A DNA stretch of 57,136 nucleotides, counting the filler, from Stramenopiles sp. TOSAG23-6 (Eukaryota), in NCBI GenBank assembly GCA_900128565.1. It is 2 parts of 2 records of this genome, joined end to end, with 100 filler letters (N's around TTAATTAATTAA, not from the genome) between each part and the next. Parts side by side here need not be neighbours in the genome. Positions count along the whole stretch, not along the records: positions 28,783 to 57,136 come from LT635977.1; 1 more part is not named here. One strand, written 5' to 3'. The position numbers were made by a program, and so were the translations under genes. Below the pieces are notes generated by a model. That model was not told the origin of the DNA. It ran no database searches and saw only the letters and a list, made by a program, of their open reading frames with translations. Positions 1 to 57,136 of the stretch are shown piece by piece. How positions within the stretch are numbered: position 1 is the first letter of the stretch; the number at the start of each line of letters is the position of its first letter.

Positions 1-239
1 TCTTGCAAATTGAAGAAAAAATCACTTAGGTACGGAATTTGGTACAAAAAAAAAAGAAAGAAAATCGAATTTTTTGGCCAAAGAGGTCCAACCGACAGGA
101 TTGCAAAAATGGCCAAAGTTACCGGGATTTATTTATTACTAGACATAAAAAAATTTAAAAAGACATAAACCAATAAATGGCCAGAAATTACAGTTAAAAA
201 GTTAAAAAATAAAACGTATTATTTCTTTTGTGTCATACT

Positions 240-3200
240 TCAAACAATAATTTCTTTACTTCTCCTTTGTTTCGCCAATGAACTTGATCGCTTTTTAGTT
301 TTCTTCAAATGTTCTGCTGTGTATATTTTTCCTTCTATGATAAATTTCCTATAAAATGAATCCATTTTGAGCAAAGTTGGTTTTCTGTCATCGTCAAACG
401 CCAACAGAAAACAAGAACGGACAAGAGTTTCTAGAAATCCTTCAAACGTCAAAGTTAAAGCTTGCAAAGTACTTTTCGACGGATTGATTTGGAAATAATG
501 ACTTTGATTAAAAGCTAACCTGCAAGATACATCCGTCCATTTATCACATTCACCCCGATGAACTGCTCCAGCAATATCAAAATCCTTTACTAAACGTTGC
601 CACGCTTTATAAGATAGCCTGCCGTGCTCTCTCCTTTCGCCCCAACTATAAGCGTCATAAACATCACGAAGTTGTAAAATCCTTGATCGAACTTCAACTT
701 CTTCTTCTATATCTGTTTGCGCAACTACGCCTTCTATTTGTAGTTGAGGTGCACACCAAAAATAAGACATACTTTTTGTATATAATTCTTTTTTTCTAAA
801 TGTACTATTATCAAGTGAAATGTCAAATTCTTCTGCATCTTTGAAAACTTCATTTTTAAATGGAGTCCAAATATCTGTAAAGAATGTTTCCACGGCAAGT
901 GATAGTGAATCATGACATTTGTATAGTTTGAGTGCCAAAAGTATCAAAGCTCCAAGAAATTCAGTACGAACTAAATGAGCATCCATATTTTGCTTTCTAA
1001 AGACGTCACGATCATCTTCTTCATCATAGTAAATAACAGTATTTGCAATTCTAAATATTTCAGGAATATCATCATTTTTGAATATTTTGCCATCAATAAT
1101 TCTCAGTGACTGTACAATACCTTCAAATGCCTCAAAAGGAAGCCCACCAGATGCATCATACATCGAGCATTGAAAATCGAATATTTGGTAGATACTTTCA
1201 TAGTGTACTTTTACAACTGCTGCGACATCTCCATATTTGCAACCGTCGCTATTTCTATTGCTTAAACTCGATGCAGTACTCGCTCGGCTATTTGCACGAC
1301 TTCTGCAGAATATTGAAGGTACTGAAATAATACTCCAGTCAGAATCAAAACCTAAACTAATTACATTGTATGAATCAAGTGGTGTCTTGCCATCAATTTG
1401 TTCTAATCGCTTATTCCATAAAGAATTTCCAAACTCTTCTTTGATCCAATTTCCTCTCCAATCTGTAGCACGTCGCACTTTCTTCGAGTGTAAAAACTTA
1501 AGTAAGCCTCCTGCAGAAAATGCGTCTTCTGAATCTGCTTCGTTTCCCATTGGGAAATCACTCGTGTCATCAAACACCATGTTTGTATTATTTGAAATAT
1601 TACTACCTTGTGCTAACTGGCCTGGAAACTCTTTCATGGCTTGTTCCCATAAGGATGAAATGAAATTGTCTTCGGTTTCTTCATCGCCAAATTCTTCAGA
1701 GCCTTGGAAAAGGAAAAGGACATCATTCAATAGGTTTTCTATAAAAAAACGCTTATTTATAAAACCTTTTCTCAGTAATACCTTCGTCGTATGGTCGCTA
1801 CAGTCATCTAAAATACTCGGCATTCCGCTTGTGTGGTCTTCCTTATTATTACCGCAAAGCTTCACCTGTCGAAGACGCGAACGAATTTCATTCATTACTC
1901 CACGTTCACCCATAAATAGTGCTAATTTTCTCCATTCATCACATTTGATTTCTTCTTCAGGACGGGGTGTAAGGCTTTCTATCTTTTCATTTGCAAGTTC
2001 TTTTGGAACTCCAAATGTTGCAGGCCATAAATGGTTTTTTAGAAGTAGTAACATTCGACATGCATGCCTCCCTCCATATATTGTATTCTGTACATAAGAA
2101 GAATATGTGCCGTTTTCTTTCTCTGCATGAGGCAAATTCCATCGACTCTCTGCTAATCGAGTCAGAGCCTCAAGGAAATCGGTGAAACTAAGAAGGCAAT
2201 GATCAGGATTACTTCCACCTGCATAATAGTGTGCTTCTTGGTTAACAACATACGGCTTTGACAATAAAAATGAAGAAGCTAAGCAAGCAACGGTGAATTC
2301 ACTATTTGGCTCGGAGATAACTCGGTCGTACTCCATTGCAATGTGATAGTCTACACTCACTCCCTTTGCTGGGGGCTGCTGCAAAAGGTATCCATTAAAT
2401 CCCTCCTTGGGCTTACTTTTATCAATCCATTCCTGTCGCTTTGCAGAGCCCTTGAAACCAACAGCGCTGATCCCAAGTGATACTTTATCCCGTGATACTT
2501 TCTCGATTTCTTTCAAACGCAGTAATACCGTAGTGCGATACCCCGGTACAATACCAGCCTGAACTAACATATCACACCACCTTGTGTAAGATAATCGCGA
2601 TCTACCATCACTCGGATGACAATCAGCATCATTGCTCCAAGCATTAAATATTAGTAGAAATTGACTATAGTATTCATTCATCCAATTACTATACTCCTTA
2701 GTATAGATATTTAAGGCCCTCCATGTATCTGGTTTCATAACAGAAATACATTTTATATCTATGCGATTAACCACATTATTCAATATTAAGTTAATTCCTT
2801 GTCTACGTGCACCATTTTTCATATTCAAATTACGAACTAGTATAGCAAGTTCTACGATGCATCTCAAAAACTCACTTCTTGTAATGGCATTGTCAGGGAG
2901 TACAACATTCGAAGAAACACGTGAAGAAGAAGCAGTTACAGATCTATATTTAATGGTACTATGAAATATATCCAATGCTTTTTCGCGTTTCATACTACTA
3001 TCTGCTTCAGAAATGTAACCCATGGTACAGAGAAGATTGACCCATGCCTCACATGATACAAACCCAAAATTACTATTTGCCTTACACATTGAATTAGCAA
3101 GATCTCTTGCATTTTGTTCAGCATAGCTCGATATGCCATACCCTCCATAAATGTTCTTATCAAAATGTTTTTCCCGTAAAAGTTCGATGGTTGATGAATC

Positions 3201-6200
3201 ATTTTCATCTGTACTAATATCTTCCGCCGTATGTGTGTCTCTAGTGTCATTTTGAACATCCTGTGTACTAACTCTCGAGGGTTTATTATCACCCTCCTTG
3301 TCTACATTATCCCCTAAAGTTTCTGTGGTAGTAGTCTCGTTCGCATCTTTCATTTTCACATTTTGTATAACATCTCCGAATATGCGTAGCTGTATTTTTT
3401 TACAAGTAACCACTGGTGATTTAGACTTTTTACCAGATGAATCGAATAATGAAAACAGTTCTACTATTTTAACTTTGGGTATTTTTATGCTTGCCTTTTT
3501 TAAACATACCATAAATTGTCCAACAGTGATCTTTTCTAGTTTTTTTGAATTAAATGCAGCATCAAATAAATTGCCTAGCTCTCCTGGCGTATTGACATTA
3601 TAAATAGACAGCTGGCGCCGAAACCATTCCTCCACGCTTTCTATGGGTTGTTGTATCTCATCAACTTCGGATTCTGAAGTTTCCGAATATGATGTTGAAT
3701 TCCCTTCATCGGAGTCAAATTCATTTTCATCAGATTCATTCTCTTCTGGTATTTCCTCTACCTTTTCAAATTCACCTCTGAACACTGTTGGATATAAAAG
3801 ACCTTTGCTAAATTTCGACGCACAAATTTTATACAAAGTTATCAATGATTCATAATTCTTCCATATTGTTTGACGGGTATCTTTGATACATTTATCTACA
3901 TATTGTTCCATAGGTATACTCAAAAAATCACGCAATTTCTTCATTTCTTCAAAACGTTTGATCTCTCGATCCATTGCAGCTTTACTACGCTGTTTGCCTT
4001 TTTTTACACGAGTAACTGTTCGAGCAAACCTTTCTCGTTTACCAATTGTTTGTATTTTCTTACGAAGTTTTCTGCGCATAGCTTTTGCCTTCTTTTCTTT
4101 TTCCAGTTTTTCAGTCGCTAATTGTTCTTCCAATGCTTTTTTTTTCTCGAGCTCCACTATTTCACTGAAGTGTTCGTCTTCTAGTGCATACAGTCTTTTT
4201 CTTAACTTGCTTCTTTCAGCTACTACCTCACCTTTTACAAGATTAGCTATTACATCAGCAATTTTACTTTTTTGCCAATCAATTTCGAATCCGCGAAAGA
4301 AAACTATATGCTTATTACGAGTCTTCTTGGAATGTACTTTTGGGTTTATTTTCATTGGTTTGGGAGAAATACTTCTCTTTTCTGTACGAGCTTTACCAAA
4401 TCTCCGTTTAGTATCATTTTTTGGTGACTTTGGCTTCTGAATAATTACCGATTGTTTCTCCTCTGAGTCTTCTTCAAATCTTCCAATACCCCACAGAGAA
4501 CTTGAATCACATTCTTTTCGACGTCTTGACCATACAAGCTCCCCCATCTTTACAGCAGTTGCATCGGATTTACTTACTTTGCGCGAGCCTTCTTCTGGAA
4601 AACCTTTAAAAATTACGTGCACCTCTTGCATTTTGTTTCGTTTTTTTTTGCGGGGTGCGCGAGGTACACAATGTTGCGGTAAAATTGGGCCATATCGAGG
4701 TAAGATGTCAATGTAGTTCATGTCTAAACTTTGAAGTATCTTTTCAGACGGAATATCTTTTTCGGGTAAGCTTTGAAACTCTCGTTTTGCGATACTAACA
4801 AGCTTCTCTTCAAGTAATGAAGGTTCATTTTCATAATTATTGCCAATCCAATGGCGCTTCTCCCGCTCATATCTTCTTGAGAGCATGTGGATGCCATCAA
4901 CAGTAAAAAAGAAGTGTTGTCGCCCTGGAGGTACCATACACCATACTGACCATATATTTTCTTGGTGAATACCATCTGATATTTTCTCGTCTTCTTTAAG
5001 AGGCTTAAGTAAAGGATAGGGTTCCAAATTAAGCTCTCTGCTCTTATAACCATCACAGTGTAAATGAACTCTCACCGAGCACTTTCCAGGCAAAATGTCC
5101 TCCTCAATTCCTGGATTTTCATCTTCGACATCAAAATCTATGTCTTCTTCAACAGCAAGGTAACTTTCCAAGTCACTATCTTCGTCACCGCCAGACTCAC
5201 AAATTTCCTCTTCATTTGCAGATGATTCTTCTTCAGCAGTTGTATTATCATCTGAATAATCCGTTGTAGAACTTTCATCTTCATGGTTATCATCATTCAA
5301 ATTTTCATTATTTGTTTGGGCATGTTCATCTAAATTCAAATCAACGTTGCTAATACCATCAACTTGGTATTGCTTTGCTCTCCGCAACCTTTGCACAGCA
5401 AAGTCACTCAATTCTATTTTCACCTCTTGCCAACCTCCACATACCCAACAACAGCTGCTACCAAGATTATTTCGCCAACCGTATGCATCTACTCTTGATC
5501 GAATATCAGGTAAATCTAGCCATTCTTGCTTCATAGTACGTCTTCGGGACTGAACATTACCACGTTGTATGGCCTGTTGATCATATTGTAGGGAATTACT
5601 TGACTTCGTCATATTATTATATCTTGCGGGTTGTGATCGCCCCCTCCGTAGATAACCAGAGGCATCTGTCGTGAAGACATCTGATATATGTGAAATGTTA
5701 ACTTTATCCACAGGTAATGTGACAGTACGTGGTTCAGTACTAGTATTGCGAAGATCCATTACTTCAAGAGTCACAGGTGGTGCACCGTACAAAGCAACTG
5801 CTGATTTCCCCCATCTTTTTATACCAAAAGGTGTCTTCTCAAAATTTTCTTCAGTACCAGCTGTATCATTGCTATCCTTTTTCTCATCGCTAATATTATT
5901 TTCTTCTTTTTTGAGTTCTTTTTTGGGTTTAATGGCTAACGGCGACAATATGATGCCTTCCATATGAATTCCAAGCAGACATGTATTCTTATTTAAAGCT
6001 TTTCCAATCATGACGGCATCCTCTTGCGTTAGTTGACAATAATCAATAGATATATGCAAAATTGTTTTGTTAGATCTTAATGCAATCGCCAGAAGTTTTG
6101 GAGCCGAAATTAACTCAGATATGGCCACCTTGTCATTTGAAGTATCACCTATTGTATCAACAGCAGCATTTTGCATTTGTCCGCCGATTGGATTGTATCC

Positions 6201-9200
6201 CAAATCTAGCCATTGTAAGCCGAGCAACTGAACTGCCCGGGCAGCTGTCCTATTCAGATTATTCCATGAAAGATTAAGTTCTAGTAATGTAGACTGTGGG
6301 GAAACCGACAAGCTATTGGTGCCCTTCTTTTGTGCACTTGCATATGATTTTGCTCTTGTGTGTAATACCGAAAGCATCGGTTTGATGCCTGTGTCGGAAA
6401 TTCCATTGTCTGATAAATTTAGACGTATTAAATGTGGTATACCCCAATCACCTTTTGACCCACCTTTTTTTCTCTTTCCCTGTCTCTGTCGGCGAAAACA
6501 CTGTGCAAGTTGAACGACACCGGAATCTCGAAGGTTGCTTTTGCAGAGATCCAGTTCCTGTATTTGTGAATATTGCTTCAATCCAATCGACTTCAGCACT
6601 TCTATCGATTCGCTACCAACTTTATTACCTGAAAGTCCAAGTTCCATTATATCAACCGGTAGTAATTTCAAAACTTCAGCCAACAAACCATCAGTCAAAT
6701 CACAATTTTGTAATTGAAATGTCCGAAAAAAAATCATTTTGTCTAGCTTTAATGATTTCATAACCAATAGGATCTGATTAGGTGTTCCAGCAAGGGATGA
6801 TAAATTCACTTTGTTACTAACAATTCCTACATTCTGCATAATGAGAGATATCTGTGGGCATTGTTTTACCTTTTCACAGCCTAAATCATATACTTTAATT
6901 GGGTCTATCATAAAAGCATTTTCATCTTCATTTGGTACCTCTTTCTTTGATCTATGTAGTTTCTTCATGTGTATCTCTTGTCTAATTTCTTCATTACTTT
7001 GTCTAGATCGAATCGCATCTTTGGTGGAAGAAACTGCGATGGCCACCTCCGCTTCTAATTTTTTGTATTCTTCTTCCTGTTGTAACTTTTTCGCCCGTTG
7101 ACTCAATTTCCCACCGTATCTAGTTCTCCCTCGCTTCATCTGAGTTTTGGTCTTACTACTAACTGAATGTTTTGTTTTGATTTTAGAAGCACTACTCTTT
7201 TCATTATTTTTGGTTATTTTTGGCACACCCACTTTCTCGGGTTGAACAACTTCAGGCGAAGAGATTGATGAATACATTTTTTGCAGCGAGTGGCTGTAAC
7301 TACTATGTGGTCGCTTTACAATATCATCAAATCTGGCACGCGTTGTTCCATCTTCTCGGAGAAGTTCAGGCTTCACTTCTGGAAAATAGAACTTTTGACG
7401 AATCGCTGTTTGAGCTCGCAAACCTCTATTTTTATAATTATCTACAAAATTGTTGAATGATTTATGACGATATTCAGCAGCTTGCACCGCAAGAGCTTGT
7501 TCTCTCTGAAGCATCATCATTGTTGCACGTTTTGCTTTTTCCTTTGCAAGTCGCCGCTCTCGGGCAACTCGCTTCGATGCTGTTTTTGTTGATGCTTGAT
7601 TATCTTGAGTATGTTTTAAAACCTTTTCTAATAGAAGAGACGCGACACTAGGAAAGTCAGAAAGCATTGCTGAAAATCCCTTTCGATCCAAAGACAATAC
7701 TACTGCCCCGGTTTCATTTGCAATTACAGAAGCTGTACGAGGTTGACTAAAGACCAAAGCAACTTCACCAAATACAAAACCAGGTTCTAATACAGGAGCA
7801 TAGGTTACTGGGGTCCCATCTTTCATGTATTGTGAAAAAATATTTTTCATTCAAAATTCGTTAATTGTGGAATTTGGTACAAAACAAATTTAGGTAAACA
7901 ATTCAATTTTGAAACTTACATACGACCTTCTACTCTGACTACACCCTTAACTAAAATATAGAATTTGTCTCCCTGAGCACCCTGAACACAAATGCTTTCA
8001 TTTGGATTGTATGTTTCTTCAAAGAATATCCTAGATGTCTTGATCACTTTTTCAAAATCCAAACCTTCAAACATTGGTACATTCATCAACCATTTTGCTC
8101 TTTCTAAACCTGTCATTGTGAAAGTTCGCATCCCTCCACATTCTTTGAATTGAGGACTGTTTTCAACTTCGTCTTCAATTTCTCCCTCTTCGTCTTCTGA
8201 ACTAGATTCTAAATTTACACCCCTTGACTCTAGCTCGGTTTTTTTCTTCGCTTCTTTTTGTATTCTTAACTTTTCTTTTCTTTCCGCCTCTTTTTTATCT
8301 TCATTTGCTTTATAATCTTGGTCTTCTCGTTGCCGCTTTCTTTCTATGAATTCTTCATATTCTCGAAGTAACTTTAGTGATGGATTTGCTGCCTCAGCTT
8401 TGTCTCTTTCTATCAAAGCAACGGCCGCTCTTTCACGTTCCAGTTCGTCTAATACATGAGTGGCTTCAGCAGCTGCCAATGCTGCTACTTTTGCAGTAGC
8501 TCTGGCTATCTTTTTTGCTATTTTCTTCTGTTTCTCTATTGCCTTAAGGTCTAGCGCACTTGGTTCCTCCATCGTTTTTTCTTGCCTTAGAGATCGATCT
8601 ATAGATGTGCGTTCTGCGAGCTTATTTATTACCAAAAATAGTTCGAGATCCCCATTAGATATTTGAGAAACCATCGATCTAGCTTTGCCTTCTAAATTAG
8701 CTTTCAGATTAACGAGTTCTCTCTTATATCTGTTGTACCTTACGTCCCTTTCTTTCTTTTTTTGCCTTTCTAATCGCCGGGATTTCATTATTTCTGAAGC
8801 ATCCGTACACTTTGATGCTTTCTGAGTATTCTGTCTACGTCTTTCATTTGCTTCTTCTTTTTCTATTGCTTCCATTTTTTGCTCTTCAGCTTCATTTTTT
8901 TCTAAAAGATTATTGTATTTCTCAGCAACCCATGCACTCACCAATTTTTTACGTTGTTGAACTCTTATTTGATTTGAGCTACGTGGACTAAAATTTGATC
9001 CTACATGATTCGCTATTTTCTCCCACATTTTCATCGACCCGGGCAACATTCTTCGTTTCTTTCCTTTAGATTGAGCTTTCAAGTTTGGAAAAGTATATTT
9101 CCTTCCACCACGATTTTTTTTTGCTTCCAAATAACGCTTGTTTGCTCTTTGGCCTTCCCTGTCAGAGGTTTCGAAATCTCTCATCTTAAACATTGATGCA

Positions 9201-9394
9201 AGCATTCCTCTACCAGCATTTGGTCCATAGCTTTTATTTGCTTTTTCTAAATCTGATCGTGATAACTTTTTAATTGCACTGAAATCAGTACCAAAGTGTT
9301 TGTTTTCAGTTAACCAGGCCGGAAAAGATTCACTTGAGTTTTTCCTGTGATAGTTACGACTGTGCTTATCTCCTATATTGCAGTGTGAATGCAT
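240..9394 (-). CDS. Giant (~3019 aa) multidomain protein: coiled coil, cNMP-binding domain, RI-like LRRs, CBM48/AMPK-beta-like segment, C-terminal EF-hand-like repeats; join(7920..9394,240..7824)
   Basis: ORFs 7916..9394 and 240..7850 join in frame across intron 7825..7919, restoring a cNMP domain (ICVQGAQGDKFYILVKGVVRVEGRM|KDGTPV...EPGFVFGEVAL...PRTASV). LRR-like motifs LNLSDNGISDTG and LNLSWNNL; WSVWCMVPPGRQHFFFTVDG. Confidence 0.8.
7825..7919 (-). other. Intron (95 nt), family member, probable GT-AT
   Basis: CGT AT|gtaagt...ttttttcacaatacat|G AAA GAT. A GT-AG alternative (donor 4 nt upstream, AG 5 nt downstream) is also in frame. Confidence 0.6.
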
Positions 9395-9626
9395 TGTGTA
9401 GATAAATTCAACAAATGAAAAATGTTTTTCTTGACCTTAGCAGATAAGTACTATTAGAGACACATTACGGTATACATGCTACAGTTTCATGCATCCACAG
9501 ATCGGACATGGCCATCAAAAATCGCTCAAAAATCGCCGAGAGATCTCGATCGAGATCAAAGAAAAGTTGAAGAATTGGCCGTGGATGAAAACTTACTTTT
9601 GCAAAAACATCGAATTAATAGCATAG

Positions 9627-10217
9627 ATGGCAGCATCCCCAATACATCGCATCAACTATGACGATAACCCATCTACTGCAAGATATCTTAGAAGTCAAGG
9701 TATTTTAAATTGTTCAGAGAAATTAGGGTATAATAAATTTTTTGGCAACGCTGCTAGCTTTGCTAATGACGCGTTGAAGGCTGACCGGCAGGGTCAAGAA
9801 CCGAGAGCCCTGACTTTGTACAAAAAGGGAATCGAGTACTTCATACATGCTATTAATATTGAAGACAATAAGGTAAATATTCATGGAATGCAGAGAGAAT
9901 TCAATCCTGTAATGGATCGGGCTGAAGAACTTGATAAATTTATGAAATTAATGAAAGAAGCAAAGTTATTGGGAGAGAGAGCTATTGATGCTGATAATTT
10001 AAGAAATTGGGTATTAGCTAAAGAGCTGTACGAAAATGCTGCCGAAAACCTAATCAAATCTTTGAAGCTAGTCAACAAGGATTCTCCGACCCATTCTACG
10101 TTAAAGGAAAGAGTAACTCAGTTCATTACTAGAGCAGAGGTACTTTCTCAAACACAACCACTCCCACTTATTCCGACTGCACCACCTGCCCCTCTTGAAT
10201 TTAATCCATATGCTTGA
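9627..10217 (+). CDS. Tandem MIT-domain protein with Pro-rich tail (PTAP)
   Basis: Two VPS4-like MIT repeats (ALKADRQG..ALTLYKKGIEYF..MDRAEEL; AIDADNLRNW..AKELYENA..ITRAEVL). Tail IPTAPPAPLEFNPYA. Confidence 0.8.
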   Translation: MAASPIHRINYDDNPSTARYLRSQGILNCSEKLGYNKFFGNAASFANDALKADRQGQEPRALTLYKKGIEYFIHAINIEDNKVNIHGMQREFNPVMDRAEELDKFMKLMKEAKLLGERAIDADNLRNWVLAKELYENAAENLIKSLKLVNKDSPTHSTLKERVTQFITRAEVLSQTQPLPLIPTAPPAPLEFNPYA

Positions 10218-10435
10218 CATTTTAGAGATGATACTATTATTCTCTTTTCATCCATGTAGATGCAAAACGTTTGCTCGAAATATATATAATTGAGTATATA
10301 TGTTATGCACAAAAAAAAAGTATAAAGTTTTTGTGTGTTTATGTGAGAAGCATCAGAGTATGATGACTATTTATATATTTTTTTTAATAAAAACTCTTTC
10401 TCATCATTAGCCCACTACTACTCAAAGATTTAAAA

Positions 10436-11125
10436 TCAATACTTCCAAGGTGGTCTTTCATTTTTCTTTGACCATCTTTTTTTTTTATGTTTGGTTGGAG
10501 TGTTCGAAATAACATTAAAAAAAGCTTTTTGTCCTCGGTGGCCGATNTCTTCTTTATTATTACTATTGACAGCTGGATTATATGCTGGAGGAGGTGGTGG
10601 GGCAGAAGCAAGAGGCAAGTTTTGTCTCTGAATATGAACATCACGAATTGCTTCTGCTCTTTGTATGTAAAGAGTTGCCCTTTCCTTTAACATGGGACGA
10701 GTCGGGGAGTCCTTGTGGACTAACTTTACGGCTCTGATAAGCTTATCAGTGGCTTTTGCGTAAAAATCTTTTGCTACTGGCCAATTTCTTAAATTATCAG
10801 CATCAATAGCTCTAGAGCCTAATAGTTTTGCTTCCGAAATAATGTCAAAGTAAATGCGAAGTTCTTCTGCTCTATTTATCATTGGACTGAACTCTCTTTC
10901 CATAGCTCTTTTACTGATTTCGTTGTCTTCGTTGGAAATTGCATATAAAACATACTCAAGTGACATCTTATACAGCTTCAAGGCAGCGGTTTCACGTCCA
11001 GCTTTGTCATTCAACAATGCTTTGTTTGAATATTCTATAGCTTTATCAAAGTGTCTGTTGTACCCCGATTTCCTCACCGTTGCTTGTCCATCTGCATACT
11101 GAATAAAATGAACTCTTGAAGTCAT
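10436..11125 (-). CDS. Tandem MIT-domain protein, paralogue of 9627..10217
   Basis: Shares EAKLLG.RAIDADNLRNW, KLV.KDSPT...LKER with its neighbour. Tail SAPPPPPAY. One N at 10548 (GAN = D/E). Confidence 0.8.
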   Translation of the reverse strand: MTSRVHFIQYADGQATVRKSGYNRHFDKAIEYSNKALLNDKAGRETAALKLYKMSLEYVLYAISNEDNEISKRAMEREFSPMINRAEELRIYFDIISEAKLLGSRAIDADNLRNWPVAKDFYAKATDKLIRAVKLVHKDSPTRPMLKERATLYIQRAEAIRDVHIQRQNLPLASAPPPPPAYNPAVNSNNKEXIGHRGQKAFFNVISNTPTKHKKKRWSKKNERPPWKY

Positions 11126-11598
11126 GAAACTCTCAGACTATCCGAAAATTGTATTTATAATGCGTGAATGTTCTGTTTTTTCCTATATCAATTTATGCTC
11201 TCTCTGAGTACACTTACTATAAAATAGACCTTATTCAAAAAACAAATAAACGTAAATAATAATATATGCTCTAAGATCTTCAGGTTAGTAGCCTACCTAA
11301 GAGACTACCAAGCCCAAGGCTAAGAGCTCCTCGTTGTTGACTTGCCGCTTGTTGTCAAAAAAAAAAACGATATTGTTTCGCTCAAAAATTACCTAGCTAG
11401 GGTTAGGGTTAGTCAATTTTTTTCGACATCACGCCAACGAAGTCAAGAGTCAAGACTCCAAGACGAAGACTTAGTCCTTCTCAAATACAGTTTTCTCTTG
11501 AACCGAGTGTTCGGCATTCATCTCTGGCACCTTTTATACTGTATATAGTAGTTGCATCACTTCCCTGTGACATCTAGCTCAATATCAAGTTTGTTAAA

Positions 11599-13420
11599 AT
11601 GTCAAGTTCTAATAGAGAAATTGAAGGGCAGCTTGCTGCGTTAGAGATAGGCGTTGACGCCGCAAATGGGAACACGTTTGGCCCGTCCAAAGAAACTTTA
11701 GACCGTTTAAAACAGAATGATAGGGGTGGCGACGAGTTTAAAGGTGGACGGGCGGATATTCATAAATTTTCTCATCCCGTTATAGCTCAGAGAATGAGTT
11801 CTGTTGAAAATGAACAGAAGCGAGGAATGGAAGAGTTTGTAAAGTGGCTCAAGGATAATGGGGCAATTTTTCCAAATCTGTACTTTAAATGTTACTCTGA
11901 AAGCGTAAGAGGAGTCCATGCTGCCAAAACTATTTCACCATATCAACAGGTTATGGCAATTCCATTGAAATGTATAATTACAGATGAAACTGGTAGGAGA
12001 ACTCCAATGGGGCAACGTTTAGAGGCTGTTCGGCATCAACTGACAGTTCCTAACCATTGTCAAGTTATTGTTTATATGATGACAACTCGTGAGCGTGGAG
12101 ATTCCTGGTTCCAGCCTTATTACGCCACCCTACCAAAAGATTTCAATAATTTCCCTATATTTTGGACGGACGAGGAACTCTCTTGGCTGGAGGGTTCCTC
12201 CCTCGTAGAACAAATTCGAGATCGGAAGAGAAATATCAGATCGGACTATGACACCATTTGCAAAGCACTACCTGAATTTAGCAGATTTACTTTTTCTGAT
12301 TTCTTGTGGTGTCGTACGGCAGTAGGAAGTCGTAACTTCAGTATCGTCGTGAATGGTGAAAAACGTACTGCAATGGTTCCTATGGCAGATATGCTCAACC
12401 ATGCACGTTTTATTTTTTTTCAATTTCGAATTTATTTTTAGTACGAAATTTTGTACCTAACGATTTTTTTTTGAAATATTTTTCCAAAATACAGTATCGT
12501 CCTAGAGAAACAAGTTGGACGTATGACAATTCGCAAGGAGCCTTTACTATGACGTCACTAAAGATATTGTCAGAGCACAATCAGGTGATGGATTCATACG
12601 GGAAGAAATGTAATTCAAAATTTCTCTTGCATTACGGTTTCACTATTGAATGTATGTTTTATTTTTTTTCAAATTCGAATTTTTTTTTTCGTACGGAATT
12701 TTTTACCTAACAAATTTTAATTTTTTTTTTGAAATATTTTTCCAAAATACATGTAACAGAGAAAGTGATGATAAATGTCAAAATGAATTAGATATCACTC
12801 TCTCCTTAGATGAGACTGATCCATTATTTGACAAGCGCAGTTATTATGTGAATAAATCTCGAGGCTATCGTGTTACTATGAATCATGTACGTTTTATTTT
12901 TTTTCAATTTCGAAATTATTTTTCGTACGAAATTTTATACCTAATAAATTTTAATTTTTTTTTGAAATATTTTTCCAAAATACATGAAGATCGAGGTACT
13001 CAGGATGCAATGGCATATTTACGTGTTGCTGTTGCTACTTCCGATGAACTTACATCATTTAGTCGCGGATTCCAGCATTCTGTTATATCAGCTCAAAATG
13101 AGTTAGCAGCACTTTTATTAATGGCTCAATTTTCAACGGAAGTATTGAGTGGGTACCCGAAGACAATGTCAGAAGATAATGCTGCACTTGCTGATGATGG
13201 ACTGGACCCCTTTTGTAATAAGCGCCACGCAATAATTGTGGTGAGAGGGGAGAAACAAATATGTCACTTTTATATTAAGCTTGCACAGGCTGCATCTCAG
13301 TTGCTGAAACTGCCCACAATGGAACGAAAACTTTTATTAAGTGAAAAATATACCGCAGACGATGATATTTCCAGGTTTTTGACTGCTACATGTCGTTCGC
13401 TTTTGTGTAAAGGATTATAA
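11599..13420 (+). CDS. SET-domain protein methyltransferase, SETD3/Rubisco-LSMT-like (509 aa); join(11599..12402,12495..12651,12753..12886,12986..13420)
   Basis: RGVHA, SWFQPYYATLP, PIFWTDEEL, MVPMADMLNH, DSYGKKCNSKFLLHYGF motifs plus a C-terminal substrate-binding helical domain. The three family introns restore a 1530-nt frame. Confidence 0.85.
12403..12494 (+). other. Intron (92 nt), family member, GC-AG
   Basis: AAC CAT|gcacgt...ccaaaatacag|TAT keeps the SET motif DMLNH. Confidence 0.85.
12652..12752 (+). other. Intron (101 nt), family member, GT-AT
   Basis: GAA T|gtatgt...ccaaaatacat|GT AAC. With this donor the next AGs give a frameshift (+7, +13) or a TAA stop (+9). Confidence 0.75.
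12887..12985 (+). other. Intron (99 nt), family member, GT-AT
   Basis: AAT CAT|gtacgt...ccaaaatacat|GAA GAT. Highly similar to the GC-AG intron 12403..12494. Confidence 0.75.
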
Positions 13421-13644
13421 GTTTATTGCTACGTATTGTTCACTTTTCTTTAAAGGATTATAAATTTACTAGGTGGCAAGATCATAGGGCTACTGTTTGA
13501 TATTTCGGCAGTGTAAAGCAGACCATTACTTTAACACAAAATCTACAAAAATACACTAATAAAAAATTGTCTGTTTAGAGATTAAAATTAGTGTGTTTTA
13601 TTTACTTCTTTAATTTTCTTCCTAGTGTTGACATCATCATCGTT

Positions 13645-15897
13645 TTATTTACGTACTTTTTTATTCGTTTTTTTTTGGTTTTGCATTTCTTTCCATTCTG
13701 CTTCTTCTTTAGCCAAAACTTCCTCTCTTTCTTTATTGAACTCTTCATACCCTGTAGCGTGCTTCACCTTGAATGCGAAATGTATAGCCCCTTTTACATT
13801 TAAATCTTCGGGTTTTGAATGAATTTCAGGCCATGTCTCAAGATTGATCCACCTTTCATGTATTCCAAGTCCTAATTGAAAAATTACAGCCGTTGGTACT
13901 CTAACGACTCCCATAAAATCATTATCTGATCCTAAGTCGTAATCCCAACAAGTAACAATAATTTCCCGGGGATCTGATTCGATAGCATACTTTACTACGA
14001 ATGGTGGATCATTCCAACTTGGATTCAAAGAGCATCTAACTACACTAGATTGGTAAAAACGATCCGCCTTTTTACCACTGCCCCATGTAATTGTATAATA
14101 GGGATCAGACTTTTTATTGAGATCCTTGGGTGCAAGACCTTTACCAGCTTTTACCCAAATTGTTATTTCTCGTACCCTCGGAGCAACAGTAGGTGTACGC
14201 CAAAGTATTGCTTTCACTTCGTCAGTCTCTGCGATTTCATTAGCATTCATCGGTTCCCACTCCTCCAGTCGTATTGCTTCGTTTAGAGATTCATTTGCAT
14301 CGTCACGTTCATCTATTTTATTTTTATTTATTTTGTTCCCTTTGTTTGTTTCATTTGTATTTCGAGATTTATCTTTAATTCTACTTCTGACCTTTTCGTG
14401 TACTTGATTTTTTATCTTCACTTCCTCCTTCAAAGTGCAAGAATCTCCTAAGCATTGAACTTTCCAAAAAGCTCCGTTTTTAGACATCATCAGTAAGACT
14501 AAATGTTTCCCCTCAAAGATATCTGGGTAAGTGTGCTTGGTCAAAGGAAACCTGAAAAGTTCACTCCCACCACCTGCCGAAAGATTTTCGATACCTTTAG
14601 TACCCGGCACAGCTGGGTCATTTACCCATGCTGTCAACGAAATCTTTCTGAATTCCGTCAAATCAAGTTTTGACGACAAATTTAAAGTATATAATATAAA
14701 CGAACATTCCTTTGGGATTTTTCTTAGGCGGAAAAAGATTTCTTCATTCTGTTTCCAGTGGTATAATTTAGATGGCAAATAAACTACTGCACCTGTCTTT
14801 GACACCAGAGGATCCGTTATTATTTCAAGTAGCTTTCCAGCATCACTGTATAGACACACACTCGTAGTTATATGCTTTGAAAGAAATTTTCCCACTCTCT
14901 GACCGAACCGATAGAGTTGAAGAGTTCCTCTGGGAAGCGCCAAATATGAAGTAGGTGCAGCTCCTTTAGGCTTCCCATCATCAGCATCATCTTCACAATC
15001 ATCTACAGCACCTTGAAGACCAAGATTCCGGCGTCTGGTATCTTCAGCGCTCAAATTAGCATCGAATACATATTGTAAAGATATTGAAAACTTTGTTACT
15101 GAGCCATGAATCCCAAAAGTTCCTCCAGGTCGCATGTCGGTGCAAGGCTGCCAGGGTGCACGAGTCCCTAATGGCGCCTTTGGAAAAAACAACTTTTCCT
15201 CTCCAGGACAAACTTCACAGATATAACATTCTTCAGGCGGTTGCATTCGAGTAGAACTTATATTGATAGCCCGATATCGAGCATAATTACCACGAAATAA
15301 TGATTGTATTTTCACTGCTGCACTTCTTTCGGTCAGTTTCTCCTCCCGCCATAAGTTTAGTAAAATTGAGCGAAACTTTCTTCTAGCTATACGACCTCTA
15401 TAGAATCGAGCCAAGAAATTAGCAGATTCTTGAGAATCTGTTTTGAATTTGATACGTATTTCATGCATGAATCTTTCTGCTCTTCCTCGTGTGAGTGCTT
15501 GAATTTTAGCTGCTGCTCGAGCCTGTTCTGCACGTTCTTCTCTAAGATTTTCAATATCGGTATCGTCATCACTATTGGAGTGCTCAGAATAAAAACTAGC
15601 GTCATCTTCATCCGCTTGCCACCATGCAATAAATTCATCAAAACTAATTTTCCCATCTTCATTTAGATTTATTTCACGCATTGCGTCTTCTATATCGGGT
15701 TCCTGGAGTTCTTCTCCTAGAACTTTTGCTAAGTTAATAAATTCGTTTTCATTGATGAAGCCTGACTTTTCAATGTCAAGAATATCAAAGTGTTCTCTTA
15801 TCACATGCAGCTGCTTAGTGGTAAGTAACCAGTTGTTGTCTTTACACGCTACTAGTCTCTCGCGATGGTACAATGAGAGCGGATTGTCCTTTCCCAT
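13645..15897 (-). CDS. EF-hand pair + IQ motifs + TerD-like domain + C2 domain protein (750 aa)
   Basis: DIEKSGFINENE and NLNEDGKISFDE EF-hands; AAKIQALTRG and AAVKIQSLFRG IQ motifs; EEIFFRLRKIP...FILY and WKVQCLG TerD-like; GLAPKDLNKKSDPY...LNPSWN...WDYDLGSDNDFMG C2. Confidence 0.8.
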   Translation of the reverse strand: MGKDNPLSLYHRERLVACKDNNWLLTTKQLHVIREHFDILDIEKSGFINENEFINLAKVLGEELQEPDIEDAMREINLNEDGKISFDEFIAWWQADEDDASFYSEHSNSDDDTDIENLREERAEQARAAAKIQALTRGRAERFMHEIRIKFKTDSQESANFLARFYRGRIARRKFRSILLNLWREEKLTERSAAVKIQSLFRGNYARYRAINISSTRMQPPEECYICEVCPGEEKLFFPKAPLGTRAPWQPCTDMRPGGTFGIHGSVTKFSISLQYVFDANLSAEDTRRRNLGLQGAVDDCEDDADDGKPKGAAPTSYLALPRGTLQLYRFGQRVGKFLSKHITTSVCLYSDAGKLLEIITDPLVSKTGAVVYLPSKLYHWKQNEEIFFRLRKIPKECSFILYTLNLSSKLDLTEFRKISLTAWVNDPAVPGTKGIENLSAGGGSELFRFPLTKHTYPDIFEGKHLVLLMMSKNGAFWKVQCLGDSCTLKEEVKIKNQVHEKVRSRIKDKSRNTNETNKGNKINKNKIDERDDANESLNEAIRLEEWEPMNANEIAETDEVKAILWRTPTVAPRVREITIWVKAGKGLAPKDLNKKSDPYYTITWGSGKKADRFYQSSVVRCSLNPSWNDPPFVVKYAIESDPREIIVTCWDYDLGSDNDFMGVVRVPTAVIFQLGLGIHERWINLETWPEIHSKPEDLNVKGAIHFAFKVKHATGYEEFNKEREEVLAKEEAEWKEMQNQKKTNKKVRK

Positions 15898-16238
15898 TAT
15901 TTTAGACTATCATATCAATGTATACCAATATAGGCCTACGTACTTCCTAACTAAGGCTATATAATAAGTCCAAATTAACGGAAGGAAAAGTTCAACGGAT
16001 TATTCTGCTACCTGCAAATTTTCTGCCTGCAGTGGCAGTCAGTCGCAGTCGCAGTCCAGTCTTCGATTTTTCGAATTTTATTTCGGCTTTATTTCGCCCG
16101 CATTGGCAATCGACGAACCCCTCTCTCGAGCTAAAAAGAGGAGGACATTTTTGTTCAACTTATTATTGCTCTCGCTCATTGCATATAATATTGACATTAT
16201 AAAGAAATAGTGGCACTTTCATAGATTGATAGTTTGAA

Positions 16239-17954
16239 ATGAAGCGCGGCCGTTCCAATAGTCCCAAGAAACCACCACCTAAGCGTCATAACTTGTTGGC
16301 GATAAAAAAGACAGTTAATGCTATTCCTCCTGAAACTCGTAAAGCAGTCGTACCTGAGCCTTCAACACCTCGTATAAGGTGCCCATATTTGGACACTATA
16401 AATCGAAATGTCTGTGACTTTGATGTTGCAAAAGAATGCTCTATTAGCCTTCGCAAACAACACGTTTATATGTGCCTTGTTTGTGGTACTATTTTTNATG
16501 GCCGTGGAAAAAACACTTTTGCGTACACCCACTCTGTACAAGCTGGCCACCACGTGTTTTTGAACCTACACTCTGAAAAGTTTTACTGCCTACCAGATTT
16601 ATACGAGATAGTTGACTCTTCTTTAGATGACATTCGTCTCGCACTGAACCCTGTGTTTACTTCGAATGATATGAATAATTTAGACACTAAAACGAGTTTA
16701 TCAAAAGATGTCTTTGGAGTCTCATACCTTCCTGGATATATTGGACTGAATAATTTAAGTTCAACAGATTACATCAATGTAGTTTTACATGCCCTTGCAC
16801 ATGTCAAACCACTTCGAAATTTTTTTTTGGATGCTACAAATTATCAAGGTTGTACTGATCCTCTAGTAGTAATGTATGGTGAGTTAATGAGGAAAATATG
16901 GAGTTCATTTTCTTTCAAAAATATTGTTGCTCCTCATGACTTTGTCAATGCAGTTGTTAAACAAAGTAAAAAGCGTTTTCAAGTCGGTACCCAAGGTGCT
17001 AGTGCTGAATTTCTCATTTGGTTACTGACTTCACTTCATAGGGGACTGGGAAAAGGAACGGGTAAGAATGGCAAAGATCTAAGTCGTAGAAAACGTGAAA
17101 GTTCAATAATCACTCAAACCTTTCAAGGTATTGTTGAAGTAAGAACAGAGCCTCTTCTCGTAAAGGAAACCATTGAAAATAGCAAATCCAATGGGCATGC
17201 TGAAGAAATATCTAATATTTCAGTTCAAAAGTCACCTTTCTTAGTTCTTTCGGTCGATTTACCAGCAATGCCGTTGTTCAAAGACAGTGAAGGAAGTAAT
17301 GTTATACCCCACGTGCAACTAATGCAAGTACTTCAAAAATTTAGTGGTCAAAAGCACACAGATTTTGTGTTGAAAAAAATACGAAGACGCTACGAACTCT
17401 TAGAACTTCCTCCCTATTTGATTGTTTGTTTGAAGCGATTTACAAAAAATAACTTTTTTACTGAAAAAAATTCGACTATCGTGAATTTCCCAGTTATTAA
17501 TTTAGACATGAAAACTTTCGTTAAAGATAGTGAAAATGATTTACAATCTAAAATTTCGGATGTTTTGTTGCCTAGTGTTGATGTGATTCGAAATATGTCC
17601 GTAGCCAATCTGAAGGGGCTTCTTGATAGTTTACAAGTGATCCATAAGGACATTGTAGAAAAAAGAGAATTAATCCTCCGCTGCGAGGAATCTGTCTCAG
17701 AAGAGAGAAAATTAAGAACACTTCGATCAAAATATGACTTGACAGCAAATATTGTGCATGACAGCCCACCGGCGGAAGATAGTAAAATTCAAGGTAAGGG
17801 TGACGCCATTGGTGACGGGAATTATCGAGTTCATATATTCCACGAAGCGACATCTCAATGGTATGAAATTGAAGATTTGCGTGTCAAAGAAATACTTCCT
17901 CAATTGATGAGTATTTCTGAGTCGTATATTTTAATGTATAAGCGTAAAGCATAA
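16239..17954 (+). CDS. USP39: U4/U6.U5 tri-snRNP-associated protein 2 (Sad1/USP39), inactive USP
   Basis: CPYLDTINR..DFD..KECS.SL...VYMCLVCG ZnF-UBP; YLPGYIGLNN...DYIN (catalytic Cys replaced by Asp); KRFTKNNFFTEKN.TIVNFP; WYEIEDL.V...LPQ. Confidence 0.93.
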   Translation: MKRGRSNSPKKPPPKRHNLLAIKKTVNAIPPETRKAVVPEPSTPRIRCPYLDTINRNVCDFDVAKECSISLRKQHVYMCLVCGTIFXGRGKNTFAYTHSVQAGHHVFLNLHSEKFYCLPDLYEIVDSSLDDIRLALNPVFTSNDMNNLDTKTSLSKDVFGVSYLPGYIGLNNLSSTDYINVVLHALAHVKPLRNFFLDATNYQGCTDPLVVMYGELMRKIWSSFSFKNIVAPHDFVNAVVKQSKKRFQVGTQGASAEFLIWLLTSLHRGLGKGTGKNGKDLSRRKRESSIITQTFQGIVEVRTEPLLVKETIENSKSNGHAEEISNISVQKSPFLVLSVDLPAMPLFKDSEGSNVIPHVQLMQVLQKFSGQKHTDFVLKKIRRRYELLELPPYLIVCLKRFTKNNFFTEKNSTIVNFPVINLDMKTFVKDSENDLQSKISDVLLPSVDVIRNMSVANLKGLLDSLQVIHKDIVEKRELILRCEESVSEERKLRTLRSKYDLTANIVHDSPPAEDSKIQGKGDAIGDGNYRVHIFHEATSQWYEIEDLRVKEILPQLMSISESYILMYKRKA

Positions 17955-18119
17955 TTTTCCCTCTTAATCCCTCTTAATTTACTGTTTTGTCGTGTTTATT
18001 TTGGAATAATAAAAAAGAAAAAAAATTACAAAAAGAGTTATTGAAAATCCATTCATTTATTTCTATAAAATATTTAATATTTGTCATATTATCATGAAAT
18101 TATTCTGAGTTATGTTGCT

Positions 18120-18674
18120 TTAACGTTTTCGTTTTGTAAGTACTGCGCGGAATAGTGTATCAAATGCTTTTTCAATATTTTTTCCAGATTGAGCTGAAGT
18201 TTCAAAATAAGGAAACCCCCTAGTCTCTGCCCAGCTTCGCCCGATGGATTCAGTTACCTGGCGTTGACTAACACTCTTGTCCGTTTTATTTGCACATACC
18301 ACACACCGAAGCATAGAAGCACCGTATTTACGTGCTTCTTTCATCCATGTATCCAATGACTCAAACGACTTTTTGTCATTGACGTCATAGACCAAAATCG
18401 CTCCTTGAGTATCTTTATAAAACTCATTTCTGACTTCGAAAAACTCTGGGTGCCCGGATAGATCCCAAAAGTTTACTTTAACTGTAGATCCATCAATATG
18501 TACCGGTTTGACCCCAAAGTCTACACCTATTGTACATATGTATCTTTTAGTGAATTTTTCTTCACAGTATCGTTTGATCACGCAACTCTTGCCAACGGCA
18601 CCGTTTCCCATCGAAATAATTTTAATTCGCACAACTTTCGGAGGTCGTGACCCTGCGCCCTTCTTTTGACTCAT
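18120..18674 (-). CDS. RJL: RJL-family Ras-like small GTPase (no J domain, no CAAX)
   Basis: KIISMGNGAVGKSCVIKRYCE, TIGVDFG, WDLSGHPEFFEVRNEFYKDTQG (His in place of catalytic Gln, typical of RJL/RBJ), NKTD, ETSA. Confidence 0.88.
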   Translation of the reverse strand: MSQKKGAGSRPPKVVRIKIISMGNGAVGKSCVIKRYCEEKFTKRYICTIGVDFGVKPVHIDGSTVKVNFWDLSGHPEFFEVRNEFYKDTQGAILVYDVNDKKSFESLDTWMKEARKYGASMLRCVVCANKTDKSVSQRQVTESIGRSWAETRGFPYFETSAQSGKNIEKAFDTLFRAVLTKRKR

Positions 18675-18898
18675 ATTTCAATACTCGATGCAATGCATTT
18701 AATCATATTTTGATTGAAAGCCAAAAGTGCCATTGCGTTTCTACGATTATTACACTTGCGAAAGCTTTTCTGTTTAAAATTTATTTTTTTGAGCCCAAAA
18801 GTTTATCTGAAAGGCTGTGTAACGTTCGTAACGTTATACGTTTAATCTAATTTAACGTACACATTTTTATTTTTTTTATTTATTTTGCAAACGAAAAA

Positions 18899-21757
18899 TT
18901 AAACCATAATAAAGATAAAAAGAAAAATTAATTGTCTGATCGGACCTCTGACTTCATATGTACATAATAAAGATTCCCAAATAATGCCAAATAAAGCGAC
19001 AACCCAGAAACAAGCTAAGCTTCCGTTCATAGCATTTAATTTATGAGTGCATATCATGTTTTGTAAAACATATTTTTTTTTGGTTTAAAAAAAATCGTTA
19101 GGTACAAAATTTGGTATGAAAAAAAAATAAATTTGAAATGAATGATGAAAACATACATAAAACACTGAACTAAACCTGATATAGTCAATACTGTTCGTAT
19201 AAAAATTAAGTACGAACTTCTGTATTTCTTACGAGCTAATATTGCGCGTCTTGTCGCAAGAGCCCATTGAAACGTAAACATCAATGGAAGTATTAATAAA
19301 TACATTCTAAAAAATAATGTAACGACAGAAGCCCAAGAACCAAACAAATATTGTGAAAAATATTTTTTTTTAGTAAAAAAAAATGTTAGGTACAAAATTT
19401 TCTATGAAAAAAAAAAAGTACATTCGAAATTAATGATGGTAACGTACAACATTCTGAAGGGACCACCAGCACAATCGCCAACACCATTTCCTGCGCGAAG
19501 AGCTACATGTTCAAGAGTGCTAAATTGAACGCGCGAACTTGAACTCATCATATCCGAATATTCCTTAGGTATAAAGTTTTGTATGAGAGAATTTATGTAG
19601 CTAGTCACTTGAGAAAATCCGCCAAATATTTCCCCAAAACTACCTGGTAATAACTCATGTAAAATAATACGCATCGAAATACCTGAAGAAAAAGTACCAA
19701 TGAAGCCAATTTCATTGCCCAAGCCTCCTACCGAACAAAATGTAGCTCCCAGGAGTGCCAAATTAGCTAATTGTATGTATTGTAAAAAATATTTTACATT
19801 CAATTTCGTTGTTACGTACAAATTTTCATAGTAAAAAAAAAAAGATCAATTTTAAATTCAATTATGAAAAAGTACATCGAATCCTTAAACCCCCAATGCC
19901 ATTCTAATCGGAGGACATCATTAATACCAGCATTTTCTGCATGTATTTTGGAAAAATATTTGAAAAAAAAAATCGTTAGGTACAAAAGTTCGTACGAAAA
20001 AAAAATCGATTTTTTTGTTAAAAAAAAAAATAAAACAAACATGGCTATGGATCTCCTGACTTTGTATGCCTAGTACAGTGTGCGCAAGGCCACATAATAA
20101 AATAAGAAAATGTACAGTATCCGGAAATGCAAATTTTGCCACCCAATTTCGTAACACGTGGCCAATAAAAACAGATGAAAGAAAACCATGTATTTTGAAA
20201 AAATATTTCAAAAAAAAAAAAAAAATTGTTAGGTACAAAATTTCGTACGAAAAATAAATTCGATTTTTTTTGTGAAAAAAAAAAATAAAACATACATTCA
20301 CTGTGAAGCCAGTAAAAATGAGCATCAACAGTGGAATGATAGGCTTTGAAAGAGTCAAAAGTAAATCAAACTGACAATGCATAGATGCACAATATCGACC
20401 TTTTGTACCTTTCCGAACATCAGTCCTGTGTTTGTAAAAGAATATGTCAAATTCGAAATTTCTTACGTATGAAATTTTCTATAAAAAAAATAAATTTGAA
20501 ATTCATGAAAAAAACATACATGGAAGGTCTTCGTCCAATGACAGAGAATAAGGCACTCGTACCACTAATTGCAAATACGTCTAGCATTTCACGTTCTTCC
20601 TGAATGATAATTTGTGATTCAACATTAGCCTTAAATTGAGCTTCCATAACGTTCGTGAGGGCATCTAACCGTTTCACCTCCCGTTGATTGACTGTATCAC
20701 TAGCTTTTTTCACTGCATTTTTTCTTCGAATCCCACCGGCCATTTTTTCAACATGTTGATTTAATTCCCTCAGCCTTTTCTGATATTTTAAAGTTAGAGC
20801 ATTTGATTTACTATCATCATTGTGTGTCATCATTAAACTACCGAAAATATCCCGAGAACCAATTGAAGACATGTAACGCTGTTGCTGCACAAATACAATG
20901 AAACGGACAAATGGAGAAATAAAAAGCTGAAATATTGTGGGAAGAGGTCCGACCAAGATCTGTTGTACAGCTGAAAATATCTTTTTCAAAAATGATTCGT
21001 GTTCTCTTCCACCACGAAATATACCGCGGCACAAATTAAATAAATGCCACAGCAAGAGTAAAAGACCAATTGTTGGCATTAAGCCGTTTTCTAATGTCAC
21101 AATCCCGTAGGTAAAATCTTTCAAAAAATAAGCAACTTCTGAAAAAAAATACGTAGAACTTTCCATTGTTGAGAATGTTGCTGAGAATGACGAAAAATAA
21201 TCAAGGACTTCAGCTTCCAACCCAAAGAGATGTGCTACACTATAGCAAGATGCAGTCTTTTTTGGTCTACTGTGACGCAGCATCCCTAGGGCTTCCTCGC
21301 GAGCGGCGCTTATTTGAGTGAAGAATGCTTCACCCATGGATTGATGATCTTTACCTAAACGAACAAGGCGATCTGGGTGGGTGCAAAAGGATACATCACG
21401 GTATGCTTTCGCAACATCTCCGCGAGAAAATGGTGACTGTACACCCAATAGAGCACAAGGTGAGCTATATATAATGTAAACTTTGACTAATACATATAAA
21501 CCCATCAAAAATACTAACCACCAAGGCGCTATGATGGAATTGTATTTCCTCGTTCCAACTATAACAGGTAATTCATCCATTTTCTTGAAATCCTCAGGCA
21601 CTTTGGGACTTTCAGTTTGCTTAGTAGTTGCTGTTGTTGCTTTTGGTGGTGATGCCTCAGAAGCTTTGCTTGATTCATCAGAAGTCGAAGCCTTTTGCTC
21701 TTTATCTACAGCTTTTAAAGCAGCTCTTTTGCGAGCTTTTGCGCGACTACCTCCCAT
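18899..21757 (-). CDS. J-domain (HPD) multi-pass membrane protein (~750 aa); join(20520..21757,20296..20425,20041..20187,19876..19940,19448..19774,19157..19345,18899..19055)
   Basis: LLGV...DVAKAYRDVSFCTHPDRL J-domain. Six family introns give a continuous 2253-nt frame with many hydrophobic helices, ending ATG GTT TAA. Confidence 0.7.
19056..19156 (-). other. Intron (101 nt), family member, GT-AT
   Basis: TTT AT|gtatgt...acaaaacat|G ATA. An in-frame AG exists only 36 nt downstream. Confidence 0.65.
19346..19447 (-). other. Intron (102 nt), family member, probable GT-TT
   Basis: ATG TT|gtacgt...tttttcacaatattt|G TTT. An in-frame AG alternative lies 39 nt downstream. Confidence 0.5.
19775..19875 (-). 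other. Intron (101 nt), family member, GT-AT
   Basis: TCG AT|gtactt...tacaatacat|A CAA. Next AGs (+8, +29) are out of frame. Confidence 0.75.
19941..20040 (-). other. Intron (100 nt), family member, GT-AT
   Basis: AGC CAT|gtttgt...ccaaaatacat|GCA GAA. Next AGs (+4, +37) are out of frame. Confidence 0.75.
20188..20295 (-). other. Intron (108 nt), family member, GT-AT
   Basis: GTG AAT|gtatgt...tcaaaatacat|GGT. No AG inside the intron or for ~118 nt downstream. Confidence 0.75.
20426..20519 (-). other. Intron (94 nt), diverged family member, GT-AG
   Basis: TCC AT|gtatgt...acaaacacag|G ACT. Confidence 0.8.
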
Positions 21758-21968
21758 TGAGTATTCTATGTTACTATGATAATCTTAGACGAATGGAATG
21801 CCCAAATCGCGTAATAAAAATTTTGCGACACTACTCGTGACCAAGGTCGATGTCGATGAACCGTGGTTCTGCGGAATGAATTATTTTTTTTTTTCGTTTG
21901 TTTGTTTGTTGTTTCGAAACGACCGTTAATTTCCGTTATTATAGCGTAGTAAAACTACGTAGAAAACC

Positions 21969-22470
21969 CATGGTTTCCGGGTTTTTACGTTTTACGCATA
22001 AATGCATTTACACGAAAAACTTAAAAGTGCCTTTTATCATAAATGACTTTATGGCCATTTCAAAAACACCCTTTTACCATAAATTAATTTATGCATAAAT
22101 GCATTTATCATAATGACTTTATGGCCATTTCAAAAACACCTTTTTACCATAAATTTATTTATGCATAAATGCATTACGGAATAAAGTGATATTTATGGTA
22201 TATTTATGTCTATGTAAAGCGTATTTATTGTGGTTTTATGCCTTGAAAAACACTAATTTTACCATAAATGGATTTATGATAATGCATTTATCATAATGAC
22301 TTTATGGCCATTTCAAAAACACCTTTTTACCATAAATTTATTTATGCATAAATGCATTTATCATAATGACTTTATGGCCATTTCCAAATCCATAAATTGC
22401 GGATTATTTACCAAGATAAAAAATAAAAACCTCGAATAAAGTTTTTATGGATAAAAACCCGGAAACCATG
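21969..22470. mobile_element. Non-autonomous DNA transposon (MITE), 502 bp, P- or hAT-superfamily-like
   Basis: Perfect 19-bp TIRs CATGGTTTCCGGGTTTTTA (21969..21987 and 22452..22470). 8-bp TSD AGAAAACC (21961..21968 and 22471..22478). Internal ~71-bp tandem subrepeats. No transposase. Confidence 0.92.
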
Positions 22471-22646
22471 AGAAAACCTATTTAATAGTAATAGTATTTA
22501 TTTAATTTAAGGCTACACGAATCACCCGAGTTTGAACTTTGAAGCTTGTAATGAAGTGTATCGTTATTTTATGTACATGAAATCCGTCGAATCATGAACA
22601 GATGAGTATTAATCAATAGTATATCTTTACCTTTTTTGTATAAAAA

Positions 22647-25600
22647 ATGGCTTCTGTGCTAGCCAAAGTTGATCTTACTTCAATGACTGCCTTACGACGC
22701 GAATTACAGAAACGAAACATTAGCACAACCACACCAAACTTAAAAGGGGAAGAGAGAAGAAAAGAGCTGGTGTATCGCTTAAAAGAAGTGCTTAATATCA
22801 TTGAATCAGAAAGTGATAGTAGTACAGAAGACTCAAGGAATCTATCAGAGCAAATAAGTAAACCGATAGACTGGAATAGTATGTTATCGATTCGTAAACA
22901 TCTTCTTGCTCGTAATCTTAGTGTATCAACACCAGGCGCGACTAATGAGGAACGTAGAGAGGTCTTAAAATGTCGACTCAAGGCATTTTTATCAAAGAAA
23001 AATGAGAAACGCAGAGATGTCGTAAAAGGTCGACTCGAGGCGTTTTTATCAAAGAAAAAAGATTCTTTGCCAAATAAAAATGTGCAGTTGTCACTACAAA
23101 CTGGTTTATGGAACAAACCAAAACAGGTTCCAGCAAAGAAAGCGGCTAGTTCGGCTCGGTCTGAAACTCGATTAAATGCCGACAGAGATGCTACTATAGT
23201 CAAGAATAACTCTACACTTACATCAGTAGATCAGTCATTAGGGTTAGGGTTAGGGCATGATTTTGTACCAAGTAGTGAACTTTTATCTTTACAAAAAAAA
23301 TTACAAAAGCAAAAAGATGAAATCGCGACAATAGAAAAGCGACGAAGAGATATTGTCTTCAAGAGACTTAGTGGTGCTGAAGGCACTGAACTCTTTGAAT
23401 TCATGAATGCATGTACGTTTTATATGAATTTCTAATTTATTTTTTTTCATACGAAATTTCGTACCTAACAAATTTTAGTTTTTTTTTTTTTGAAATATTT
23501 TTTCACAATACATTTCGATCGGTTAAACACGAATTGGATAGAGTTTGTAAGTGGAAAAAACGCTTTATTGATTCCAGTGCGCTCTGCATTGCAGCATATG
23601 CTCTTGGAACTGAATCAAAGAATAATGAAGAAACCGGTACAACAACCCGATTCCATGTCGATGTATGTTTTACTTTTTTTAAAATTCGAAAACTTTTTTC
23701 GTACGAAAATTTGTACCTAACGATATTTTTTTTGAAATTATTTTTCCAAAATACATGTATTACGTGTCCGTCTTGAGGAAGCTATTGTAAAGATGAAGAA
23801 ATCGTTATCTGATAAGCGAATGTCGGTTATGGCAGAGGAACGTCATAATCCACTCACTGGGGTTATTGTACAACGAGAAAAACAAGAAACAATTTCACAT
23901 CTTCAGGAAAAAGTTGAGTCTCTTTATGACTATGAATTAGATACACATATACACCACAAGAAGGAGAAACGCCAAGATAGAGAAATGAAACAAAATTCGG
24001 ATCGAAAGTCCAAATTACGAGTGTCAACTGAGTCAAATAAAAATAGACATGGAGGGAAACATAGTCGTAAAAGCCTTCGAAAAGGTGGTGCAGCCGCTGT
24101 TGCAAGACGTGCTGCAACTGGTCTTTCAGATTACTCTGCCCAGAAGGCAATGAGAGCAGCACGTGTTCGACTTGCTGCTAAATTTAACGATCAACTTTCA
24201 CGATCAGGTTCGGCAAACCCAGTGGGGAGAAATAGATTATCCGTAGTTCCTGGAGGATCACCAGTAGTACAACTTCGAGGAAATGATATTATTGCTCCAC
24301 CTCCCTCTGGCGATTCCTTTACAGAGACAAATAATAGTAAATTCGGAAATAGATATGCGAAGTTACCCCATTCTCGTCGTTTTGATTTTGATAATAGTGA
24401 TAGCATACCTCCTAGAATATCAGGAATTTCTGCGTCTCGCAATGAGGAGTCCATCGTATATCAAAATCCGGATAAATGTTGGCGTCAAGCATTTGTAAAG
24501 TANATAGCGAAACAAGATATAAAGGGCGCATCAACACTTTTCATGAAAGGAATTGCATTACATCCATATCACCCAGAATTGCTTCATCAATATGCTAACT
24601 TTATTCGCACAACTACAAGAAATTCAGAACTTGCGTCGAATCTCTATCTGCGAGCTCTTGAGGCATTCAGCAAAGGTCGAAATACTAATTTAAATGATGC
24701 AGAACGGTATAGTGCAGGGATTACTATGTTTGATCACGGAATGCACATGCAGGCATGTGGACAAACTGAAGCTGCTTTAAATTCTTTTAAAAAAGCTGTC
24801 GTAGCTTGTCCGAATCATCCTAGATTACTAGCAAAGCTGGCTGTTACNTTACACCGAATTCTCCCAAGCGAAAAACAAAATGATCGCCCGCCTTCACGTG
24901 CAAAGAATCATACAGATATAGTGACAAATTCGCGGACACCTATAAAAGAGAAGTTGCGTGTTCAAGACTTATACGAGCGGGCTTTTGTTGCTGATAGATT
25001 TAATGTGAAAAATTTAGTGAACTATGCACTCTTTTCTCAACGGTTATTAAAAAATAATAACCTTGCCGAAAAGTTGTTTCTTCAGGCATCCATATTAGAC
25101 CCATTTAATGGTGGTATTCTTTCAAACTTTGCTGCTTTCCTCGTGAAGGAAAAAAATGATTATGACCGAGCAGAAGCCTATTATAGAAGGGGTATTGAGA
25201 ATGATCCAAAACATGCTGGATGTATAGGCAATTATGCATCATTTCTCTGGAGAGTGCGAAATGATACTAAAAGTTCACACGCTTACTTTGAAAAGGCAAT
25301 GCAACTATCTCCGAATCATGCAAATAATCTGGGTAAATTCGCATCATTGCTCAAAAGTTGCAAAAAGTTTAAAGAAGCAGAAACTTTATACGAAAGAGCT
25401 ATTGCTGCTGATCCAGCAAATGCAACAATCCTCGGCAACTTTGCTAATTTTGTAAAGAAAATTCGTGGAGATAATAAATATGCAAAGAATTTATATTTAA
25501 AAGCTTTACAAATCGAACCGAATCACCGAATGAACCGTCGCAATTACGGACTACTTTTACGCGATTGTCCTGAACTTCGCGATGGGCCTAGTCGAGTCGT

Positions 25601-25655
25601 GTATCGAAGTGAATTTAGTAACACCGAAGGAAAGATTGCATCTCGAGGAAAATAA
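22647..25655 (+). CDS. TPR-repeat protein with two N-terminal SAP/HeH-like repeats (~937 aa); join(22647..23412,23514..23662,23757..25655)
   Basis: C-terminal TPRs (AEAYYRRGIENDP...GNYASFL; AETLYERAIAADP). Two family introns join three ORFs in frame (2814 nt). A TAN codon at ~24501 is ambiguous. Confidence 0.75.
23413..23513 (+). other. Intron (101 nt), family member, GT-AT
   Basis: GCA T|gtacgt...tcacaatacat|TT CGA. Confidence 0.7.
23663..23756 (+). other. Intron (94 nt), family member, GT-AT
   Basis: GTC GAT|gtatgt...ccaaaatacat|GTA TTA. An in-frame AG lies 21 nt downstream. Confidence 0.65.
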
Positions 25656-25791
25656 AGTATGACGTATGTACAATTTTGTGTTTCTCAATTTAGATAAAGT
25701 TTTGAATATATACTAATTAGATTCTTTTGTATTGTAAAGTAATATTAGGTTAAAAGTTTATGAAGACATTTTAGATTATTTACGAAAGTCT

Positions 25792-28627
25792 TTATTGATT
25801 ATTAACTCGTTGTTCTATTCTACTACTTGTAGGGCGACTACCTAAAGGAGTAATAATACCATCACCCATACGTCGCAGCACTTCTCGGCTTTTCGGTCGA
25901 TGTGATCCCGGGAATGAATCATGTTGACTTTTCAATGAAAAAGAAAACTCTGGAAAAAATACAGCTGGCGACGACGATTCTTTTGTCATATCTTCAGGTA
26001 GACTCCAAAGTCCATCATTATTTACGTCATCTTTATCAATTTCATCATTATTGACAATAAATCTATGAATGTCATCTTCTTGATCGAAATCTGTTTTATC
26101 TTGTCCGAATTTACTAAATTTGCGAAGTCCTTTAAATCGTTTTGTTGCTCCAAAAACAAGTTTTGCTTTTGAAGCTTGGATTTTCGATTTAGCACGACCG
26201 ATTGCTACTTTCTCTCGAACAAGAAAATTTAAACGTTGTGTAAAACCCATTCCCGCAATATTTGCTTTACGCTCATTTTTTTTTCTTTCTATCTCTGCTT
26301 GACGCGCTAAAGCTGCTTTTTCTTTTTTCCNCGCTTTGTNTTCATCGATGTCTATTTTTTCTTGTTCTTTAACCTTCTTCAATTCCATCAGAATCAAATC
26401 AACTGCATCCTCAATATTATTATTGGATAGTTTGAGCGCGGCCATATAAGTTGGTCTCTCAAATGCCTCAAAAAAGTCTTCTAGTTCTTCAGGTATCACT
26501 GCTTGATCATATATTGGTTCACCGAATGAATCACTGGACTTATTTGATTTAGAACTAATAAAAGAAGCATTTGAATCAGGTCGTTGGTGTGATTCTTTTG
26601 AATTTGGTCGAAATTGTGGTTCAACATCTGAGTGCAAAGAAATTGTATTAGTAAGATTTTCTTTTGCTAAAGATAATGATTGATCAACCTTTTGACGTCT
26701 CCTAAATGTATGACGTTTTTTTTTACGCCAATGGAGTTCATACAATAGTTGCGTTGCTAGCAACTCTCTCTTTTGTCTTTTTAGTCGGCGCCGATATTTA
26801 TTATTATGTTTTCGAACTCTTTCAACTTTATTTCGTAACATGTTCCGTTTGTGTTGTGCAATCTCTCGATTTGGTTCCCTTCTGTAATAAATACGAATCA
26901 CTCTTGGAGGTTTCCAATCGCACTGATCAAGAAGTTTATTATAGTAAAAGGAAACACCGCTATTGTGTTTCATCATAACCCATCCCTTCCACTCCGTTTC
27001 GTCTCGCTCAATTTGAGATACTTTAACGAGTGTGGCCCACACTTCTCGCATTTCCTTATCTCCAAAACTTACCATTGACATTGCCTTTTCATCTTCTATA
27101 TTTGTATCGAGTAACTGAAACCGTTGATCTGGTCTTGTTCGGCTCACCAAGACCCCAGGATGTGGACATTCATCCTGTACTGTTTTGGAGAGTGAATTAT
27201 AGTAAAATATGCAGTGCTGTGACGGATTTACCACTGGTTTCCAACTGAGTAATAACTTATGAGGATCATATTCCTCAGTATTTGCTTGCTCACTGGATTG
27301 TTGCAAATCATTGTTGCCATCACTATTATGTTTTCTGATAGACAGAGGAGGGATACCAGAAAGAATTTTTTGCTCTGAAGAATATTTCTTCTTTGTTTCT
27401 GAATCTGATGTATTTGCATGGACATTTGCTTCTTTCTTTTGTATTTCATTTGTATTATGTGTATCCAATGCCAGTTCCACAGAAATACATTTATCAATGT
27501 TATTTTTTTCTTCTTTTATTTCATTTATGAATTCCCTTGTATCTTCTATGATACCATTCTTTTCATTTTCACACCCAAACTTTCCCTCGCTAGAATTTGC
27601 ATTACCTTTTCGACCTGTACTATTAAAATCTAAACGATGACTTGATGGTCGGGAATGAGTGCTTACAGGTCTAGATCTAGGTCGGTGTGTAATCCTCGTA
27701 CTTTTCGGACGAGAATGAGAATGGGTGCTTACAGGTCTAGATCTAGGTCGCCGTACAATCCTCGTACTTCTTGGACGCCTCGTACTTACTGGCCGAGAAT
27801 ATGACTGTGGAAGTGTCCCGTGAACTGTAGATGGTCGAGATACAATAGACGTTGTACGAACGCTACTAGGTCTAGATAAACTACTATCTCCTAATGATCC
27901 AGAGCCTATAAGGTCTCTTATTGAGCGACTAGATGTTGGCCTTTTACCAGAGACAATATTCATGAGACCACGTTTGCGTGGTGTTGATAATATAGTAGAT
28001 GATCTATATTCATTTTTATCTTCTGTATCTGCACTTAATGTAGTCAAATATGTCCTTGATGTGCCAGGTCGCGAATTCGCCGGAAAACCAAGTATTTCCC
28101 GCTGAAGTTTTTCTTCAGCCATAACGTCTGGGTCAACAGCAGACCGAAGCGCACGCTTAACTAGCAGCATCGATTCATCATCACACCATCGATTCGCCGA
28201 AATATCAATGTGAAGGGGTTGGTCAGAAGGTCGGCGGTTCAATGAAAGGCTAGCTGCCATTTCTGCAGCATTGGTATTACTTAAATCACAGTCACACATC
28301 TTCAAAATACCAAGGGAAAGTGCAAGAGGTGCCCCCCAACCAATGATACCAGCACCACACCCAAGTTTCTCATTCCCACACAAATTAAGCTCAGTCAAAC
28401 CAACGTTTTCAGCAAGTCCTTCTCCAATACCTTCAGCACTGTGTAATGTGAGGCTACAAGAAACCAGCTGCAGTAATTGCAACACTTGATTGTATTCAAG
28501 CAAATACTGTAAGGCTTTGCCAATTCCTGGACCTGCTAGAACATTCGATGATAAATCTAATCTAATTAAGTATGGATTACGCCATATTGACTGTAGTAAC
28601 ATAAAACACCCATCTGGTGAACCAGGC
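25792..28627 (-). CDS. 5'-truncated last exon of an RI-like LRR + RPxS-rich + two WW + UBA-like protein
   Basis: LDLSSNVL, LNLCGNEKLG LRRs; WKPVVN...FYYN...P and WVMMKHNSGVSFYYN...WKPP WW domains; AALKLSNNNIEDAVDLI UBA-like. Preceded by the 3' half of a family intron (…ccaaaatactt|G) that is cut by the gap. Confidence 0.75.
27650..27800 (-). repeat. Coding tandem duplication (RPRSRPVSTHS / RP.STRI units)
   Basis: GTGCTTACAGGTCTAGATCTAGGTCG occurs twice and CCTCGTACTT three times on the + strand. Confidence 0.75.
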
Positions 28628-28682
28628 AAGTATTTTGGAAAAATATTTCAAAAAAAAATCGTTAGGTACAAAATTTCGTACG

Positions 28683-28782
28683 NNNNNNNNNNNNNNNNNN
28701 NNNNNNNNNNNNNNNNNNNNNNNNNNTTAATTAATTAANNNNNNNNNNNNNNNNNNNNNNNNNNNNNNNNNNNNNNNNNNNN
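28683..28782. other. Artificial contig spacer N44-TTAATTAATTAA-N44
   Basis: Exactly 100 nt, symmetric N runs around a six-frame stop linker. Confidence 0.97.
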
Positions 28783-28967
28783 ATGTTTTAGGTTAGGGTT
28801 AGGGTAAAGACGAAAAAAAAAAAAAAAATAATTTTTGTTAGGTATGAAATTTCGTATGAAAAAAAAAAAAAAAAAAAAAATAATTTTTTTTAGGTATGAA
28901 ATTTCGTATGAAAAAAAAAAAAAAAAAAAAAATCTCGGAATTGAATTGAAATGAATTGAAAACTAAC

Positions 28968-30040
28968 ATTTGTCCACTACCTTTTTTATCAATATCAAGA
29001 GCGATAGATTTACACATTTCATCATCAACACCAACTTTACTTAGAGCTGTATGTACTTCATCAAAAGTATGAACATCATCATTATGCATGAAAATAACCC
29101 ACTTTTCCAATAGGGAACTAGGGTTAGGGCTACATTTACATTTCAAATCTGATTTTGACGATGAAAAAAAAGATTCTGCGACACGCGCTCTTAGATCATT
29201 TTTTGTAATACAATCAGAAACATCTCCACCATTTTCTTTAATGATTACCTTGAGTTTCTTTACTGAACACTGTAATAAATCGGGGAAAAAATATTCTACA
29301 TTGTGTTCAGTGAAATTCTTGTCCCATTCAATTTCATTCTGCTTTTCGTTAAATTCTTGACGAGCAACAGATTGAAGTAAAGCTTGGTCATCATAACAGC
29401 TAACACAGTGTTCTGCCGTTTCTCGGAGAAAGTCTACAGCACCAGCAATAACTGCAGGGGCTGATTGTTGTAGAGTTGGTGGAAGACTCTGGAACGTCTC
29501 TGTCAAATCCTCATCAGTGTATGACCAATTTTCACTCAAATTAGTGTTTTCATCGCTTTCTTTATTAGTATTTGTTATAATATCTACACCACCATGAAGA
29601 CAACAAAATCCTTTAGGGTTAATTGCCTCAGGATCACCACAATCACAACAACCTCCTTGTCCTTGACTACGGTAATAATGGAATTCGTGATCTACGTGAT
29701 CTCCAGCTAAAAAACATTTTGCGCATAAAACACAAGTTGGATCAGCGGCACATGTTTTGCAAAAATATACAATATCTCCATGTTGAAACACCTTGCCACA
29801 CAACTGAGATTTCGATGCATCTCCGTCACTAAAGGATTGTAAGTAGTTTTTTAAAGTCGAAACATCTAAACACTGCCTTTCTAACTCTGGCTCATCTAAT
29901 AACTTTGTAGACAATAAAGTTGCTACGTTAGGTTTAGGATGAGAAATATCAGCATTCTCACCATCAGTGAAGCGACCTTCATACAATCTGCGCTTAATGT
30001 CTATATATAAATCATGATATCCAGTCCAATGCTCTACCAT
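28968..30040 (-). CDS. UBR1: UBR1/UBR2-type N-recognin E3 ligase, first exon (3'-truncated)
   Basis: UBR box CGKVF..GD.VYFCKTC..DPTCVLC..CF...DH..H...GGCCDCGD.EA...GFC..H followed by ClpS-like HNDDVHTFDEV. Exon ends CAA AT|gttagt. Confidence 0.85.
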
Positions 30041-30326
30041 GATATTACTTTAGTAATTCTACTTTATCTAATATTGTATTCTTTGTAGGTAGCGATGATG
30101 ATGAGTCATTCTTCTTCTTCTGTGTTTTTTTTTGCTGACTGAAAAAATTGAAACACGAAATACTGCGATTCTAGAATTAAAAAATCATATTATTTTGAAA
30201 TATTCAATTTAAATTGCACAAGAAAAAAATCATATTTTATTTTTACAACAAAATTAAAAAAAAAAAGTATAAAAAAAATGGTATGAAAATTCATAGCTAT
30301 TACCTACAATACTCTATTCGTATACG

Positions 30327-33251
30327 TCATTGCACTTGCCCTGTAAATGCAATAGCCGTAGCAATAGAGTGTATAGGTGTATAACAAATACAAATTAAAG
30401 GATAAATCCAATTTCCATAATTATTCCAATCATTTTTAAATGTTTCAAGATTCAATATTTCATGATGTACGCCAATACTATGACTTATTTTTGGAATAAA
30501 TACAAAAAATATCGAAACCGGTGATAAGAAGACTAAAAACAGTAACTGTATTGTAGAAAAATATTTCAAAAAAAATCTAAAAAAAAATTGTTAGGTACAA
30601 AATTTACTATAAAAAAAAAATTTAGACAAAAAATTGAAAAAATAAAATAAAATATACCTGAAGAACATCTTTCATTGTGATTGAATTTGTTGAGAGCAGT
30701 GGCTGAACTATTGTTAAAAATGGGACAGTGATTAATCCAGAAAGTACTATATTTTGGAAAAATATTTCAAAAAAAAATTAACATTAGGTACAAAATTATC
30801 TACGAAAAAAAATTAAAAAAAAAAGAAATTAAAATGAAAACTTGGGTTAGGGTTAGGGTTAACCTACAAGCAAGTGAAAAATTGCCAAGGCCAAGGACAA
30901 GATGTATTGAAAGCCAAATAATGAGTGTTATAATTTTAACAGCCTGCCAACGACCAGTACGTCCCTTTGCGTACATTAAATTATAACCGACATACATGAA
31001 AATTAAACCTTCCGTACATAGCATATATTTTGGAAAAATATTTCAAAAAAAAAATCTAAAAAATTTTGTTAGGTACAAAATTTACTATAAAAAATAAATT
31101 CGATTTTTTTTTTACGGAAAACAAAAAAAATAAATAAAACTTACATAATAATCAATATATTTTCTACAAAATTTCTACCTACTAAAACATTATGAAAAAA
31201 CAATGCAATCTTATTCAAAACCTCTACAAAAAAATCTCCGATACCATTTGTTTTGAAAACATCTAAAAAATAAAGTTTGTTTTTGTATTGTTCTAACGAT
31301 TGTGTAGATACAATAAACAATATTCCCCCCATCGCAAAAGGTAGCAAGGATGGCCATATATTTAAAAAAAAAATTGAAATGTGAAAATTTGTTAGGTACA
31401 AAATTTCGTACAAAAAAAAAAAAAAATGTAAAAGTAAGGGTAGGGTTAGGGTTAACCTACATAGAGCACCGACAAAATCGAGTCTGTCCACGGAATAAAT
31501 CAAACCTAAGATTTTTATAATTACAGGAATACATATCAAAAGCAAAACAAAACTATATTCACCAATAGTGACCATTAGTGTCGGAGAGGGTAATATATAA
31601 AACCATGTATTTTTTCAAAATATTTCAAAAAAAAATTTCAAATTTTTTGTTAGGTACAAAATTTCGTACGAAACGTTTTTTGGAAAAAAAATTTTAAAAA
31701 AATGTAAAATAATGAAAACCTACAAAATGATTGATGAAATCTTTCCTCTAAATTATTACTACAGTGTTACACAATATGTCAAATTTGATATTTGTTAAAA
31801 ACAAAAACTTGGTATGATTTTGATGTGTACCAAGAAATATATATATACTATTCAATAGGGTTAGGTTTGTTTTTTTAAGGTAGGGTTAGGGTTCGTATTT
31901 AGGTAGGGTTAGGGTTACGTACATACTTCGTAAAAGTTTTTCCACAAGAACACCAAATGATTTTGATCTTGCACCACCATATGTCTTTCTACCAATTGTA
32001 ACAGGTGTAATTGTCAACGCTTCAATATTATATTTACTAAAATGAGCATGAGGCCCTAATGGACCACGAGCAAGGCTTCCACTAAAACGCAAAACTCCTG
32101 CCATTTTCTGAAGATAATCATTAAAATAATGTCGAAATTTTTTTGGAATGCAAAGAAGAAATTGTTTAAAATATGGCATGGCTATTACTGTAAATTTCGC
32201 AAAGGAATCAATATGTGCTGTTCTTGTCAACATGATTGGAACATCTGAAACTTTTTCAACAACATTAAACAAGTCCAAATTAGGTAATTGACCGTTTATA
32301 CCAGGAAGAAGTGCTGCTATATTTTGGAAAAATATTTCAAAAAAAATTCTAAAAAATTTGTTAGGTACGAAATTTCGTACGAAAAAAAAAAAACANAANT
32401 TCGATGTTTTTTTACTTACCTATATGTGTAAAACGTCCAAAATCGACTGAAGCTTGAACAACAATTGCACCGCGAATCGTTCCAACACGCAGAAATGATT
32501 GTGATAGTTTAGGTTGTGGTAATGTGTATGCTTCAAGCCATGCTTCAATACCATATGACAAAGGTAATCCTTGTTGATTGTTTTGTTTTTGTTTTTTGTT
32601 TTGATTAGGGTTTTCCAGAGGATTGTTAAGATCAATATCTAATGGAATCAGAAGAACACAATCTTTAGCAAGCCAATTTAGTTTCGTTAACATTTCAAAA
32701 AGAGCTAAAGATGTTGCTAGTCCAGAGGTATAATTCGTATCCCTTGTAGTTGAGTGTAGTCTATTCTTACTTACATCTTCATTAGCACCAGTGACGGCTA
32801 GTACCATGCCTTCAGCTCCAGAGGCTCTCGATGCCCTTAGAACTCCATATACATTATATCGCTCGACACCATCAACCTCATAACGGTGAATATTTGCCTC
32901 TATACCCATATCTCTAAGGGTTGACAATAACCAATCACGACGTTGGTGAGACTTTGCACCAATTTTCGAAGGTGGCATTTCCCAAAATGCAGCGTCGAAT
33001 TCTTTTGCACGCGATATCTCAGCATTGCTAAAAGAAACTAGCGATGAGCCAGGCATTAAGGCATTCTCAGATAGATACGTACCCCTGCATTTCGTTTCAC
33101 CACATGTTATACATGCGAGAGGGAATAAAGAAATCCATACAATACCAAGGATAAAGAAAAGTATTGAGAAAGCACTACGCCACTTCCACACATTAGACGC
33201 TATTGAAACTTTATAATCAGGTGGCACTAATTTAGTGATGATGCTTCCCAT
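30327..33251 (-). CDS. GAA1: GPI transamidase subunit GAA1 (692 aa, 8 exons); mirror of 52668..55592
   Basis: TYLSENALMPG, NVYGVLRA.R, WLAKD, GINGQLPNLDLFN, RSINNLEERFHQSFWFYIL, NFSLA. Introns 32317..32419, 31759..31922, 31605..31723, 31356..31460, 31023..31144, 30747..30867, 30546..30657. Confidence 0.88.
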
Positions 33252-33438
33252 ACTCCGTGTTCCACGTTATCAAAGTAAATGTATTAGATGTATTCTTGAA
33301 AGGTTTAATAATAAAACTTTTCAGTTATTAATGTTGTAAGCGCACACAGTCCTATAACTCGAACGACACTTGAGTTTGTCAAGGTATTTATAATTTGTAG
33401 TGCATTTGTAGTTTTGACTCAAGGGTATAAATTTTAAA

Positions 33439-33585
33439 TGTTTTTTCGTGTTTTTTCCTAAAAATAATTAACTGTTCCTGTCTCTCAATACAAAATTATT
33501 ATTTCATATTCTTGAATGATGATGATATATACTTTATGAGAAAGTTGTGGTCGAATGTTATCATTAGGAATTATTAAAAAGTTCT
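33439..33585. repeat. ~145-bp direct repeat, copy downstream of LRR gene (mirror 52334..52480)
   Basis: Near-identical to 35217..35360 (...GTTCCTGTCTCTCAATACAAAATTATTATTTCATATTCTTG...GAGAAAGTTGTGGTCGAATGTTATCATTAGGAATTATTAAAAAGTTCT). Confidence 0.9.
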
Positions 33586-33742
33586 CTAATTTTGTTTCAA
33601 AATATTTTGATAATACCATTTTATATACATTTTGTACATTTATTATTTATCAAAAAAATAACATATATAACATGAAAAGTTATCGAAAAAACAATACTGA
33701 ACCAACTAGATATATTTACCCAATTGTTTTTCTAATTTCAAA

Positions 33743-35086
33743 TCAATGTAAAAAACCAAAAAAATTTGTTAGTTGACCAATTTCCTCTGGTATTCGACCA
33801 GATAGGTTGTTTCTCTGCAAATCCAATCTAACAAGACTTGTTAGTTGACCAATTTCTTTTGGAATGGAGCCAGATAGTTTGTTGAAACCCAAATTCAAAT
33901 TTTCAAGTTTTGTTAGTTGCCCAATTTCTTTTGGTATAGAACCAGATAGGCTGTTGTCTCCCAAGATCAAACGTTCAAGATTTGTTAGTAGACCAATTTC
34001 AGTTGGTACTGCACCAGATAGTTGGTTGTCGTTCAAGTACAATCTAACGAGACTTGTTAGTTGACCAATTTCTTTTGGAATTGTACCAGATAGTCTGGTG
34101 TTGAACAAGTAAAAATTTACAAGACTTTTTAGTTGACCAATTTCCGTTGGAATCGGATCAGATAGTTTGTTGTGAGACAAGGACAAATCTCTTAGCTTCG
34201 TTAGTTGACCAATTTCTTTTGGAATTGCACCAGATATTTGGTTTTTCCGCAAAATCAATTCTTTGAGCTTTGTTAGTTGACCAATTTCCGAAGGTATTGG
34301 ACCAGATAGTTGGTTGATACGCAAGTCCAAAACTTTGAGATTTCTTAGTAGACCAATTTCTGCTGGGATTGAGCCAGATAGTTTGTTGAATGGCAAGGAC
34401 AATTGAGTGAGACTTGATAGTTGACCAATTTCTGTTGGTATTGAACCAGTTAGTTGGTTTTCGTCCAAGATCAAATCTTGGAGCTTTATTAGTTGACCAA
34501 TTTCCGTTGGGATTGAACCAGTTAGTTCGTTGTGATTCAAGATTAACATTTCAAGATTTCTTAGTAGACCAATTTCCGTTGGTATTGAACCAGATAGGTT
34601 GTTGCTCCACAAGTGCAATTTAGTAACCCACCCTCTTTCATTACACGTTACTCCATCCCATGTACAAATATCTTGATCTGTCTTCCAATTTTTATTACGA
34701 CTCCAATTGATTCCACCTGTAGTATCATACAATACAGTTAAAGCATTTCTTTCCAATTCCTTACGAATACCTTCTAGACGGCGTAGCCATTGAATTGATG
34801 ACTCATCTTTATGTTGATTGACGGAATTAATATCTACATTTCCACTCGATAATTGCATCAGTTCTTTCACCATTTTAGATGTACGAAGTGCGCGTATGCC
34901 AAATTCAACTTCACTTGCCTTGTTCATCGCACGTGAAACAGCAGAGAAACTACCTAAATCGCTGCGAGATAATTGCGAAGTAGGACCTCCTCTTAGGCCT
35001 AGTGTAATTTCTGCTGTTGTAGCTCCTTTACTTTCTCTTATACTTATTATCATCAATAATAGCAGCACAATACAGAGATAATTCAT
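33743..35086 (-). CDS. Secreted plant-type LRR protein (12 x 24-aa LRR)
   Basis: Signal-like MNYLCIVLLLLMII; N-cap NW...ICTWDGVTC; repeats LxxLxLxxNxLSGxIPxEIGQL. The ORF-track start 35266 is TTG; ATG at 35086 is preferred. Confidence 0.88.
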   Translation of the reverse strand: MNYLCIVLLLLMIISIRESKGATTAEITLGLRGGPTSQLSRSDLGSFSAVSRAMNKASEVEFGIRALRTSKMVKELMQLSSGNVDINSVNQHKDESSIQWLRRLEGIRKELERNALTVLYDTTGGINWSRNKNWKTDQDICTWDGVTCNERGWVTKLHLWSNNLSGSIPTEIGLLRNLEMLILNHNELTGSIPTEIGQLIKLQDLILDENQLTGSIPTEIGQLSSLTQLSLPFNKLSGSIPAEIGLLRNLKVLDLRINQLSGPIPSEIGQLTKLKELILRKNQISGAIPKEIGQLTKLRDLSLSHNKLSDPIPTEIGQLKSLVNFYLFNTRLSGTIPKEIGQLTSLVRLYLNDNQLSGAVPTEIGLLTNLERLILGDNSLSGSIPKEIGQLTKLENLNLGFNKLSGSIPKEIGQLTSLVRLDLQRNNLSGRIPEEIGQLTNFFGFLH

Positions 35087-35216
35087 TTTGAAAAATAGTT
35101 GCAAATGTATTTTGTTTTCAATATACAAATGGTAGAATTGATACCACGAGGTAAATTCTGAGTTCCTGAAGTCAAGCTCCTTGGTCAGCTGATCGGTATA
35201 AATTTTACATTTTTCT

Positions 35217-35360
35217 TGTTTTTTCGTGTTTTTTCGTAAAAATAATTGACGGTTCCTGTCTCTCAATACAAAATTATTATTTCATATTCTTGGATGATGA
35301 TGATTACTTTATGAGAAAGTTGTGGTCGAATGTTATCATTAGGAATTATTAAAAAGTTCT
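35217..35360. repeat. ~145-bp direct repeat, copy upstream of LRR gene (mirror 50559..50702)
   Basis: Near-identical to 33439..33585. Confidence 0.9.
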
Positions 35361-35562
35361 ATCGAAAAAACAATATTGAACCAGATAGTTTGAAAGATGC
35401 AAAAGCAAACAACACGTTTTTTAACTTTTTTAAAAATACGTAGTTTTTTATAGTAGCAATATCTATATAGTAGTAAATTCTAAATTCGTTACGGTACGAA
35501 AGAAAATTCCGTACTAAACAATTTTTTTTTCAGGCAGGGTTAAAGTTTTCACCCCCTTGTTT

Positions 35563-36248
35563 TCACCATGTACAAGGAACCGGCCAAAACCACAGATTAC
35601 AAAGAATTGGCCAATTTTCATCATTAGGACTACTAGGGTTAGGGTTATATGTGGCTTTATTGTCATTATACTGTGACGGAGATAATTTTGATTTGTTTGA
35701 CTGGTGTAATCTATCGAGATAATCTTCAATCACTGCAACATTTATTGTTTTTTTTCCAAAAAAAAAAAAAAAATCGTTAGGCAAAAAATTTAGTACGAAC
35801 GAAAAAATAAATTCAAAAAGTGAAAACGTACATCATCAAGAGCACCAGCTGAGATTAACAATCTTACTATTTCAGAGTGGCCATTATTTGCAGCCCATAG
35901 CAAAGCAGACTGATTGTTATGATCTTTTGCATTGCAAGAAGCTCCAGCCTGCAACAAAAGATTTACTGTGCGAATATAACCGTGTCGCGCTGCCCAAAGG
36001 AGCTTGATATCCAGTAGATGTGGTGCAAGTTTTTCATTGACTGTTTCGTCTGATTTCAGCTTCTCCAAAGTTCTGAATGTTGGATTTGTTGGATTTGTTG
36101 GATTTGTTGCATTTGTTCTAATTGCCAGTTTTGAAGGTTTTGAACTTGAGTGTCCACGAATTGCAGAAATGGTTACCGTTGGAATGGTTAATAAAATTAC
36201 AATACACACAACGAAACAATGCCTTGTGATGACAAGAAGATGAGCCAT
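35563..36248 (-). CDS. Small ankyrin-repeat protein with N-terminal signal/TM (~197 aa); join(35832..36248,35563..35739)
   Basis: LLWAARHGYIRTVNLLLQAGA and SALLWAANNGHSEIVRLLISAGA. Intron GAT|gtacgt...caataaat|GTT. The 3' end is uncertain. Confidence 0.7.
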
Positions 36249-36691
36249 ACGTAACTAAAATGTGTTTTGTTCTTTCTCTCGTCTTGCAATTACTAATAGA
36301 TACCGATATAGACTACTTGAATGTTCAAATCGGGAATGTTAATACTGGGTTCACAATAGTTTATGTTCGTTGAGCAAGAGTTGAGAATTTAATGATTTTT
36401 ACTGCTGCTGTCATTAACTCGAACTTGAGTGTTGACATCAACACAAACAAACACAAAACAAAAACAAAAAACAAATCAAAAATTATTTTTCTTGTTTTTT
36501 CGTGACTTTTTTTTTCTTTTTTTCACTAAAGATACCCGGTACTAGTTATCACCATGAAAATTCACACGATTGAGATGCACACGCGTAGAAATTTAGGTAT
36601 CAAATTCTTATACGAAAATATGGAACTGAACATAAACTTTGACTACGTACACAATCAACATATATACAGATATATCGTTTGTATAATCAGA

Positions 36692-37654
36692 ATGGCGGCC
36701 GAAAGTACTGATAATGATCACGATGAGCCAACTGGTGTATTTCGCAATGCTACTGAGGAAGAACACATGAGTAAGTGTCGTTACTATAAACAGCGTTTTC
36801 CAGAAGTTGAAACGTTGGTAATGGTAAACGTTAAAAAAGTCGAGGCATTGGGAGCTTACGTCTCGTTAATGGAGTACAACAATATTGAAGGTATGGTTCT
36901 TCTTTCAGAGCTTTCACGCAGACGTATTCGATCAATCAACAAACTCATTCGTGTAAACAGACAAGAGGTGGTATTGGTACTTCGTGTTGACAAGGAAAAG
37001 GGATATGTGGATTTGTCTAAACGCCGTGTCCCTGCAGAGGATGTCGCTAAATTCACTGCCCGCTACAACAAGTCTAAGACAGTACATAGTGTTTTGTTGA
37101 ACGTTGCTAGAAAGTGCAAAGTGTACATCGAAGACCTCTATAAGAATATTGCATGGCCATTGTCTAAAAAGTACGGTCATGCATTCGATGCTCTTAAAGT
37201 TGCGGTTACAGATCCAGAAAACGTCTTCAGAGGTTTGGATATTCCAGAAAACATCATGAGAGCTCTTATGAAGGACGTCAACCGCAAACTTGCTGCAAAA
37301 GCGATTAAAGTCCGTGCAGATATTGAACTTACATGTTTTACAGTAGAAGGTATTGACGCAATCAAAGCTGCACTTTCTGCGGGAAAGACAATTTCAAAGA
37401 CTGAAAGCATGTCAATCAAATTAGTTGCTCCCCCATTGTATGTTATGCAATTGAACACGCTTGATAAAAATGCTGGTATTGAAACCTTGAATAAATCGAT
37501 TGAAAAGGTCAAAGAAGTGATTACTGAAAAGGGTGGAAGTATTAATGTTAAAGTTGCACCACATGCGACAAATAATGAACAGGACGCTGAGTTGCATGAA
37601 ACTATGATGGCCCTTGCAAAGGCGAATATGGAGGTTGATGGTGATGCTGAATGA
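36692..37654 (+). CDS. EIF2S1: Translation initiation factor eIF2 alpha (320 aa)
   Basis: CRYY...FPEVE.LVMVNV, EYNNIEGMVLLSELSRRRIRSINKLIRV (Ser51 site), RVDKEKGYVDLSKRRV, IKLVAPPLYV. Confidence 0.96.
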   Translation: MAAESTDNDHDEPTGVFRNATEEEHMSKCRYYKQRFPEVETLVMVNVKKVEALGAYVSLMEYNNIEGMVLLSELSRRRIRSINKLIRVNRQEVVLVLRVDKEKGYVDLSKRRVPAEDVAKFTARYNKSKTVHSVLLNVARKCKVYIEDLYKNIAWPLSKKYGHAFDALKVAVTDPENVFRGLDIPENIMRALMKDVNRKLAAKAIKVRADIELTCFTVEGIDAIKAALSAGKTISKTESMSIKLVAPPLYVMQLNTLDKNAGIETLNKSIEKVKEVITEKGGSINVKVAPHATNNEQDAELHETMMALAKANMEVDGDAE

Positions 37655-38021
37655 ACTATTAACGAATCCTCACTAAGCGCATTCTCATTTGATTTCGCGA
37701 AATGATGTGGTTTGCTTATTCCACATTCGCTTGAGTGACACTCAATCAAGTTAAAACATGGTAGCAAATTGTGTGAATATGGTTTACCTTTTAAATTGTA
37801 TTTGATATAGTTTGATTGAATATAAATAAAAAGAATATTGAAAGATGAGTTTTTTTTCATACGAAATTTTGTACCTAACCAAAAAACAAATTTAATAGTG
37901 TCAGACAATTTCGTATGGATGTTTGTATTTTTTTCAAATACAATTGTACTATACTCTTAGTTTTTTAATAATCTAACTTTTTTATGATTCAGGATGTATT
38001 TATAATATTATATATCAAAAA

Positions 38022-38609
38022 TTACCTCAAATTCGGTTTCCGTTTTCTACTACTTTGGCGTATTGGCTGAACTATTTTTCTAGGTGACTGTGTTTTTGAA
38101 ATTCCTAATTTACTCAAAAGTTCTTTTTCTTTTGCTTTCCTCTTTGCAGCAGCTTCACGGGCTTTCTGTTCGCGAATTATGGAACGCTTTTCTTTTTCCT
38201 CTGCCCTCCGTTGGCGATCAGAGGCAGTTCGAATAAATTTTAACCAACGGCGCCTCTGAGCAGGTGTAGCCATGAGGTCACTTCTAAGCACTAATTCCTC
38301 TAATAATAGTTTCTGTTCCACTGGAATATCAGGAGAACGCACTTTATTTATAAGGTCATTCACCTCTTTTGTCATCACGGTACATTTTTTTTTAATTTCC
38401 TCCATTCTTTCGTTATTCTCTCGTTTTCTTTTTCGTAAAGCTGCAGAACGTTGCTTTGAATTTGGAAGCGGAACAACATGAAAAGCTGACAGTCTATCAA
38501 AAACATCTTGTAGAGAAGTAAATTGAGTCACATGCCGAGGATAATACACATCAACCCAATCGCGTAAGTAAATGTCACCGATGCTAGTTTTAGAGGGAGC
38601 TGTTGACAT
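38022..38609 (-). CDS. Hypothetical basic coiled-coil protein (195 aa)
   Basis: Clean ATG-to-stop ORF, K/R/E-rich; no family recognised. Confidence 0.6.
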   Translation of the reverse strand: MSTAPSKTSIGDIYLRDWVDVYYPRHVTQFTSLQDVFDRLSAFHVVPLPNSKQRSAALRKRKRENNERMEEIKKKCTVMTKEVNDLINKVRSPDIPVEQKLLLEELVLRSDLMATPAQRRRWLKFIRTASDRQRRAEEKEKRSIIREQKAREAAAKRKAKEKELLSKLGISKTQSPRKIVQPIRQSSRKRKPNLR

Positions 38610-38712
38610 TTCAACTCCTTTCCAATGCGTTTCTTAAGATTAGTAAACTTTTGTTACATCGCCGCGAGAATGATGATATTATTTTGACAAAGTTTGACAA
38701 GTTGGTTAGAAT

Positions 38713-38768
38713 TGCCACGTGGCACCAATTTAAATTTCTGTTAACAATGTAACATTAGTCAACTTTAC
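38713..38768 (+). promoter_or_regulatory. Shared upstream element with perfect palindrome TGCCACGTGGCA (G-box/E-box core), copy 1
   Basis: TGCCACGTGGCACCAATTTAAATTTCTGTTA...GTCAACTTTAC, ~120 nt before ATG 38847. Matches 41795..41836. Confidence 0.6.
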
Positions 38769-38846
38769 ACGTAGTACGTACGCTAAAATTTTCTTGATTG
38801 TATGCCAAGATAAATAAATCCACTCTTTAATTTGTCTATTTTGACA

Positions 38847-40763
38847 ATGATGCGATGCGGATTGATATTTTTTATTCTACTTATTCAAAAGCATTCAATT
38901 GGGATAACAGGTCTACATTCTCTTTCTTTCAACCCAGTGTCTTCGTTAGGTTCAGAAAGTGAGCATGAAGTCGCTGACCGTGTTTTGCTTTTATCAAATA
39001 AACTTCAACAATTTCATAGAAAAAAAGAAGCAACTGTTGCTGCCTGGTATGGCGAACAATTGTTTTTAAATTCTCTAGACACGAGAAACGTATCTTCTAG
39101 GGCTGAAAAGATTATACCAATGCCACCAACAAGAATATTATATTTGATTTATAGAAAGTTGCTCCTTCGTTGTCGAATCTGCGAAGCAGCTATACTTGGA
39201 CACAAATTAGAGGAATCATATCATTCATTGCTTGTGGAGATTCATTTTGCAATGATTGCACGACTACAACACGAAGTAGCTGTATCTTCATCGAGTGTCT
39301 TTAGTCGCAAACTTGTCCATTCTTTAATAGCAATTTCTTTTAAATTTCTTGGTGGCTGTACTCCCGAACACTCTAAACCAAACGAAATAAAAATATTTAC
39401 TAGCGGACGTTTTATTTCAGTGACCCACTTTTTGAAGACATTTGGTACCCCTGTATTTCATTTCAAAAAGGCTGCTAGTTCTTCACCAATTTGTCTATCA
39501 GAAGCTGAAGATATTGACGACTTTGAAACAAAAATAGTTGAATCTGCTGCGTTTCATTTAGGAATTCAACACGCACATTGCGTTGAATTATCGACAAGTG
39601 ACACAAAAAGTGAAACACAACACAAAATGAGAGAAAGTGAGGTACAACATAAAATGAGAGACGCATTGACTGTATATTTGAGAGTATTCAATGTGTGTAT
39701 ATCATCTCAATTTCAACATTTCAATTTTGATTCCAAGGGAAATAGATTAGGGTTAGGGTTACACTCTTCTATCTGTTCTTTTGTTGATTGTGAAGAAATT
39801 GTTATAAAAAAAGATTTATTAGACACGAATTTACTCCCAGATGTAATGGGTTCCAAGCAGTTTACATTGTCAGTATTACTCAAAAAGGGAAATTTATTTT
39901 TGACAAGAAATAACATCATCAAAAGTGCAGCTCGGAAAATTATACTTTTACTTCATCAAACAGTGAATATTTCATGTACAAAATCAAAGATAATTAAATC
40001 AATATTTGAAGTTCTTCGAAAGTATAATATTGTATTATGGAAGGATCATTTTCAATTACCTGAACATTATTTAATACGTCTAAGAGCATATCCATGGTGG
40101 ACAGAAAAAATTCAGTTTCAAAATGGAATTTATTGGAGGGAATTACAAAGTATTGTGAATGAACTTGAGTCTAATGCACCAATTATTATAAAAGAATTAA
40201 AGAAGCTTTTGCAATCTTCATTTCAACAAGATGAACCAAAACATAAAGATTCATTATTCTCAGCTGCACTGCTTGATACAGATTTACTGAAGAAAACAAC
40301 GCAAAACAATACAAAACGAAATACCACCAAATCTAGTTGGTCGTCTTTTCTTTTAGCCATTAATGGAGTGTGGAACGAGGAAGCATGTAAAAGAGCTACA
40401 CACGTCTGTAAGATATTACAGAAAACACAATTAATATCAAATCGAAGAGGATGTGTAAATAATCAAAATGTATCGGGCTCTGTGTCATTCCTTAAATTAG
40501 GACCCCGTTCAAGTCTCAAGTTACACACTGGTCCAACAAATTCCCGATTGACGATACATTTACCTCTAATTGTTCCTGAATCATTCATAAGCTCTGAGAG
40601 TACCAGTGGATTGAATGTAGGCTATGAGACAAGGCCATTGCGCGTGGGGAAGGTAGAAGTATGGGATGATTCTTTTGTACATTATGCATGGAATATATCA
40701 ACAATTAAGTCAAGGTATGCTTTAGTTGCGCATATTTGCCACCCTGATATTTTAGAGGATTGA
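38847..40763 (+). CDS. Aspartyl/asparaginyl beta-hydroxylase-domain protein (2OG-Fe(II) oxygenase) with signal-like N-terminus
   Basis: C-terminal SFLKLGPRSSLKLHTGPTNSRLTIHLPLIVP...WDDSFVHYAWN...RYALVAHICHPD. Confidence 0.82.
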   Translation: MMRCGLIFFILLIQKHSIGITGLHSLSFNPVSSLGSESEHEVADRVLLLSNKLQQFHRKKEATVAAWYGEQLFLNSLDTRNVSSRAEKIIPMPPTRILYLIYRKLLLRCRICEAAILGHKLEESYHSLLVEIHFAMIARLQHEVAVSSSSVFSRKLVHSLIAISFKFLGGCTPEHSKPNEIKIFTSGRFISVTHFLKTFGTPVFHFKKAASSSPICLSEAEDIDDFETKIVESAAFHLGIQHAHCVELSTSDTKSETQHKMRESEVQHKMRDALTVYLRVFNVCISSQFQHFNFDSKGNRLGLGLHSSICSFVDCEEIVIKKDLLDTNLLPDVMGSKQFTLSVLLKKGNLFLTRNNIIKSAARKIILLLHQTVNISCTKSKIIKSIFEVLRKYNIVLWKDHFQLPEHYLIRLRAYPWWTEKIQFQNGIYWRELQSIVNELESNAPIIIKELKKLLQSSFQQDEPKHKDSLFSAALLDTDLLKKTTQNNTKRNTTKSSWSSFLLAINGVWNEEACKRATHVCKILQKTQLISNRRGCVNNQNVSGSVSFLKLGPRSSLKLHTGPTNSRLTIHLPLIVPESFISSESTSGLNVGYETRPLRVGKVEVWDDSFVHYAWNISTIKSRYALVAHICHPDILED

Positions 40764-40864
40764 AAAATAAAAACAGTCCAATCACTTTTATTATATCTTT
40801 CTTCACTGTATGAACATTAGGTTTGGAGTTTAGCCAAAACACCGAAATGCAATTAAAGTCATTA

Positions 40865-41671
40865 CTAGCGTCTCCATCTTGTCCCAGCAGCGAATGCCGC
40901 CAACATTCCAGAAATCAGAAGTGCCTCACGACTTCGAAGAAAGTCAAAAGCTGAATCAACAACATATCCAACAAAATCTTGTTCGTTAGATCCTTGTGGA
41001 ACGCGTGCTCCATTATCCGCAGCCTCACCACTGGAACCACCACCACTACCATTACGTAAAAAACCACCATTAAGTGAAAAGGTGTTTAATACATAATAGA
41101 AAAGACGTAACATGCGCTTAGCTTCATCTTTCTGTTCCCGTCTGAAAGAAGGGACACTGCCAACGTTTTCAACGTTTTGTAAATGTCCTTGTGGAGCGAG
41201 TGTTTCGTTTCCACCAAGTTGTAAAGTTGGAATCGTTGCTGGCATAGTATTAATATTCGCCATCATTGGAATGGAAGAAGTTCTAGGAAAGACAGCATTT
41301 CTTTTGTTTGCAAGCGCATTCATTGGGATGGAAACAGTTCTTTCAAGACCTTCATCCAAAGCTTTGTTTCTTCTGTTTTCAATCGCTATCATTGGGATGG
41401 AAGAAGTTCTTAAGAGGAGAGCATTCAAAGCTTCGAGTTTTCTGTTGTTTTTTTCTGCTTCTGCTTCTGCAATCATAATTTTGAGAGCTAGAGCATCTCT
41501 TTCGATGTCCTCTCTTTCGATGTCCTCTCTTTCGATGTCCTCTCTTTCGAGGTTTCCAGACTCTGTCATACCAGGTCCACCATCATCTTGAACTATTCCA
41601 TTACTCATATGAATAGCATTAACAATATATGTAGTAGTCACAACGAGAAAAATGTTGAGAATTAATTTCAT
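40865..41671 (-). CDS. Hypothetical secreted/membrane protein (268 aa) with EREDI x3 and RTSSIPM-like x3 repeats
   Basis: Signal-like MKLILNIFLVV...VNA; 15-nt tandem repeat at ~41494..41551; hydrophobic C-terminus ALLISGMLAAFAAG. Confidence 0.7.
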   Translation of the reverse strand: MKLILNIFLVVTTTYIVNAIHMSNGIVQDDGGPGMTESGNLEREDIEREDIEREDIERDALALKIMIAEAEAEKNNRKLEALNALLLRTSSIPMIAIENRRNKALDEGLERTVSIPMNALANKRNAVFPRTSSIPMMANINTMPATIPTLQLGGNETLAPQGHLQNVENVGSVPSFRREQKDEAKRMLRLFYYVLNTFSLNGGFLRNGSGGGSSGEAADNGARVPQGSNEQDFVGYVVDSAFDFLRSREALLISGMLAAFAAGTRWRR

Positions 41672-41794
41672 GGTAGCATTTCTCTATTGTTTTTTATGCG
41701 GTTTTAATGAAAACGGCATTAAAAAACATAAGATATTAAAAGATATGAATATACTCAGCGTATACGTTATAGTACGGTTGTCAAATACACGAAA

Positions 41795-41836
41795 TGCCAC
41801 GTGGCACTAATTTAAATTTCTGTTAGTCAACTTTAC
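41795..41836 (+). promoter_or_regulatory. Shared upstream element with TGCCACGTGGCA, copy 2
   Basis: TGCCACGTGGCACTAATTTAAATTTCTGTTAGTCAACTTTAC, ~116 nt before ATG 41922. Confidence 0.6.
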
Positions 41837-41921
41837 GTTATGCGTACCTAGGCTATATGAATTTTCAATTATTATTATTGTCCAATCAATCTATATAAAA
41901 AGCAAAAAAGAGTGAAACAAG

Positions 41922-42869
41922 ATGACGCTTAAAAGCCAATATATGGTTGGCCACTTTCATGACTGTAAATTACCAATTTGTAAAGCGTGGGAAAAGTCTT
42001 CTGAAAATACGACTACAGCTTTACGCAAAGATAAAAATACTGGACAATCTATGCAAACATCAACGAAATACACGTTGAAAGGGGGGGAATGTCAAAGTCT
42101 GCCGTATCTCCGTCTCTTTGGATTTTGTCCAGCCCCACAACAACCAGTTGTAAGAGTTCTTGATCTAAACAATAGTGAATCATTCAATGTACGACCTATT
42201 AGTCACGAGAGTCTTTATATATCTCCTACTGCTTCAAAACTATTCTTTGCATATATTTGTCCGAATGCCCTATCAATAGATCAGTGTCAGGATATCCTAA
42301 CGATGGCACAACATCACACAGCTCTTTATGGTTGGAGAACTACTAGACATGTTGAACATAACACTACGGACTTCTCCATCAGGGATTCAATTGGTCTTTT
42401 TCAATATGTTGAACCTATAATTCAAAATGTCATCAATCCAACTCTGAAATCGTTGTTTTTTCCAGACTGCGAAATTACTCTTGATATCGAAGATCTTTTC
42501 ATAGTAAAGTATGATTCTGACGGACAGTCTAAACTTGGAGCTCATCGTGATGGTACATTAATTTCATTTAATATTGCTTTGAATGATCCAAAAGAGTTTT
42601 CAGGTGGAGGTATGTTTTATTTTATTTTTTTTTGAAATTTTTTTTTTTTTATTTTTTTATGGAAAATAAAAAAAAAAAAATTTTGTACCTAACAAATTTT
42701 TTTTTTTTTTCGGTAAAAAAATTTTGAAATATTTTTCCAAAATACAGGGACAACATTTTTAGGAGCTGAGACTACTATTAGACCAAATAATATTGGTGAT
42801 TGTATATCACATTGTGGTAAAATATTACATCAAGGTGAACAAATTTATTCAGGTGTCAGATTTATCTTG
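41922..42869 (+). CDS. Prolyl/lysyl-hydroxylase-like 2OG-Fe(II) oxygenase, 3'-truncated at palindrome centre; join(41922..42609,42748..42869)
   Basis: DLFIVKY...QSKLGAHRDGTLISFNIALND..EFSGGG|TTF...HCGKILHQG..I.SGVRFIL (HxD...H...R). GT-AG intron 42610..42747; next intron starts at 42870. Confidence 0.85.
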
Positions 42870-43049
42870 GTAAGTGTTTCAAAACCCTAACCCTAATAAA
42901 ATGAAAAAAAAAAAATTATGAAATTTTGTACCTAACCAAAAAAAAAAAAAAAAAAAAATATTTTTTTTTTTTTTTTTTTTTGGTTAGGTACAAAATTTCA
43001 TAATTTTTTTTTTTTCATTTTATTAGGGTTAGGGTTTTGAAACACTTAC

Positions 43050-43997
43050 CAAGATAAATCTGACACCTGAATAAATTTGTTCACCTTGATGTAATATTTT
43101 ACCACAATGTGATATACAATCACCAATATTATTTGGTCTAATAGTAGTCTCAGCTCCTAAAAATGTTGTCCCTGTATTTTGGAAAAATATTTCAAAATTT
43201 TTTTACCGAAAAAAAAAAAAAATTTGTTAGGTACAAAATTTTTTTTTTTTTATTTTCCATAAAAAAATAAAAAAAAAAAAATTTCAAAAAAAAATAAAAT
43301 AAAACATACCTCCACCTGAAAACTCTTTTGGATCATTCAAAGCAATATTAAATGAAATTAATGTACCATCACGATGAGCTCCAAGTTTAGACTGTCCGTC
43401 AGAATCATACTTTACTATGAAAAGATCTTCGATATCAAGAGTAATTTCGCAGTCTGGAAAAAACAACGATTTCAGAGTTGGATTGATGACATTTTGAATT
43501 ATAGGTTCAACATATTGAAAAAGACCAATTGAATCCCTGATGGAGAAGTCCGTAGTGTTATGTTCAACATGTCTAGTAGTTCTCCAACCATAAAGAGCTG
43601 TGTGATGTTGTGCCATCGTTAGGATATCCTGACACTGATCTATTGATAGGGCATTCGGACAAATATATGCAAAGAATAGTTTTGAAGCAGTAGGAGATAT
43701 ATAAAGACTCTCGTGACTAATAGGTCGTACATTGAATGATTCACTATTGTTTAGATCAAGAACTCTTACAACTGGTTGTTGTGGGGCTGGACAAAATCCA
43801 AAGAGACGGAGATACGGCAGACTTTGACATTCCCCCCCTTTCAACGTGTATTTCGTTGATGTTTGCATAGATTGTCCAGTATTTTTATCTTTGCGTAAAG
43901 CTGTAGTCGTATTTTCAGAAGACTTTTCCCACGCTTTACAAATTGGTAATTTACAGTCATGAAAGTGGCCAACCATATATTGGCTTTTAAGCGTCAT
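43050..43997 (-). CDS. Mirror copy of the prolyl/lysyl-hydroxylase-like oxygenase
   Basis: Exact reverse complement of 41922..42869. Confidence 0.8.
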
Positions 43998-44247
43998 CTT
44001 GTTTCACTCTTTTTTGCTTTTTATATAGATTGATTGGACAATAATAATAATTGAAAATTCATATAGCCTAGGTACGCATAACGTAAAGTTGACTAACAGA
44101 AATTTAAATTAGTGCCACGTGGCATTTCGTGTATTTGACAACCGTACTATAACGTATACGCTGAGTATATTCATATCTTTTAATATCTTATGTTTTTTAA
44201 TGCCGTTTTCATTAAAACCGCATAAAAAACAATAGAGAAATGCTACC

Positions 44248-45054
44248 ATGAAATTAATTCTCAACATTTTTCTCGTTGTGACTACTACATATATTGTTAA
44301 TGCTATTCATATGAGTAATGGAATAGTTCAAGATGATGGTGGACCTGGTATGACAGAGTCTGGAAACCTCGAAAGAGAGGACATCGAAAGAGAGGACATC
44401 GAAAGAGAGGACATCGAAAGAGATGCTCTAGCTCTCAAAATTATGATTGCAGAAGCAGAAGCAGAAAAAAACAACAGAAAACTCGAAGCTTTGAATGCTC
44501 TCCTCTTAAGAACTTCTTCCATCCCAATGATAGCGATTGAAAACAGAAGAAACAAAGCTTTGGATGAAGGTCTTGAAAGAACTGTTTCCATCCCAATGAA
44601 TGCGCTTGCAAACAAAAGAAATGCTGTCTTTCCTAGAACTTCTTCCATTCCAATGATGGCGAATATTAATACTATGCCAGCAACGATTCCAACTTTACAA
44701 CTTGGTGGAAACGAAACACTCGCTCCACAAGGACATTTACAAAACGTTGAAAACGTTGGCAGTGTCCCTTCTTTCAGACGGGAACAGAAAGATGAAGCTA
44801 AGCGCATGTTACGTCTTTTCTATTATGTATTAAACACCTTTTCACTTAATGGTGGTTTTTTACGTAATGGTAGTGGTGGTGGTTCCAGTGGTGAGGCTGC
44901 GGATAATGGAGCACGCGTTCCACAAGGATCTAACGAACAAGATTTTGTTGGATATGTTGTTGATTCAGCTTTTGACTTTCTTCGAAGTCGTGAGGCACTT
45001 CTGATTTCTGGAATGTTGGCGGCATTCGCTGCTGGGACAAGATGGAGACGCTAG
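44248..45054 (+). CDS. Mirror copy of the hypothetical secreted repeat protein
   Basis: Exact reverse complement of 40865..41671. Confidence 0.65.
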   Translation: MKLILNIFLVVTTTYIVNAIHMSNGIVQDDGGPGMTESGNLEREDIEREDIEREDIERDALALKIMIAEAEAEKNNRKLEALNALLLRTSSIPMIAIENRRNKALDEGLERTVSIPMNALANKRNAVFPRTSSIPMMANINTMPATIPTLQLGGNETLAPQGHLQNVENVGSVPSFRREQKDEAKRMLRLFYYVLNTFSLNGGFLRNGSGGGSSGEAADNGARVPQGSNEQDFVGYVVDSAFDFLRSREALLISGMLAAFAAGTRWRR

Positions 45055-45155
45055 TAATGACTTTAATTGCATTTCGGTGTTTTGGCTAAACTCCAAACCT
45101 AATGTTCATACAGTGAAGAAAGATATAATAAAAGTGATTGGACTGTTTTTATTTT

Positions 45156-47072
45156 TCAATCCTCTAAAATATCAGGGTGGCAAATATGCGCAACTAAAGC
45201 ATACCTTGACTTAATTGTTGATATATTCCATGCATAATGTACAAAAGAATCATCCCATACTTCTACCTTCCCCACGCGCAATGGCCTTGTCTCATAGCCT
45301 ACATTCAATCCACTGGTACTCTCAGAGCTTATGAATGATTCAGGAACAATTAGAGGTAAATGTATCGTCAATCGGGAATTTGTTGGACCAGTGTGTAACT
45401 TGAGACTTGAACGGGGTCCTAATTTAAGGAATGACACAGAGCCCGATACATTTTGATTATTTACACATCCTCTTCGATTTGATATTAATTGTGTTTTCTG
45501 TAATATCTTACAGACGTGTGTAGCTCTTTTACATGCTTCCTCGTTCCACACTCCATTAATGGCTAAAAGAAAAGACGACCAACTAGATTTGGTGGTATTT
45601 CGTTTTGTATTGTTTTGCGTTGTTTTCTTCAGTAAATCTGTATCAAGCAGTGCAGCTGAGAATAATGAATCTTTATGTTTTGGTTCATCTTGTTGAAATG
45701 AAGATTGCAAAAGCTTCTTTAATTCTTTTATAATAATTGGTGCATTAGACTCAAGTTCATTCACAATACTTTGTAATTCCCTCCAATAAATTCCATTTTG
45801 AAACTGAATTTTTTCTGTCCACCATGGATATGCTCTTAGACGTATTAAATAATGTTCAGGTAATTGAAAATGATCCTTCCATAATACAATATTATACTTT
45901 CGAAGAACTTCAAATATTGATTTAATTATCTTTGATTTTGTACATGAAATATTCACTGTTTGATGAAGTAAAAGTATAATTTTCCGAGCTGCACTTTTGA
46001 TGATGTTATTTCTTGTCAAAAATAAATTTCCCTTTTTGAGTAATACTGACAATGTAAACTGCTTGGAACCCATTACATCTGGGAGTAAATTCGTGTCTAA
46101 TAAATCTTTTTTTATAACAATTTCTTCACAATCAACAAAAGAACAGATAGAAGAGTGTAACCCTAACCCTAATCTATTTCCCTTGGAATCAAAATTGAAA
46201 TGTTGAAATTGAGATGATATACACACATTGAATACTCTCAAATATACAGTCAATGCGTCTCTCATTTTATGTTGTACCTCACTTTCTCTCATTTTGTGTT
46301 GTGTTTCACTTTTTGTGTCACTTGTCGATAATTCAACGCAATGTGCGTGTTGAATTCCTAAATGAAACGCAGCAGATTCAACTATTTTTGTTTCAAAGTC
46401 GTCAATATCTTCAGCTTCTGATAGACAAATTGGTGAAGAACTAGCAGCCTTTTTGAAATGAAATACAGGGGTACCAAATGTCTTCAAAAAGTGGGTCACT
46501 GAAATAAAACGTCCGCTAGTAAATATTTTTATTTCGTTTGGTTTAGAGTGTTCGGGAGTACAGCCACCAAGAAATTTAAAAGAAATTGCTATTAAAGAAT
46601 GGACAAGTTTGCGACTAAAGACACTCGATGAAGATACAGCTACTTCGTGTTGTAGTCGTGCAATCATTGCAAAATGAATCTCCACAAGCAATGAATGATA
46701 TGATTCCTCTAATTTGTGTCCAAGTATAGCTGCTTCGCAGATTCGACAACGAAGGAGCAACTTTCTATAAATCAAATATAATATTCTTGTTGGTGGCATT
46801 GGTATAATCTTTTCAGCCCTAGAAGATACGTTTCTCGTGTCTAGAGAATTTAAAAACAATTGTTCGCCATACCAGGCAGCAACAGTTGCTTCTTTTTTTC
46901 TATGAAATTGTTGAAGTTTATTTGATAAAAGCAAAACACGGTCAGCGACTTCATGCTCACTTTCTGAACCTAACGAAGACACTGGGTTGAAAGAAAGAGA
47001 ATGTAGACCTGTTATCCCAATTGAATGCTTTTGAATAAGTAGAATAAAAAATATCAATCCGCATCGCATCAT
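45156..47072 (-). CDS. Mirror copy of the Asp/Asn beta-hydroxylase-domain protein
   Basis: Exact reverse complement of 38847..40763. Confidence 0.8.
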   Translation of the reverse strand: MMRCGLIFFILLIQKHSIGITGLHSLSFNPVSSLGSESEHEVADRVLLLSNKLQQFHRKKEATVAAWYGEQLFLNSLDTRNVSSRAEKIIPMPPTRILYLIYRKLLLRCRICEAAILGHKLEESYHSLLVEIHFAMIARLQHEVAVSSSSVFSRKLVHSLIAISFKFLGGCTPEHSKPNEIKIFTSGRFISVTHFLKTFGTPVFHFKKAASSSPICLSEAEDIDDFETKIVESAAFHLGIQHAHCVELSTSDTKSETQHKMRESEVQHKMRDALTVYLRVFNVCISSQFQHFNFDSKGNRLGLGLHSSICSFVDCEEIVIKKDLLDTNLLPDVMGSKQFTLSVLLKKGNLFLTRNNIIKSAARKIILLLHQTVNISCTKSKIIKSIFEVLRKYNIVLWKDHFQLPEHYLIRLRAYPWWTEKIQFQNGIYWRELQSIVNELESNAPIIIKELKKLLQSSFQQDEPKHKDSLFSAALLDTDLLKKTTQNNTKRNTTKSSWSSFLLAINGVWNEEACKRATHVCKILQKTQLISNRRGCVNNQNVSGSVSFLKLGPRSSLKLHTGPTNSRLTIHLPLIVPESFISSESTSGLNVGYETRPLRVGKVEVWDDSFVHYAWNISTIKSRYALVAHICHPDILED

Positions 47073-47309
47073 TGTCAAAATAGACAAATTAAAGAGTGGA
47101 TTTATTTATCTTGGCATACAATCAAGAAAATTTTAGCGTACGTACTACGTGTAAAGTTGACTAATGTTACATTGTTAACAGAAATTTAAATTGGTGCCAC
47201 GTGGCAATTCTAACCAACTTGTCAAACTTTGTCAAAATAATATCATCATTCTCGCGGCGATGTAACAAAAGTTTACTAATCTTAAGAAACGCATTGGAAA
47301 GGAGTTGAA

Positions 47310-47897
47310 ATGTCAACAGCTCCCTCTAAAACTAGCATCGGTGACATTTACTTACGCGATTGGGTTGATGTGTATTATCCTCGGCATGTGACTCAATTTA
47401 CTTCTCTACAAGATGTTTTTGATAGACTGTCAGCTTTTCATGTTGTTCCGCTTCCAAATTCAAAGCAACGTTCTGCAGCTTTACGAAAAAGAAAACGAGA
47501 GAATAACGAAAGAATGGAGGAAATTAAAAAAAAATGTACCGTGATGACAAAAGAGGTGAATGACCTTATAAATAAAGTGCGTTCTCCTGATATTCCAGTG
47601 GAACAGAAACTATTATTAGAGGAATTAGTGCTTAGAAGTGACCTCATGGCTACACCTGCTCAGAGGCGCCGTTGGTTAAAATTTATTCGAACTGCCTCTG
47701 ATCGCCAACGGAGGGCAGAGGAAAAAGAAAAGCGTTCCATAATTCGCGAACAGAAAGCCCGTGAAGCTGCTGCAAAGAGGAAAGCAAAAGAAAAAGAACT
47801 TTTGAGTAAATTAGGAATTTCAAAAACACAGTCACCTAGAAAAATAGTTCAGCCAATACGCCAAAGTAGTAGAAAACGGAAACCGAATTTGAGGTAA
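47310..47897 (+). CDS. Mirror copy of the hypothetical coiled-coil protein
   Basis: Exact reverse complement of 38022..38609. Confidence 0.58.
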   Translation: MSTAPSKTSIGDIYLRDWVDVYYPRHVTQFTSLQDVFDRLSAFHVVPLPNSKQRSAALRKRKRENNERMEEIKKKCTVMTKEVNDLINKVRSPDIPVEQKLLLEELVLRSDLMATPAQRRRWLKFIRTASDRQRRAEEKEKRSIIREQKAREAAAKRKAKEKELLSKLGISKTQSPRKIVQPIRQSSRKRKPNLR

Positions 47898-48264
47898 TTT
47901 TTGATATATAATATTATAAATACATCCTGAATCATAAAAAAGTTAGATTATTAAAAAACTAAGAGTATAGTACAATTGTATTTGAAAAAAATACAAACAT
48001 CCATACGAAATTGTCTGACACTATTAAATTTGTTTTTTGGTTAGGTACAAAATTTCGTATGAAAAAAAACTCATCTTTCAATATTCTTTTTATTTATATT
48101 CAATCAAACTATATCAAATACAATTTAAAAGGTAAACCATATTCACACAATTTGCTACCATGTTTTAACTTGATTGAGTGTCACTCAAGCGAATGTGGAA
48201 TAAGCAAACCACATCATTTCGCGAAATCAAATGAGAATGCGCTTAGTGAGGATTCGTTAATAGT

Positions 48265-49227
48265 TCATTCAGCATCACCATCAACCTCCATATTCGCCTT
48301 TGCAAGGGCCATCATAGTTTCATGCAACTCAGCGTCCTGTTCATTATTTGTCGCATGTGGTGCAACTTTAACATTAATACTTCCACCCTTTTCAGTAATC
48401 ACTTCTTTGACCTTTTCAATCGATTTATTCAAGGTTTCAATACCAGCATTTTTATCAAGCGTGTTCAATTGCATAACATACAATGGGGGAGCAACTAATT
48501 TGATTGACATGCTTTCAGTCTTTGAAATTGTCTTTCCCGCAGAAAGTGCAGCTTTGATTGCGTCAATACCTTCTACTGTAAAACATGTAAGTTCAATATC
48601 TGCACGGACTTTAATCGCTTTTGCAGCAAGTTTGCGGTTGACGTCCTTCATAAGAGCTCTCATGATGTTTTCTGGAATATCCAAACCTCTGAAGACGTTT
48701 TCTGGATCTGTAACCGCAACTTTAAGAGCATCGAATGCATGACCGTACTTTTTAGACAATGGCCATGCAATATTCTTATAGAGGTCTTCGATGTACACTT
48801 TGCACTTTCTAGCAACGTTCAACAAAACACTATGTACTGTCTTAGACTTGTTGTAGCGGGCAGTGAATTTAGCGACATCCTCTGCAGGGACACGGCGTTT
48901 AGACAAATCCACATATCCCTTTTCCTTGTCAACACGAAGTACCAATACCACCTCTTGTCTGTTTACACGAATGAGTTTGTTGATTGATCGAATACGTCTG
49001 CGTGAAAGCTCTGAAAGAAGAACCATACCTTCAATATTGTTGTACTCCATTAACGAGACGTAAGCTCCCAATGCCTCGACTTTTTTAACGTTTACCATTA
49101 CCAACGTTTCAACTTCTGGAAAACGCTGTTTATAGTAACGACACTTACTCATGTGTTCTTCCTCAGTAGCATTGCGAAATACACCAGTTGGCTCATCGTG
49201 ATCATTATCAGTACTTTCGGCCGCCAT
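48265..49227 (-). CDS. EIF2S1: Mirror copy of eIF2 alpha
   Basis: Exact reverse complement of 36692..37654. Confidence 0.93.
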   Translation of the reverse strand: MAAESTDNDHDEPTGVFRNATEEEHMSKCRYYKQRFPEVETLVMVNVKKVEALGAYVSLMEYNNIEGMVLLSELSRRRIRSINKLIRVNRQEVVLVLRVDKEKGYVDLSKRRVPAEDVAKFTARYNKSKTVHSVLLNVARKCKVYIEDLYKNIAWPLSKKYGHAFDALKVAVTDPENVFRGLDIPENIMRALMKDVNRKLAAKAIKVRADIELTCFTVEGIDAIKAALSAGKTISKTESMSIKLVAPPLYVMQLNTLDKNAGIETLNKSIEKVKEVITEKGGSINVKVAPHATNNEQDAELHETMMALAKANMEVDGDAE

Positions 49228-49670
49228 TCTGATTATACAAACGATATATCTGTATATATGTTGATTGTGTACGTAGTCAAAGTTTATGTTCAGTTCCATA
49301 TTTTCGTATAAGAATTTGATACCTAAATTTCTACGCGTGTGCATCTCAATCGTGTGAATTTTCATGGTGATAACTAGTACCGGGTATCTTTAGTGAAAAA
49401 AAGAAAAAAAAAGTCACGAAAAAACAAGAAAAATAATTTTTGATTTGTTTTTTGTTTTTGTTTTGTGTTTGTTTGTGTTGATGTCAACACTCAAGTTCGA
49501 GTTAATGACAGCAGCAGTAAAAATCATTAAATTCTCAACTCTTGCTCAACGAACATAAACTATTGTGAACCCAGTATTAACATTCCCGATTTGAACATTC
49601 AAGTAGTCTATATCGGTATCTATTAGTAATTGCAAGACGAGAGAAAGAACAAAACACATTTTAGTTACGT

Positions 49671-50356
49671 ATGGCTCATCTTCTTGTCATCACAAGGCAT
49701 TGTTTCGTTGTGTGTATTGTAATTTTATTAACCATTCCAACGGTAACCATTTCTGCAATTCGTGGACACTCAAGTTCAAAACCTTCAAAACTGGCAATTA
49801 GAACAAATGCAACAAATCCAACAAATCCAACAAATCCAACATTCAGAACTTTGGAGAAGCTGAAATCAGACGAAACAGTCAATGAAAAACTTGCACCACA
49901 TCTACTGGATATCAAGCTCCTTTGGGCAGCGCGACACGGTTATATTCGCACAGTAAATCTTTTGTTGCAGGCTGGAGCTTCTTGCAATGCAAAAGATCAT
50001 AACAATCAGTCTGCTTTGCTATGGGCTGCAAATAATGGCCACTCTGAAATAGTAAGATTGTTAATCTCAGCTGGTGCTCTTGATGATGTACGTTTTCACT
50101 TTTTGAATTTATTTTTTCGTTCGTACTAAATTTTTTGCCTAACGATTTTTTTTTTTTTTTTGGAAAAAAAACAATAAATGTTGCAGTGATTGAAGATTAT
50201 CTCGATAGATTACACCAGTCAAACAAATCAAAATTATCTCCGTCACAGTATAATGACAATAAAGCCACATATAACCCTAACCCTAGTAGTCCTAATGATG
50301 AAAATTGGCCAATTCTTTGTAATCTGTGGTTTTGGCCGGTTCCTTGTACATGGTGA
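49671..50356 (+). CDS. Mirror copy of the ankyrin-repeat protein; intron 50088..50179 (probable GT-AT)
   Basis: Exact reverse complement of 35563..36248. Confidence 0.68.
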
Positions 50357-50832
50357 AAACAAGGGGGTGAAAACTTTAACCCTGCCTGAAAAAAAAATTG
50401 TTTAGTACGGAATTTTCTTTCGTACCGTAACGAATTTAGAATTTACTACTATATAGATATTGCTACTATAAAAAACTACGTATTTTTAAAAAAGTTAAAA
50501 AACGTGTTGTTTGCTTTTGCATCTTTCAAACTATCTGGTTCAATATTGTTTTTTCGATAGAACTTTTTAATAATTCCTAATGATAACATTCGACCACAAC
50601 TTTCTCATAAAGTAATCATCATCATCCAAGAATATGAAATAATAATTTTGTATTGAGAGACAGGAACCGTCAATTATTTTTACGAAAAAACACGAAAAAA
50701 CAAGAAAAATGTAAAATTTATACCGATCAGCTGACCAAGGAGCTTGACTTCAGGAACTCAGAATTTACCTCGTGGTATCAATTCTACCATTTGTATATTG
50801 AAAACAAAATACATTTGCAACTATTTTTCAAA

Positions 50833-52176
50833 ATGAATTATCTCTGTATTGTGCTGCTATTATTGATGATAATAAGTATAAGAGAAAGTAAAGGAGCTAC
50901 AACAGCAGAAATTACACTAGGCCTAAGAGGAGGTCCTACTTCGCAATTATCTCGCAGCGATTTAGGTAGTTTCTCTGCTGTTTCACGTGCGATGAACAAG
51001 GCAAGTGAAGTTGAATTTGGCATACGCGCACTTCGTACATCTAAAATGGTGAAAGAACTGATGCAATTATCGAGTGGAAATGTAGATATTAATTCCGTCA
51101 ATCAACATAAAGATGAGTCATCAATTCAATGGCTACGCCGTCTAGAAGGTATTCGTAAGGAATTGGAAAGAAATGCTTTAACTGTATTGTATGATACTAC
51201 AGGTGGAATCAATTGGAGTCGTAATAAAAATTGGAAGACAGATCAAGATATTTGTACATGGGATGGAGTAACGTGTAATGAAAGAGGGTGGGTTACTAAA
51301 TTGCACTTGTGGAGCAACAACCTATCTGGTTCAATACCAACGGAAATTGGTCTACTAAGAAATCTTGAAATGTTAATCTTGAATCACAACGAACTAACTG
51401 GTTCAATCCCAACGGAAATTGGTCAACTAATAAAGCTCCAAGATTTGATCTTGGACGAAAACCAACTAACTGGTTCAATACCAACAGAAATTGGTCAACT
51501 ATCAAGTCTCACTCAATTGTCCTTGCCATTCAACAAACTATCTGGCTCAATCCCAGCAGAAATTGGTCTACTAAGAAATCTCAAAGTTTTGGACTTGCGT
51601 ATCAACCAACTATCTGGTCCAATACCTTCGGAAATTGGTCAACTAACAAAGCTCAAAGAATTGATTTTGCGGAAAAACCAAATATCTGGTGCAATTCCAA
51701 AAGAAATTGGTCAACTAACGAAGCTAAGAGATTTGTCCTTGTCTCACAACAAACTATCTGATCCGATTCCAACGGAAATTGGTCAACTAAAAAGTCTTGT
51801 AAATTTTTACTTGTTCAACACCAGACTATCTGGTACAATTCCAAAAGAAATTGGTCAACTAACAAGTCTCGTTAGATTGTACTTGAACGACAACCAACTA
51901 TCTGGTGCAGTACCAACTGAAATTGGTCTACTAACAAATCTTGAACGTTTGATCTTGGGAGACAACAGCCTATCTGGTTCTATACCAAAAGAAATTGGGC
52001 AACTAACAAAACTTGAAAATTTGAATTTGGGTTTCAACAAACTATCTGGCTCCATTCCAAAAGAAATTGGTCAACTAACAAGTCTTGTTAGATTGGATTT
52101 GCAGAGAAACAACCTATCTGGTCGAATACCAGAGGAAATTGGTCAACTAACAAATTTTTTTGGTTTTTTACATTGA
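50833..52176 (+). CDS. Mirror copy of the secreted LRR protein
   Basis: Exact reverse complement of 33743..35086. Confidence 0.85.
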   Translation: MNYLCIVLLLLMIISIRESKGATTAEITLGLRGGPTSQLSRSDLGSFSAVSRAMNKASEVEFGIRALRTSKMVKELMQLSSGNVDINSVNQHKDESSIQWLRRLEGIRKELERNALTVLYDTTGGINWSRNKNWKTDQDICTWDGVTCNERGWVTKLHLWSNNLSGSIPTEIGLLRNLEMLILNHNELTGSIPTEIGQLIKLQDLILDENQLTGSIPTEIGQLSSLTQLSLPFNKLSGSIPAEIGLLRNLKVLDLRINQLSGPIPSEIGQLTKLKELILRKNQISGAIPKEIGQLTKLRDLSLSHNKLSDPIPTEIGQLKSLVNFYLFNTRLSGTIPKEIGQLTSLVRLYLNDNQLSGAVPTEIGLLTNLERLILGDNSLSGSIPKEIGQLTKLENLNLGFNKLSGSIPKEIGQLTSLVRLDLQRNNLSGRIPEEIGQLTNFFGFLH

Positions 52177-52667
52177 TTTGAAATTAGAAAAACAATTGGG
52201 TAAATATATCTAGTTGGTTCAGTATTGTTTTTTCGATAACTTTTCATGTTATATATGTTATTTTTTTGATAAATAATAAATGTACAAAATGTATATAAAA
52301 TGGTATTATCAAAATATTTTGAAACAAAATTAGAGAACTTTTTAATAATTCCTAATGATAACATTCGACCACAACTTTCTCATAAAGTATATATCATCAT
52401 CATTCAAGAATATGAAATAATAATTTTGTATTGAGAGACAGGAACAGTTAATTATTTTTAGGAAAAAACACGAAAAAACATTTAAAATTTATACCCTTGA
52501 GTCAAAACTACAAATGCACTACAAATTATAAATACCTTGACAAACTCAAGTGTCGTTCGAGTTATAGGACTGTGTGCGCTTACAACATTAATAACTGAAA
52601 AGTTTTATTATTAAACCTTTCAAGAATACATCTAATACATTTACTTTGATAACGTGGAACACGGAGT

Positions 52668-55592
52668 ATGGGAAGCATCATCACTAAATTAGTGCCACCT
52701 GATTATAAAGTTTCAATAGCGTCTAATGTGTGGAAGTGGCGTAGTGCTTTCTCAATACTTTTCTTTATCCTTGGTATTGTATGGATTTCTTTATTCCCTC
52801 TCGCATGTATAACATGTGGTGAAACGAAATGCAGGGGTACGTATCTATCTGAGAATGCCTTAATGCCTGGCTCATCGCTAGTTTCTTTTAGCAATGCTGA
52901 GATATCGCGTGCAAAAGAATTCGACGCTGCATTTTGGGAAATGCCACCTTCGAAAATTGGTGCAAAGTCTCACCAACGTCGTGATTGGTTATTGTCAACC
53001 CTTAGAGATATGGGTATAGAGGCAAATATTCACCGTTATGAGGTTGATGGTGTCGAGCGATATAATGTATATGGAGTTCTAAGGGCATCGAGAGCCTCTG
53101 GAGCTGAAGGCATGGTACTAGCCGTCACTGGTGCTAATGAAGATGTAAGTAAGAATAGACTACACTCAACTACAAGGGATACGAATTATACCTCTGGACT
53201 AGCAACATCTTTAGCTCTTTTTGAAATGTTAACGAAACTAAATTGGCTTGCTAAAGATTGTGTTCTTCTGATTCCATTAGATATTGATCTTAACAATCCT
53301 CTGGAAAACCCTAATCAAAACAAAAAACAAAAACAAAACAATCAACAAGGATTACCTTTGTCATATGGTATTGAAGCATGGCTTGAAGCATACACATTAC
53401 CACAACCTAAACTATCACAATCATTTCTGCGTGTTGGAACGATTCGCGGTGCAATTGTTGTTCAAGCTTCAGTCGATTTTGGACGTTTTACACATATAGG
53501 TAAGTAAAAAAACATCGAANTTNTGTTTTTTTTTTTTCGTACGAAATTTCGTACCTAACAAATTTTTTAGAATTTTTTTTGAAATATTTTTCCAAAATAT
53601 AGCAGCACTTCTTCCTGGTATAAACGGTCAATTACCTAATTTGGACTTGTTTAATGTTGTTGAAAAAGTTTCAGATGTTCCAATCATGTTGACAAGAACA
53701 GCACATATTGATTCCTTTGCGAAATTTACAGTAATAGCCATGCCATATTTTAAACAATTTCTTCTTTGCATTCCAAAAAAATTTCGACATTATTTTAATG
53801 ATTATCTTCAGAAAATGGCAGGAGTTTTGCGTTTTAGTGGAAGCCTTGCTCGTGGTCCATTAGGGCCTCATGCTCATTTTAGTAAATATAATATTGAAGC
53901 GTTGACAATTACACCTGTTACAATTGGTAGAAAGACATATGGTGGTGCAAGATCAAAATCATTTGGTGTTCTTGTGGAAAAACTTTTACGAAGTATGTAC
54001 GTAACCCTAACCCTACCTAAATACGAACCCTAACCCTACCTTAAAAAAACAAACCTAACCCTATTGAATAGTATATATATATTTCTTGGTACACATCAAA
54101 ATCATACCAAGTTTTTGTTTTTAACAAATATCAAATTTGACATATTGTGTAACACTGTAGTAATAATTTAGAGGAAAGATTTCATCAATCATTTTGTAGG
54201 TTTTCATTATTTTACATTTTTTTAAAATTTTTTTTCCAAAAAACGTTTCGTACGAAATTTTGTACCTAACAAAAAATTTGAAATTTTTTTTTGAAATATT
54301 TTGAAAAAATACATGGTTTTATATATTACCCTCTCCGACACTAATGGTCACTATTGGTGAATATAGTTTTGTTTTGCTTTTGATATGTATTCCTGTAATT
54401 ATAAAAATCTTAGGTTTGATTTATTCCGTGGACAGACTCGATTTTGTCGGTGCTCTATGTAGGTTAACCCTAACCCTACCCTTACTTTTACATTTTTTTT
54501 TTTTTTTGTACGAAATTTTGTACCTAACAAATTTTCACATTTCAATTTTTTTTTTAAATATATGGCCATCCTTGCTACCTTTTGCGATGGGGGGAATATT
54601 GTTTATTGTATCTACACAATCGTTAGAACAATACAAAAACAAACTTTATTTTTTAGATGTTTTCAAAACAAATGGTATCGGAGATTTTTTTGTAGAGGTT
54701 TTGAATAAGATTGCATTGTTTTTTCATAATGTTTTAGTAGGTAGAAATTTTGTAGAAAATATATTGATTATTATGTAAGTTTTATTTATTTTTTTTGTTT
54801 TCCGTAAAAAAAAAATCGAATTTATTTTTTATAGTAAATTTTGTACCTAACAAAATTTTTTAGATTTTTTTTTTGAAATATTTTTCCAAAATATATGCTA
54901 TGTACGGAAGGTTTAATTTTCATGTATGTCGGTTATAATTTAATGTACGCAAAGGGACGTACTGGTCGTTGGCAGGCTGTTAAAATTATAACACTCATTA
55001 TTTGGCTTTCAATACATCTTGTCCTTGGCCTTGGCAATTTTTCACTTGCTTGTAGGTTAACCCTAACCCTAACCCAAGTTTTCATTTTAATTTCTTTTTT
55101 TTTTAATTTTTTTTCGTAGATAATTTTGTACCTAATGTTAATTTTTTTTTGAAATATTTTTCCAAAATATAGTACTTTCTGGATTAATCACTGTCCCATT
55201 TTTAACAATAGTTCAGCCACTGCTCTCAACAAATTCAATCACAATGAAAGATGTTCTTCAGGTATATTTTATTTTATTTTTTCAATTTTTTGTCTAAATT
55301 TTTTTTTTATAGTAAATTTTGTACCTAACAATTTTTTTTTAGATTTTTTTTGAAATATTTTTCTACAATACAGTTACTGTTTTTAGTCTTCTTATCACCG
55401 GTTTCGATATTTTTTGTATTTATTCCAAAAATAAGTCATAGTATTGGCGTACATCATGAAATATTGAATCTTGAAACATTTAAAAATGATTGGAATAATT
55501 ATGGAAATTGGATTTATCCTTTAATTTGTATTTGTTATACACCTATACACTCTATTGCTACGGCTATTGCATTTACAGGGCAAGTGCAATGA
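52668..55592 (+). CDS. GAA1: GAA1 (mirror copy); join(52668..53499,53603..53996,54161..54195,54315..54458,54564..54774,54897..55051,55173..55261,55374..55592)
   Basis: 2079-nt spliced frame. Introns end AG, AG, AT, AT, AT, AG, AG. Confidence 0.88.
54196..54314 (+). other. GAA1 intron 3 (119 nt), GT-AT
   Basis: CAA TCA TTT T|gtaggt...gaaaaaatacat|GG TTT TAT ATA TTA restores the conserved HQSF.FY.L motif. Confidence 0.85.
54459..54563 (+). other. GAA1 intron 4 (105 nt), GT-AT, contains CCCTAA repeats
   Basis: CTA T|gtaggttaaccctaaccc...aaatatat|GG CCA. Confidence 0.7.
54775..54896 (+). other. GAA1 intron 5 (122 nt), GT-AT
   Basis: ATT AT|gtaagt...ccaaaatatat|G CTA. Confidence 0.72.
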
Positions 55593-55878
55593 CGTATACG
55601 AATAGAGTATTGTAGGTAATAGCTATGAATTTTCATACCATTTTTTTTATACTTTTTTTTTTTAATTTTGTTGTAAAAATAAAATATGATTTTTTTCTTG
55701 TGCAATTTAAATTGAATATTTCAAAATAATATGATTTTTTAATTCTAGAATCGCAGTATTTCGTGTTTCAATTTTTTCAGTCAGCAAAAAAAAACACAGA
55801 AGAAGAAGAATGACTCATCATCATCGCTACCTACAAAGAATACAATATTAGATAAAGTAGAATTACTAAAGTAATATC

Positions 55879-56951
55879 ATGGTAGAGCATTGGACTGGAT
55901 ATCATGATTTATATATAGACATTAAGCGCAGATTGTATGAAGGTCGCTTCACTGATGGTGAGAATGCTGATATTTCTCATCCTAAACCTAACGTAGCAAC
56001 TTTATTGTCTACAAAGTTATTAGATGAGCCAGAGTTAGAAAGGCAGTGTTTAGATGTTTCGACTTTAAAAAACTACTTACAATCCTTTAGTGACGGAGAT
56101 GCATCGAAATCTCAGTTGTGTGGCAAGGTGTTTCAACATGGAGATATTGTATATTTTTGCAAAACATGTGCCGCTGATCCAACTTGTGTTTTATGCGCAA
56201 AATGTTTTTTAGCTGGAGATCACGTAGATCACGAATTCCATTATTACCGTAGTCAAGGACAAGGAGGTTGTTGTGATTGTGGTGATCCTGAGGCAATTAA
56301 CCCTAAAGGATTTTGTTGTCTTCATGGTGGTGTAGATATTATAACAAATACTAATAAAGAAAGCGATGAAAACACTAATTTGAGTGAAAATTGGTCATAC
56401 ACTGATGAGGATTTGACAGAGACGTTCCAGAGTCTTCCACCAACTCTACAACAATCAGCCCCTGCAGTTATTGCTGGTGCTGTAGACTTTCTCCGAGAAA
56501 CGGCAGAACACTGTGTTAGCTGTTATGATGACCAAGCTTTACTTCAATCTGTTGCTCGTCAAGAATTTAACGAAAAGCAGAATGAAATTGAATGGGACAA
56601 GAATTTCACTGAACACAATGTAGAATATTTTTTCCCCGATTTATTACAGTGTTCAGTAAAGAAACTCAAGGTAATCATTAAAGAAAATGGTGGAGATGTT
56701 TCTGATTGTATTACAAAAAATGATCTAAGAGCGCGTGTCGCAGAATCTTTTTTTTCATCGTCAAAATCAGATTTGAAATGTAAATGTAGCCCTAACCCTA
56801 GTTCCCTATTGGAAAAGTGGGTTATTTTCATGCATAATGATGATGTTCATACTTTTGATGAAGTACATACAGCTCTAAGTAAAGTTGGTGTTGATGATGA
56901 AATGTGTAAATCTATCGCTCTTGATATTGATAAAAAAGGTAGTGGACAAAT
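55879..56951 (+). CDS. UBR1: Mirror copy of the UBR1-like first exon
   Basis: Exact reverse complement of 28968..30040. Followed by a truncated family intron with a duplicated CATACGAAATTTCATACCTAA motif. Confidence 0.83.
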
Positions 56952-57136
56952 GTTAGTTTTCAATTCATTTCAATTCAATTCCGAGATTTTTTTTTTTTTT
57001 TTTTTTTTCATACGAAATTTCATACCTAAAAAAAATTATTTTTTTTTTTTTTTTTTTTTTCATACGAAATTTCATACCTAACAAAAATTATTTTTTTTTT
57101 TTTTTTCGTCTTTACCCTAACCCTAACCTAAAACAT

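What the first reader, a model, noticed from the sequence alone, without database searches (positions are those of the whole stretch)
7825..54896. Most introns appear to use non-AG 3' splice sites (GT-AT, GT-TT): an apparently AG-independent splicing system
Seen: 21 complete unique introns in 7 unrelated genes. Seven end in AG; 13 end in AT (7825-7919, 12652-12752, 12887-12985, 19056-19156, 19775-19875, 19941-20040, 20188-20295, 23413-23513, 23663-23756, 50088-50179, 54196-54314, 54459-54563, 54775-54896); one ends in TT (19346-19447). A further TT end is visible at 28628. The AT/TT ends sit at the same position of the shared 3' motif (CAAAATAC-AG vs CAAAATAC-AT/TT) as the AG of canonical members, and cutting there keeps the frame in all 14 cases. 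For several (19775, 19941, 20188, 12652) no usable AG is nearby for that donor. Established: the U2 spliceosome almost invariably needs 3' AG. Donors here are U2-like (GTATGT/GTACGT/GTAAGT), not U12 RTATCCT, and a CTAAC branch-like motif is present. Inference: a lineage whose spliceosome routinely accepts non-AG acceptors for about two thirds of introns. I do not know this GT-AT-dominated pattern from described non-canonical systems, but cannot search the literature. Caveat: some introns have a more distant in-frame AG alternative.
Basis: partly seen in the sequence, partly recalled or inferred. Interest (0 to 1): 0.95.

Follow-up and report, generated by a model that had tools for sequence, protein, structure and literature searches.

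The report
Repeated introns that end in AT
A marine protist genome carries a family of near-identical 100-base introns, probably left by a mobile element, most of which end in AT instead of the almost universal AG yet must be cut out exactly, and the public gene models translate them as protein.

Summary
The window has 21 complete, mutually similar introns of 92-164 nt in 7 genes, plus one cut by a gap. All have the form GTAYGT...CTAAC...T-run...AAAATAC plus two further bases. Thirteen end in AT, one in TT and seven in AG. For 8 of the 14 non-AG introns, removal at exactly the claimed borders gives gapless alignments to orthologues inside conserved blocks. One of these (20188-20295) is also skipped in a polyA metatranscriptome contig. 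AG dinucleotides 4-8 nt downstream are passed over.

This looks like a 2-bp target-site duplication. It also makes the register ambiguous, because GT-AT and AT-AC give the same mRNA. Three tests favour GT-AT.

My reading: an introner-like mobile element carries the donor and branch site, and its 3' end comes from the duplicated target, mostly AT. A U2-like spliceosome tolerates T at the last position. This is a new variant of the known class of transposon-derived non-canonical introns. I found no earlier description. The snRNAs, splicing proteins and lariats could not be examined.

The parts
7825..7919 (-). Family intron in the cNMP-binding/LRR gene. at|GTAAGT...ACAT|g; ends AT.
   Evidence: Pfam cNMP_binding profile coordinates run on across it. 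An in-frame GTATGT(-4)...AAAG(+5) alternative exists. Not tested against homologues (one search found none).
12403..12494 (+). Family intron in the SET / Rubisco-LSMT-like gene. at|GCACGT...ACAG|t; a GC-AG sibling.
   Evidence: RNA contig X8 record 17 joins 12402 to 12495 with 0 other letters. Gapless junction MLNH|YRPR against P0003 and P0004. This fixes the register: the cut is before the G, and the AT stays in the exon.
12652..12752 (+). Family intron. at|GTATGT...ACAT|g; ends AT.
   Evidence: Gapless junction HYGFTIE|CNRESD against P0003 and P0004. AGs at +7 and +9 are not used.
12887..12985 (+). Family intron. at|GTACGT...ACAT|g; ends AT.
   Evidence: Gapless junction TMNH|EDRGTQ against P0003 and P0004. 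The AG at +4 is not used.
19056..19156 (-). Family intron in the DnaJ-domain membrane-protein gene (18890-21784, minus strand). at|GTATGT...ACAT|g.
   Evidence: Gapless junction QCFM|ICTHKLNAMNGSL against P0002.
19346..19447 (-). Family intron. tt|GTACGT...ATTT|g; ends TT.
   Evidence: Gapless junction GGPFRML|FGSW against P0002.
19775..19875 (-). Family intron. at|GTACTT...ACAT|a.
   Evidence: Gapless junction WGFKDS|IQLANLALLGATF against P0002. RNA contigs X8 record 21 and X9 record 28 stop at 19774 with 44 and 30 further letters. X9 record 29 (19815-19905) is unspliced.
19941..20040 (-). Family intron. at|GTTTGT...ACAT|gcag.
   Evidence: Gapless junction EIHSH|AENAGINDVLRLEW against P0002. 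The GCAG ending at +4 is not used.
20188..20295 (-). Family intron. at|GTATGT...ACAT|g.
   Evidence: RNA contig X9 record 30 joins 20186 to 20295, skipping 108 nt, with 0 other letters. Gapless junction FTGFTVN|GFLSSV against P0002.
20426..20519 (-). Family intron. at|GTATGT...ACAG|g; a GT-AG sibling preceded by AT.
   Evidence: RNA contig X8 record 22 starts at its border with 84 further letters.
23413..23513 (+). Family intron near the start of the TPR gene. at|GTACGT...ACAT|t.
   Evidence: Supported by frame only, with no orthologue test. An internal TTTTAG 12 nt after the branch motif is not the in-frame end.
23663..23756 (+). Family intron in the TPR gene. at|GTATGT...ACAT|g.
   Evidence: Independent DNA contig X3 record 8 (23709-25592) covers the 3' end, and all 5 of its differences lie elsewhere.
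28628..28682 (-). 3' part of a family intron ending ...AAAATACTT|g (TT). The 5' part is lost in an N gap.
30546..30657 (-). GAA1 gene intron. ag|GTATAT...ACAG|t.
30747..30867 (-). GAA1 intron. tt|GTAGGTTAACCCTAACCC...ATAG|t; the 5' part is telomere-like.
31023..31144 (-). GAA1 intron. at|GTAAGT...ATAT|g. The same intron as 54775-54896 on the duplicate arm.
   Evidence: (poorly conserved region).
31356..31460 (-). GAA1 intron. at|GTAGGTTAACCC...ATAT|g. The same intron as 54459-54563.
   Evidence: (poorly conserved region).
31605..31723 (-). GAA1 intron. tt|GTAGGT...ACAT|g. The same intron as 54196-54314. It is the one AT-ending intron without a matching repeat, so the registers give different mRNAs.
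   Evidence: The GT-AT register gives HQSF|WFYILP. Seven of the 8 homologues aligned have F at that position and one has I. The shifted register would give L.
31759..31922 (-). GAA1 intron. at|GTACGTAACCCTAACCC...TGTAG|t; rich in telomere-like repeats, GT-AG.
   Evidence: gapless junction LLRS|INNLEE.
32317..32419 (-). GAA1 intron. ag|GTAAGT...ATAG|c.
   Evidence: Pfam Gaa1 profile 3-115 and 114-225 on either side.
35740..35831 (-). Ankyrin gene intron. at|GTACGT...AAAT|g. The same intron as 50088-50179.
   Evidence: Supported by frame only.
42610..42747 (+). Family intron. ag|GTATGT...ACAG|g.
37827..37901 (+). Partial copy of the element (branch-site region only) between the convergent 3' ends of eIF2-alpha and a GLTSCR1-like gene. 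It is not a coding-sequence intron.
42960..57136 (.). Exact inverted duplicate of 28783-42959. It holds second copies of the GAA1, ankyrin and other introns.
   Evidence: 14,177 of 14,177 bases identical.

Best explanation
These are copies of one very high-copy, introner-like mobile element of about 100 nt in a marine heterotrophic stramenopile. The source label of an identical database protein points to the MAST-3 group.

Each copy brings its own U2-type donor (GTAYGT), a branch motif (CTAAC) about 34-48 nt from the 3' end, a T-run and a conserved 3' block (...GAAATATTTTTCCAAAATAC). The last two intron bases repeat the two exon bases before the donor, as a 2-bp target-site duplication would. 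Because the preferred target is AT, most copies end in AT and some in AG or TT.

The introns are removed from the RNA exactly at GT...A(T/G). This is most likely done by a major-type spliceosome whose second step keeps A at position -2 but accepts U as well as G at position -1. It appears to find the site from its position or context after the branch point rather than from an AG.

Shown: the family, the flanking repeat, the need for exact removal, the bypass of nearby AGs, one spliced RNA contig, and the register for one AG-ending sibling.

Inferred: transposition as the origin, the GT-AT register for all copies, and which spliceosome acts and how it picks the site.
For: 1. One family. 21 complete introns in 7 genes align end to end. 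All copies inside genes are in the sense orientation, and one partial copy is intergenic. In the DNA run X3, bins containing the element reach summed depths of 694-10,296, against 4-11 in bins without it (one further element-containing bin, 7500-8127, reaches 94), and up to 97 distinct contigs match it. This figure is not a copy number.

2. Exact removal. 8 of 14 non-AG junctions are gapless inside conserved blocks. X9 record 30 skips 20188-20295.

3. AG is not the cue. AGs at +4 (12887, 19941), +7 (12652) and +8 (19775) are not used, nor are internal AGs 12-17 nt after the branch motif.

4. Flanking repeat. The exon's last 2 nt equal the intron's last 2 nt in 16 of 21 introns, against 10.4 expected (permutation p = 0.002). 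AG before the donor occurs only with an AG end: 3 of 7 against 0 of 14 (Fisher p = 0.026).

5. GT register.
- In the sibling 12403-12494, RNA and orthologues keep the AT in the exon and remove the AG.
- 31605-31723 cannot be read as AT-AC, and the conserved F favours GT-AT.
- In this register the last base is T or G in 21 of 21 introns, and the base at -2 is A in 20 of 21.

6. The DNA is real. Contigs from an independent seawater metagenome (X3) run into the elements at 5 of these sites. X3 record 8 confirms the AT end at 23755-23756.

7. The design has precedent. Introners that carry the 5' site and take the 3' site from the target-site duplication are described for Chrysochromulina (10.1101/2022.06.06.494994, passages).
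Against: - Direct RNA evidence is thin. One non-AG intron is seen spliced, from one contig at depth about 3. That same contig runs 4 nt into the next, unspliced intron, so an intron-lacking DNA allele is not excluded.
- Element words are about as over-represented in the RNA runs X6 and X9 as in the DNA run X3. Bulk efficient removal is therefore not shown.
- 5 of 21 introns lack the matching repeat.
- AT before the donor is nearly invariant (15 of 21), so it could be a splice-site or insertion preference rather than a duplication.
- The terminal inverted repeat is short and imperfect: GTAT.TTT, 7 of 10 positions.
- No empty site in a close relative was found.
- In 12 of 14 non-AG introns the AT-AC register gives the same mRNA.
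- No snRNA or splicing protein could be inspected.
Confidence: 0.6

Rival explanations
1. The same elements are cut two bases to the left, as AT-AC introns (AT|GTAYGT...AAAATAC|AT read as /ATGTAYGT...AAAATAC/). This is a border pair that both spliceosomes are known to handle. On this view no new 3' specificity is needed for most copies.
For: 12 of 14 non-AG introns are AT/AT, so the shifted cut gives the identical mRNA. U2-dependent AT-AC introns exist (PMC1557818, passages). Nine of those 12 would end in AC.
Against: - The donor hexamer fits the U1/U6 consensus only in the GT register. In the shifted register positions +4 and +5 are T and A (the consensus is recalled).
- In the sibling 12403-12494 the AT is proven to be exonic.
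- 19346 (TT/TT) and 31605 (TT/AT) cannot be AT-AC, and the conserved F at 31605 favours GT-AT.
- In the shifted register the ends would be AC, AT, AA and TA, which is less regular than A(T/G).
Confidence: 0.15
2. The introns are substrates of a diverged minor (U12-like) spliceosome, which is known to tolerate GT-AT and AT-AN ends.
For: GT-AT accounts for 7 of 66 non-canonical U12-type introns and is splicing-competent (PMC1557818, passages). Physarum shows a large expansion of atypical U12 introns with inverted repeats (PMC11282704, section 6). GTATGTTT and TACCTAAC each share 6 of 8 letters with the U12 donor and branch consensus (consensus recalled).
Against: - None of the 21 donors has TATCC.
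- The branch-like motif lies 34-48 nt from the 3' end (58 nt in one sibling whose typed coordinates were about 3 nt off), not about 10-20 nt.
- Long T-runs are present.
- An Rfam scan of the window found no snRNA, but the window is only 57 kb.
Confidence: 0.07
3. Removal is not by the spliceosome at all. It could be an RNA-structure-guided mechanism, as in the non-conventional introns of euglenids, or excision at the DNA level with one copy of the flanking repeat left behind.
For: Direct repeats at the borders and short inverted ends are features of euglenid and Amoebophrya elements. The products are exact whatever the terminal dinucleotide.
Against: - No conserved end-to-end pairing: RNAalifold predicts 0 pairs, and single folds have z-scores of -2.2 to +0.1.
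- The donor, branch motif and T-run are canonical and conserved.
- Single-cell and metagenome DNA both contain the elements.
- An RNA contig carries one intron spliced next to one unspliced.
Confidence: 0.07
4. The segments are not removed as claimed. They would be coding insertions, as the public gene model has them, or be spliced to distal AGs, or the terminal T would be a sequencing error.
For: The database protein P0001 translates three of them. Several have in-frame distal AG alternatives. 7825-7919 has a nearby canonical alternative.
Against: Orthologues lack exactly these 33-36 codons and nothing more at 8 junctions. The inserted 'peptides' are F/L/Y/K-rich read-through of T-runs. The same AT end recurs in 13 independent copies and in an independent metagenome contig.
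Confidence: 0.04

Closest known systems
[quoted passage not shown]
   Same: Many near-identical short introns at unrelated sites. A direct repeat at the borders. The element supplies the donor, and the 3' end comes from the duplicated target. The mRNA is restored exactly.
   Different: There the recruited 3' site is AG and the duplication is 4 bp. Here the repeat is 2 bp, is mostly AT, and the intron is removed all the same. The inverted repeat is weak. No autonomous element was seen.
Non-canonical, MITE-derived introns of the tunicate Fritillaria borealis (PMC11282704, section 6; PMC13326754, passages)
   Same: [quoted passage not shown] AG-AT is among the common border pairs.
   Different: In Fritillaria the 5' end is also non-canonical (AG-AC, AG-AT) and the borders are diverse. 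Here the 5' site is strictly canonical and only the last base departs from the rule (T or G). The lineage is a stramenopile, not an animal.
Amoebophrya introner elements (PMC7789003, passages)
   Same: A marine protist in which more than 60% of introns are non-canonical. Direct repeats overlap the borders. The introns are repeated families that standard annotation pipelines miss.
   Different: Amoebophrya has 3-5 nt repeats, 8-20 nt inverted repeats that form hairpins, no dominant dinucleotide pair and no detectable U1. Here there is no hairpin, a strong U1-type donor and one dominant pair.
Rare GT-AT introns of animals, both U12-type and the U2-type DGCR2 intron (PMC1557818, passages)
   Same: The same terminal dinucleotides. 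This shows that a spliceosome can ligate after AT.
   Different: Those are a handful per genome. Here they are 13 of 21 introns in 57 kb, and all belong to one repeat family.

Membership tests
U2-type (major) spliceosomal introns | 5' donor GT (rarely GC) with a GTRAGT/GTATGT-like hexamer | tested here: met
   20 of 21 are GT and 1 is GC. The hexamers are GTAYGT, GTAAGT or GTAGGT, with GTACTT, GTTTGT and GTATAT once each.
U2-type (major) spliceosomal introns | Branch motif CTRAY followed by a pyrimidine tract | tested here: met
   CCTAAC or a one-letter variant in every copy, 34-48 nt from the 3' end for the introns whose coordinates I had typed correctly; one value of 58 nt came from coordinates about 3 nt off. 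T-runs follow it.
U2-type (major) spliceosomal introns | 3' end YAG | tested here: not met
   14 of 21 end in AT or TT. 8 of these are verified by orthologue alignment.
U2-type (major) spliceosomal introns | Removed from RNA through a lariat | tested here: inconclusive
   RNA contigs skip 20188-20295 and 12403-12494. Lariats cannot be tested with these tools.
U12-type (minor) introns | Donor (A/G)TATCCTT (consensus recalled) | tested here: not met
   0 of 21.
U12-type (minor) introns | Branch site TCCTTAAC about 10-20 nt from the 3' end, with no pyrimidine tract (recalled) | tested here: not met
   The distance is 34-48 nt (58 nt in one intron whose coordinates were about 3 nt off) and T-runs are present.
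U12-type (minor) introns | U11, U12, U4atac and U6atac present in the genome | not testable with these tools
   No genome is held. Rfam found nothing in the window.
Introners / introner-like elements | Many sequence-similar introns at unrelated positions | tested here: met
   Very high summed depth in metagenomes.
Introners / introner-like elements | Target-site duplication at the borders (in the DNA-transposon type) | tested here: met
   16 of 21 match, p = 0.002. AT is itself nearly invariant, so part of the signal could be a site preference.
Introners / introner-like elements | Terminal inverted repeats | tested here: inconclusive
   GTAT(G)TTT against AAA.ATAC, about 7 of 10 positions, in AT-rich sequence.
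Introners / introner-like elements | Recent mobility: presence/absence between close relatives, or empty sites | tested here: inconclusive
   The metagenome scan gave only relatives at 30-37% identity. The orthologue contigs P0003 and P0004 lack the introns, but they may be transcripts.
Euglenid non-conventional / Amoebophrya hairpin introns | Stable pairing that brings the two intron ends together | tested here: not met
   0 consensus pairs. Fold z-scores of -2.16, 0.06, -0.01 and -1.01.
U2-type AT-AC introns | Intron begins with A and ends with C, with an ATAAGT-like donor | tested here: not met
   Impossible for 2 of 14. The sibling 12403 keeps the AT in the exon. The donor does not fit this register.

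The most novel reading that the evidence does not exclude
A free-living marine stramenopile lineage has a major-type spliceosome whose exon-ligation step no longer needs the terminal G. It accepts A-U as readily as A-G, and it picks the 3' site by context or distance, ignoring true AGs a few bases away. This relaxed step would have let a mobile element with a 2-bp duplication and a preference for AT targets spread as introns to become the majority intron class.
Probability: 0.5. Interest if true: 0.8.

Novelty: new variant of a known kind. Interest (0 to 1): 0.72.

Why it matters
1. It would be a natural system in which a canonical donor and branch site are combined with a non-AG acceptor. That isolates 3' splice-site choice at the second catalytic step as the one altered feature. 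In Fritillaria, Amoebophrya and Euglena everything varies at once.

2. It shows that an introner need not land on, or create, an AG to become an intron. This widens the range of insertion sites that can yield introns.

3. It has a practical consequence. Standard GT-AG gene finders mis-annotate this genome. The database protein P0001 is 100% identical to read-through of three of these introns. Protein catalogues and functional inferences for this abundant, uncultured group therefore probably contain many false low-complexity insertions and broken models.

Tried and rejected
- **Whole genome:** not held, so there was no search for snRNAs, U2AF35, Prp8, Slu7, Prp18 or genome-wide intron statistics.
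- **Rfam scan of the window:** no hits.
- **Protein atlas on eIF2-alpha:** gave the family only and no useful taxonomy.
- **Metagenome-contig scan** with the exon 19450-19773: only 3 loci at 30-37% identity, so no close relatives or empty sites.
- **Search for transcript-derived peptides across the 7825 junction:** none. Its canonical alternative stays open.
- **Representative search for GAA1:** only homologues at or below 51% identity, and about 40% or less among the eight aligned. These were useful at 3 conserved junctions and uninformative at two AT junctions.
- **Consensus RNA structure or hairpin** bringing the ends together: none.
- **A 3-bp duplication (ATG):** rejected, because the first downstream exon base is G in only about 14 of 20 introns.
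- **TG...CA termini (register -1):** rejected, because it leaves no direct repeat.
- **Ciliate-type DNA elimination:** rejected on the canonical splice signals and the RNA contig.
- **Depth in read laying:** cannot rank expression or give copy number. Gaps in RNA cover carry no weight. Most of the joints listed there are chimeric joins between element copies.
- **Literature:** six searches found no description of GT-AT introns or introners in MAST-3. In four MAST genome papers the words intron, splice and splicing are either absent or used only in methods. Supplementary files were not seen. Introner family tables and gene-structure tables there could bear on novelty.

Full report
**What is in the window.** The window is eukaryotic, about 35% G+C, with large exons and genes on alternating strands. 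DNA runs X1 and X2 hold 0.91 of its sampled words. Seawater metagenomes X3-X5 hold 0.46-0.76. Marine metatranscriptomes hold small shares.

One database protein, P0001, carries a source label that points to the MAST-3 stramenopile group. It is 100% identical to window translations that read straight through three of the claimed introns. The public gene model of this or a near-identical genome therefore treated these segments as coding.

Positions 42960-57136 are an exact inverted copy of 28783-42959, with 14,177 of 14,177 bases identical. This is probably an amplification or assembly artefact.

**Checking the observation.** All 14 intervals have the stated ends. Together with seven AG-ending relatives and one intron cut by a gap, they form a single family: GTAYGTTTTA...CGTACGAAATTTTGTACCTAAC...T-run...GAAATATTTTTCCAAAATAC plus two bases.

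The key test is whether the cell must remove them exactly there. Three genes gave answers.
- **DnaJ-domain membrane-protein gene (18890-21784, minus strand).** I spliced out 20188-20295, 19941-20040, 19775-19875, 19346-19447 (TT) and 19056-19156. The product aligns to the 740-residue orthologue P0002 with no gap at any of the five junctions, all inside conserved blocks. Unspliced, the alignment shows a 36-residue insertion exactly at 20188-20295.
- **SET / Rubisco-LSMT-like gene (11578-13420).** Removing 12403-12494 (GC-AG), 12652-12752 and 12887-12985 gives gapless alignments to P0003 and P0004.
- **GAA1.** The junction of 31605-31723 (the same intron as 54196-54314) falls in the conserved HQSF.Y.LP block without a gap. 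Two further AT junctions lie in unconserved stretches.

This gives 8 of 14 verified, 2 consistent and 4 untested against homologues. For one of the untested four, 7825-7919, Pfam profile coordinates are continuous across the intron. However, a canonical in-frame alternative 4 nt upstream and 5 nt downstream exists, and no transcript-derived peptide was found to settle it.

**RNA and DNA reads.** These all come, the only read-laying run allowed.
- polyA metatranscriptome contig X9 record 30 joins 20186 to 20295, exactly skipping the 108-nt non-AG intron, with no mismatches.
- X8 record 17 skips the GC-AG intron 12403-12494.
- X8 record 21 and X9 record 28, from two studies, stop exactly at 19774 although they have 44 and 30 more letters.
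- X9 record 29 spans an intron-exon border unspliced.
- X9 record 30 runs 4 nt into the neighbouring intron. Processing is therefore partial, or, less likely, the contig comes from DNA of an allele that lacks one intron.
- Independent metagenome DNA contigs (X3) run into the elements at five sites. X3 record 8 covers the 3' end at 23756, and all five of its differences lie elsewhere.
- Bins containing the element reach summed depths of hundreds to about ten thousand in DNA and up to about two thousand in RNA. The tool warns that this is neither a copy number nor an expression level. I note that the excess is similar in DNA and RNA, so bulk efficient removal is not demonstrated.

The two exon bases before the donor equal the last two intron bases in 16 of 21 introns: AT/AT 12, TT/TT 1 and AG/AG 3. 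The exceptions are AT/AG 3, TT/AG 1 and TT/AT 1. The expected number of matches is 10.4, and the permutation p is 0.002. AG before the donor occurs only with an AG end (Fisher p = 0.026).

This is the signature of a 2-bp target-site duplication. The AT/AG cases can be explained by a later T-to-G change. The signature has two consequences.
- The AT end is probably nothing more than the duplicated insertion target.
- The borders can slide, so GT-AT and AT-AC give the same mRNA in 12 of 14 cases.

**Which register.** Three observations favour a cut before the G.
1. In the sibling 12403-12494, both the RNA contig and the orthologues (MLNH|YRPR) keep the AT in the exon and remove the AG.
2. In 31605-31723 the flanks differ (TT/AT). 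The GT-AT cut gives HQSF, matching F in 7 of 8 homologues, whereas the shifted cut gives L.
3. Only in this register is the pattern regular: G at +1 in 21 of 21, a U1/U6-type hexamer, A at -2 in 20 of 21, and T or G at -1 in 21 of 21.

I recall, but did not test, that in spliceosome structures the last G pairs with the first G and the A at -2 pairs with the branch adenosine. A U, which shares its keto and imino groups with G, is the least drastic replacement.

**AG is not what marks the site.** True AGs lie 4 nt (12887, 19941), 7 nt (12652) and 8 nt (19775) beyond verified AT ends. Others lie 12-17 nt after the branch motif inside several introns. None of these is the site used. The branch-like A lies 34-48 nt from the end for the introns whose coordinates I had typed correctly; one further sibling gave 58 nt from coordinates that were about 3 nt off. 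No conserved RNA structure links the two ends.

**Comparison with known systems.**
- Introners that bring the donor and take the acceptor from the duplication are known (passages of 10.1101/2022.06.06.494994). There the acceptor is AG.
- Transposon-derived introns with non-canonical borders and flanking repeats are known in Fritillaria (AG-AC, AG-AT), Amoebophrya, dinoflagellates and euglenids (PMC11282704, section 6 read in full; PMC7789003, passages; PMC13326754, passages). In those systems the 5' end also varies, or hairpins are involved.
- GT-AT occurs rarely in animals, mostly in U12-type introns (PMC1557818, passages). These introns fail the U12 donor and branch-distance criteria.

Six literature searches and word searches in four MAST genome papers found no description of this pattern. 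Supplements were not available and might list such families.

**Verdict.** The best reading is an introner-like element family whose 3' end comes from a 2-bp AT target duplication, removed by a U2-like spliceosome that tolerates T at the last position (confidence about 0.6). The rivals are:
- an AT-AC register (0.15)
- a diverged minor spliceosome (0.07)
- non-spliceosomal removal (0.07)
- no removal, or an artefact (0.04)

This is a new variant of a known kind. It is of real interest to people who study splicing and intron gain, and it matters in practice for annotating these genomes.

Noticed in passing
28783-42959 and 42960-57136; N gaps at 28683-28726 and 28739-28782: A perfect 14,177-nt palindrome (100% identical inverted arms) begins right after two 44-N gaps and runs to the end of the window. 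This is most likely an amplification chimera or an assembly artefact, not biology.
   Followed up: yes
11398, 23239, 28794, 29119, 30842-30860, 31441, 31856-31916, 35634, 39748, 42883 (and mirror copies): The telomere-like motif AACCCTAACCCTA, allowing one mismatch, occurs 24 times against 0.05 expected. In five introns it sits just after the donor with the C-rich strand in the sense orientation (for example GTAGGTTAACCCTAACCC). Other copies lie inside open reading frames and in intergenic DNA. I have no explanation for this.
   Followed up: partly
19057-20042 (minus strand): Database protein P0001 (207 aa, source label pointing to MAST-3) is 100% identical over 75 and 57 residues to translations that read through introns 19941-20040, 19775-19875 and 19056-19156. 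It is a mis-annotated public gene model.
   Followed up: yes
element-containing bins, for example 11896-13151, 18804-20059 and 23200-23827: Words from the element are about as over-represented in the RNA runs X6 and X9 as in the DNA run X3. This could mean many unspliced transcripts, stable excised introns, or DNA in the RNA libraries.
   Followed up: no
22042-22388: Three copies of a 94-nt unit (AATGACTTTATGGCCATTTCAAAAACACC...), 73-97% identical, lie in an intergenic stretch upstream of the TPR gene.
   Followed up: no
28790-29000 (minus strand) and 42840-42990: Two tandem internal element fragments (CATACGAAATTTCATACCTAA) are separated by long T-runs next to the N gap. The centre of the palindrome falls inside an element-like A/T-run. 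The repeats may have helped cause the misassembly.
   Followed up: no
9627-10217 (+) and 10436-11137 (-): Two neighbouring convergent genes (their 3' ends face each other) each encode tandem MIT domains.
   Followed up: no

Follow-up and report, generated by a model that had tools for sequence, protein, structure and literature searches.

GT-AT introns in an uncultured marine stramenopile: a likely introner family whose acceptor may derive from a 2-bp target duplication

The introns in the DNA analysed here (57,136 nucleotides, referred to as the window) raise the question of where an acceptor comes from when it is not AG. Thirteen of 21 introns end in AT and one in TT, and in most cases the final dinucleotide repeats the one that closes the exon before it. 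The initial annotation attributed this to a mobile element that duplicates 2 bp of its target on insertion, one copy then serving as the acceptor. In what follows, a slash within a sequence marks a splice junction.

The window and its introns

Two contigs, placed one after the other, make up the window. Positions 28683–28782 read N44 + TTAATTAATTAA + N44, an artificial linker; what had been taken for a gap at 28682 truncating the intron at 28628 is this linker, beyond which lies another contig. The second contig is a perfect palindrome: bases 42960–57136 are the exact reverse complement of 28783–42960 (100% identity, offset 0, N positions included), so that the introns originally placed at 50–55 kb are the same loci as those at 30–36 kb. 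The inverted copy holds mirror images of introns E_i1 to E_i7, F_i1 and G_i1. At the end of the first contig, 28628–28682 (minus strand) is a truncated intron of the family described below (nhmmer model positions 44–106, E=9e-12), with TT before the open reading frame (ORF). This TT is only a putative acceptor; CAG lies 14 nt downstream of it, and the upstream exon falls outside the window.

Introns were set independently by coordinates, on the criterion that removal must restore a continuous ORF. This gave 21 complete introns in seven genes, with phases divided 7/7/7, including one at 7825–7919 outside the range first considered. The independent census reproduces the original count: in 16 introns the last two bases equal the last two of the upstream exon (AT with AT in 12, TT with TT in one, AG with AG in three). 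When the pairing of intron ends and exon ends was shuffled 100,000 times the mean was 10.43 matches, and at least 16 were obtained with p=0.00167, in what is a small sample of 21 introns whose AG pairs are also expected from the ordinary splice consensus. The five exceptions listed originally are likewise genuine: exon AT with intron AG at 12403, 20426 and 53997, TT with AG at 55052, and TT with AT at 54196, the last three positions being mirror images of 31759–31922, 30747–30867 and 31605–31723, respectively.

For each of the 14 non-AG introns the preceding exon ends in T, as had been claimed. Taken singly, position -1 matches in 17/21 introns (13.0 expected, p=0.026), position -2 in 19/21 (17.3 expected, p=0.14, alone not significant) and position -3 in 10/21 (6.75 expected, p=0.06). 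Exons ending in AG are paired only with introns ending in AG (three of the seven AG introns, against none of the 14 non-AG introns), and the sole TT-ending intron comes after a TT exon. The exon end is AT in 15 of the 21 cases, the frequency of the AT dinucleotide in bases 1–42960 being 9.2%, and the downstream exon begins with G in 14. For the TT intron (B_i5, GT..TT, 102 nt, 19346–19447, minus strand) the dinucleotides reported earlier are right, and the intron ends one base beyond where the simplest reading would put it, since one base less cuts the ORF at 648 aa and the chosen boundary gives 750 aa.

AT acceptors are used, and excision is scarless

ORFs of 3019, 509, 750, 937 and 692 aa appear only once the introns are removed, and alignments run ungapped over four AT-ending junctions. 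In gene A, removal of A_i1 (GT..AT after exon AT, 95 nt, 7825–7919, minus strand, phase 2; nhmmer E=6e-10) joins two ORFs into the one of 3019 aa. The Pfam cNMP_binding profile is contiguous over this junction, positions 2–30 lying upstream of it and 36–87 downstream, with an exact fit of the intervening residues. In the SET gene eight homologues are ungapped over both SET_i2 (GT..AT after AT, 101 nt, 12652–12752, plus strand, phase 1) and SET_i3 (GT..AT after AT, 99 nt, 12887–12985, plus strand). Homologue P0123 crosses the first of these at HYGFTIECNRE, and the first downstream AG there (+7) is out of frame. SET_i3 is a multiple of 3 and holds no stop codon; its retention, or use of an in-frame AG at +18, was considered and rejected, as the homologues read MN(H/Y)EDRGT with neither a 33-aa insert nor a 6-aa deletion. 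The fourth junction is that of E_i3 in the GAA1-like gene (GT..AT after TT, 119 nt, 31605–31723, minus strand), where HQSF/WFY aligns with HQSFFFY in two homologues and no AG lies inside 45 nt.

Direct RNA bridging, among the matches listed for the first contig, covers one AT intron, B_i2 (GT..AT after AT, 108 nt, 20188–20295, minus strand). The polyA metatranscriptome contig X8 rec30 links 20037–20186 directly to 20295–20424 and skips 108 nt, the register of the join sliding within a repeated CAT; no AG is found inside 45 nt downstream of this intron. The match of the same contig stops at 20424, at B_i1 (GT..AG after AT, 94 nt, 20426–20519, minus strand), and leaves a further 74 letters unplaced. 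That of X8 rec28 reaches precisely 19774, at B_i4 (GT..AT after AT, 101 nt, 19775–19875, minus strand), its remaining 30 letters being unplaced, and another RNA contig (rec29) is unspliced there. The alignment of X8 rec25 starts at exactly 12495, preceded by 43 unplaced letters, immediately after SET_i1 (GC..AG after AT, 92 nt, 12403–12494, plus strand), over which the homologues are ungapped at ADMLNH/YRPRE. The 750-aa ORF also depends on removal of B_i3 (GT..AT with 5' GTTTGT, after AT, 100 nt, 19941–20040, minus strand), where the nearest AG downstream (+4) would break the frame.

No intron contains an AG in the final 30 nt. Of the 14 with a non-AG end, three have no AG inside 45 nt downstream, and in eight the first downstream AG is out of frame. 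We conclude that AT acceptors are used and that excision is precise and scarless, taking out everything from the GT through the second dinucleotide copy; the homologue and Pfam alignments and one RNA contig bear out the original proposal on this point. The TT acceptor is probably used as well.

One repeat family of introns

Twenty of the 21 introns align over their full length as a single repeat family, an introner of roughly 100 bases (92–138 nt), with a median pairwise identity of 67% and a maximum of 92% (190 pairs). E_i2 (GT..AG after AT, 164 nt, 31759–31922, minus strand) is not a clear member: it is rich in CCCTAA repeats and gives only a weak nhmmer match (E=6.4), its junction LLRS/INNLEE being ungapped. 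Members placed by the census and the alignment are B_i6 (101 nt, 19056–19156, minus strand), C_i2 (94 nt, 23663–23756, plus strand), E_i5 (122 nt, 31023–31144, minus strand) and F_i1 (ending ..TAAAT, 92 nt, 35740–35831, minus strand), all GT..AT after AT, together with E_i6 (GT..AG after TT, 121 nt, 30747–30867, minus strand) and G_i1 (GT..AG after AG, 138 nt, 42610–42747, plus strand). The remainder are C_i1 (GT..AT after AT, 101 nt, 23413–23513, plus strand), E_i4 (GT..AT after AT, 105 nt, 31356–31460, minus strand), which carries CCCTAA repeats directly 3' of the donor, and two GT..AG introns after AG: E_i1 (103 nt, 32317–32419, minus strand), over which P0121 and P0122 are ungapped, and E_i7 (112 nt, 30546–30657, minus strand; nhmmer model positions 28–105).

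The family opens 5' with GTAnGT and closes 3' with ...AAAATAC plus 2 nt; in the interior are a TACCTAAC branch site, 34–55 nt before the 3' end, and a T-rich tract. GT begins 20 of the 21 introns, GTAnGT is conserved, and AG and AT ends occupy the identical alignment column. The GTA...TAC inverted ends noticed originally are present in the consensus and are very short (GTA plus TTTT, with an indel). Joined together, the intron ends read as an 8-base palindrome, TACATGTA, in the consensus. Folding energy of the introns is no better than that of shuffled sequence, and the predicted end-to-end helix is just 6–7 bp. SET_i1 (GC-AG) is 92% identical to SET_i3 (GT-AT) and follows an exon ending in AT, and the AG-ending copies do look derived, as had been suggested.

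With nhmmer, 19 copies are recovered at full length, one at three-quarter length and the truncated one, all sense to the host gene, and no antisense or extragenic full-length copy; no autonomous partner, transposase or empty site was seen in the DNA analysed. A genic, sense-only distribution is as compatible with an RNA-mediated route as with selection. In an independent seawater DNA run the bins that hold the element reach a word depth of about 5,000–13,000, against 7–12 in unique sequence, and in cross-mapped contigs positions 12440, 12696 and 12945 carry the family consensus instead. Among the matches listed, metagenomic similarity between copies starts at 12650, with the exonic AT included (41 contigs), and stops at 23513, with the intronic AT included (55 contigs), DNA contigs from other copies losing similarity right behind the end of C_i1. 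We think it rather likely that a single short, non-autonomous mobile element of this uncultured marine stramenopile, an introner, gave rise to the introns as its copies.

Origin of the acceptor and known systems

The best reading, which we hold with moderate confidence, is that the introner duplicates 2 bp of its target and that one of the two copies serves as the acceptor. The element would insert in coding DNA, presumably by means of a DNA transposase, and duplicate 2 bp of the target, mostly AT and at times TT or AG, to give XY/GTA...TAC-XY/. Each copy would bring its own GTAnGT donor, TACCTAAC branch site, T-rich tract and ...AAAATAC 3' end, and the major (U2-type) spliceosome would cut before the GT and after the second XY, giving back the original mRNA without a scar. 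Because that cut falls after the second XY, the acceptor would be whatever the target supplied, picked by its position 2 nt past the ...TAC end of the element rather than by AG identity; some copies would mutate from AT to AG afterwards. We infer the duplication, the transposase insertion and the mode of acceptor recognition. Of the original interpretation, the mobile-looking family, its GTA...TAC ends, scarless removal, apparently derived AG copies and the GT register are all supported, whereas the choice of a target duplication over an AT borne by the element is a proposal rather than a result.

The same introner, with the same GT-AT splicing, could also have arisen with no duplication, if the whole GTA...TACAT entered between the AT and the G of (C)AT/G, by a site-specific DNA mechanism or through reverse splicing of the excised intron into an mRNA that is then reverse-transcribed and recombined. 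Exon-end and intron-end identity would then reflect target preference, and AG ends would be later mutations. We regard this as possible but rather unlikely. Site preference is indeed strong (exon AT in 15/21, downstream G in 14/21), AT ends 13/21 introns at a fixed alignment column, and matches across introns cannot by themselves tell duplication from site preference, as stated by Gozashti et al. (2022, PNAS). The same paper ties a genic, sense bias, such as every full-length copy shows here, to an RNA-based route in fungi, although selection in a gene-dense genome would leave the same pattern. Since AT reads the same on both strands, AT...AT equally extends the inverted ends (ATGTA...TACAT), and with joined ends forming TACATGTA an intermediate that is circular, or joined at its ends, would itself look like the target. 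Locus-specific information is confined to four of the 21 introns, one TT with TT and three AG with AG, the latter confounded by the normal AG/GT...AG consensus; five introns mismatch, and E_i6 (TT against AG) would need two changes. However, insertion without duplication does not predict the locus-specific TT pair or the pairing of AG exons only with AG introns (permutation p=0.0017), and it still has to explain the AT acceptor.

A register shifted by two bases would make these AT-AC introns (x/ATGTA...TAC/ATy) with no unusual acceptor. The mRNA is identical in either register for the 12 introns with AT at both places, ATGTAT resembles GTATGT with the purines exchanged, and A-C terminal pairs are functional in known AT-AC introns, a pairing that spliceosomes accept. 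Nevertheless we consider the shift very unlikely. Both ends would become variable (first two bases AT/TT/AG, last two AC/AT/AA/GT), whereas in the GT register GTAnGT is near-invariant and it is the exon end that varies. At E_i3 (31723) the shift gives HQSL in place of the conserved HQSF, which makes AT-AC impossible there; at SET_i1 (12403) it would destroy the NH of DMLNH, and copies 92% identical would need different registers. The preference originally expressed for the GT register is therefore upheld. Least probable of all, and already largely refuted, is an artefact, whether misdrawn boundaries, error in an amplified single-cell assembly or removal at the DNA level. Assembly artefacts do exist here (the palindromic contig and the two-contig window), and the boundaries are inferred, not annotated. 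But they are pinned by reading frame and ungapped homologues, and the region is also represented in the independent seawater DNA run, whose contigs enter the elements (rec1 ends at 12419, rec3 at 19102) with no intron-end difference among those listed. The polyA RNA contig lacks B_i2, whereas DNA contigs contain the elements.

Returning to the preferred reading, several known systems are comparable. U12-type (minor) introns have variable 3' ends, including rare GT-AT, with a flexible terminal dinucleotide and an acceptor defined by position. Their donor is RTATCCTT and their branch site lies about 10–26 nt from the 3' end; the present introns differ in both, the donor not being RTATCCTT and the branch site lying at 34–55 nt. 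In the introner elements of Amoebophrya and the nonconventional introns of euglenids, the register is ambiguous owing to direct repeats that span the exon/intron borders, and inverted ends can pair the two ends of the intron, as here; however, they are described as having no conserved terminal dinucleotides, inverted repeats of 8–20 nt and stable hairpins (Farhat et al. 2021; Mob DNA 2024 review), in contrast to the conserved donor and branch site and the predicted 6–7-bp helix of the present family.

The non-canonical MITE-derived introns of Fritillaria borealis (Henriet et al. 2019, as outlined in the Mob DNA 2024 review) are closer, in that the exon end is duplicated as a non-AG intron 3' end (exonic TAC giving an ..AC acceptor), with a transposon origin and the major spliceosome, which we count as like the present family. 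Their donors are non-canonical (AG-AC, AG-AT), whereas the present family has a textbook GTAnGT donor and is unusual in its acceptor alone; the host is an animal, a tunicate, rather than a protist. Introner families with a co-opted AG acceptor are also described, one with a 4-bp duplication and IE1 of Micromonas pusilla with 3 bp (Gozashti et al. 2022 PNAS; Mob DNA 2024 review, Fig. 2). These introners share with ours a short repeated element that is itself the intron, in genic sense orientation, with its own donor and scarless removal, and an intron whose last bases copy the target site. Their acceptor is AG, against AT in 13/21 and TT in 1/21 here, and the present family is further set apart by a repeat of only 2 bp, minimal inverted ends and a stramenopile host. 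Acceptors derived from target duplications are already published for Micromonas IE1, Chrysochromulina and Fritillaria (Gozashti et al. 2022 PNAS; Mob DNA 2024 review). The principle is already known; what is new is the canonical GT donor with AT acceptors, in a stramenopile.

Census of the introns and the contigs that carry them

Introns were located by coordinates, independently of the initial annotation, the criterion being a continuous reading frame once the intron is removed. Seven genes were found to hold 21 complete introns, and their spliced open reading frames encode a cNMP-binding protein of 3019 aa, a SET (Rubisco-LSMT-like) protein of 509 aa, a membrane protein of 750 aa, a TPR protein of 937 aa and a GAA1-like protein of 692 aa; the two other genes are partial. 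In 16 of the 21, the intron ends with the same two bases as the upstream exon (AT/AT 12, AG/AG 3, TT/TT 1), and the matches other than AT are therefore four. The initial annotation had reported the same count, the same five exceptions, and the rule that a non-AG intron always follows an exon ending in T (14/14); the independent census agrees on each.

Intron 3' ends are AT in 13 cases, AG in seven and TT in one, the A at position -2 being retained in 20/21 and the final base being T or G. Exons end in AT at 15 of the 21 donor sites, against a background AT frequency of 9.2%, and the downstream exon begins with G at 14. When the pairing of exon and intron ends was shuffled 100,000 times, the mean number of matches was 10.4, and 16 or more were obtained with p = 0.0017. 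The one TT/TT intron lies at 19346-19447; if its end is placed one base earlier, the open reading frame is cut to 648 aa instead of 750.

The window is AT-rich (about 35% GC), gene-dense and eukaryotic. A USP39-type protein at 16239-17951 is closest, with identities of 52% or less, to proteins of a dictyochophyte, brown algae and oomycetes, which are stramenopiles. The same DNA is present in two small DNA runs from 2015, in seawater metagenomes and partly in seawater metatranscriptomes. The second contig is perfectly palindromic, since reverse-complementing 28783-42960 gives 42960-57136 with 100% identity, down to the Ns; it has the appearance of a fold-back chimera arising in amplified DNA. 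The introns at 50-55 kb, which had been counted as separate loci, are therefore mirror images of those at 30-36 kb. The fold-back point is inside an intron starting GTAAGTGTTTCAAAACCCTAACCC at about 42880. What had been taken for a sequencing gap at 28682 is a linker joining separate contigs, since bases 28683-28782 read N44 + TTAATTAATTAA + N44. An upstream exon ending in TT had been predicted for the truncated intron at 28628-28682 (minus strand); that exon falls past the end of the first contig, where the linker leads into the unrelated palindromic contig. A CAG is present 14 nt downstream of the TT of this intron, and the TT is a candidate acceptor only.

Other repeats are present in the window. 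In an independent seawater run, 510 intergenic bases (21961-22470) are missing from a DNA contig, and within them direct repeats of 70-94 nt occupy 22042-22388; this is likely an insertion/deletion polymorphism of another small repeat. At 33693-34640 (mirror 51229-52176) about 13 tandem units of 72 bp, 60-75% identical, lie within an open reading frame and look like a leucine-rich-repeat-type coding array. A 99-nt stretch found at 33428-33526 and 35206-35304 (92% identical), upstream of two adjacent minus-strand genes, could represent a promoter or leader module common to both. Repeats of telomeric type, scored as TTAGGG dimers with at most one mismatch, occur 21 times against 0.11 expected, at 11397, 23238-23255, 28793, 29118, 30847, 31440, 31880, 31903, 35633, 39747 and 42885, plus mirror copies. 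They directly follow the donor in several introns (GTAGGTTAACCCTAACCC), are also found in frame within coding exons (e.g. LGLGLG in the TPR gene, NPNP in an ankyrin gene), and may be scars of telomerase-mediated break repair.

AT ends as acceptors and the splice register

As far as could be tested here, the AT ends really do serve as acceptors. No intron has an AG in the 30 nt before its end. Among the 14 non-AG introns, the 45 nt downstream are free of AG in three; in eight the nearest AG downstream would disrupt the frame, and in the other three an in-frame AG follows at a distance of 21-39 nt. Alignments with homologues and Pfam are ungapped across seven junctions. For the SET protein, the eight best-scoring homologues of at least 451 aa, chosen among 150 listed, are ungapped over all three junctions, and one SET homologue (P0123, 66% identical) reads HYGFTIECNRE over the second (SET_i2) and MNYEDRGT over the third (SET_i3). 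SET_i3 (12887-12985) is 99 nt long with no in-frame stop, so that its retention would add 33 residues that are absent from the homologues. The ungapped alignment rules out both this retention and the use of an in-frame AG at +18 as acceptor. In the GAA1-like gene, the first three junctions are ungapped against two GAA1 homologues, with HQSF^WFY against HQSFFFY at the third (^, splice junction), and the remaining four (E_i4-E_i7) are in poorly conserved regions and are supported by reading frame only. Positions 2-30 of the Pfam cNMP_binding profile are matched before the intron A_i1 of its gene and positions 36-87 after it, and the residues between fit the join exactly. Pfam searches with six small exon pieces gave no match for three of them; SET_i2 and SET_i3 were checked with homologues instead.

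RNA evidence comes from a comparison with seawater reads that spanned 11500-26330, a part of the first contig. A 354-nt polyA metatranscriptome contig fuses 20037-20186 to 20295-20424, skipping the 108-nt intron B_i2, and this is the one intron bridged by RNA among the joints listed. The joint table (15 joints listed, 363 others) is dominated by joints between different copies. Two further RNA contigs end precisely where an exon meets SET_i1 and B_i4, respectively, and one RNA contig over B_i4 is unspliced. DNA contigs of the independent run extend into the elements. DNA elimination of the ciliate IES type is rejected, because the elements are present in DNA contigs of the independent run while one is absent from a polyA RNA contig, and because donor and branch signals are conserved.

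Donors are GT in 20/21 introns and GC in one, with G at +5 in 19 and T at +6 in all 21. Donor (GTAnGT-type) and branch site (CTAAC-type) are thus those of canonical U2-type introns; the 3' AG is present in 7/21. U12-type introns, in which the donor is RTATCCTT and the branch site, TCCTTAAC, precedes the 3' end by about 10-26 nt, were rejected, the donors here being GTA[ACGT]GT(T/A) and the branch-like site being 34-55 nt from the 3' end. The 12 AT/AT introns give the same mRNA in either register, GT...AT or AT...AC; the initial annotation had pointed out that cDNA alone does not separate these in most cases. From the sequence comparisons we favour GT over AT-AC, because GTAnGT is near-invariant while the exon end varies, because both intron ends become heterogeneous once shifted, and because the shift would replace conserved residues at SET_i1 (DMLNH) and at the third GAA1 intron (HQSF), an argument already made from these two motifs and upheld here. 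It is of interest that SET_i1 (GC-AG) and SET_i3 (GT-AT) are 92% identical, with AG and AT in the same alignment column.

The introner family

Twenty of the 21 introns, from all seven genes, can be aligned over their whole length as one family, which therefore makes up essentially every intron seen here. The consensus consists of an exonic AT, then GTAnGTTTTATTT, AATTTCGAA, TTTCGTACGAAATTTTGTACCTAAC, a T-rich stretch and TTGAAATATTTTTCCAAAATAC followed by AT, with G as the next exonic base. Over 190 pairs, the copies are 67% identical at the median and 92% at most, and nhmmer E-values for the copies are 1e-8 to 1e-18. A branch-like site of the TACCTAAC kind is present in all family copies, 34-55 nt from the 3' end. 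Intron phases are distributed 7/7/7, as expected of insertion blind to frame. These are similar introns at unrelated positions in different genes, and they are removed from mRNA; they qualify as introners as the term is used in the literature.

A search with a profile of the aligned copies recovered 19 full-length copies, one covering three quarters of the element and the truncated one at 28628-28682. Each of these lies within a gene and on its sense strand, and intergenic space yielded only short core fragments. Isolated core fragments are present in 3' or intergenic regions at 4-72 (minus strand) and 37847-37881 (plus strand), and a partial intron with two tandem core copies at 28783-28975 (minus strand) opens with AT^GTTAGT, its ..AACAT end coinciding with the end of the second contig. 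In the centre of the element (e.g. 12925-12934) there is a perfect 10-base palindrome, TTCGTACGAA, adjoining the branch site.

Word depth in an independent seawater DNA run is about 5,000-13,000 in bins containing the element and 7-12 in unique sequence. In contigs of seawater DNA and RNA, the elements exceed unique sequence in depth by a factor of hundreds to more than 1,000, which indicates a very large family, although these depths are summed over all organisms. At three positions at which a local copy departs from the family consensus, seawater contigs that cross-map to the introns carry the consensus base. A scan of metagenome contigs with a 16-mer of the core gave 118 loci, none of those inspected having the flanks of the element, and to judge from these flanks they are chance matches; a 22-mer gave no loci in genome contigs or in viral contigs. 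Rfam had no matches in 1-43000.

Origin of the repeated dinucleotide and relation to known introners

The best-supported reading is a 2-bp target duplication that supplies the acceptor. An element GTA...AAAATAC would insert and duplicate 2 bp of target, mostly AT; the second copy would act as acceptor, making splicing scarless, and some copies would later undergo a T to G change at the intron end. This reading draws on the shuffled pairing (p = 0.0017). Also counted in its favour are that exons ending in AG precede only AG introns (3/7, against 0/14 for non-AG introns), that the sole TT intron follows a TT exon, and that in the metagenome similarity between copies starts at 12650 with the exonic AT included (41 contigs) and ends at 23513 with the intronic AT included (55 contigs). 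However, only four of the matches are locus-specific, and the three AG/AG among them are expected also from the normal splice consensus. Moreover AT is palindromic, and on sequence grounds AT...AT may be a mere extension of the inverted ends. The GTA...TAC inverted ends described in the initial annotation are present in the consensus, but are minimal: against the 6 nt or more taken as the mark of a DNA-transposon (MITE-like) introner, GTAyGTTTT pairs with AAAATAC over 3+4 nt with an indel, and the ends reach ATGTA/TACAT through the palindromic AT only.

The main rival is that a complete GTA...TACAT element inserted at AT^G sites with no duplication, either as DNA or by reverse splicing; Gozashti et al. 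regard the two as inseparable without locus-specific positions. No empty site was found among the seawater DNA matches listed (11500-26330), and neither a transposase nor a full-length intergenic copy was seen in the window. Other duplications fit less well. A 3-bp duplication (ATG) leaves nine exceptions against five for 2 bp, despite the downstream G in 14/21. Joining the 3' end of the intron to its 5' end would form an 8-base palindrome, TACATGTA. A TA duplication of the Tc1/mariner kind was rejected, as it needs an 8-base palindrome in every target and the spliced mRNAs have none. Of the interpretation originally proposed, the family, its scarless removal and the GT register are thus supported, while the duplication itself is carried by four locus-specific matches, three of them AG/AG.

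The mode by which the AT acceptor is recognised we can only infer. In post-catalytic spliceosome structures two pairs form, one between the last and first intron Gs and one between the A at -2 and the branch A; a G-U pair at the last and first positions might therefore be tolerated. It is also conceivable, though we consider it rather unlikely, that the spliceosome ignores the acceptor dinucleotide in these introns and cuts a fixed 2 nt past ...AAAATAC, placed by an end helix or by distance from the branch site, so that any 2-bp duplication would suffice. If so, one transposon family would be filling coding sequence scarlessly and providing almost the whole intron complement (20/21 introns here, thousands of copies by metagenome depth). 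A helix of 6-7 bp between the intron ends is present in the minimum-energy fold of four of five copies. The folding z-scores of the five are -0.63, +0.74, -1.29, +0.19 and -1.88, no better than shuffled sequence, and structure-driven excision was not adopted on this basis. The hairpin-dependent nonconventional introns of euglenids and Amoebophrya were rejected as a match, the end pairing being not distinctive and the donor conserved.

Bursts of intron gain are at present best explained by introners, and a central question is how a freshly inserted element is recognised by the spliceosome from day one. To our knowledge, published families either carry AG or duplicate a target that supplies it. 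Near-identical copies with AG and AT in the same gene are a clean natural experiment on the importance of the 3' dinucleotide. If the duplication holds genome-wide, it would directly show the "proto-splice-site duplication" idea at a non-AG site, and would indicate a lineage with relaxed splice-site recognition in the second step. The observation is confirmed and its interpretation partly supported, and it merits genome-wide follow-up.

The methods of introner surveys, where described, take AG and AC as accepted 3' sites; gene finders or surveys limited in this way would overlook or wrongly model the majority of this organism's genes. The supplements of introner papers aside, which may list non-AG families, a literature search found no paper pairing "GT-AT" with "introner", and nothing relevant on non-canonical GT-AT introns of stramenopiles or on MAST-4 introns. 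The principle is already published. Introners of Chrysochromulina and Micromonas (IE1) are described as carrying the donor and taking the acceptor from a target duplication (Gozashti et al. 2022 PNAS; Mob DNA 2024 review). In Fritillaria borealis, according to the same review, a non-AG acceptor, ..AC, arises through duplication of an exonic TAC, and in Amoebophrya direct repeats overlap the borders, making registers ambiguous (Farhat et al. 2021); these accounts of the two indicate that spliceosomes can drift towards odd ends. In contrast to these families, the introners described here have a canonical donor and branch site with a 2-bp repeat, about two thirds of the copies having AT as acceptor, and a stramenopile host in which essentially all introns seen come from the one family; it is this combination that sets them apart.

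Follow-up and report, generated by a model that had tools for sequence, protein, structure and literature searches.

The window, by which we mean the whole stretch of 57,136 nucleotides analysed here (Stramenopiles sp. TOSAG23-6, GCA_900128565.1), consists of two unrelated contigs (C26 and C27) separated by an N run at 28683-28782 with a 12-base T/A spacer. The right-hand contig (28783-57136) matches its own reverse complement at 100% identity, the centre of the palindrome lying at about 42960 within the poly-A/T tract of a member of the intron family described below; contigs C2 and C4 also look palindromic, and are likely amplification or assembly artefacts. The organism is probably a MAST-3, an uncultured marine stramenopile, a placement that we draw from the nearest named eIF2-alpha homolog, which is 95% identical and bears what we interpret as a MAST-3-type label. 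Near the right end of the window is an essential gene, that for the GPI transamidase subunit GAA1/GPAA1, with the following features.

52668-55592, + strand: GAA1/GPAA1 gene, 8 exons and 7 introns, assigned by Pfam PF04114 and a homolog profile
53500-53602, + strand: intron 1, family body, GT-AG; the exon ends AG and the intron ends AG
53997-54160, + strand: intron 2, GT-AG, lacking the family hairpin and containing telomere-like CCCTAA repeats
54161-54195, + strand: micro-exon of 35 nt encoding the conserved NNLEE..HQSF motif, with ctgtag before and gtaggt after
54196-54314, + strand: intron 3, GT-AT, 119 nt, TTT/gtaggttt ... aaaatacat/GG; member of the ~100-nt repeat family by motif scores
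54193-54203, + strand: 5' splice site of intron 3, the site of predicted U1 pairing
54250-54270, + strand: family hairpin GTACGAAATTTTGTAC of intron 3 followed by CTAAC, by motif
54291-54314, + strand: family 3' motif of intron 3, ending CAT, by motif scores
54315-54458, + strand: exon after intron 3, beginning W-F-Y-I-L-P-S-P-T-L-M-V-T-I-G-E-Y
54459-54563, + strand: intron 4, family, GT-AT, by motif scores
54775-54896, + strand: intron 5, family, GT-AT, with a skipped AG 33 nt short of the intron end
55052-55172, + strand: intron 6, family, GT-AG, with the same gtaggt donor as intron 3
55262-55373, + strand: intron 7, family, GT-AG, by motif scores
31605-31723, - strand: mirror of intron 3 inside the palindromic contig, an assembly or amplification artefact

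Three of the seven introns thus end in AT and four in AG. The eight-exon model gives 697 codons free of stops (about 692 amino acids counted from the first Met), scores 379 bits and spans positions 4-628 of the 638 in the homolog profile, which agrees with the view taken in an earlier note on this DNA that the gene is unlikely to be a pseudogene. Against Pfam Gaa1, to which an alignment was proposed there as a check, the upstream exons match PF04114 at positions 3-115 and 114-225 of 497; the block NLEE.LHQSF..Y.L....FVS.GEY is present.

The gene adjoins an intronless protein at 50638-52176 with many plant-type leucine-rich repeats, and further to the left, at 37840-37945, there is a decayed and apparently noncoding copy of the family between the eIF2-alpha gene and a gene with a GLTSCR1 domain. 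Telomere-like CCCTAA/TTAGGG repeats are seen at 54005-54062, 54468, 55061 and 43024, and also at 23239, 56790 and 57115. They occur directly after several donors (GAA1 introns 2, 4 and 6) as well as in apparently coding sequence, and the hexamer is present in 5 of 199 family introns; the repeats are perhaps traces of telomerase-aided break repair.

The junction required by the GAA1 protein

All donors at 54181-54230 were combined with all acceptors at 54270-54399, giving 1,556 in-frame pairs and 900 distinct proteins, which were scored against a profile of the 23 of 33 fetched homologs that have the HQS motif. The junction 54195/54315 ranks first of the 900 products with 79.0 bits, and this bears out the proposal that the micro-exon joins W-F-Y-I-L only through gtaggt...aaaatacat. 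The only AG within 54196-54314 is that of the donor itself (gtAG), and the next one downstream ends at 54366, which is indeed 52 nt past the intron end. Its use would not simply delete FYIL..IG.Y as had been supposed, but would shift the frame from the same donor, and the sole in-frame GT-AG pair needs the donor at 54200, loses 16 residues, and yields a product of rank 480 of 900 with 38.4 bits. The part that the AG acceptor would cut away includes, counting from the invariant His, Y(+6) and F(+14), each present in 23 of 23 rows, as well as G(+18) in 19 and E(+19) in 20 of the 23.

Ordinary AG splicing from 54200 to 54366, a pseudogene, or a G-to-T base-calling error are readings to which we give practically no weight. 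One in-frame GT-AG product does exist, and artefacts such as palindromes are present in the assembly, but that product forfeits the invariant Tyr and Phe, GAA1 is otherwise intact, and an AT end recurs 3,087 times in the assembly, on an independent contig, and at a joint found in RNA (see below). At the level of sequence and alignment the intron at 54196-54314 is confirmed as real, starting with GT and ending with CAT at a junction that the protein alignment requires, with no usable AG at its 3' end. Its gtaggt donor is shared with the intron at 55052, as the note had it, and that intron ends TAG at 55172.

The suggestion that this intron is the best single test case was overstated. Cuts at TG..CA and TA..TG would give the same mRNA as GT..AT, so that cDNA from GAA1 tests the junction and not the register, and the supposed second copy at 31461-31758 adds nothing, because the contig 28783-57136 is a perfect inverted repeat and its mirror site is not independent evidence. 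The pattern of the GAA1 micro-exon had 0 matches in metagenome contigs.

A family of repeated introns of about 100 nt

The hairpin-plus-CTAAC motif has 9,598 matches in the 21-Mb assembly, a count inflated by duplicated contigs, compared to 5 for a reversed control. The strict 3' motif of the family followed by either AT or AG occurs 3,198 times in the whole assembly, with AT in 3,087 and AG in 111 of these. For closer study we used a non-random sample of 938 kb, mostly the largest contigs, with loci from targeted searches added. From 315 unique motifs in it, 221 introns could be parsed; the matrix for the 3' end is blind to the last two bases, and the donor matrix was seeded on GTAYGTTTT. An open reading frame of 60 nt or more flanks the predicted ends on either side in 199 of the 221, whereas shifting the 3' end by 1-2 nt leaves 64-89 open and the opposite strand gives 75.

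Among the 199 open-frame introns, whose median length is 100 nt, the last two bases are AT in 156, TT in 19, GT in 9, AG in 7 and others in 8. All parsed introns have GT or GC donors, which the parser requires and with which the frame and U1 tests agree. The donor consensus is CAU/GUAYGUUU, and on the exon side (-3 to -1) the A at 76% and the T at 87% are independent of how donors were picked; the GAA1 donors GTAGGT and GTAAGT deviate from the typical GTAYGT. The first downstream AG is in frame for 61 of 192 introns, which is the chance level, and 59 of the 192 skip an AG between the branch motif and the end, so that scanning for the first AG was rejected. A fixed ruler from branch to end was also rejected, as the distance from CTAAC to the end is spread over 33-49 nt.

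Individual genes provide further junctions. In PRMT5 a family intron is placed such that the exons abut at human residues 443/444; use of the next AG that is in frame, 3 nt further along, would delete Glu444, a catalytic residue. An independent metagenome contig (L119) carries the same intron form. The left contig of the window contributes the following.

12403-12494, + strand: GC-AG intron of the family, within a SET-type gene; ...NH/Y... results from the unshifted cut alone, and cuts 1-2 nt leftward replace the His of the NH motif by Gln
12652-12752 and 12887-12985, + strand: two more family introns of the SET-type gene, GT-AT
19775-20295, - strand: three GT-AT family introns in a membrane-protein gene
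23413-23756, + strand: two GT-AT family introns in a gene for a TPR protein

The four proteasome introns viewed lack the family body and are ordinary GT-AG introns. More broadly, conserved and probably highly expressed genes (proteasome and cathepsin; L074-L097 and L125) have mostly non-family introns, and the impression is that family introns are more frequent in large genes of probably low expression. We note also that a CCT-zeta-like gene (L078:1-350, G000:C3314) stops matching past a family intron, probably in a chimeric contig.

Joints in environmental RNA

In five seawater metatranscriptomes, 5-9% of the sequence words of 47200-57136 are present, and those shared derive, we presume, from the eIF2-alpha gene. 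The RNA comparison of joints was made with four seawater metatranscriptome runs against a 10-kb cathepsin locus. A GT..AT joint removing 94 nt is present there in runs X1 and X5, which come from two studies, with 91 nt on the short side and zero register ambiguity; a GT..AG joint removing 102 nt is present in runs X1, X2 and X5, and one RNA contig spans both. The GT..AT intron has none of the family motifs and skips an AG 23 nt before its end. Because this non-family intron also ends in AT, the acceptance of AT is a trait of the splicing system and not of the repeat alone.

For the one family intron of that locus, in a carboxypeptidase gene (L128), no spanning RNA contig and no joint were found in the runs compared. 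In run X3, a library of the total-RNA type, hundreds of contigs pile onto the family element (L128:8284-8380 and 1-60), which may be unspliced transcripts, excised introns, DNA, or unrelated sequence rich in AT.

U1 and the splicing machinery

The spliceosomal RNAs U1, U2, U4, U5 and U6 are all present together with Prp8, and the U2, U4, U5 and U6 RNAs have standard catalytic and pairing motifs. The U5, U2, U1 and U4 genes form a tight tandem cluster of about 640 bases (L118:9-645, G000:C1146). U6 (L033:953-1056) departs from consensus just upstream of the ACAGAGA box, with no clear added pairing with the family donor.

The sole U1 found by the Rfam search is present in two identical copies, at 54.1 bits (E 8e-12) against a gathering cut-off of 69.5. 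Its 5' end reads AAACGUACAUG instead of the canonical AUACUUACCUG, and the three changes face U at +7, C/U at +4, and the U that closes the exon in the family consensus CAU/GUAYGUUU. Over 198 family donors the variant U1 forms a mean of 9.09 Watson-Crick pairs of 11, compared to 6.96 for canonical U1, and it is better at 189, equal at 9 and worse at none; the match at +1 to +8 is partly built in, because donors were picked by a GTAYGTTTT-seeded matrix, and the exon-side AU is independent of this. At the donor of GAA1 intron 3 there are 8 Watson-Crick pairs and 1 wobble with the genome's own U1 and 6 and 2 with canonical U1, whereas canonical U1 fits better at GAA1 intron 1 (9 against 6 pairs) and at the cathepsin intron (6 against 5). 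No canonical U1 was found in the incomplete assembly, either as an Rfam match beyond the two variant copies or as a pattern match; because of that incompleteness, a second, canonical U1 may exist.

The register of this pairing bears on whether the same mRNA could arise through another cut, at TG..CA, TA..TG or AT..AC, made by a spliceosome working out of register or by a route other than the spliceosome that relies on paired intron ends. At GAA1 the TG..CA and TA..TG cuts give an identical product, just 8 of 199 family junctions are free of register ambiguity, and the two ends of family introns are nearly complementary. We nevertheless consider this very unlikely: the match to the variant U1 peaks only at register 0, falling to 1.7-3.8 pairs on sliding by 1-3 nt, and the cathepsin joint in RNA is GT..AT with zero ambiguity, so that AT-AC and TG-CA readings of the family were rejected. 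The AT..AC register at GAA1 would moreover give HQSL and a lower score (76.1 against 79.0 bits). The 5' and 3' ends of family introns show no covariation at six facing positions; end-to-end pairing is for this reason unsupported, and pairing of the intron's own ends was rejected as a 3'-site signal. Our preferred reading is a cut before a GT that is complementary to U1 in the standard register, as in U2-type introns.

Introns of the U12 type are flexible in their terminal dinucleotides. The non-AG ends seen here, together with a CCTAAC motif in the family that resembles the U12 branch motif, might recommend the minor spliceosome, but the donors are GTAYGT and not RTATCCTT, they match U1, and searches of this incomplete genome gave no match to U12 or U6atac. 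Removal by the minor spliceosome is on these grounds extremely improbable.

Among the proteins, Prp8 (L124:786-3701, G000:C84) is identical to the human protein in the alpha-finger region. It differs at 23 sites where 39 distinct homolog rows agree to 90% or more, the final few of these sites being less reliable as they lie near an N-containing end. These private substitutions cluster at about human residues 1246-1320 and 1438-1458, and we regard them as a lead only, offered by the alignment. Slu7 is present, and there is one weak zf-U1 match in the assembly. No U2AF35 was recognised in the 5 contigs read of the 11 that have the 16 CCCH matches, and a search of the assembly for Prp18, run with no positive control, did not find it.

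Origin of the family

The family consists of many similar introns at unrelated sites in the sense orientation (199 against 75 of 221), as expected of introners, and the last two nucleotides of the upstream exon are identical to those of the intron in 151 of 199. For exons that do not end in AT, the ends are identical in 23 of 61, compared to a mean of 2.6 and a maximum of 10 in 10,000 shuffles, and complementary in 1 of 61. This direct 2-nt repeat fits a target duplication. In 48 of the 199 the ends are unmatched, and the GAA1 GT-AT intron is among these imperfect cases (TT against AT), so that the duplication is seen across the family and not at this intron itself; the next exon starts with GT in 16 of the 48 unmatched cases and in 21 of the 151 matched. 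A candidate terminal inverted repeat in the family consensus, GTAT..ATAC, is only 4 bp and shows no covariation, and the family motif has 0 matches in viral contigs. The family is likely to be introner-like in origin, with 2-nt duplications.

Direct repeats at the element ends could also suggest removal from the DNA, in the manner of ciliate IES elements, and the acceptor U might alternatively be edited to G before splicing. RNA libraries can contain DNA, but the orientation is strictly sense, the donor is complementary to U1 and is accompanied by a branch-like motif, and in a single RNA contig a GT-AT intron and a GT-AG intron are both missing, all of which make DNA removal or editing a most improbable account.

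A different history is that splicing proceeds as we describe but that the family is no introner: a changed U1, together with selection or gene conversion, would have homogenised old and new introns towards a single optimal set of signals, and the matched ends would be a by-product. The GAA1 introns pair older-looking donors with the family 3' half, the non-family cathepsin intron likewise ends in AT, and 18 of the 26 introns that follow an exon end other than T have T as their final base. We think this unlikely, though less so than the readings above, since the TT/TT, GT/GT and AG/AG matches (the 23 of 61) are hard to obtain other than by physical duplication, a long body is shared by thousands of copies, and the four proteasome introns viewed have AG ends and no family body.

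Comparison with known systems

Several features recall the larvaceans Fritillaria borealis and F. pellucida, in which, according to the passages available from PMC13326754, most introns lack a 3' AG and end most often in AT (34% and 44%), a YAY triplet precedes the donor and recurs where the intron ends, the major spliceosome is used, and a MITE origin is proposed; Henriet 2019, as cited in the part of PMC11282704 consulted, also concerns these non-canonical introns. Mostly non-AG ends with AT commonest, YAY on both sides, the major spliceosome and a proposed MITE origin are shared with the stramenopile. The main Fritillaria classes described there start with AG (AG/AC and AG/AT), whereas the stramenopile donor stays GT, and AG-starting donors and a duplicated, divergent U2AF are not features of our data, U2AF35 being unseen among the CCCH contigs read. 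In F. borealis the same passages describe U2AF duplication and m6A changes and not a change in U1 sequence, whereas here U1 itself is rewritten and one family dominates.

In the sections of PMC11282704 and PMC12130899 available, the IE1 introners of Micromonas pusilla and their relatives are, as here, short repeated introns of coding sequence in which the element supplies GT or GC; their 3' site is also co-opted from the target duplication, which spans 3 nt there and yields AG, but spans 2 nt here, usually AT, TT or GT. The Amoebophrya introners, as far as described in the excerpts of PMC7789003 and PMC11282704, are similarly invasive repeated introns with direct repeats at their junctions, but have non-canonical ends and variable repeats of 3-5 nt, compared to the fixed GT donor complementary to U1 here.

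Atypical donors have co-evolved with U1 in Entamoeba (AACAAAC) and Mastigamoeba balamuthi (ACGUAC), according to the portion available of bioRxiv 10.1101/2022.06.08.495308. The ACGUAC core of the stramenopile U1 is that of Mastigamoeba, and the extra A pairing with the +7 U is as in Entamoeba. The changes described in that portion are intron-facing only, whereas in this genome the U1 base opposite the final exon nucleotide has changed too (from C to A, so as to read U), in company with non-AG 3' ends. Our literature search, which covered neither subscription papers nor supplements, found no report of this combination and, for MAST and other stramenopiles, none of GT-AT introns or of a variant U1, and the passages available from MAST single-cell work (PMC5778133 and bioRxiv 10.64898/2026.04.17.719054) contain no word starting 'splic'. 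The rewritten U1 is the piece that this case adds.

A model for GT-AT splicing and its implications

As judged from its sequence features, the intron at 54196-54314 behaves as an introner-derived intron of the major spliceosome that ends in CAT where the canonical AG would stand. That it is a U2-type intron, cut before GT and after AT, derived from an introner family and matched by U1, is in our judgement highly probable. With thousands of such introns and a U1 that has changed to suit them, the genome points to a spliceosome working by altered rules. In the model that we favour, the rewritten 5' end of U1 would pair with CAU/GUAYGUUU and fix the donor at GU, the sequences being observed and the pairing predicted from them. 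An ordinary U2 would branch at the CUAAC beside the hairpin of the family, at a distance of 33-49 nt from the end, the candidate branch A of the GAA1 intron being 54269, 46 nt before the next exon. The 3' end would then be picked with neither an AG nor first-AG scanning, two bases past the conserved ...AATAC, and the second step would tolerate or prefer U as the last base while usually keeping A at -2; the AT cut is seen in RNA for one intron, and the chemistry is conjectured. As suggested by the matched ends, a MITE-like introner would supply the GT donor, and the last two bases would come from the 2-nt target duplication, mostly AU presumably because U1 favours exons ending in AU.

We speculate further, though we would put the chances at somewhat below even, that the AG rule has moved to AU at both ends, with U1 reading exons that end in AU and the second-step site accepting or preferring U opposite the first G, and that the three-base change in U1, possibly with the Prp8 substitutions, opened the genome to thousands of introns. 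If AU is read at both ends, a small element inserted at AU/G with a 2-nt duplication would be born a perfect intron.

Yeast structures suggest direct reading of the 3' AG in the catalytic core. In this protist the donor is a normal GT, AT dominates among the acceptors and U1 matches, a combination that isolates the question of the 3' end; the U1 variant, the Prp8 substitutions as a set and a substrate of 100 nt are concrete objects for tests. Exceptions to the 3' AG on a genome scale are known from larvacean tunicates, in the available passages without a change in U1 sequence; the present case, if true, would be the first rewrite of a core snRNA coupled to loss of the 3' AG rule. It would be a protist case that ties a change in the spliceosome to mass intron gain, and gene finders that assume GT-AG will break many genes in this marine lineage.
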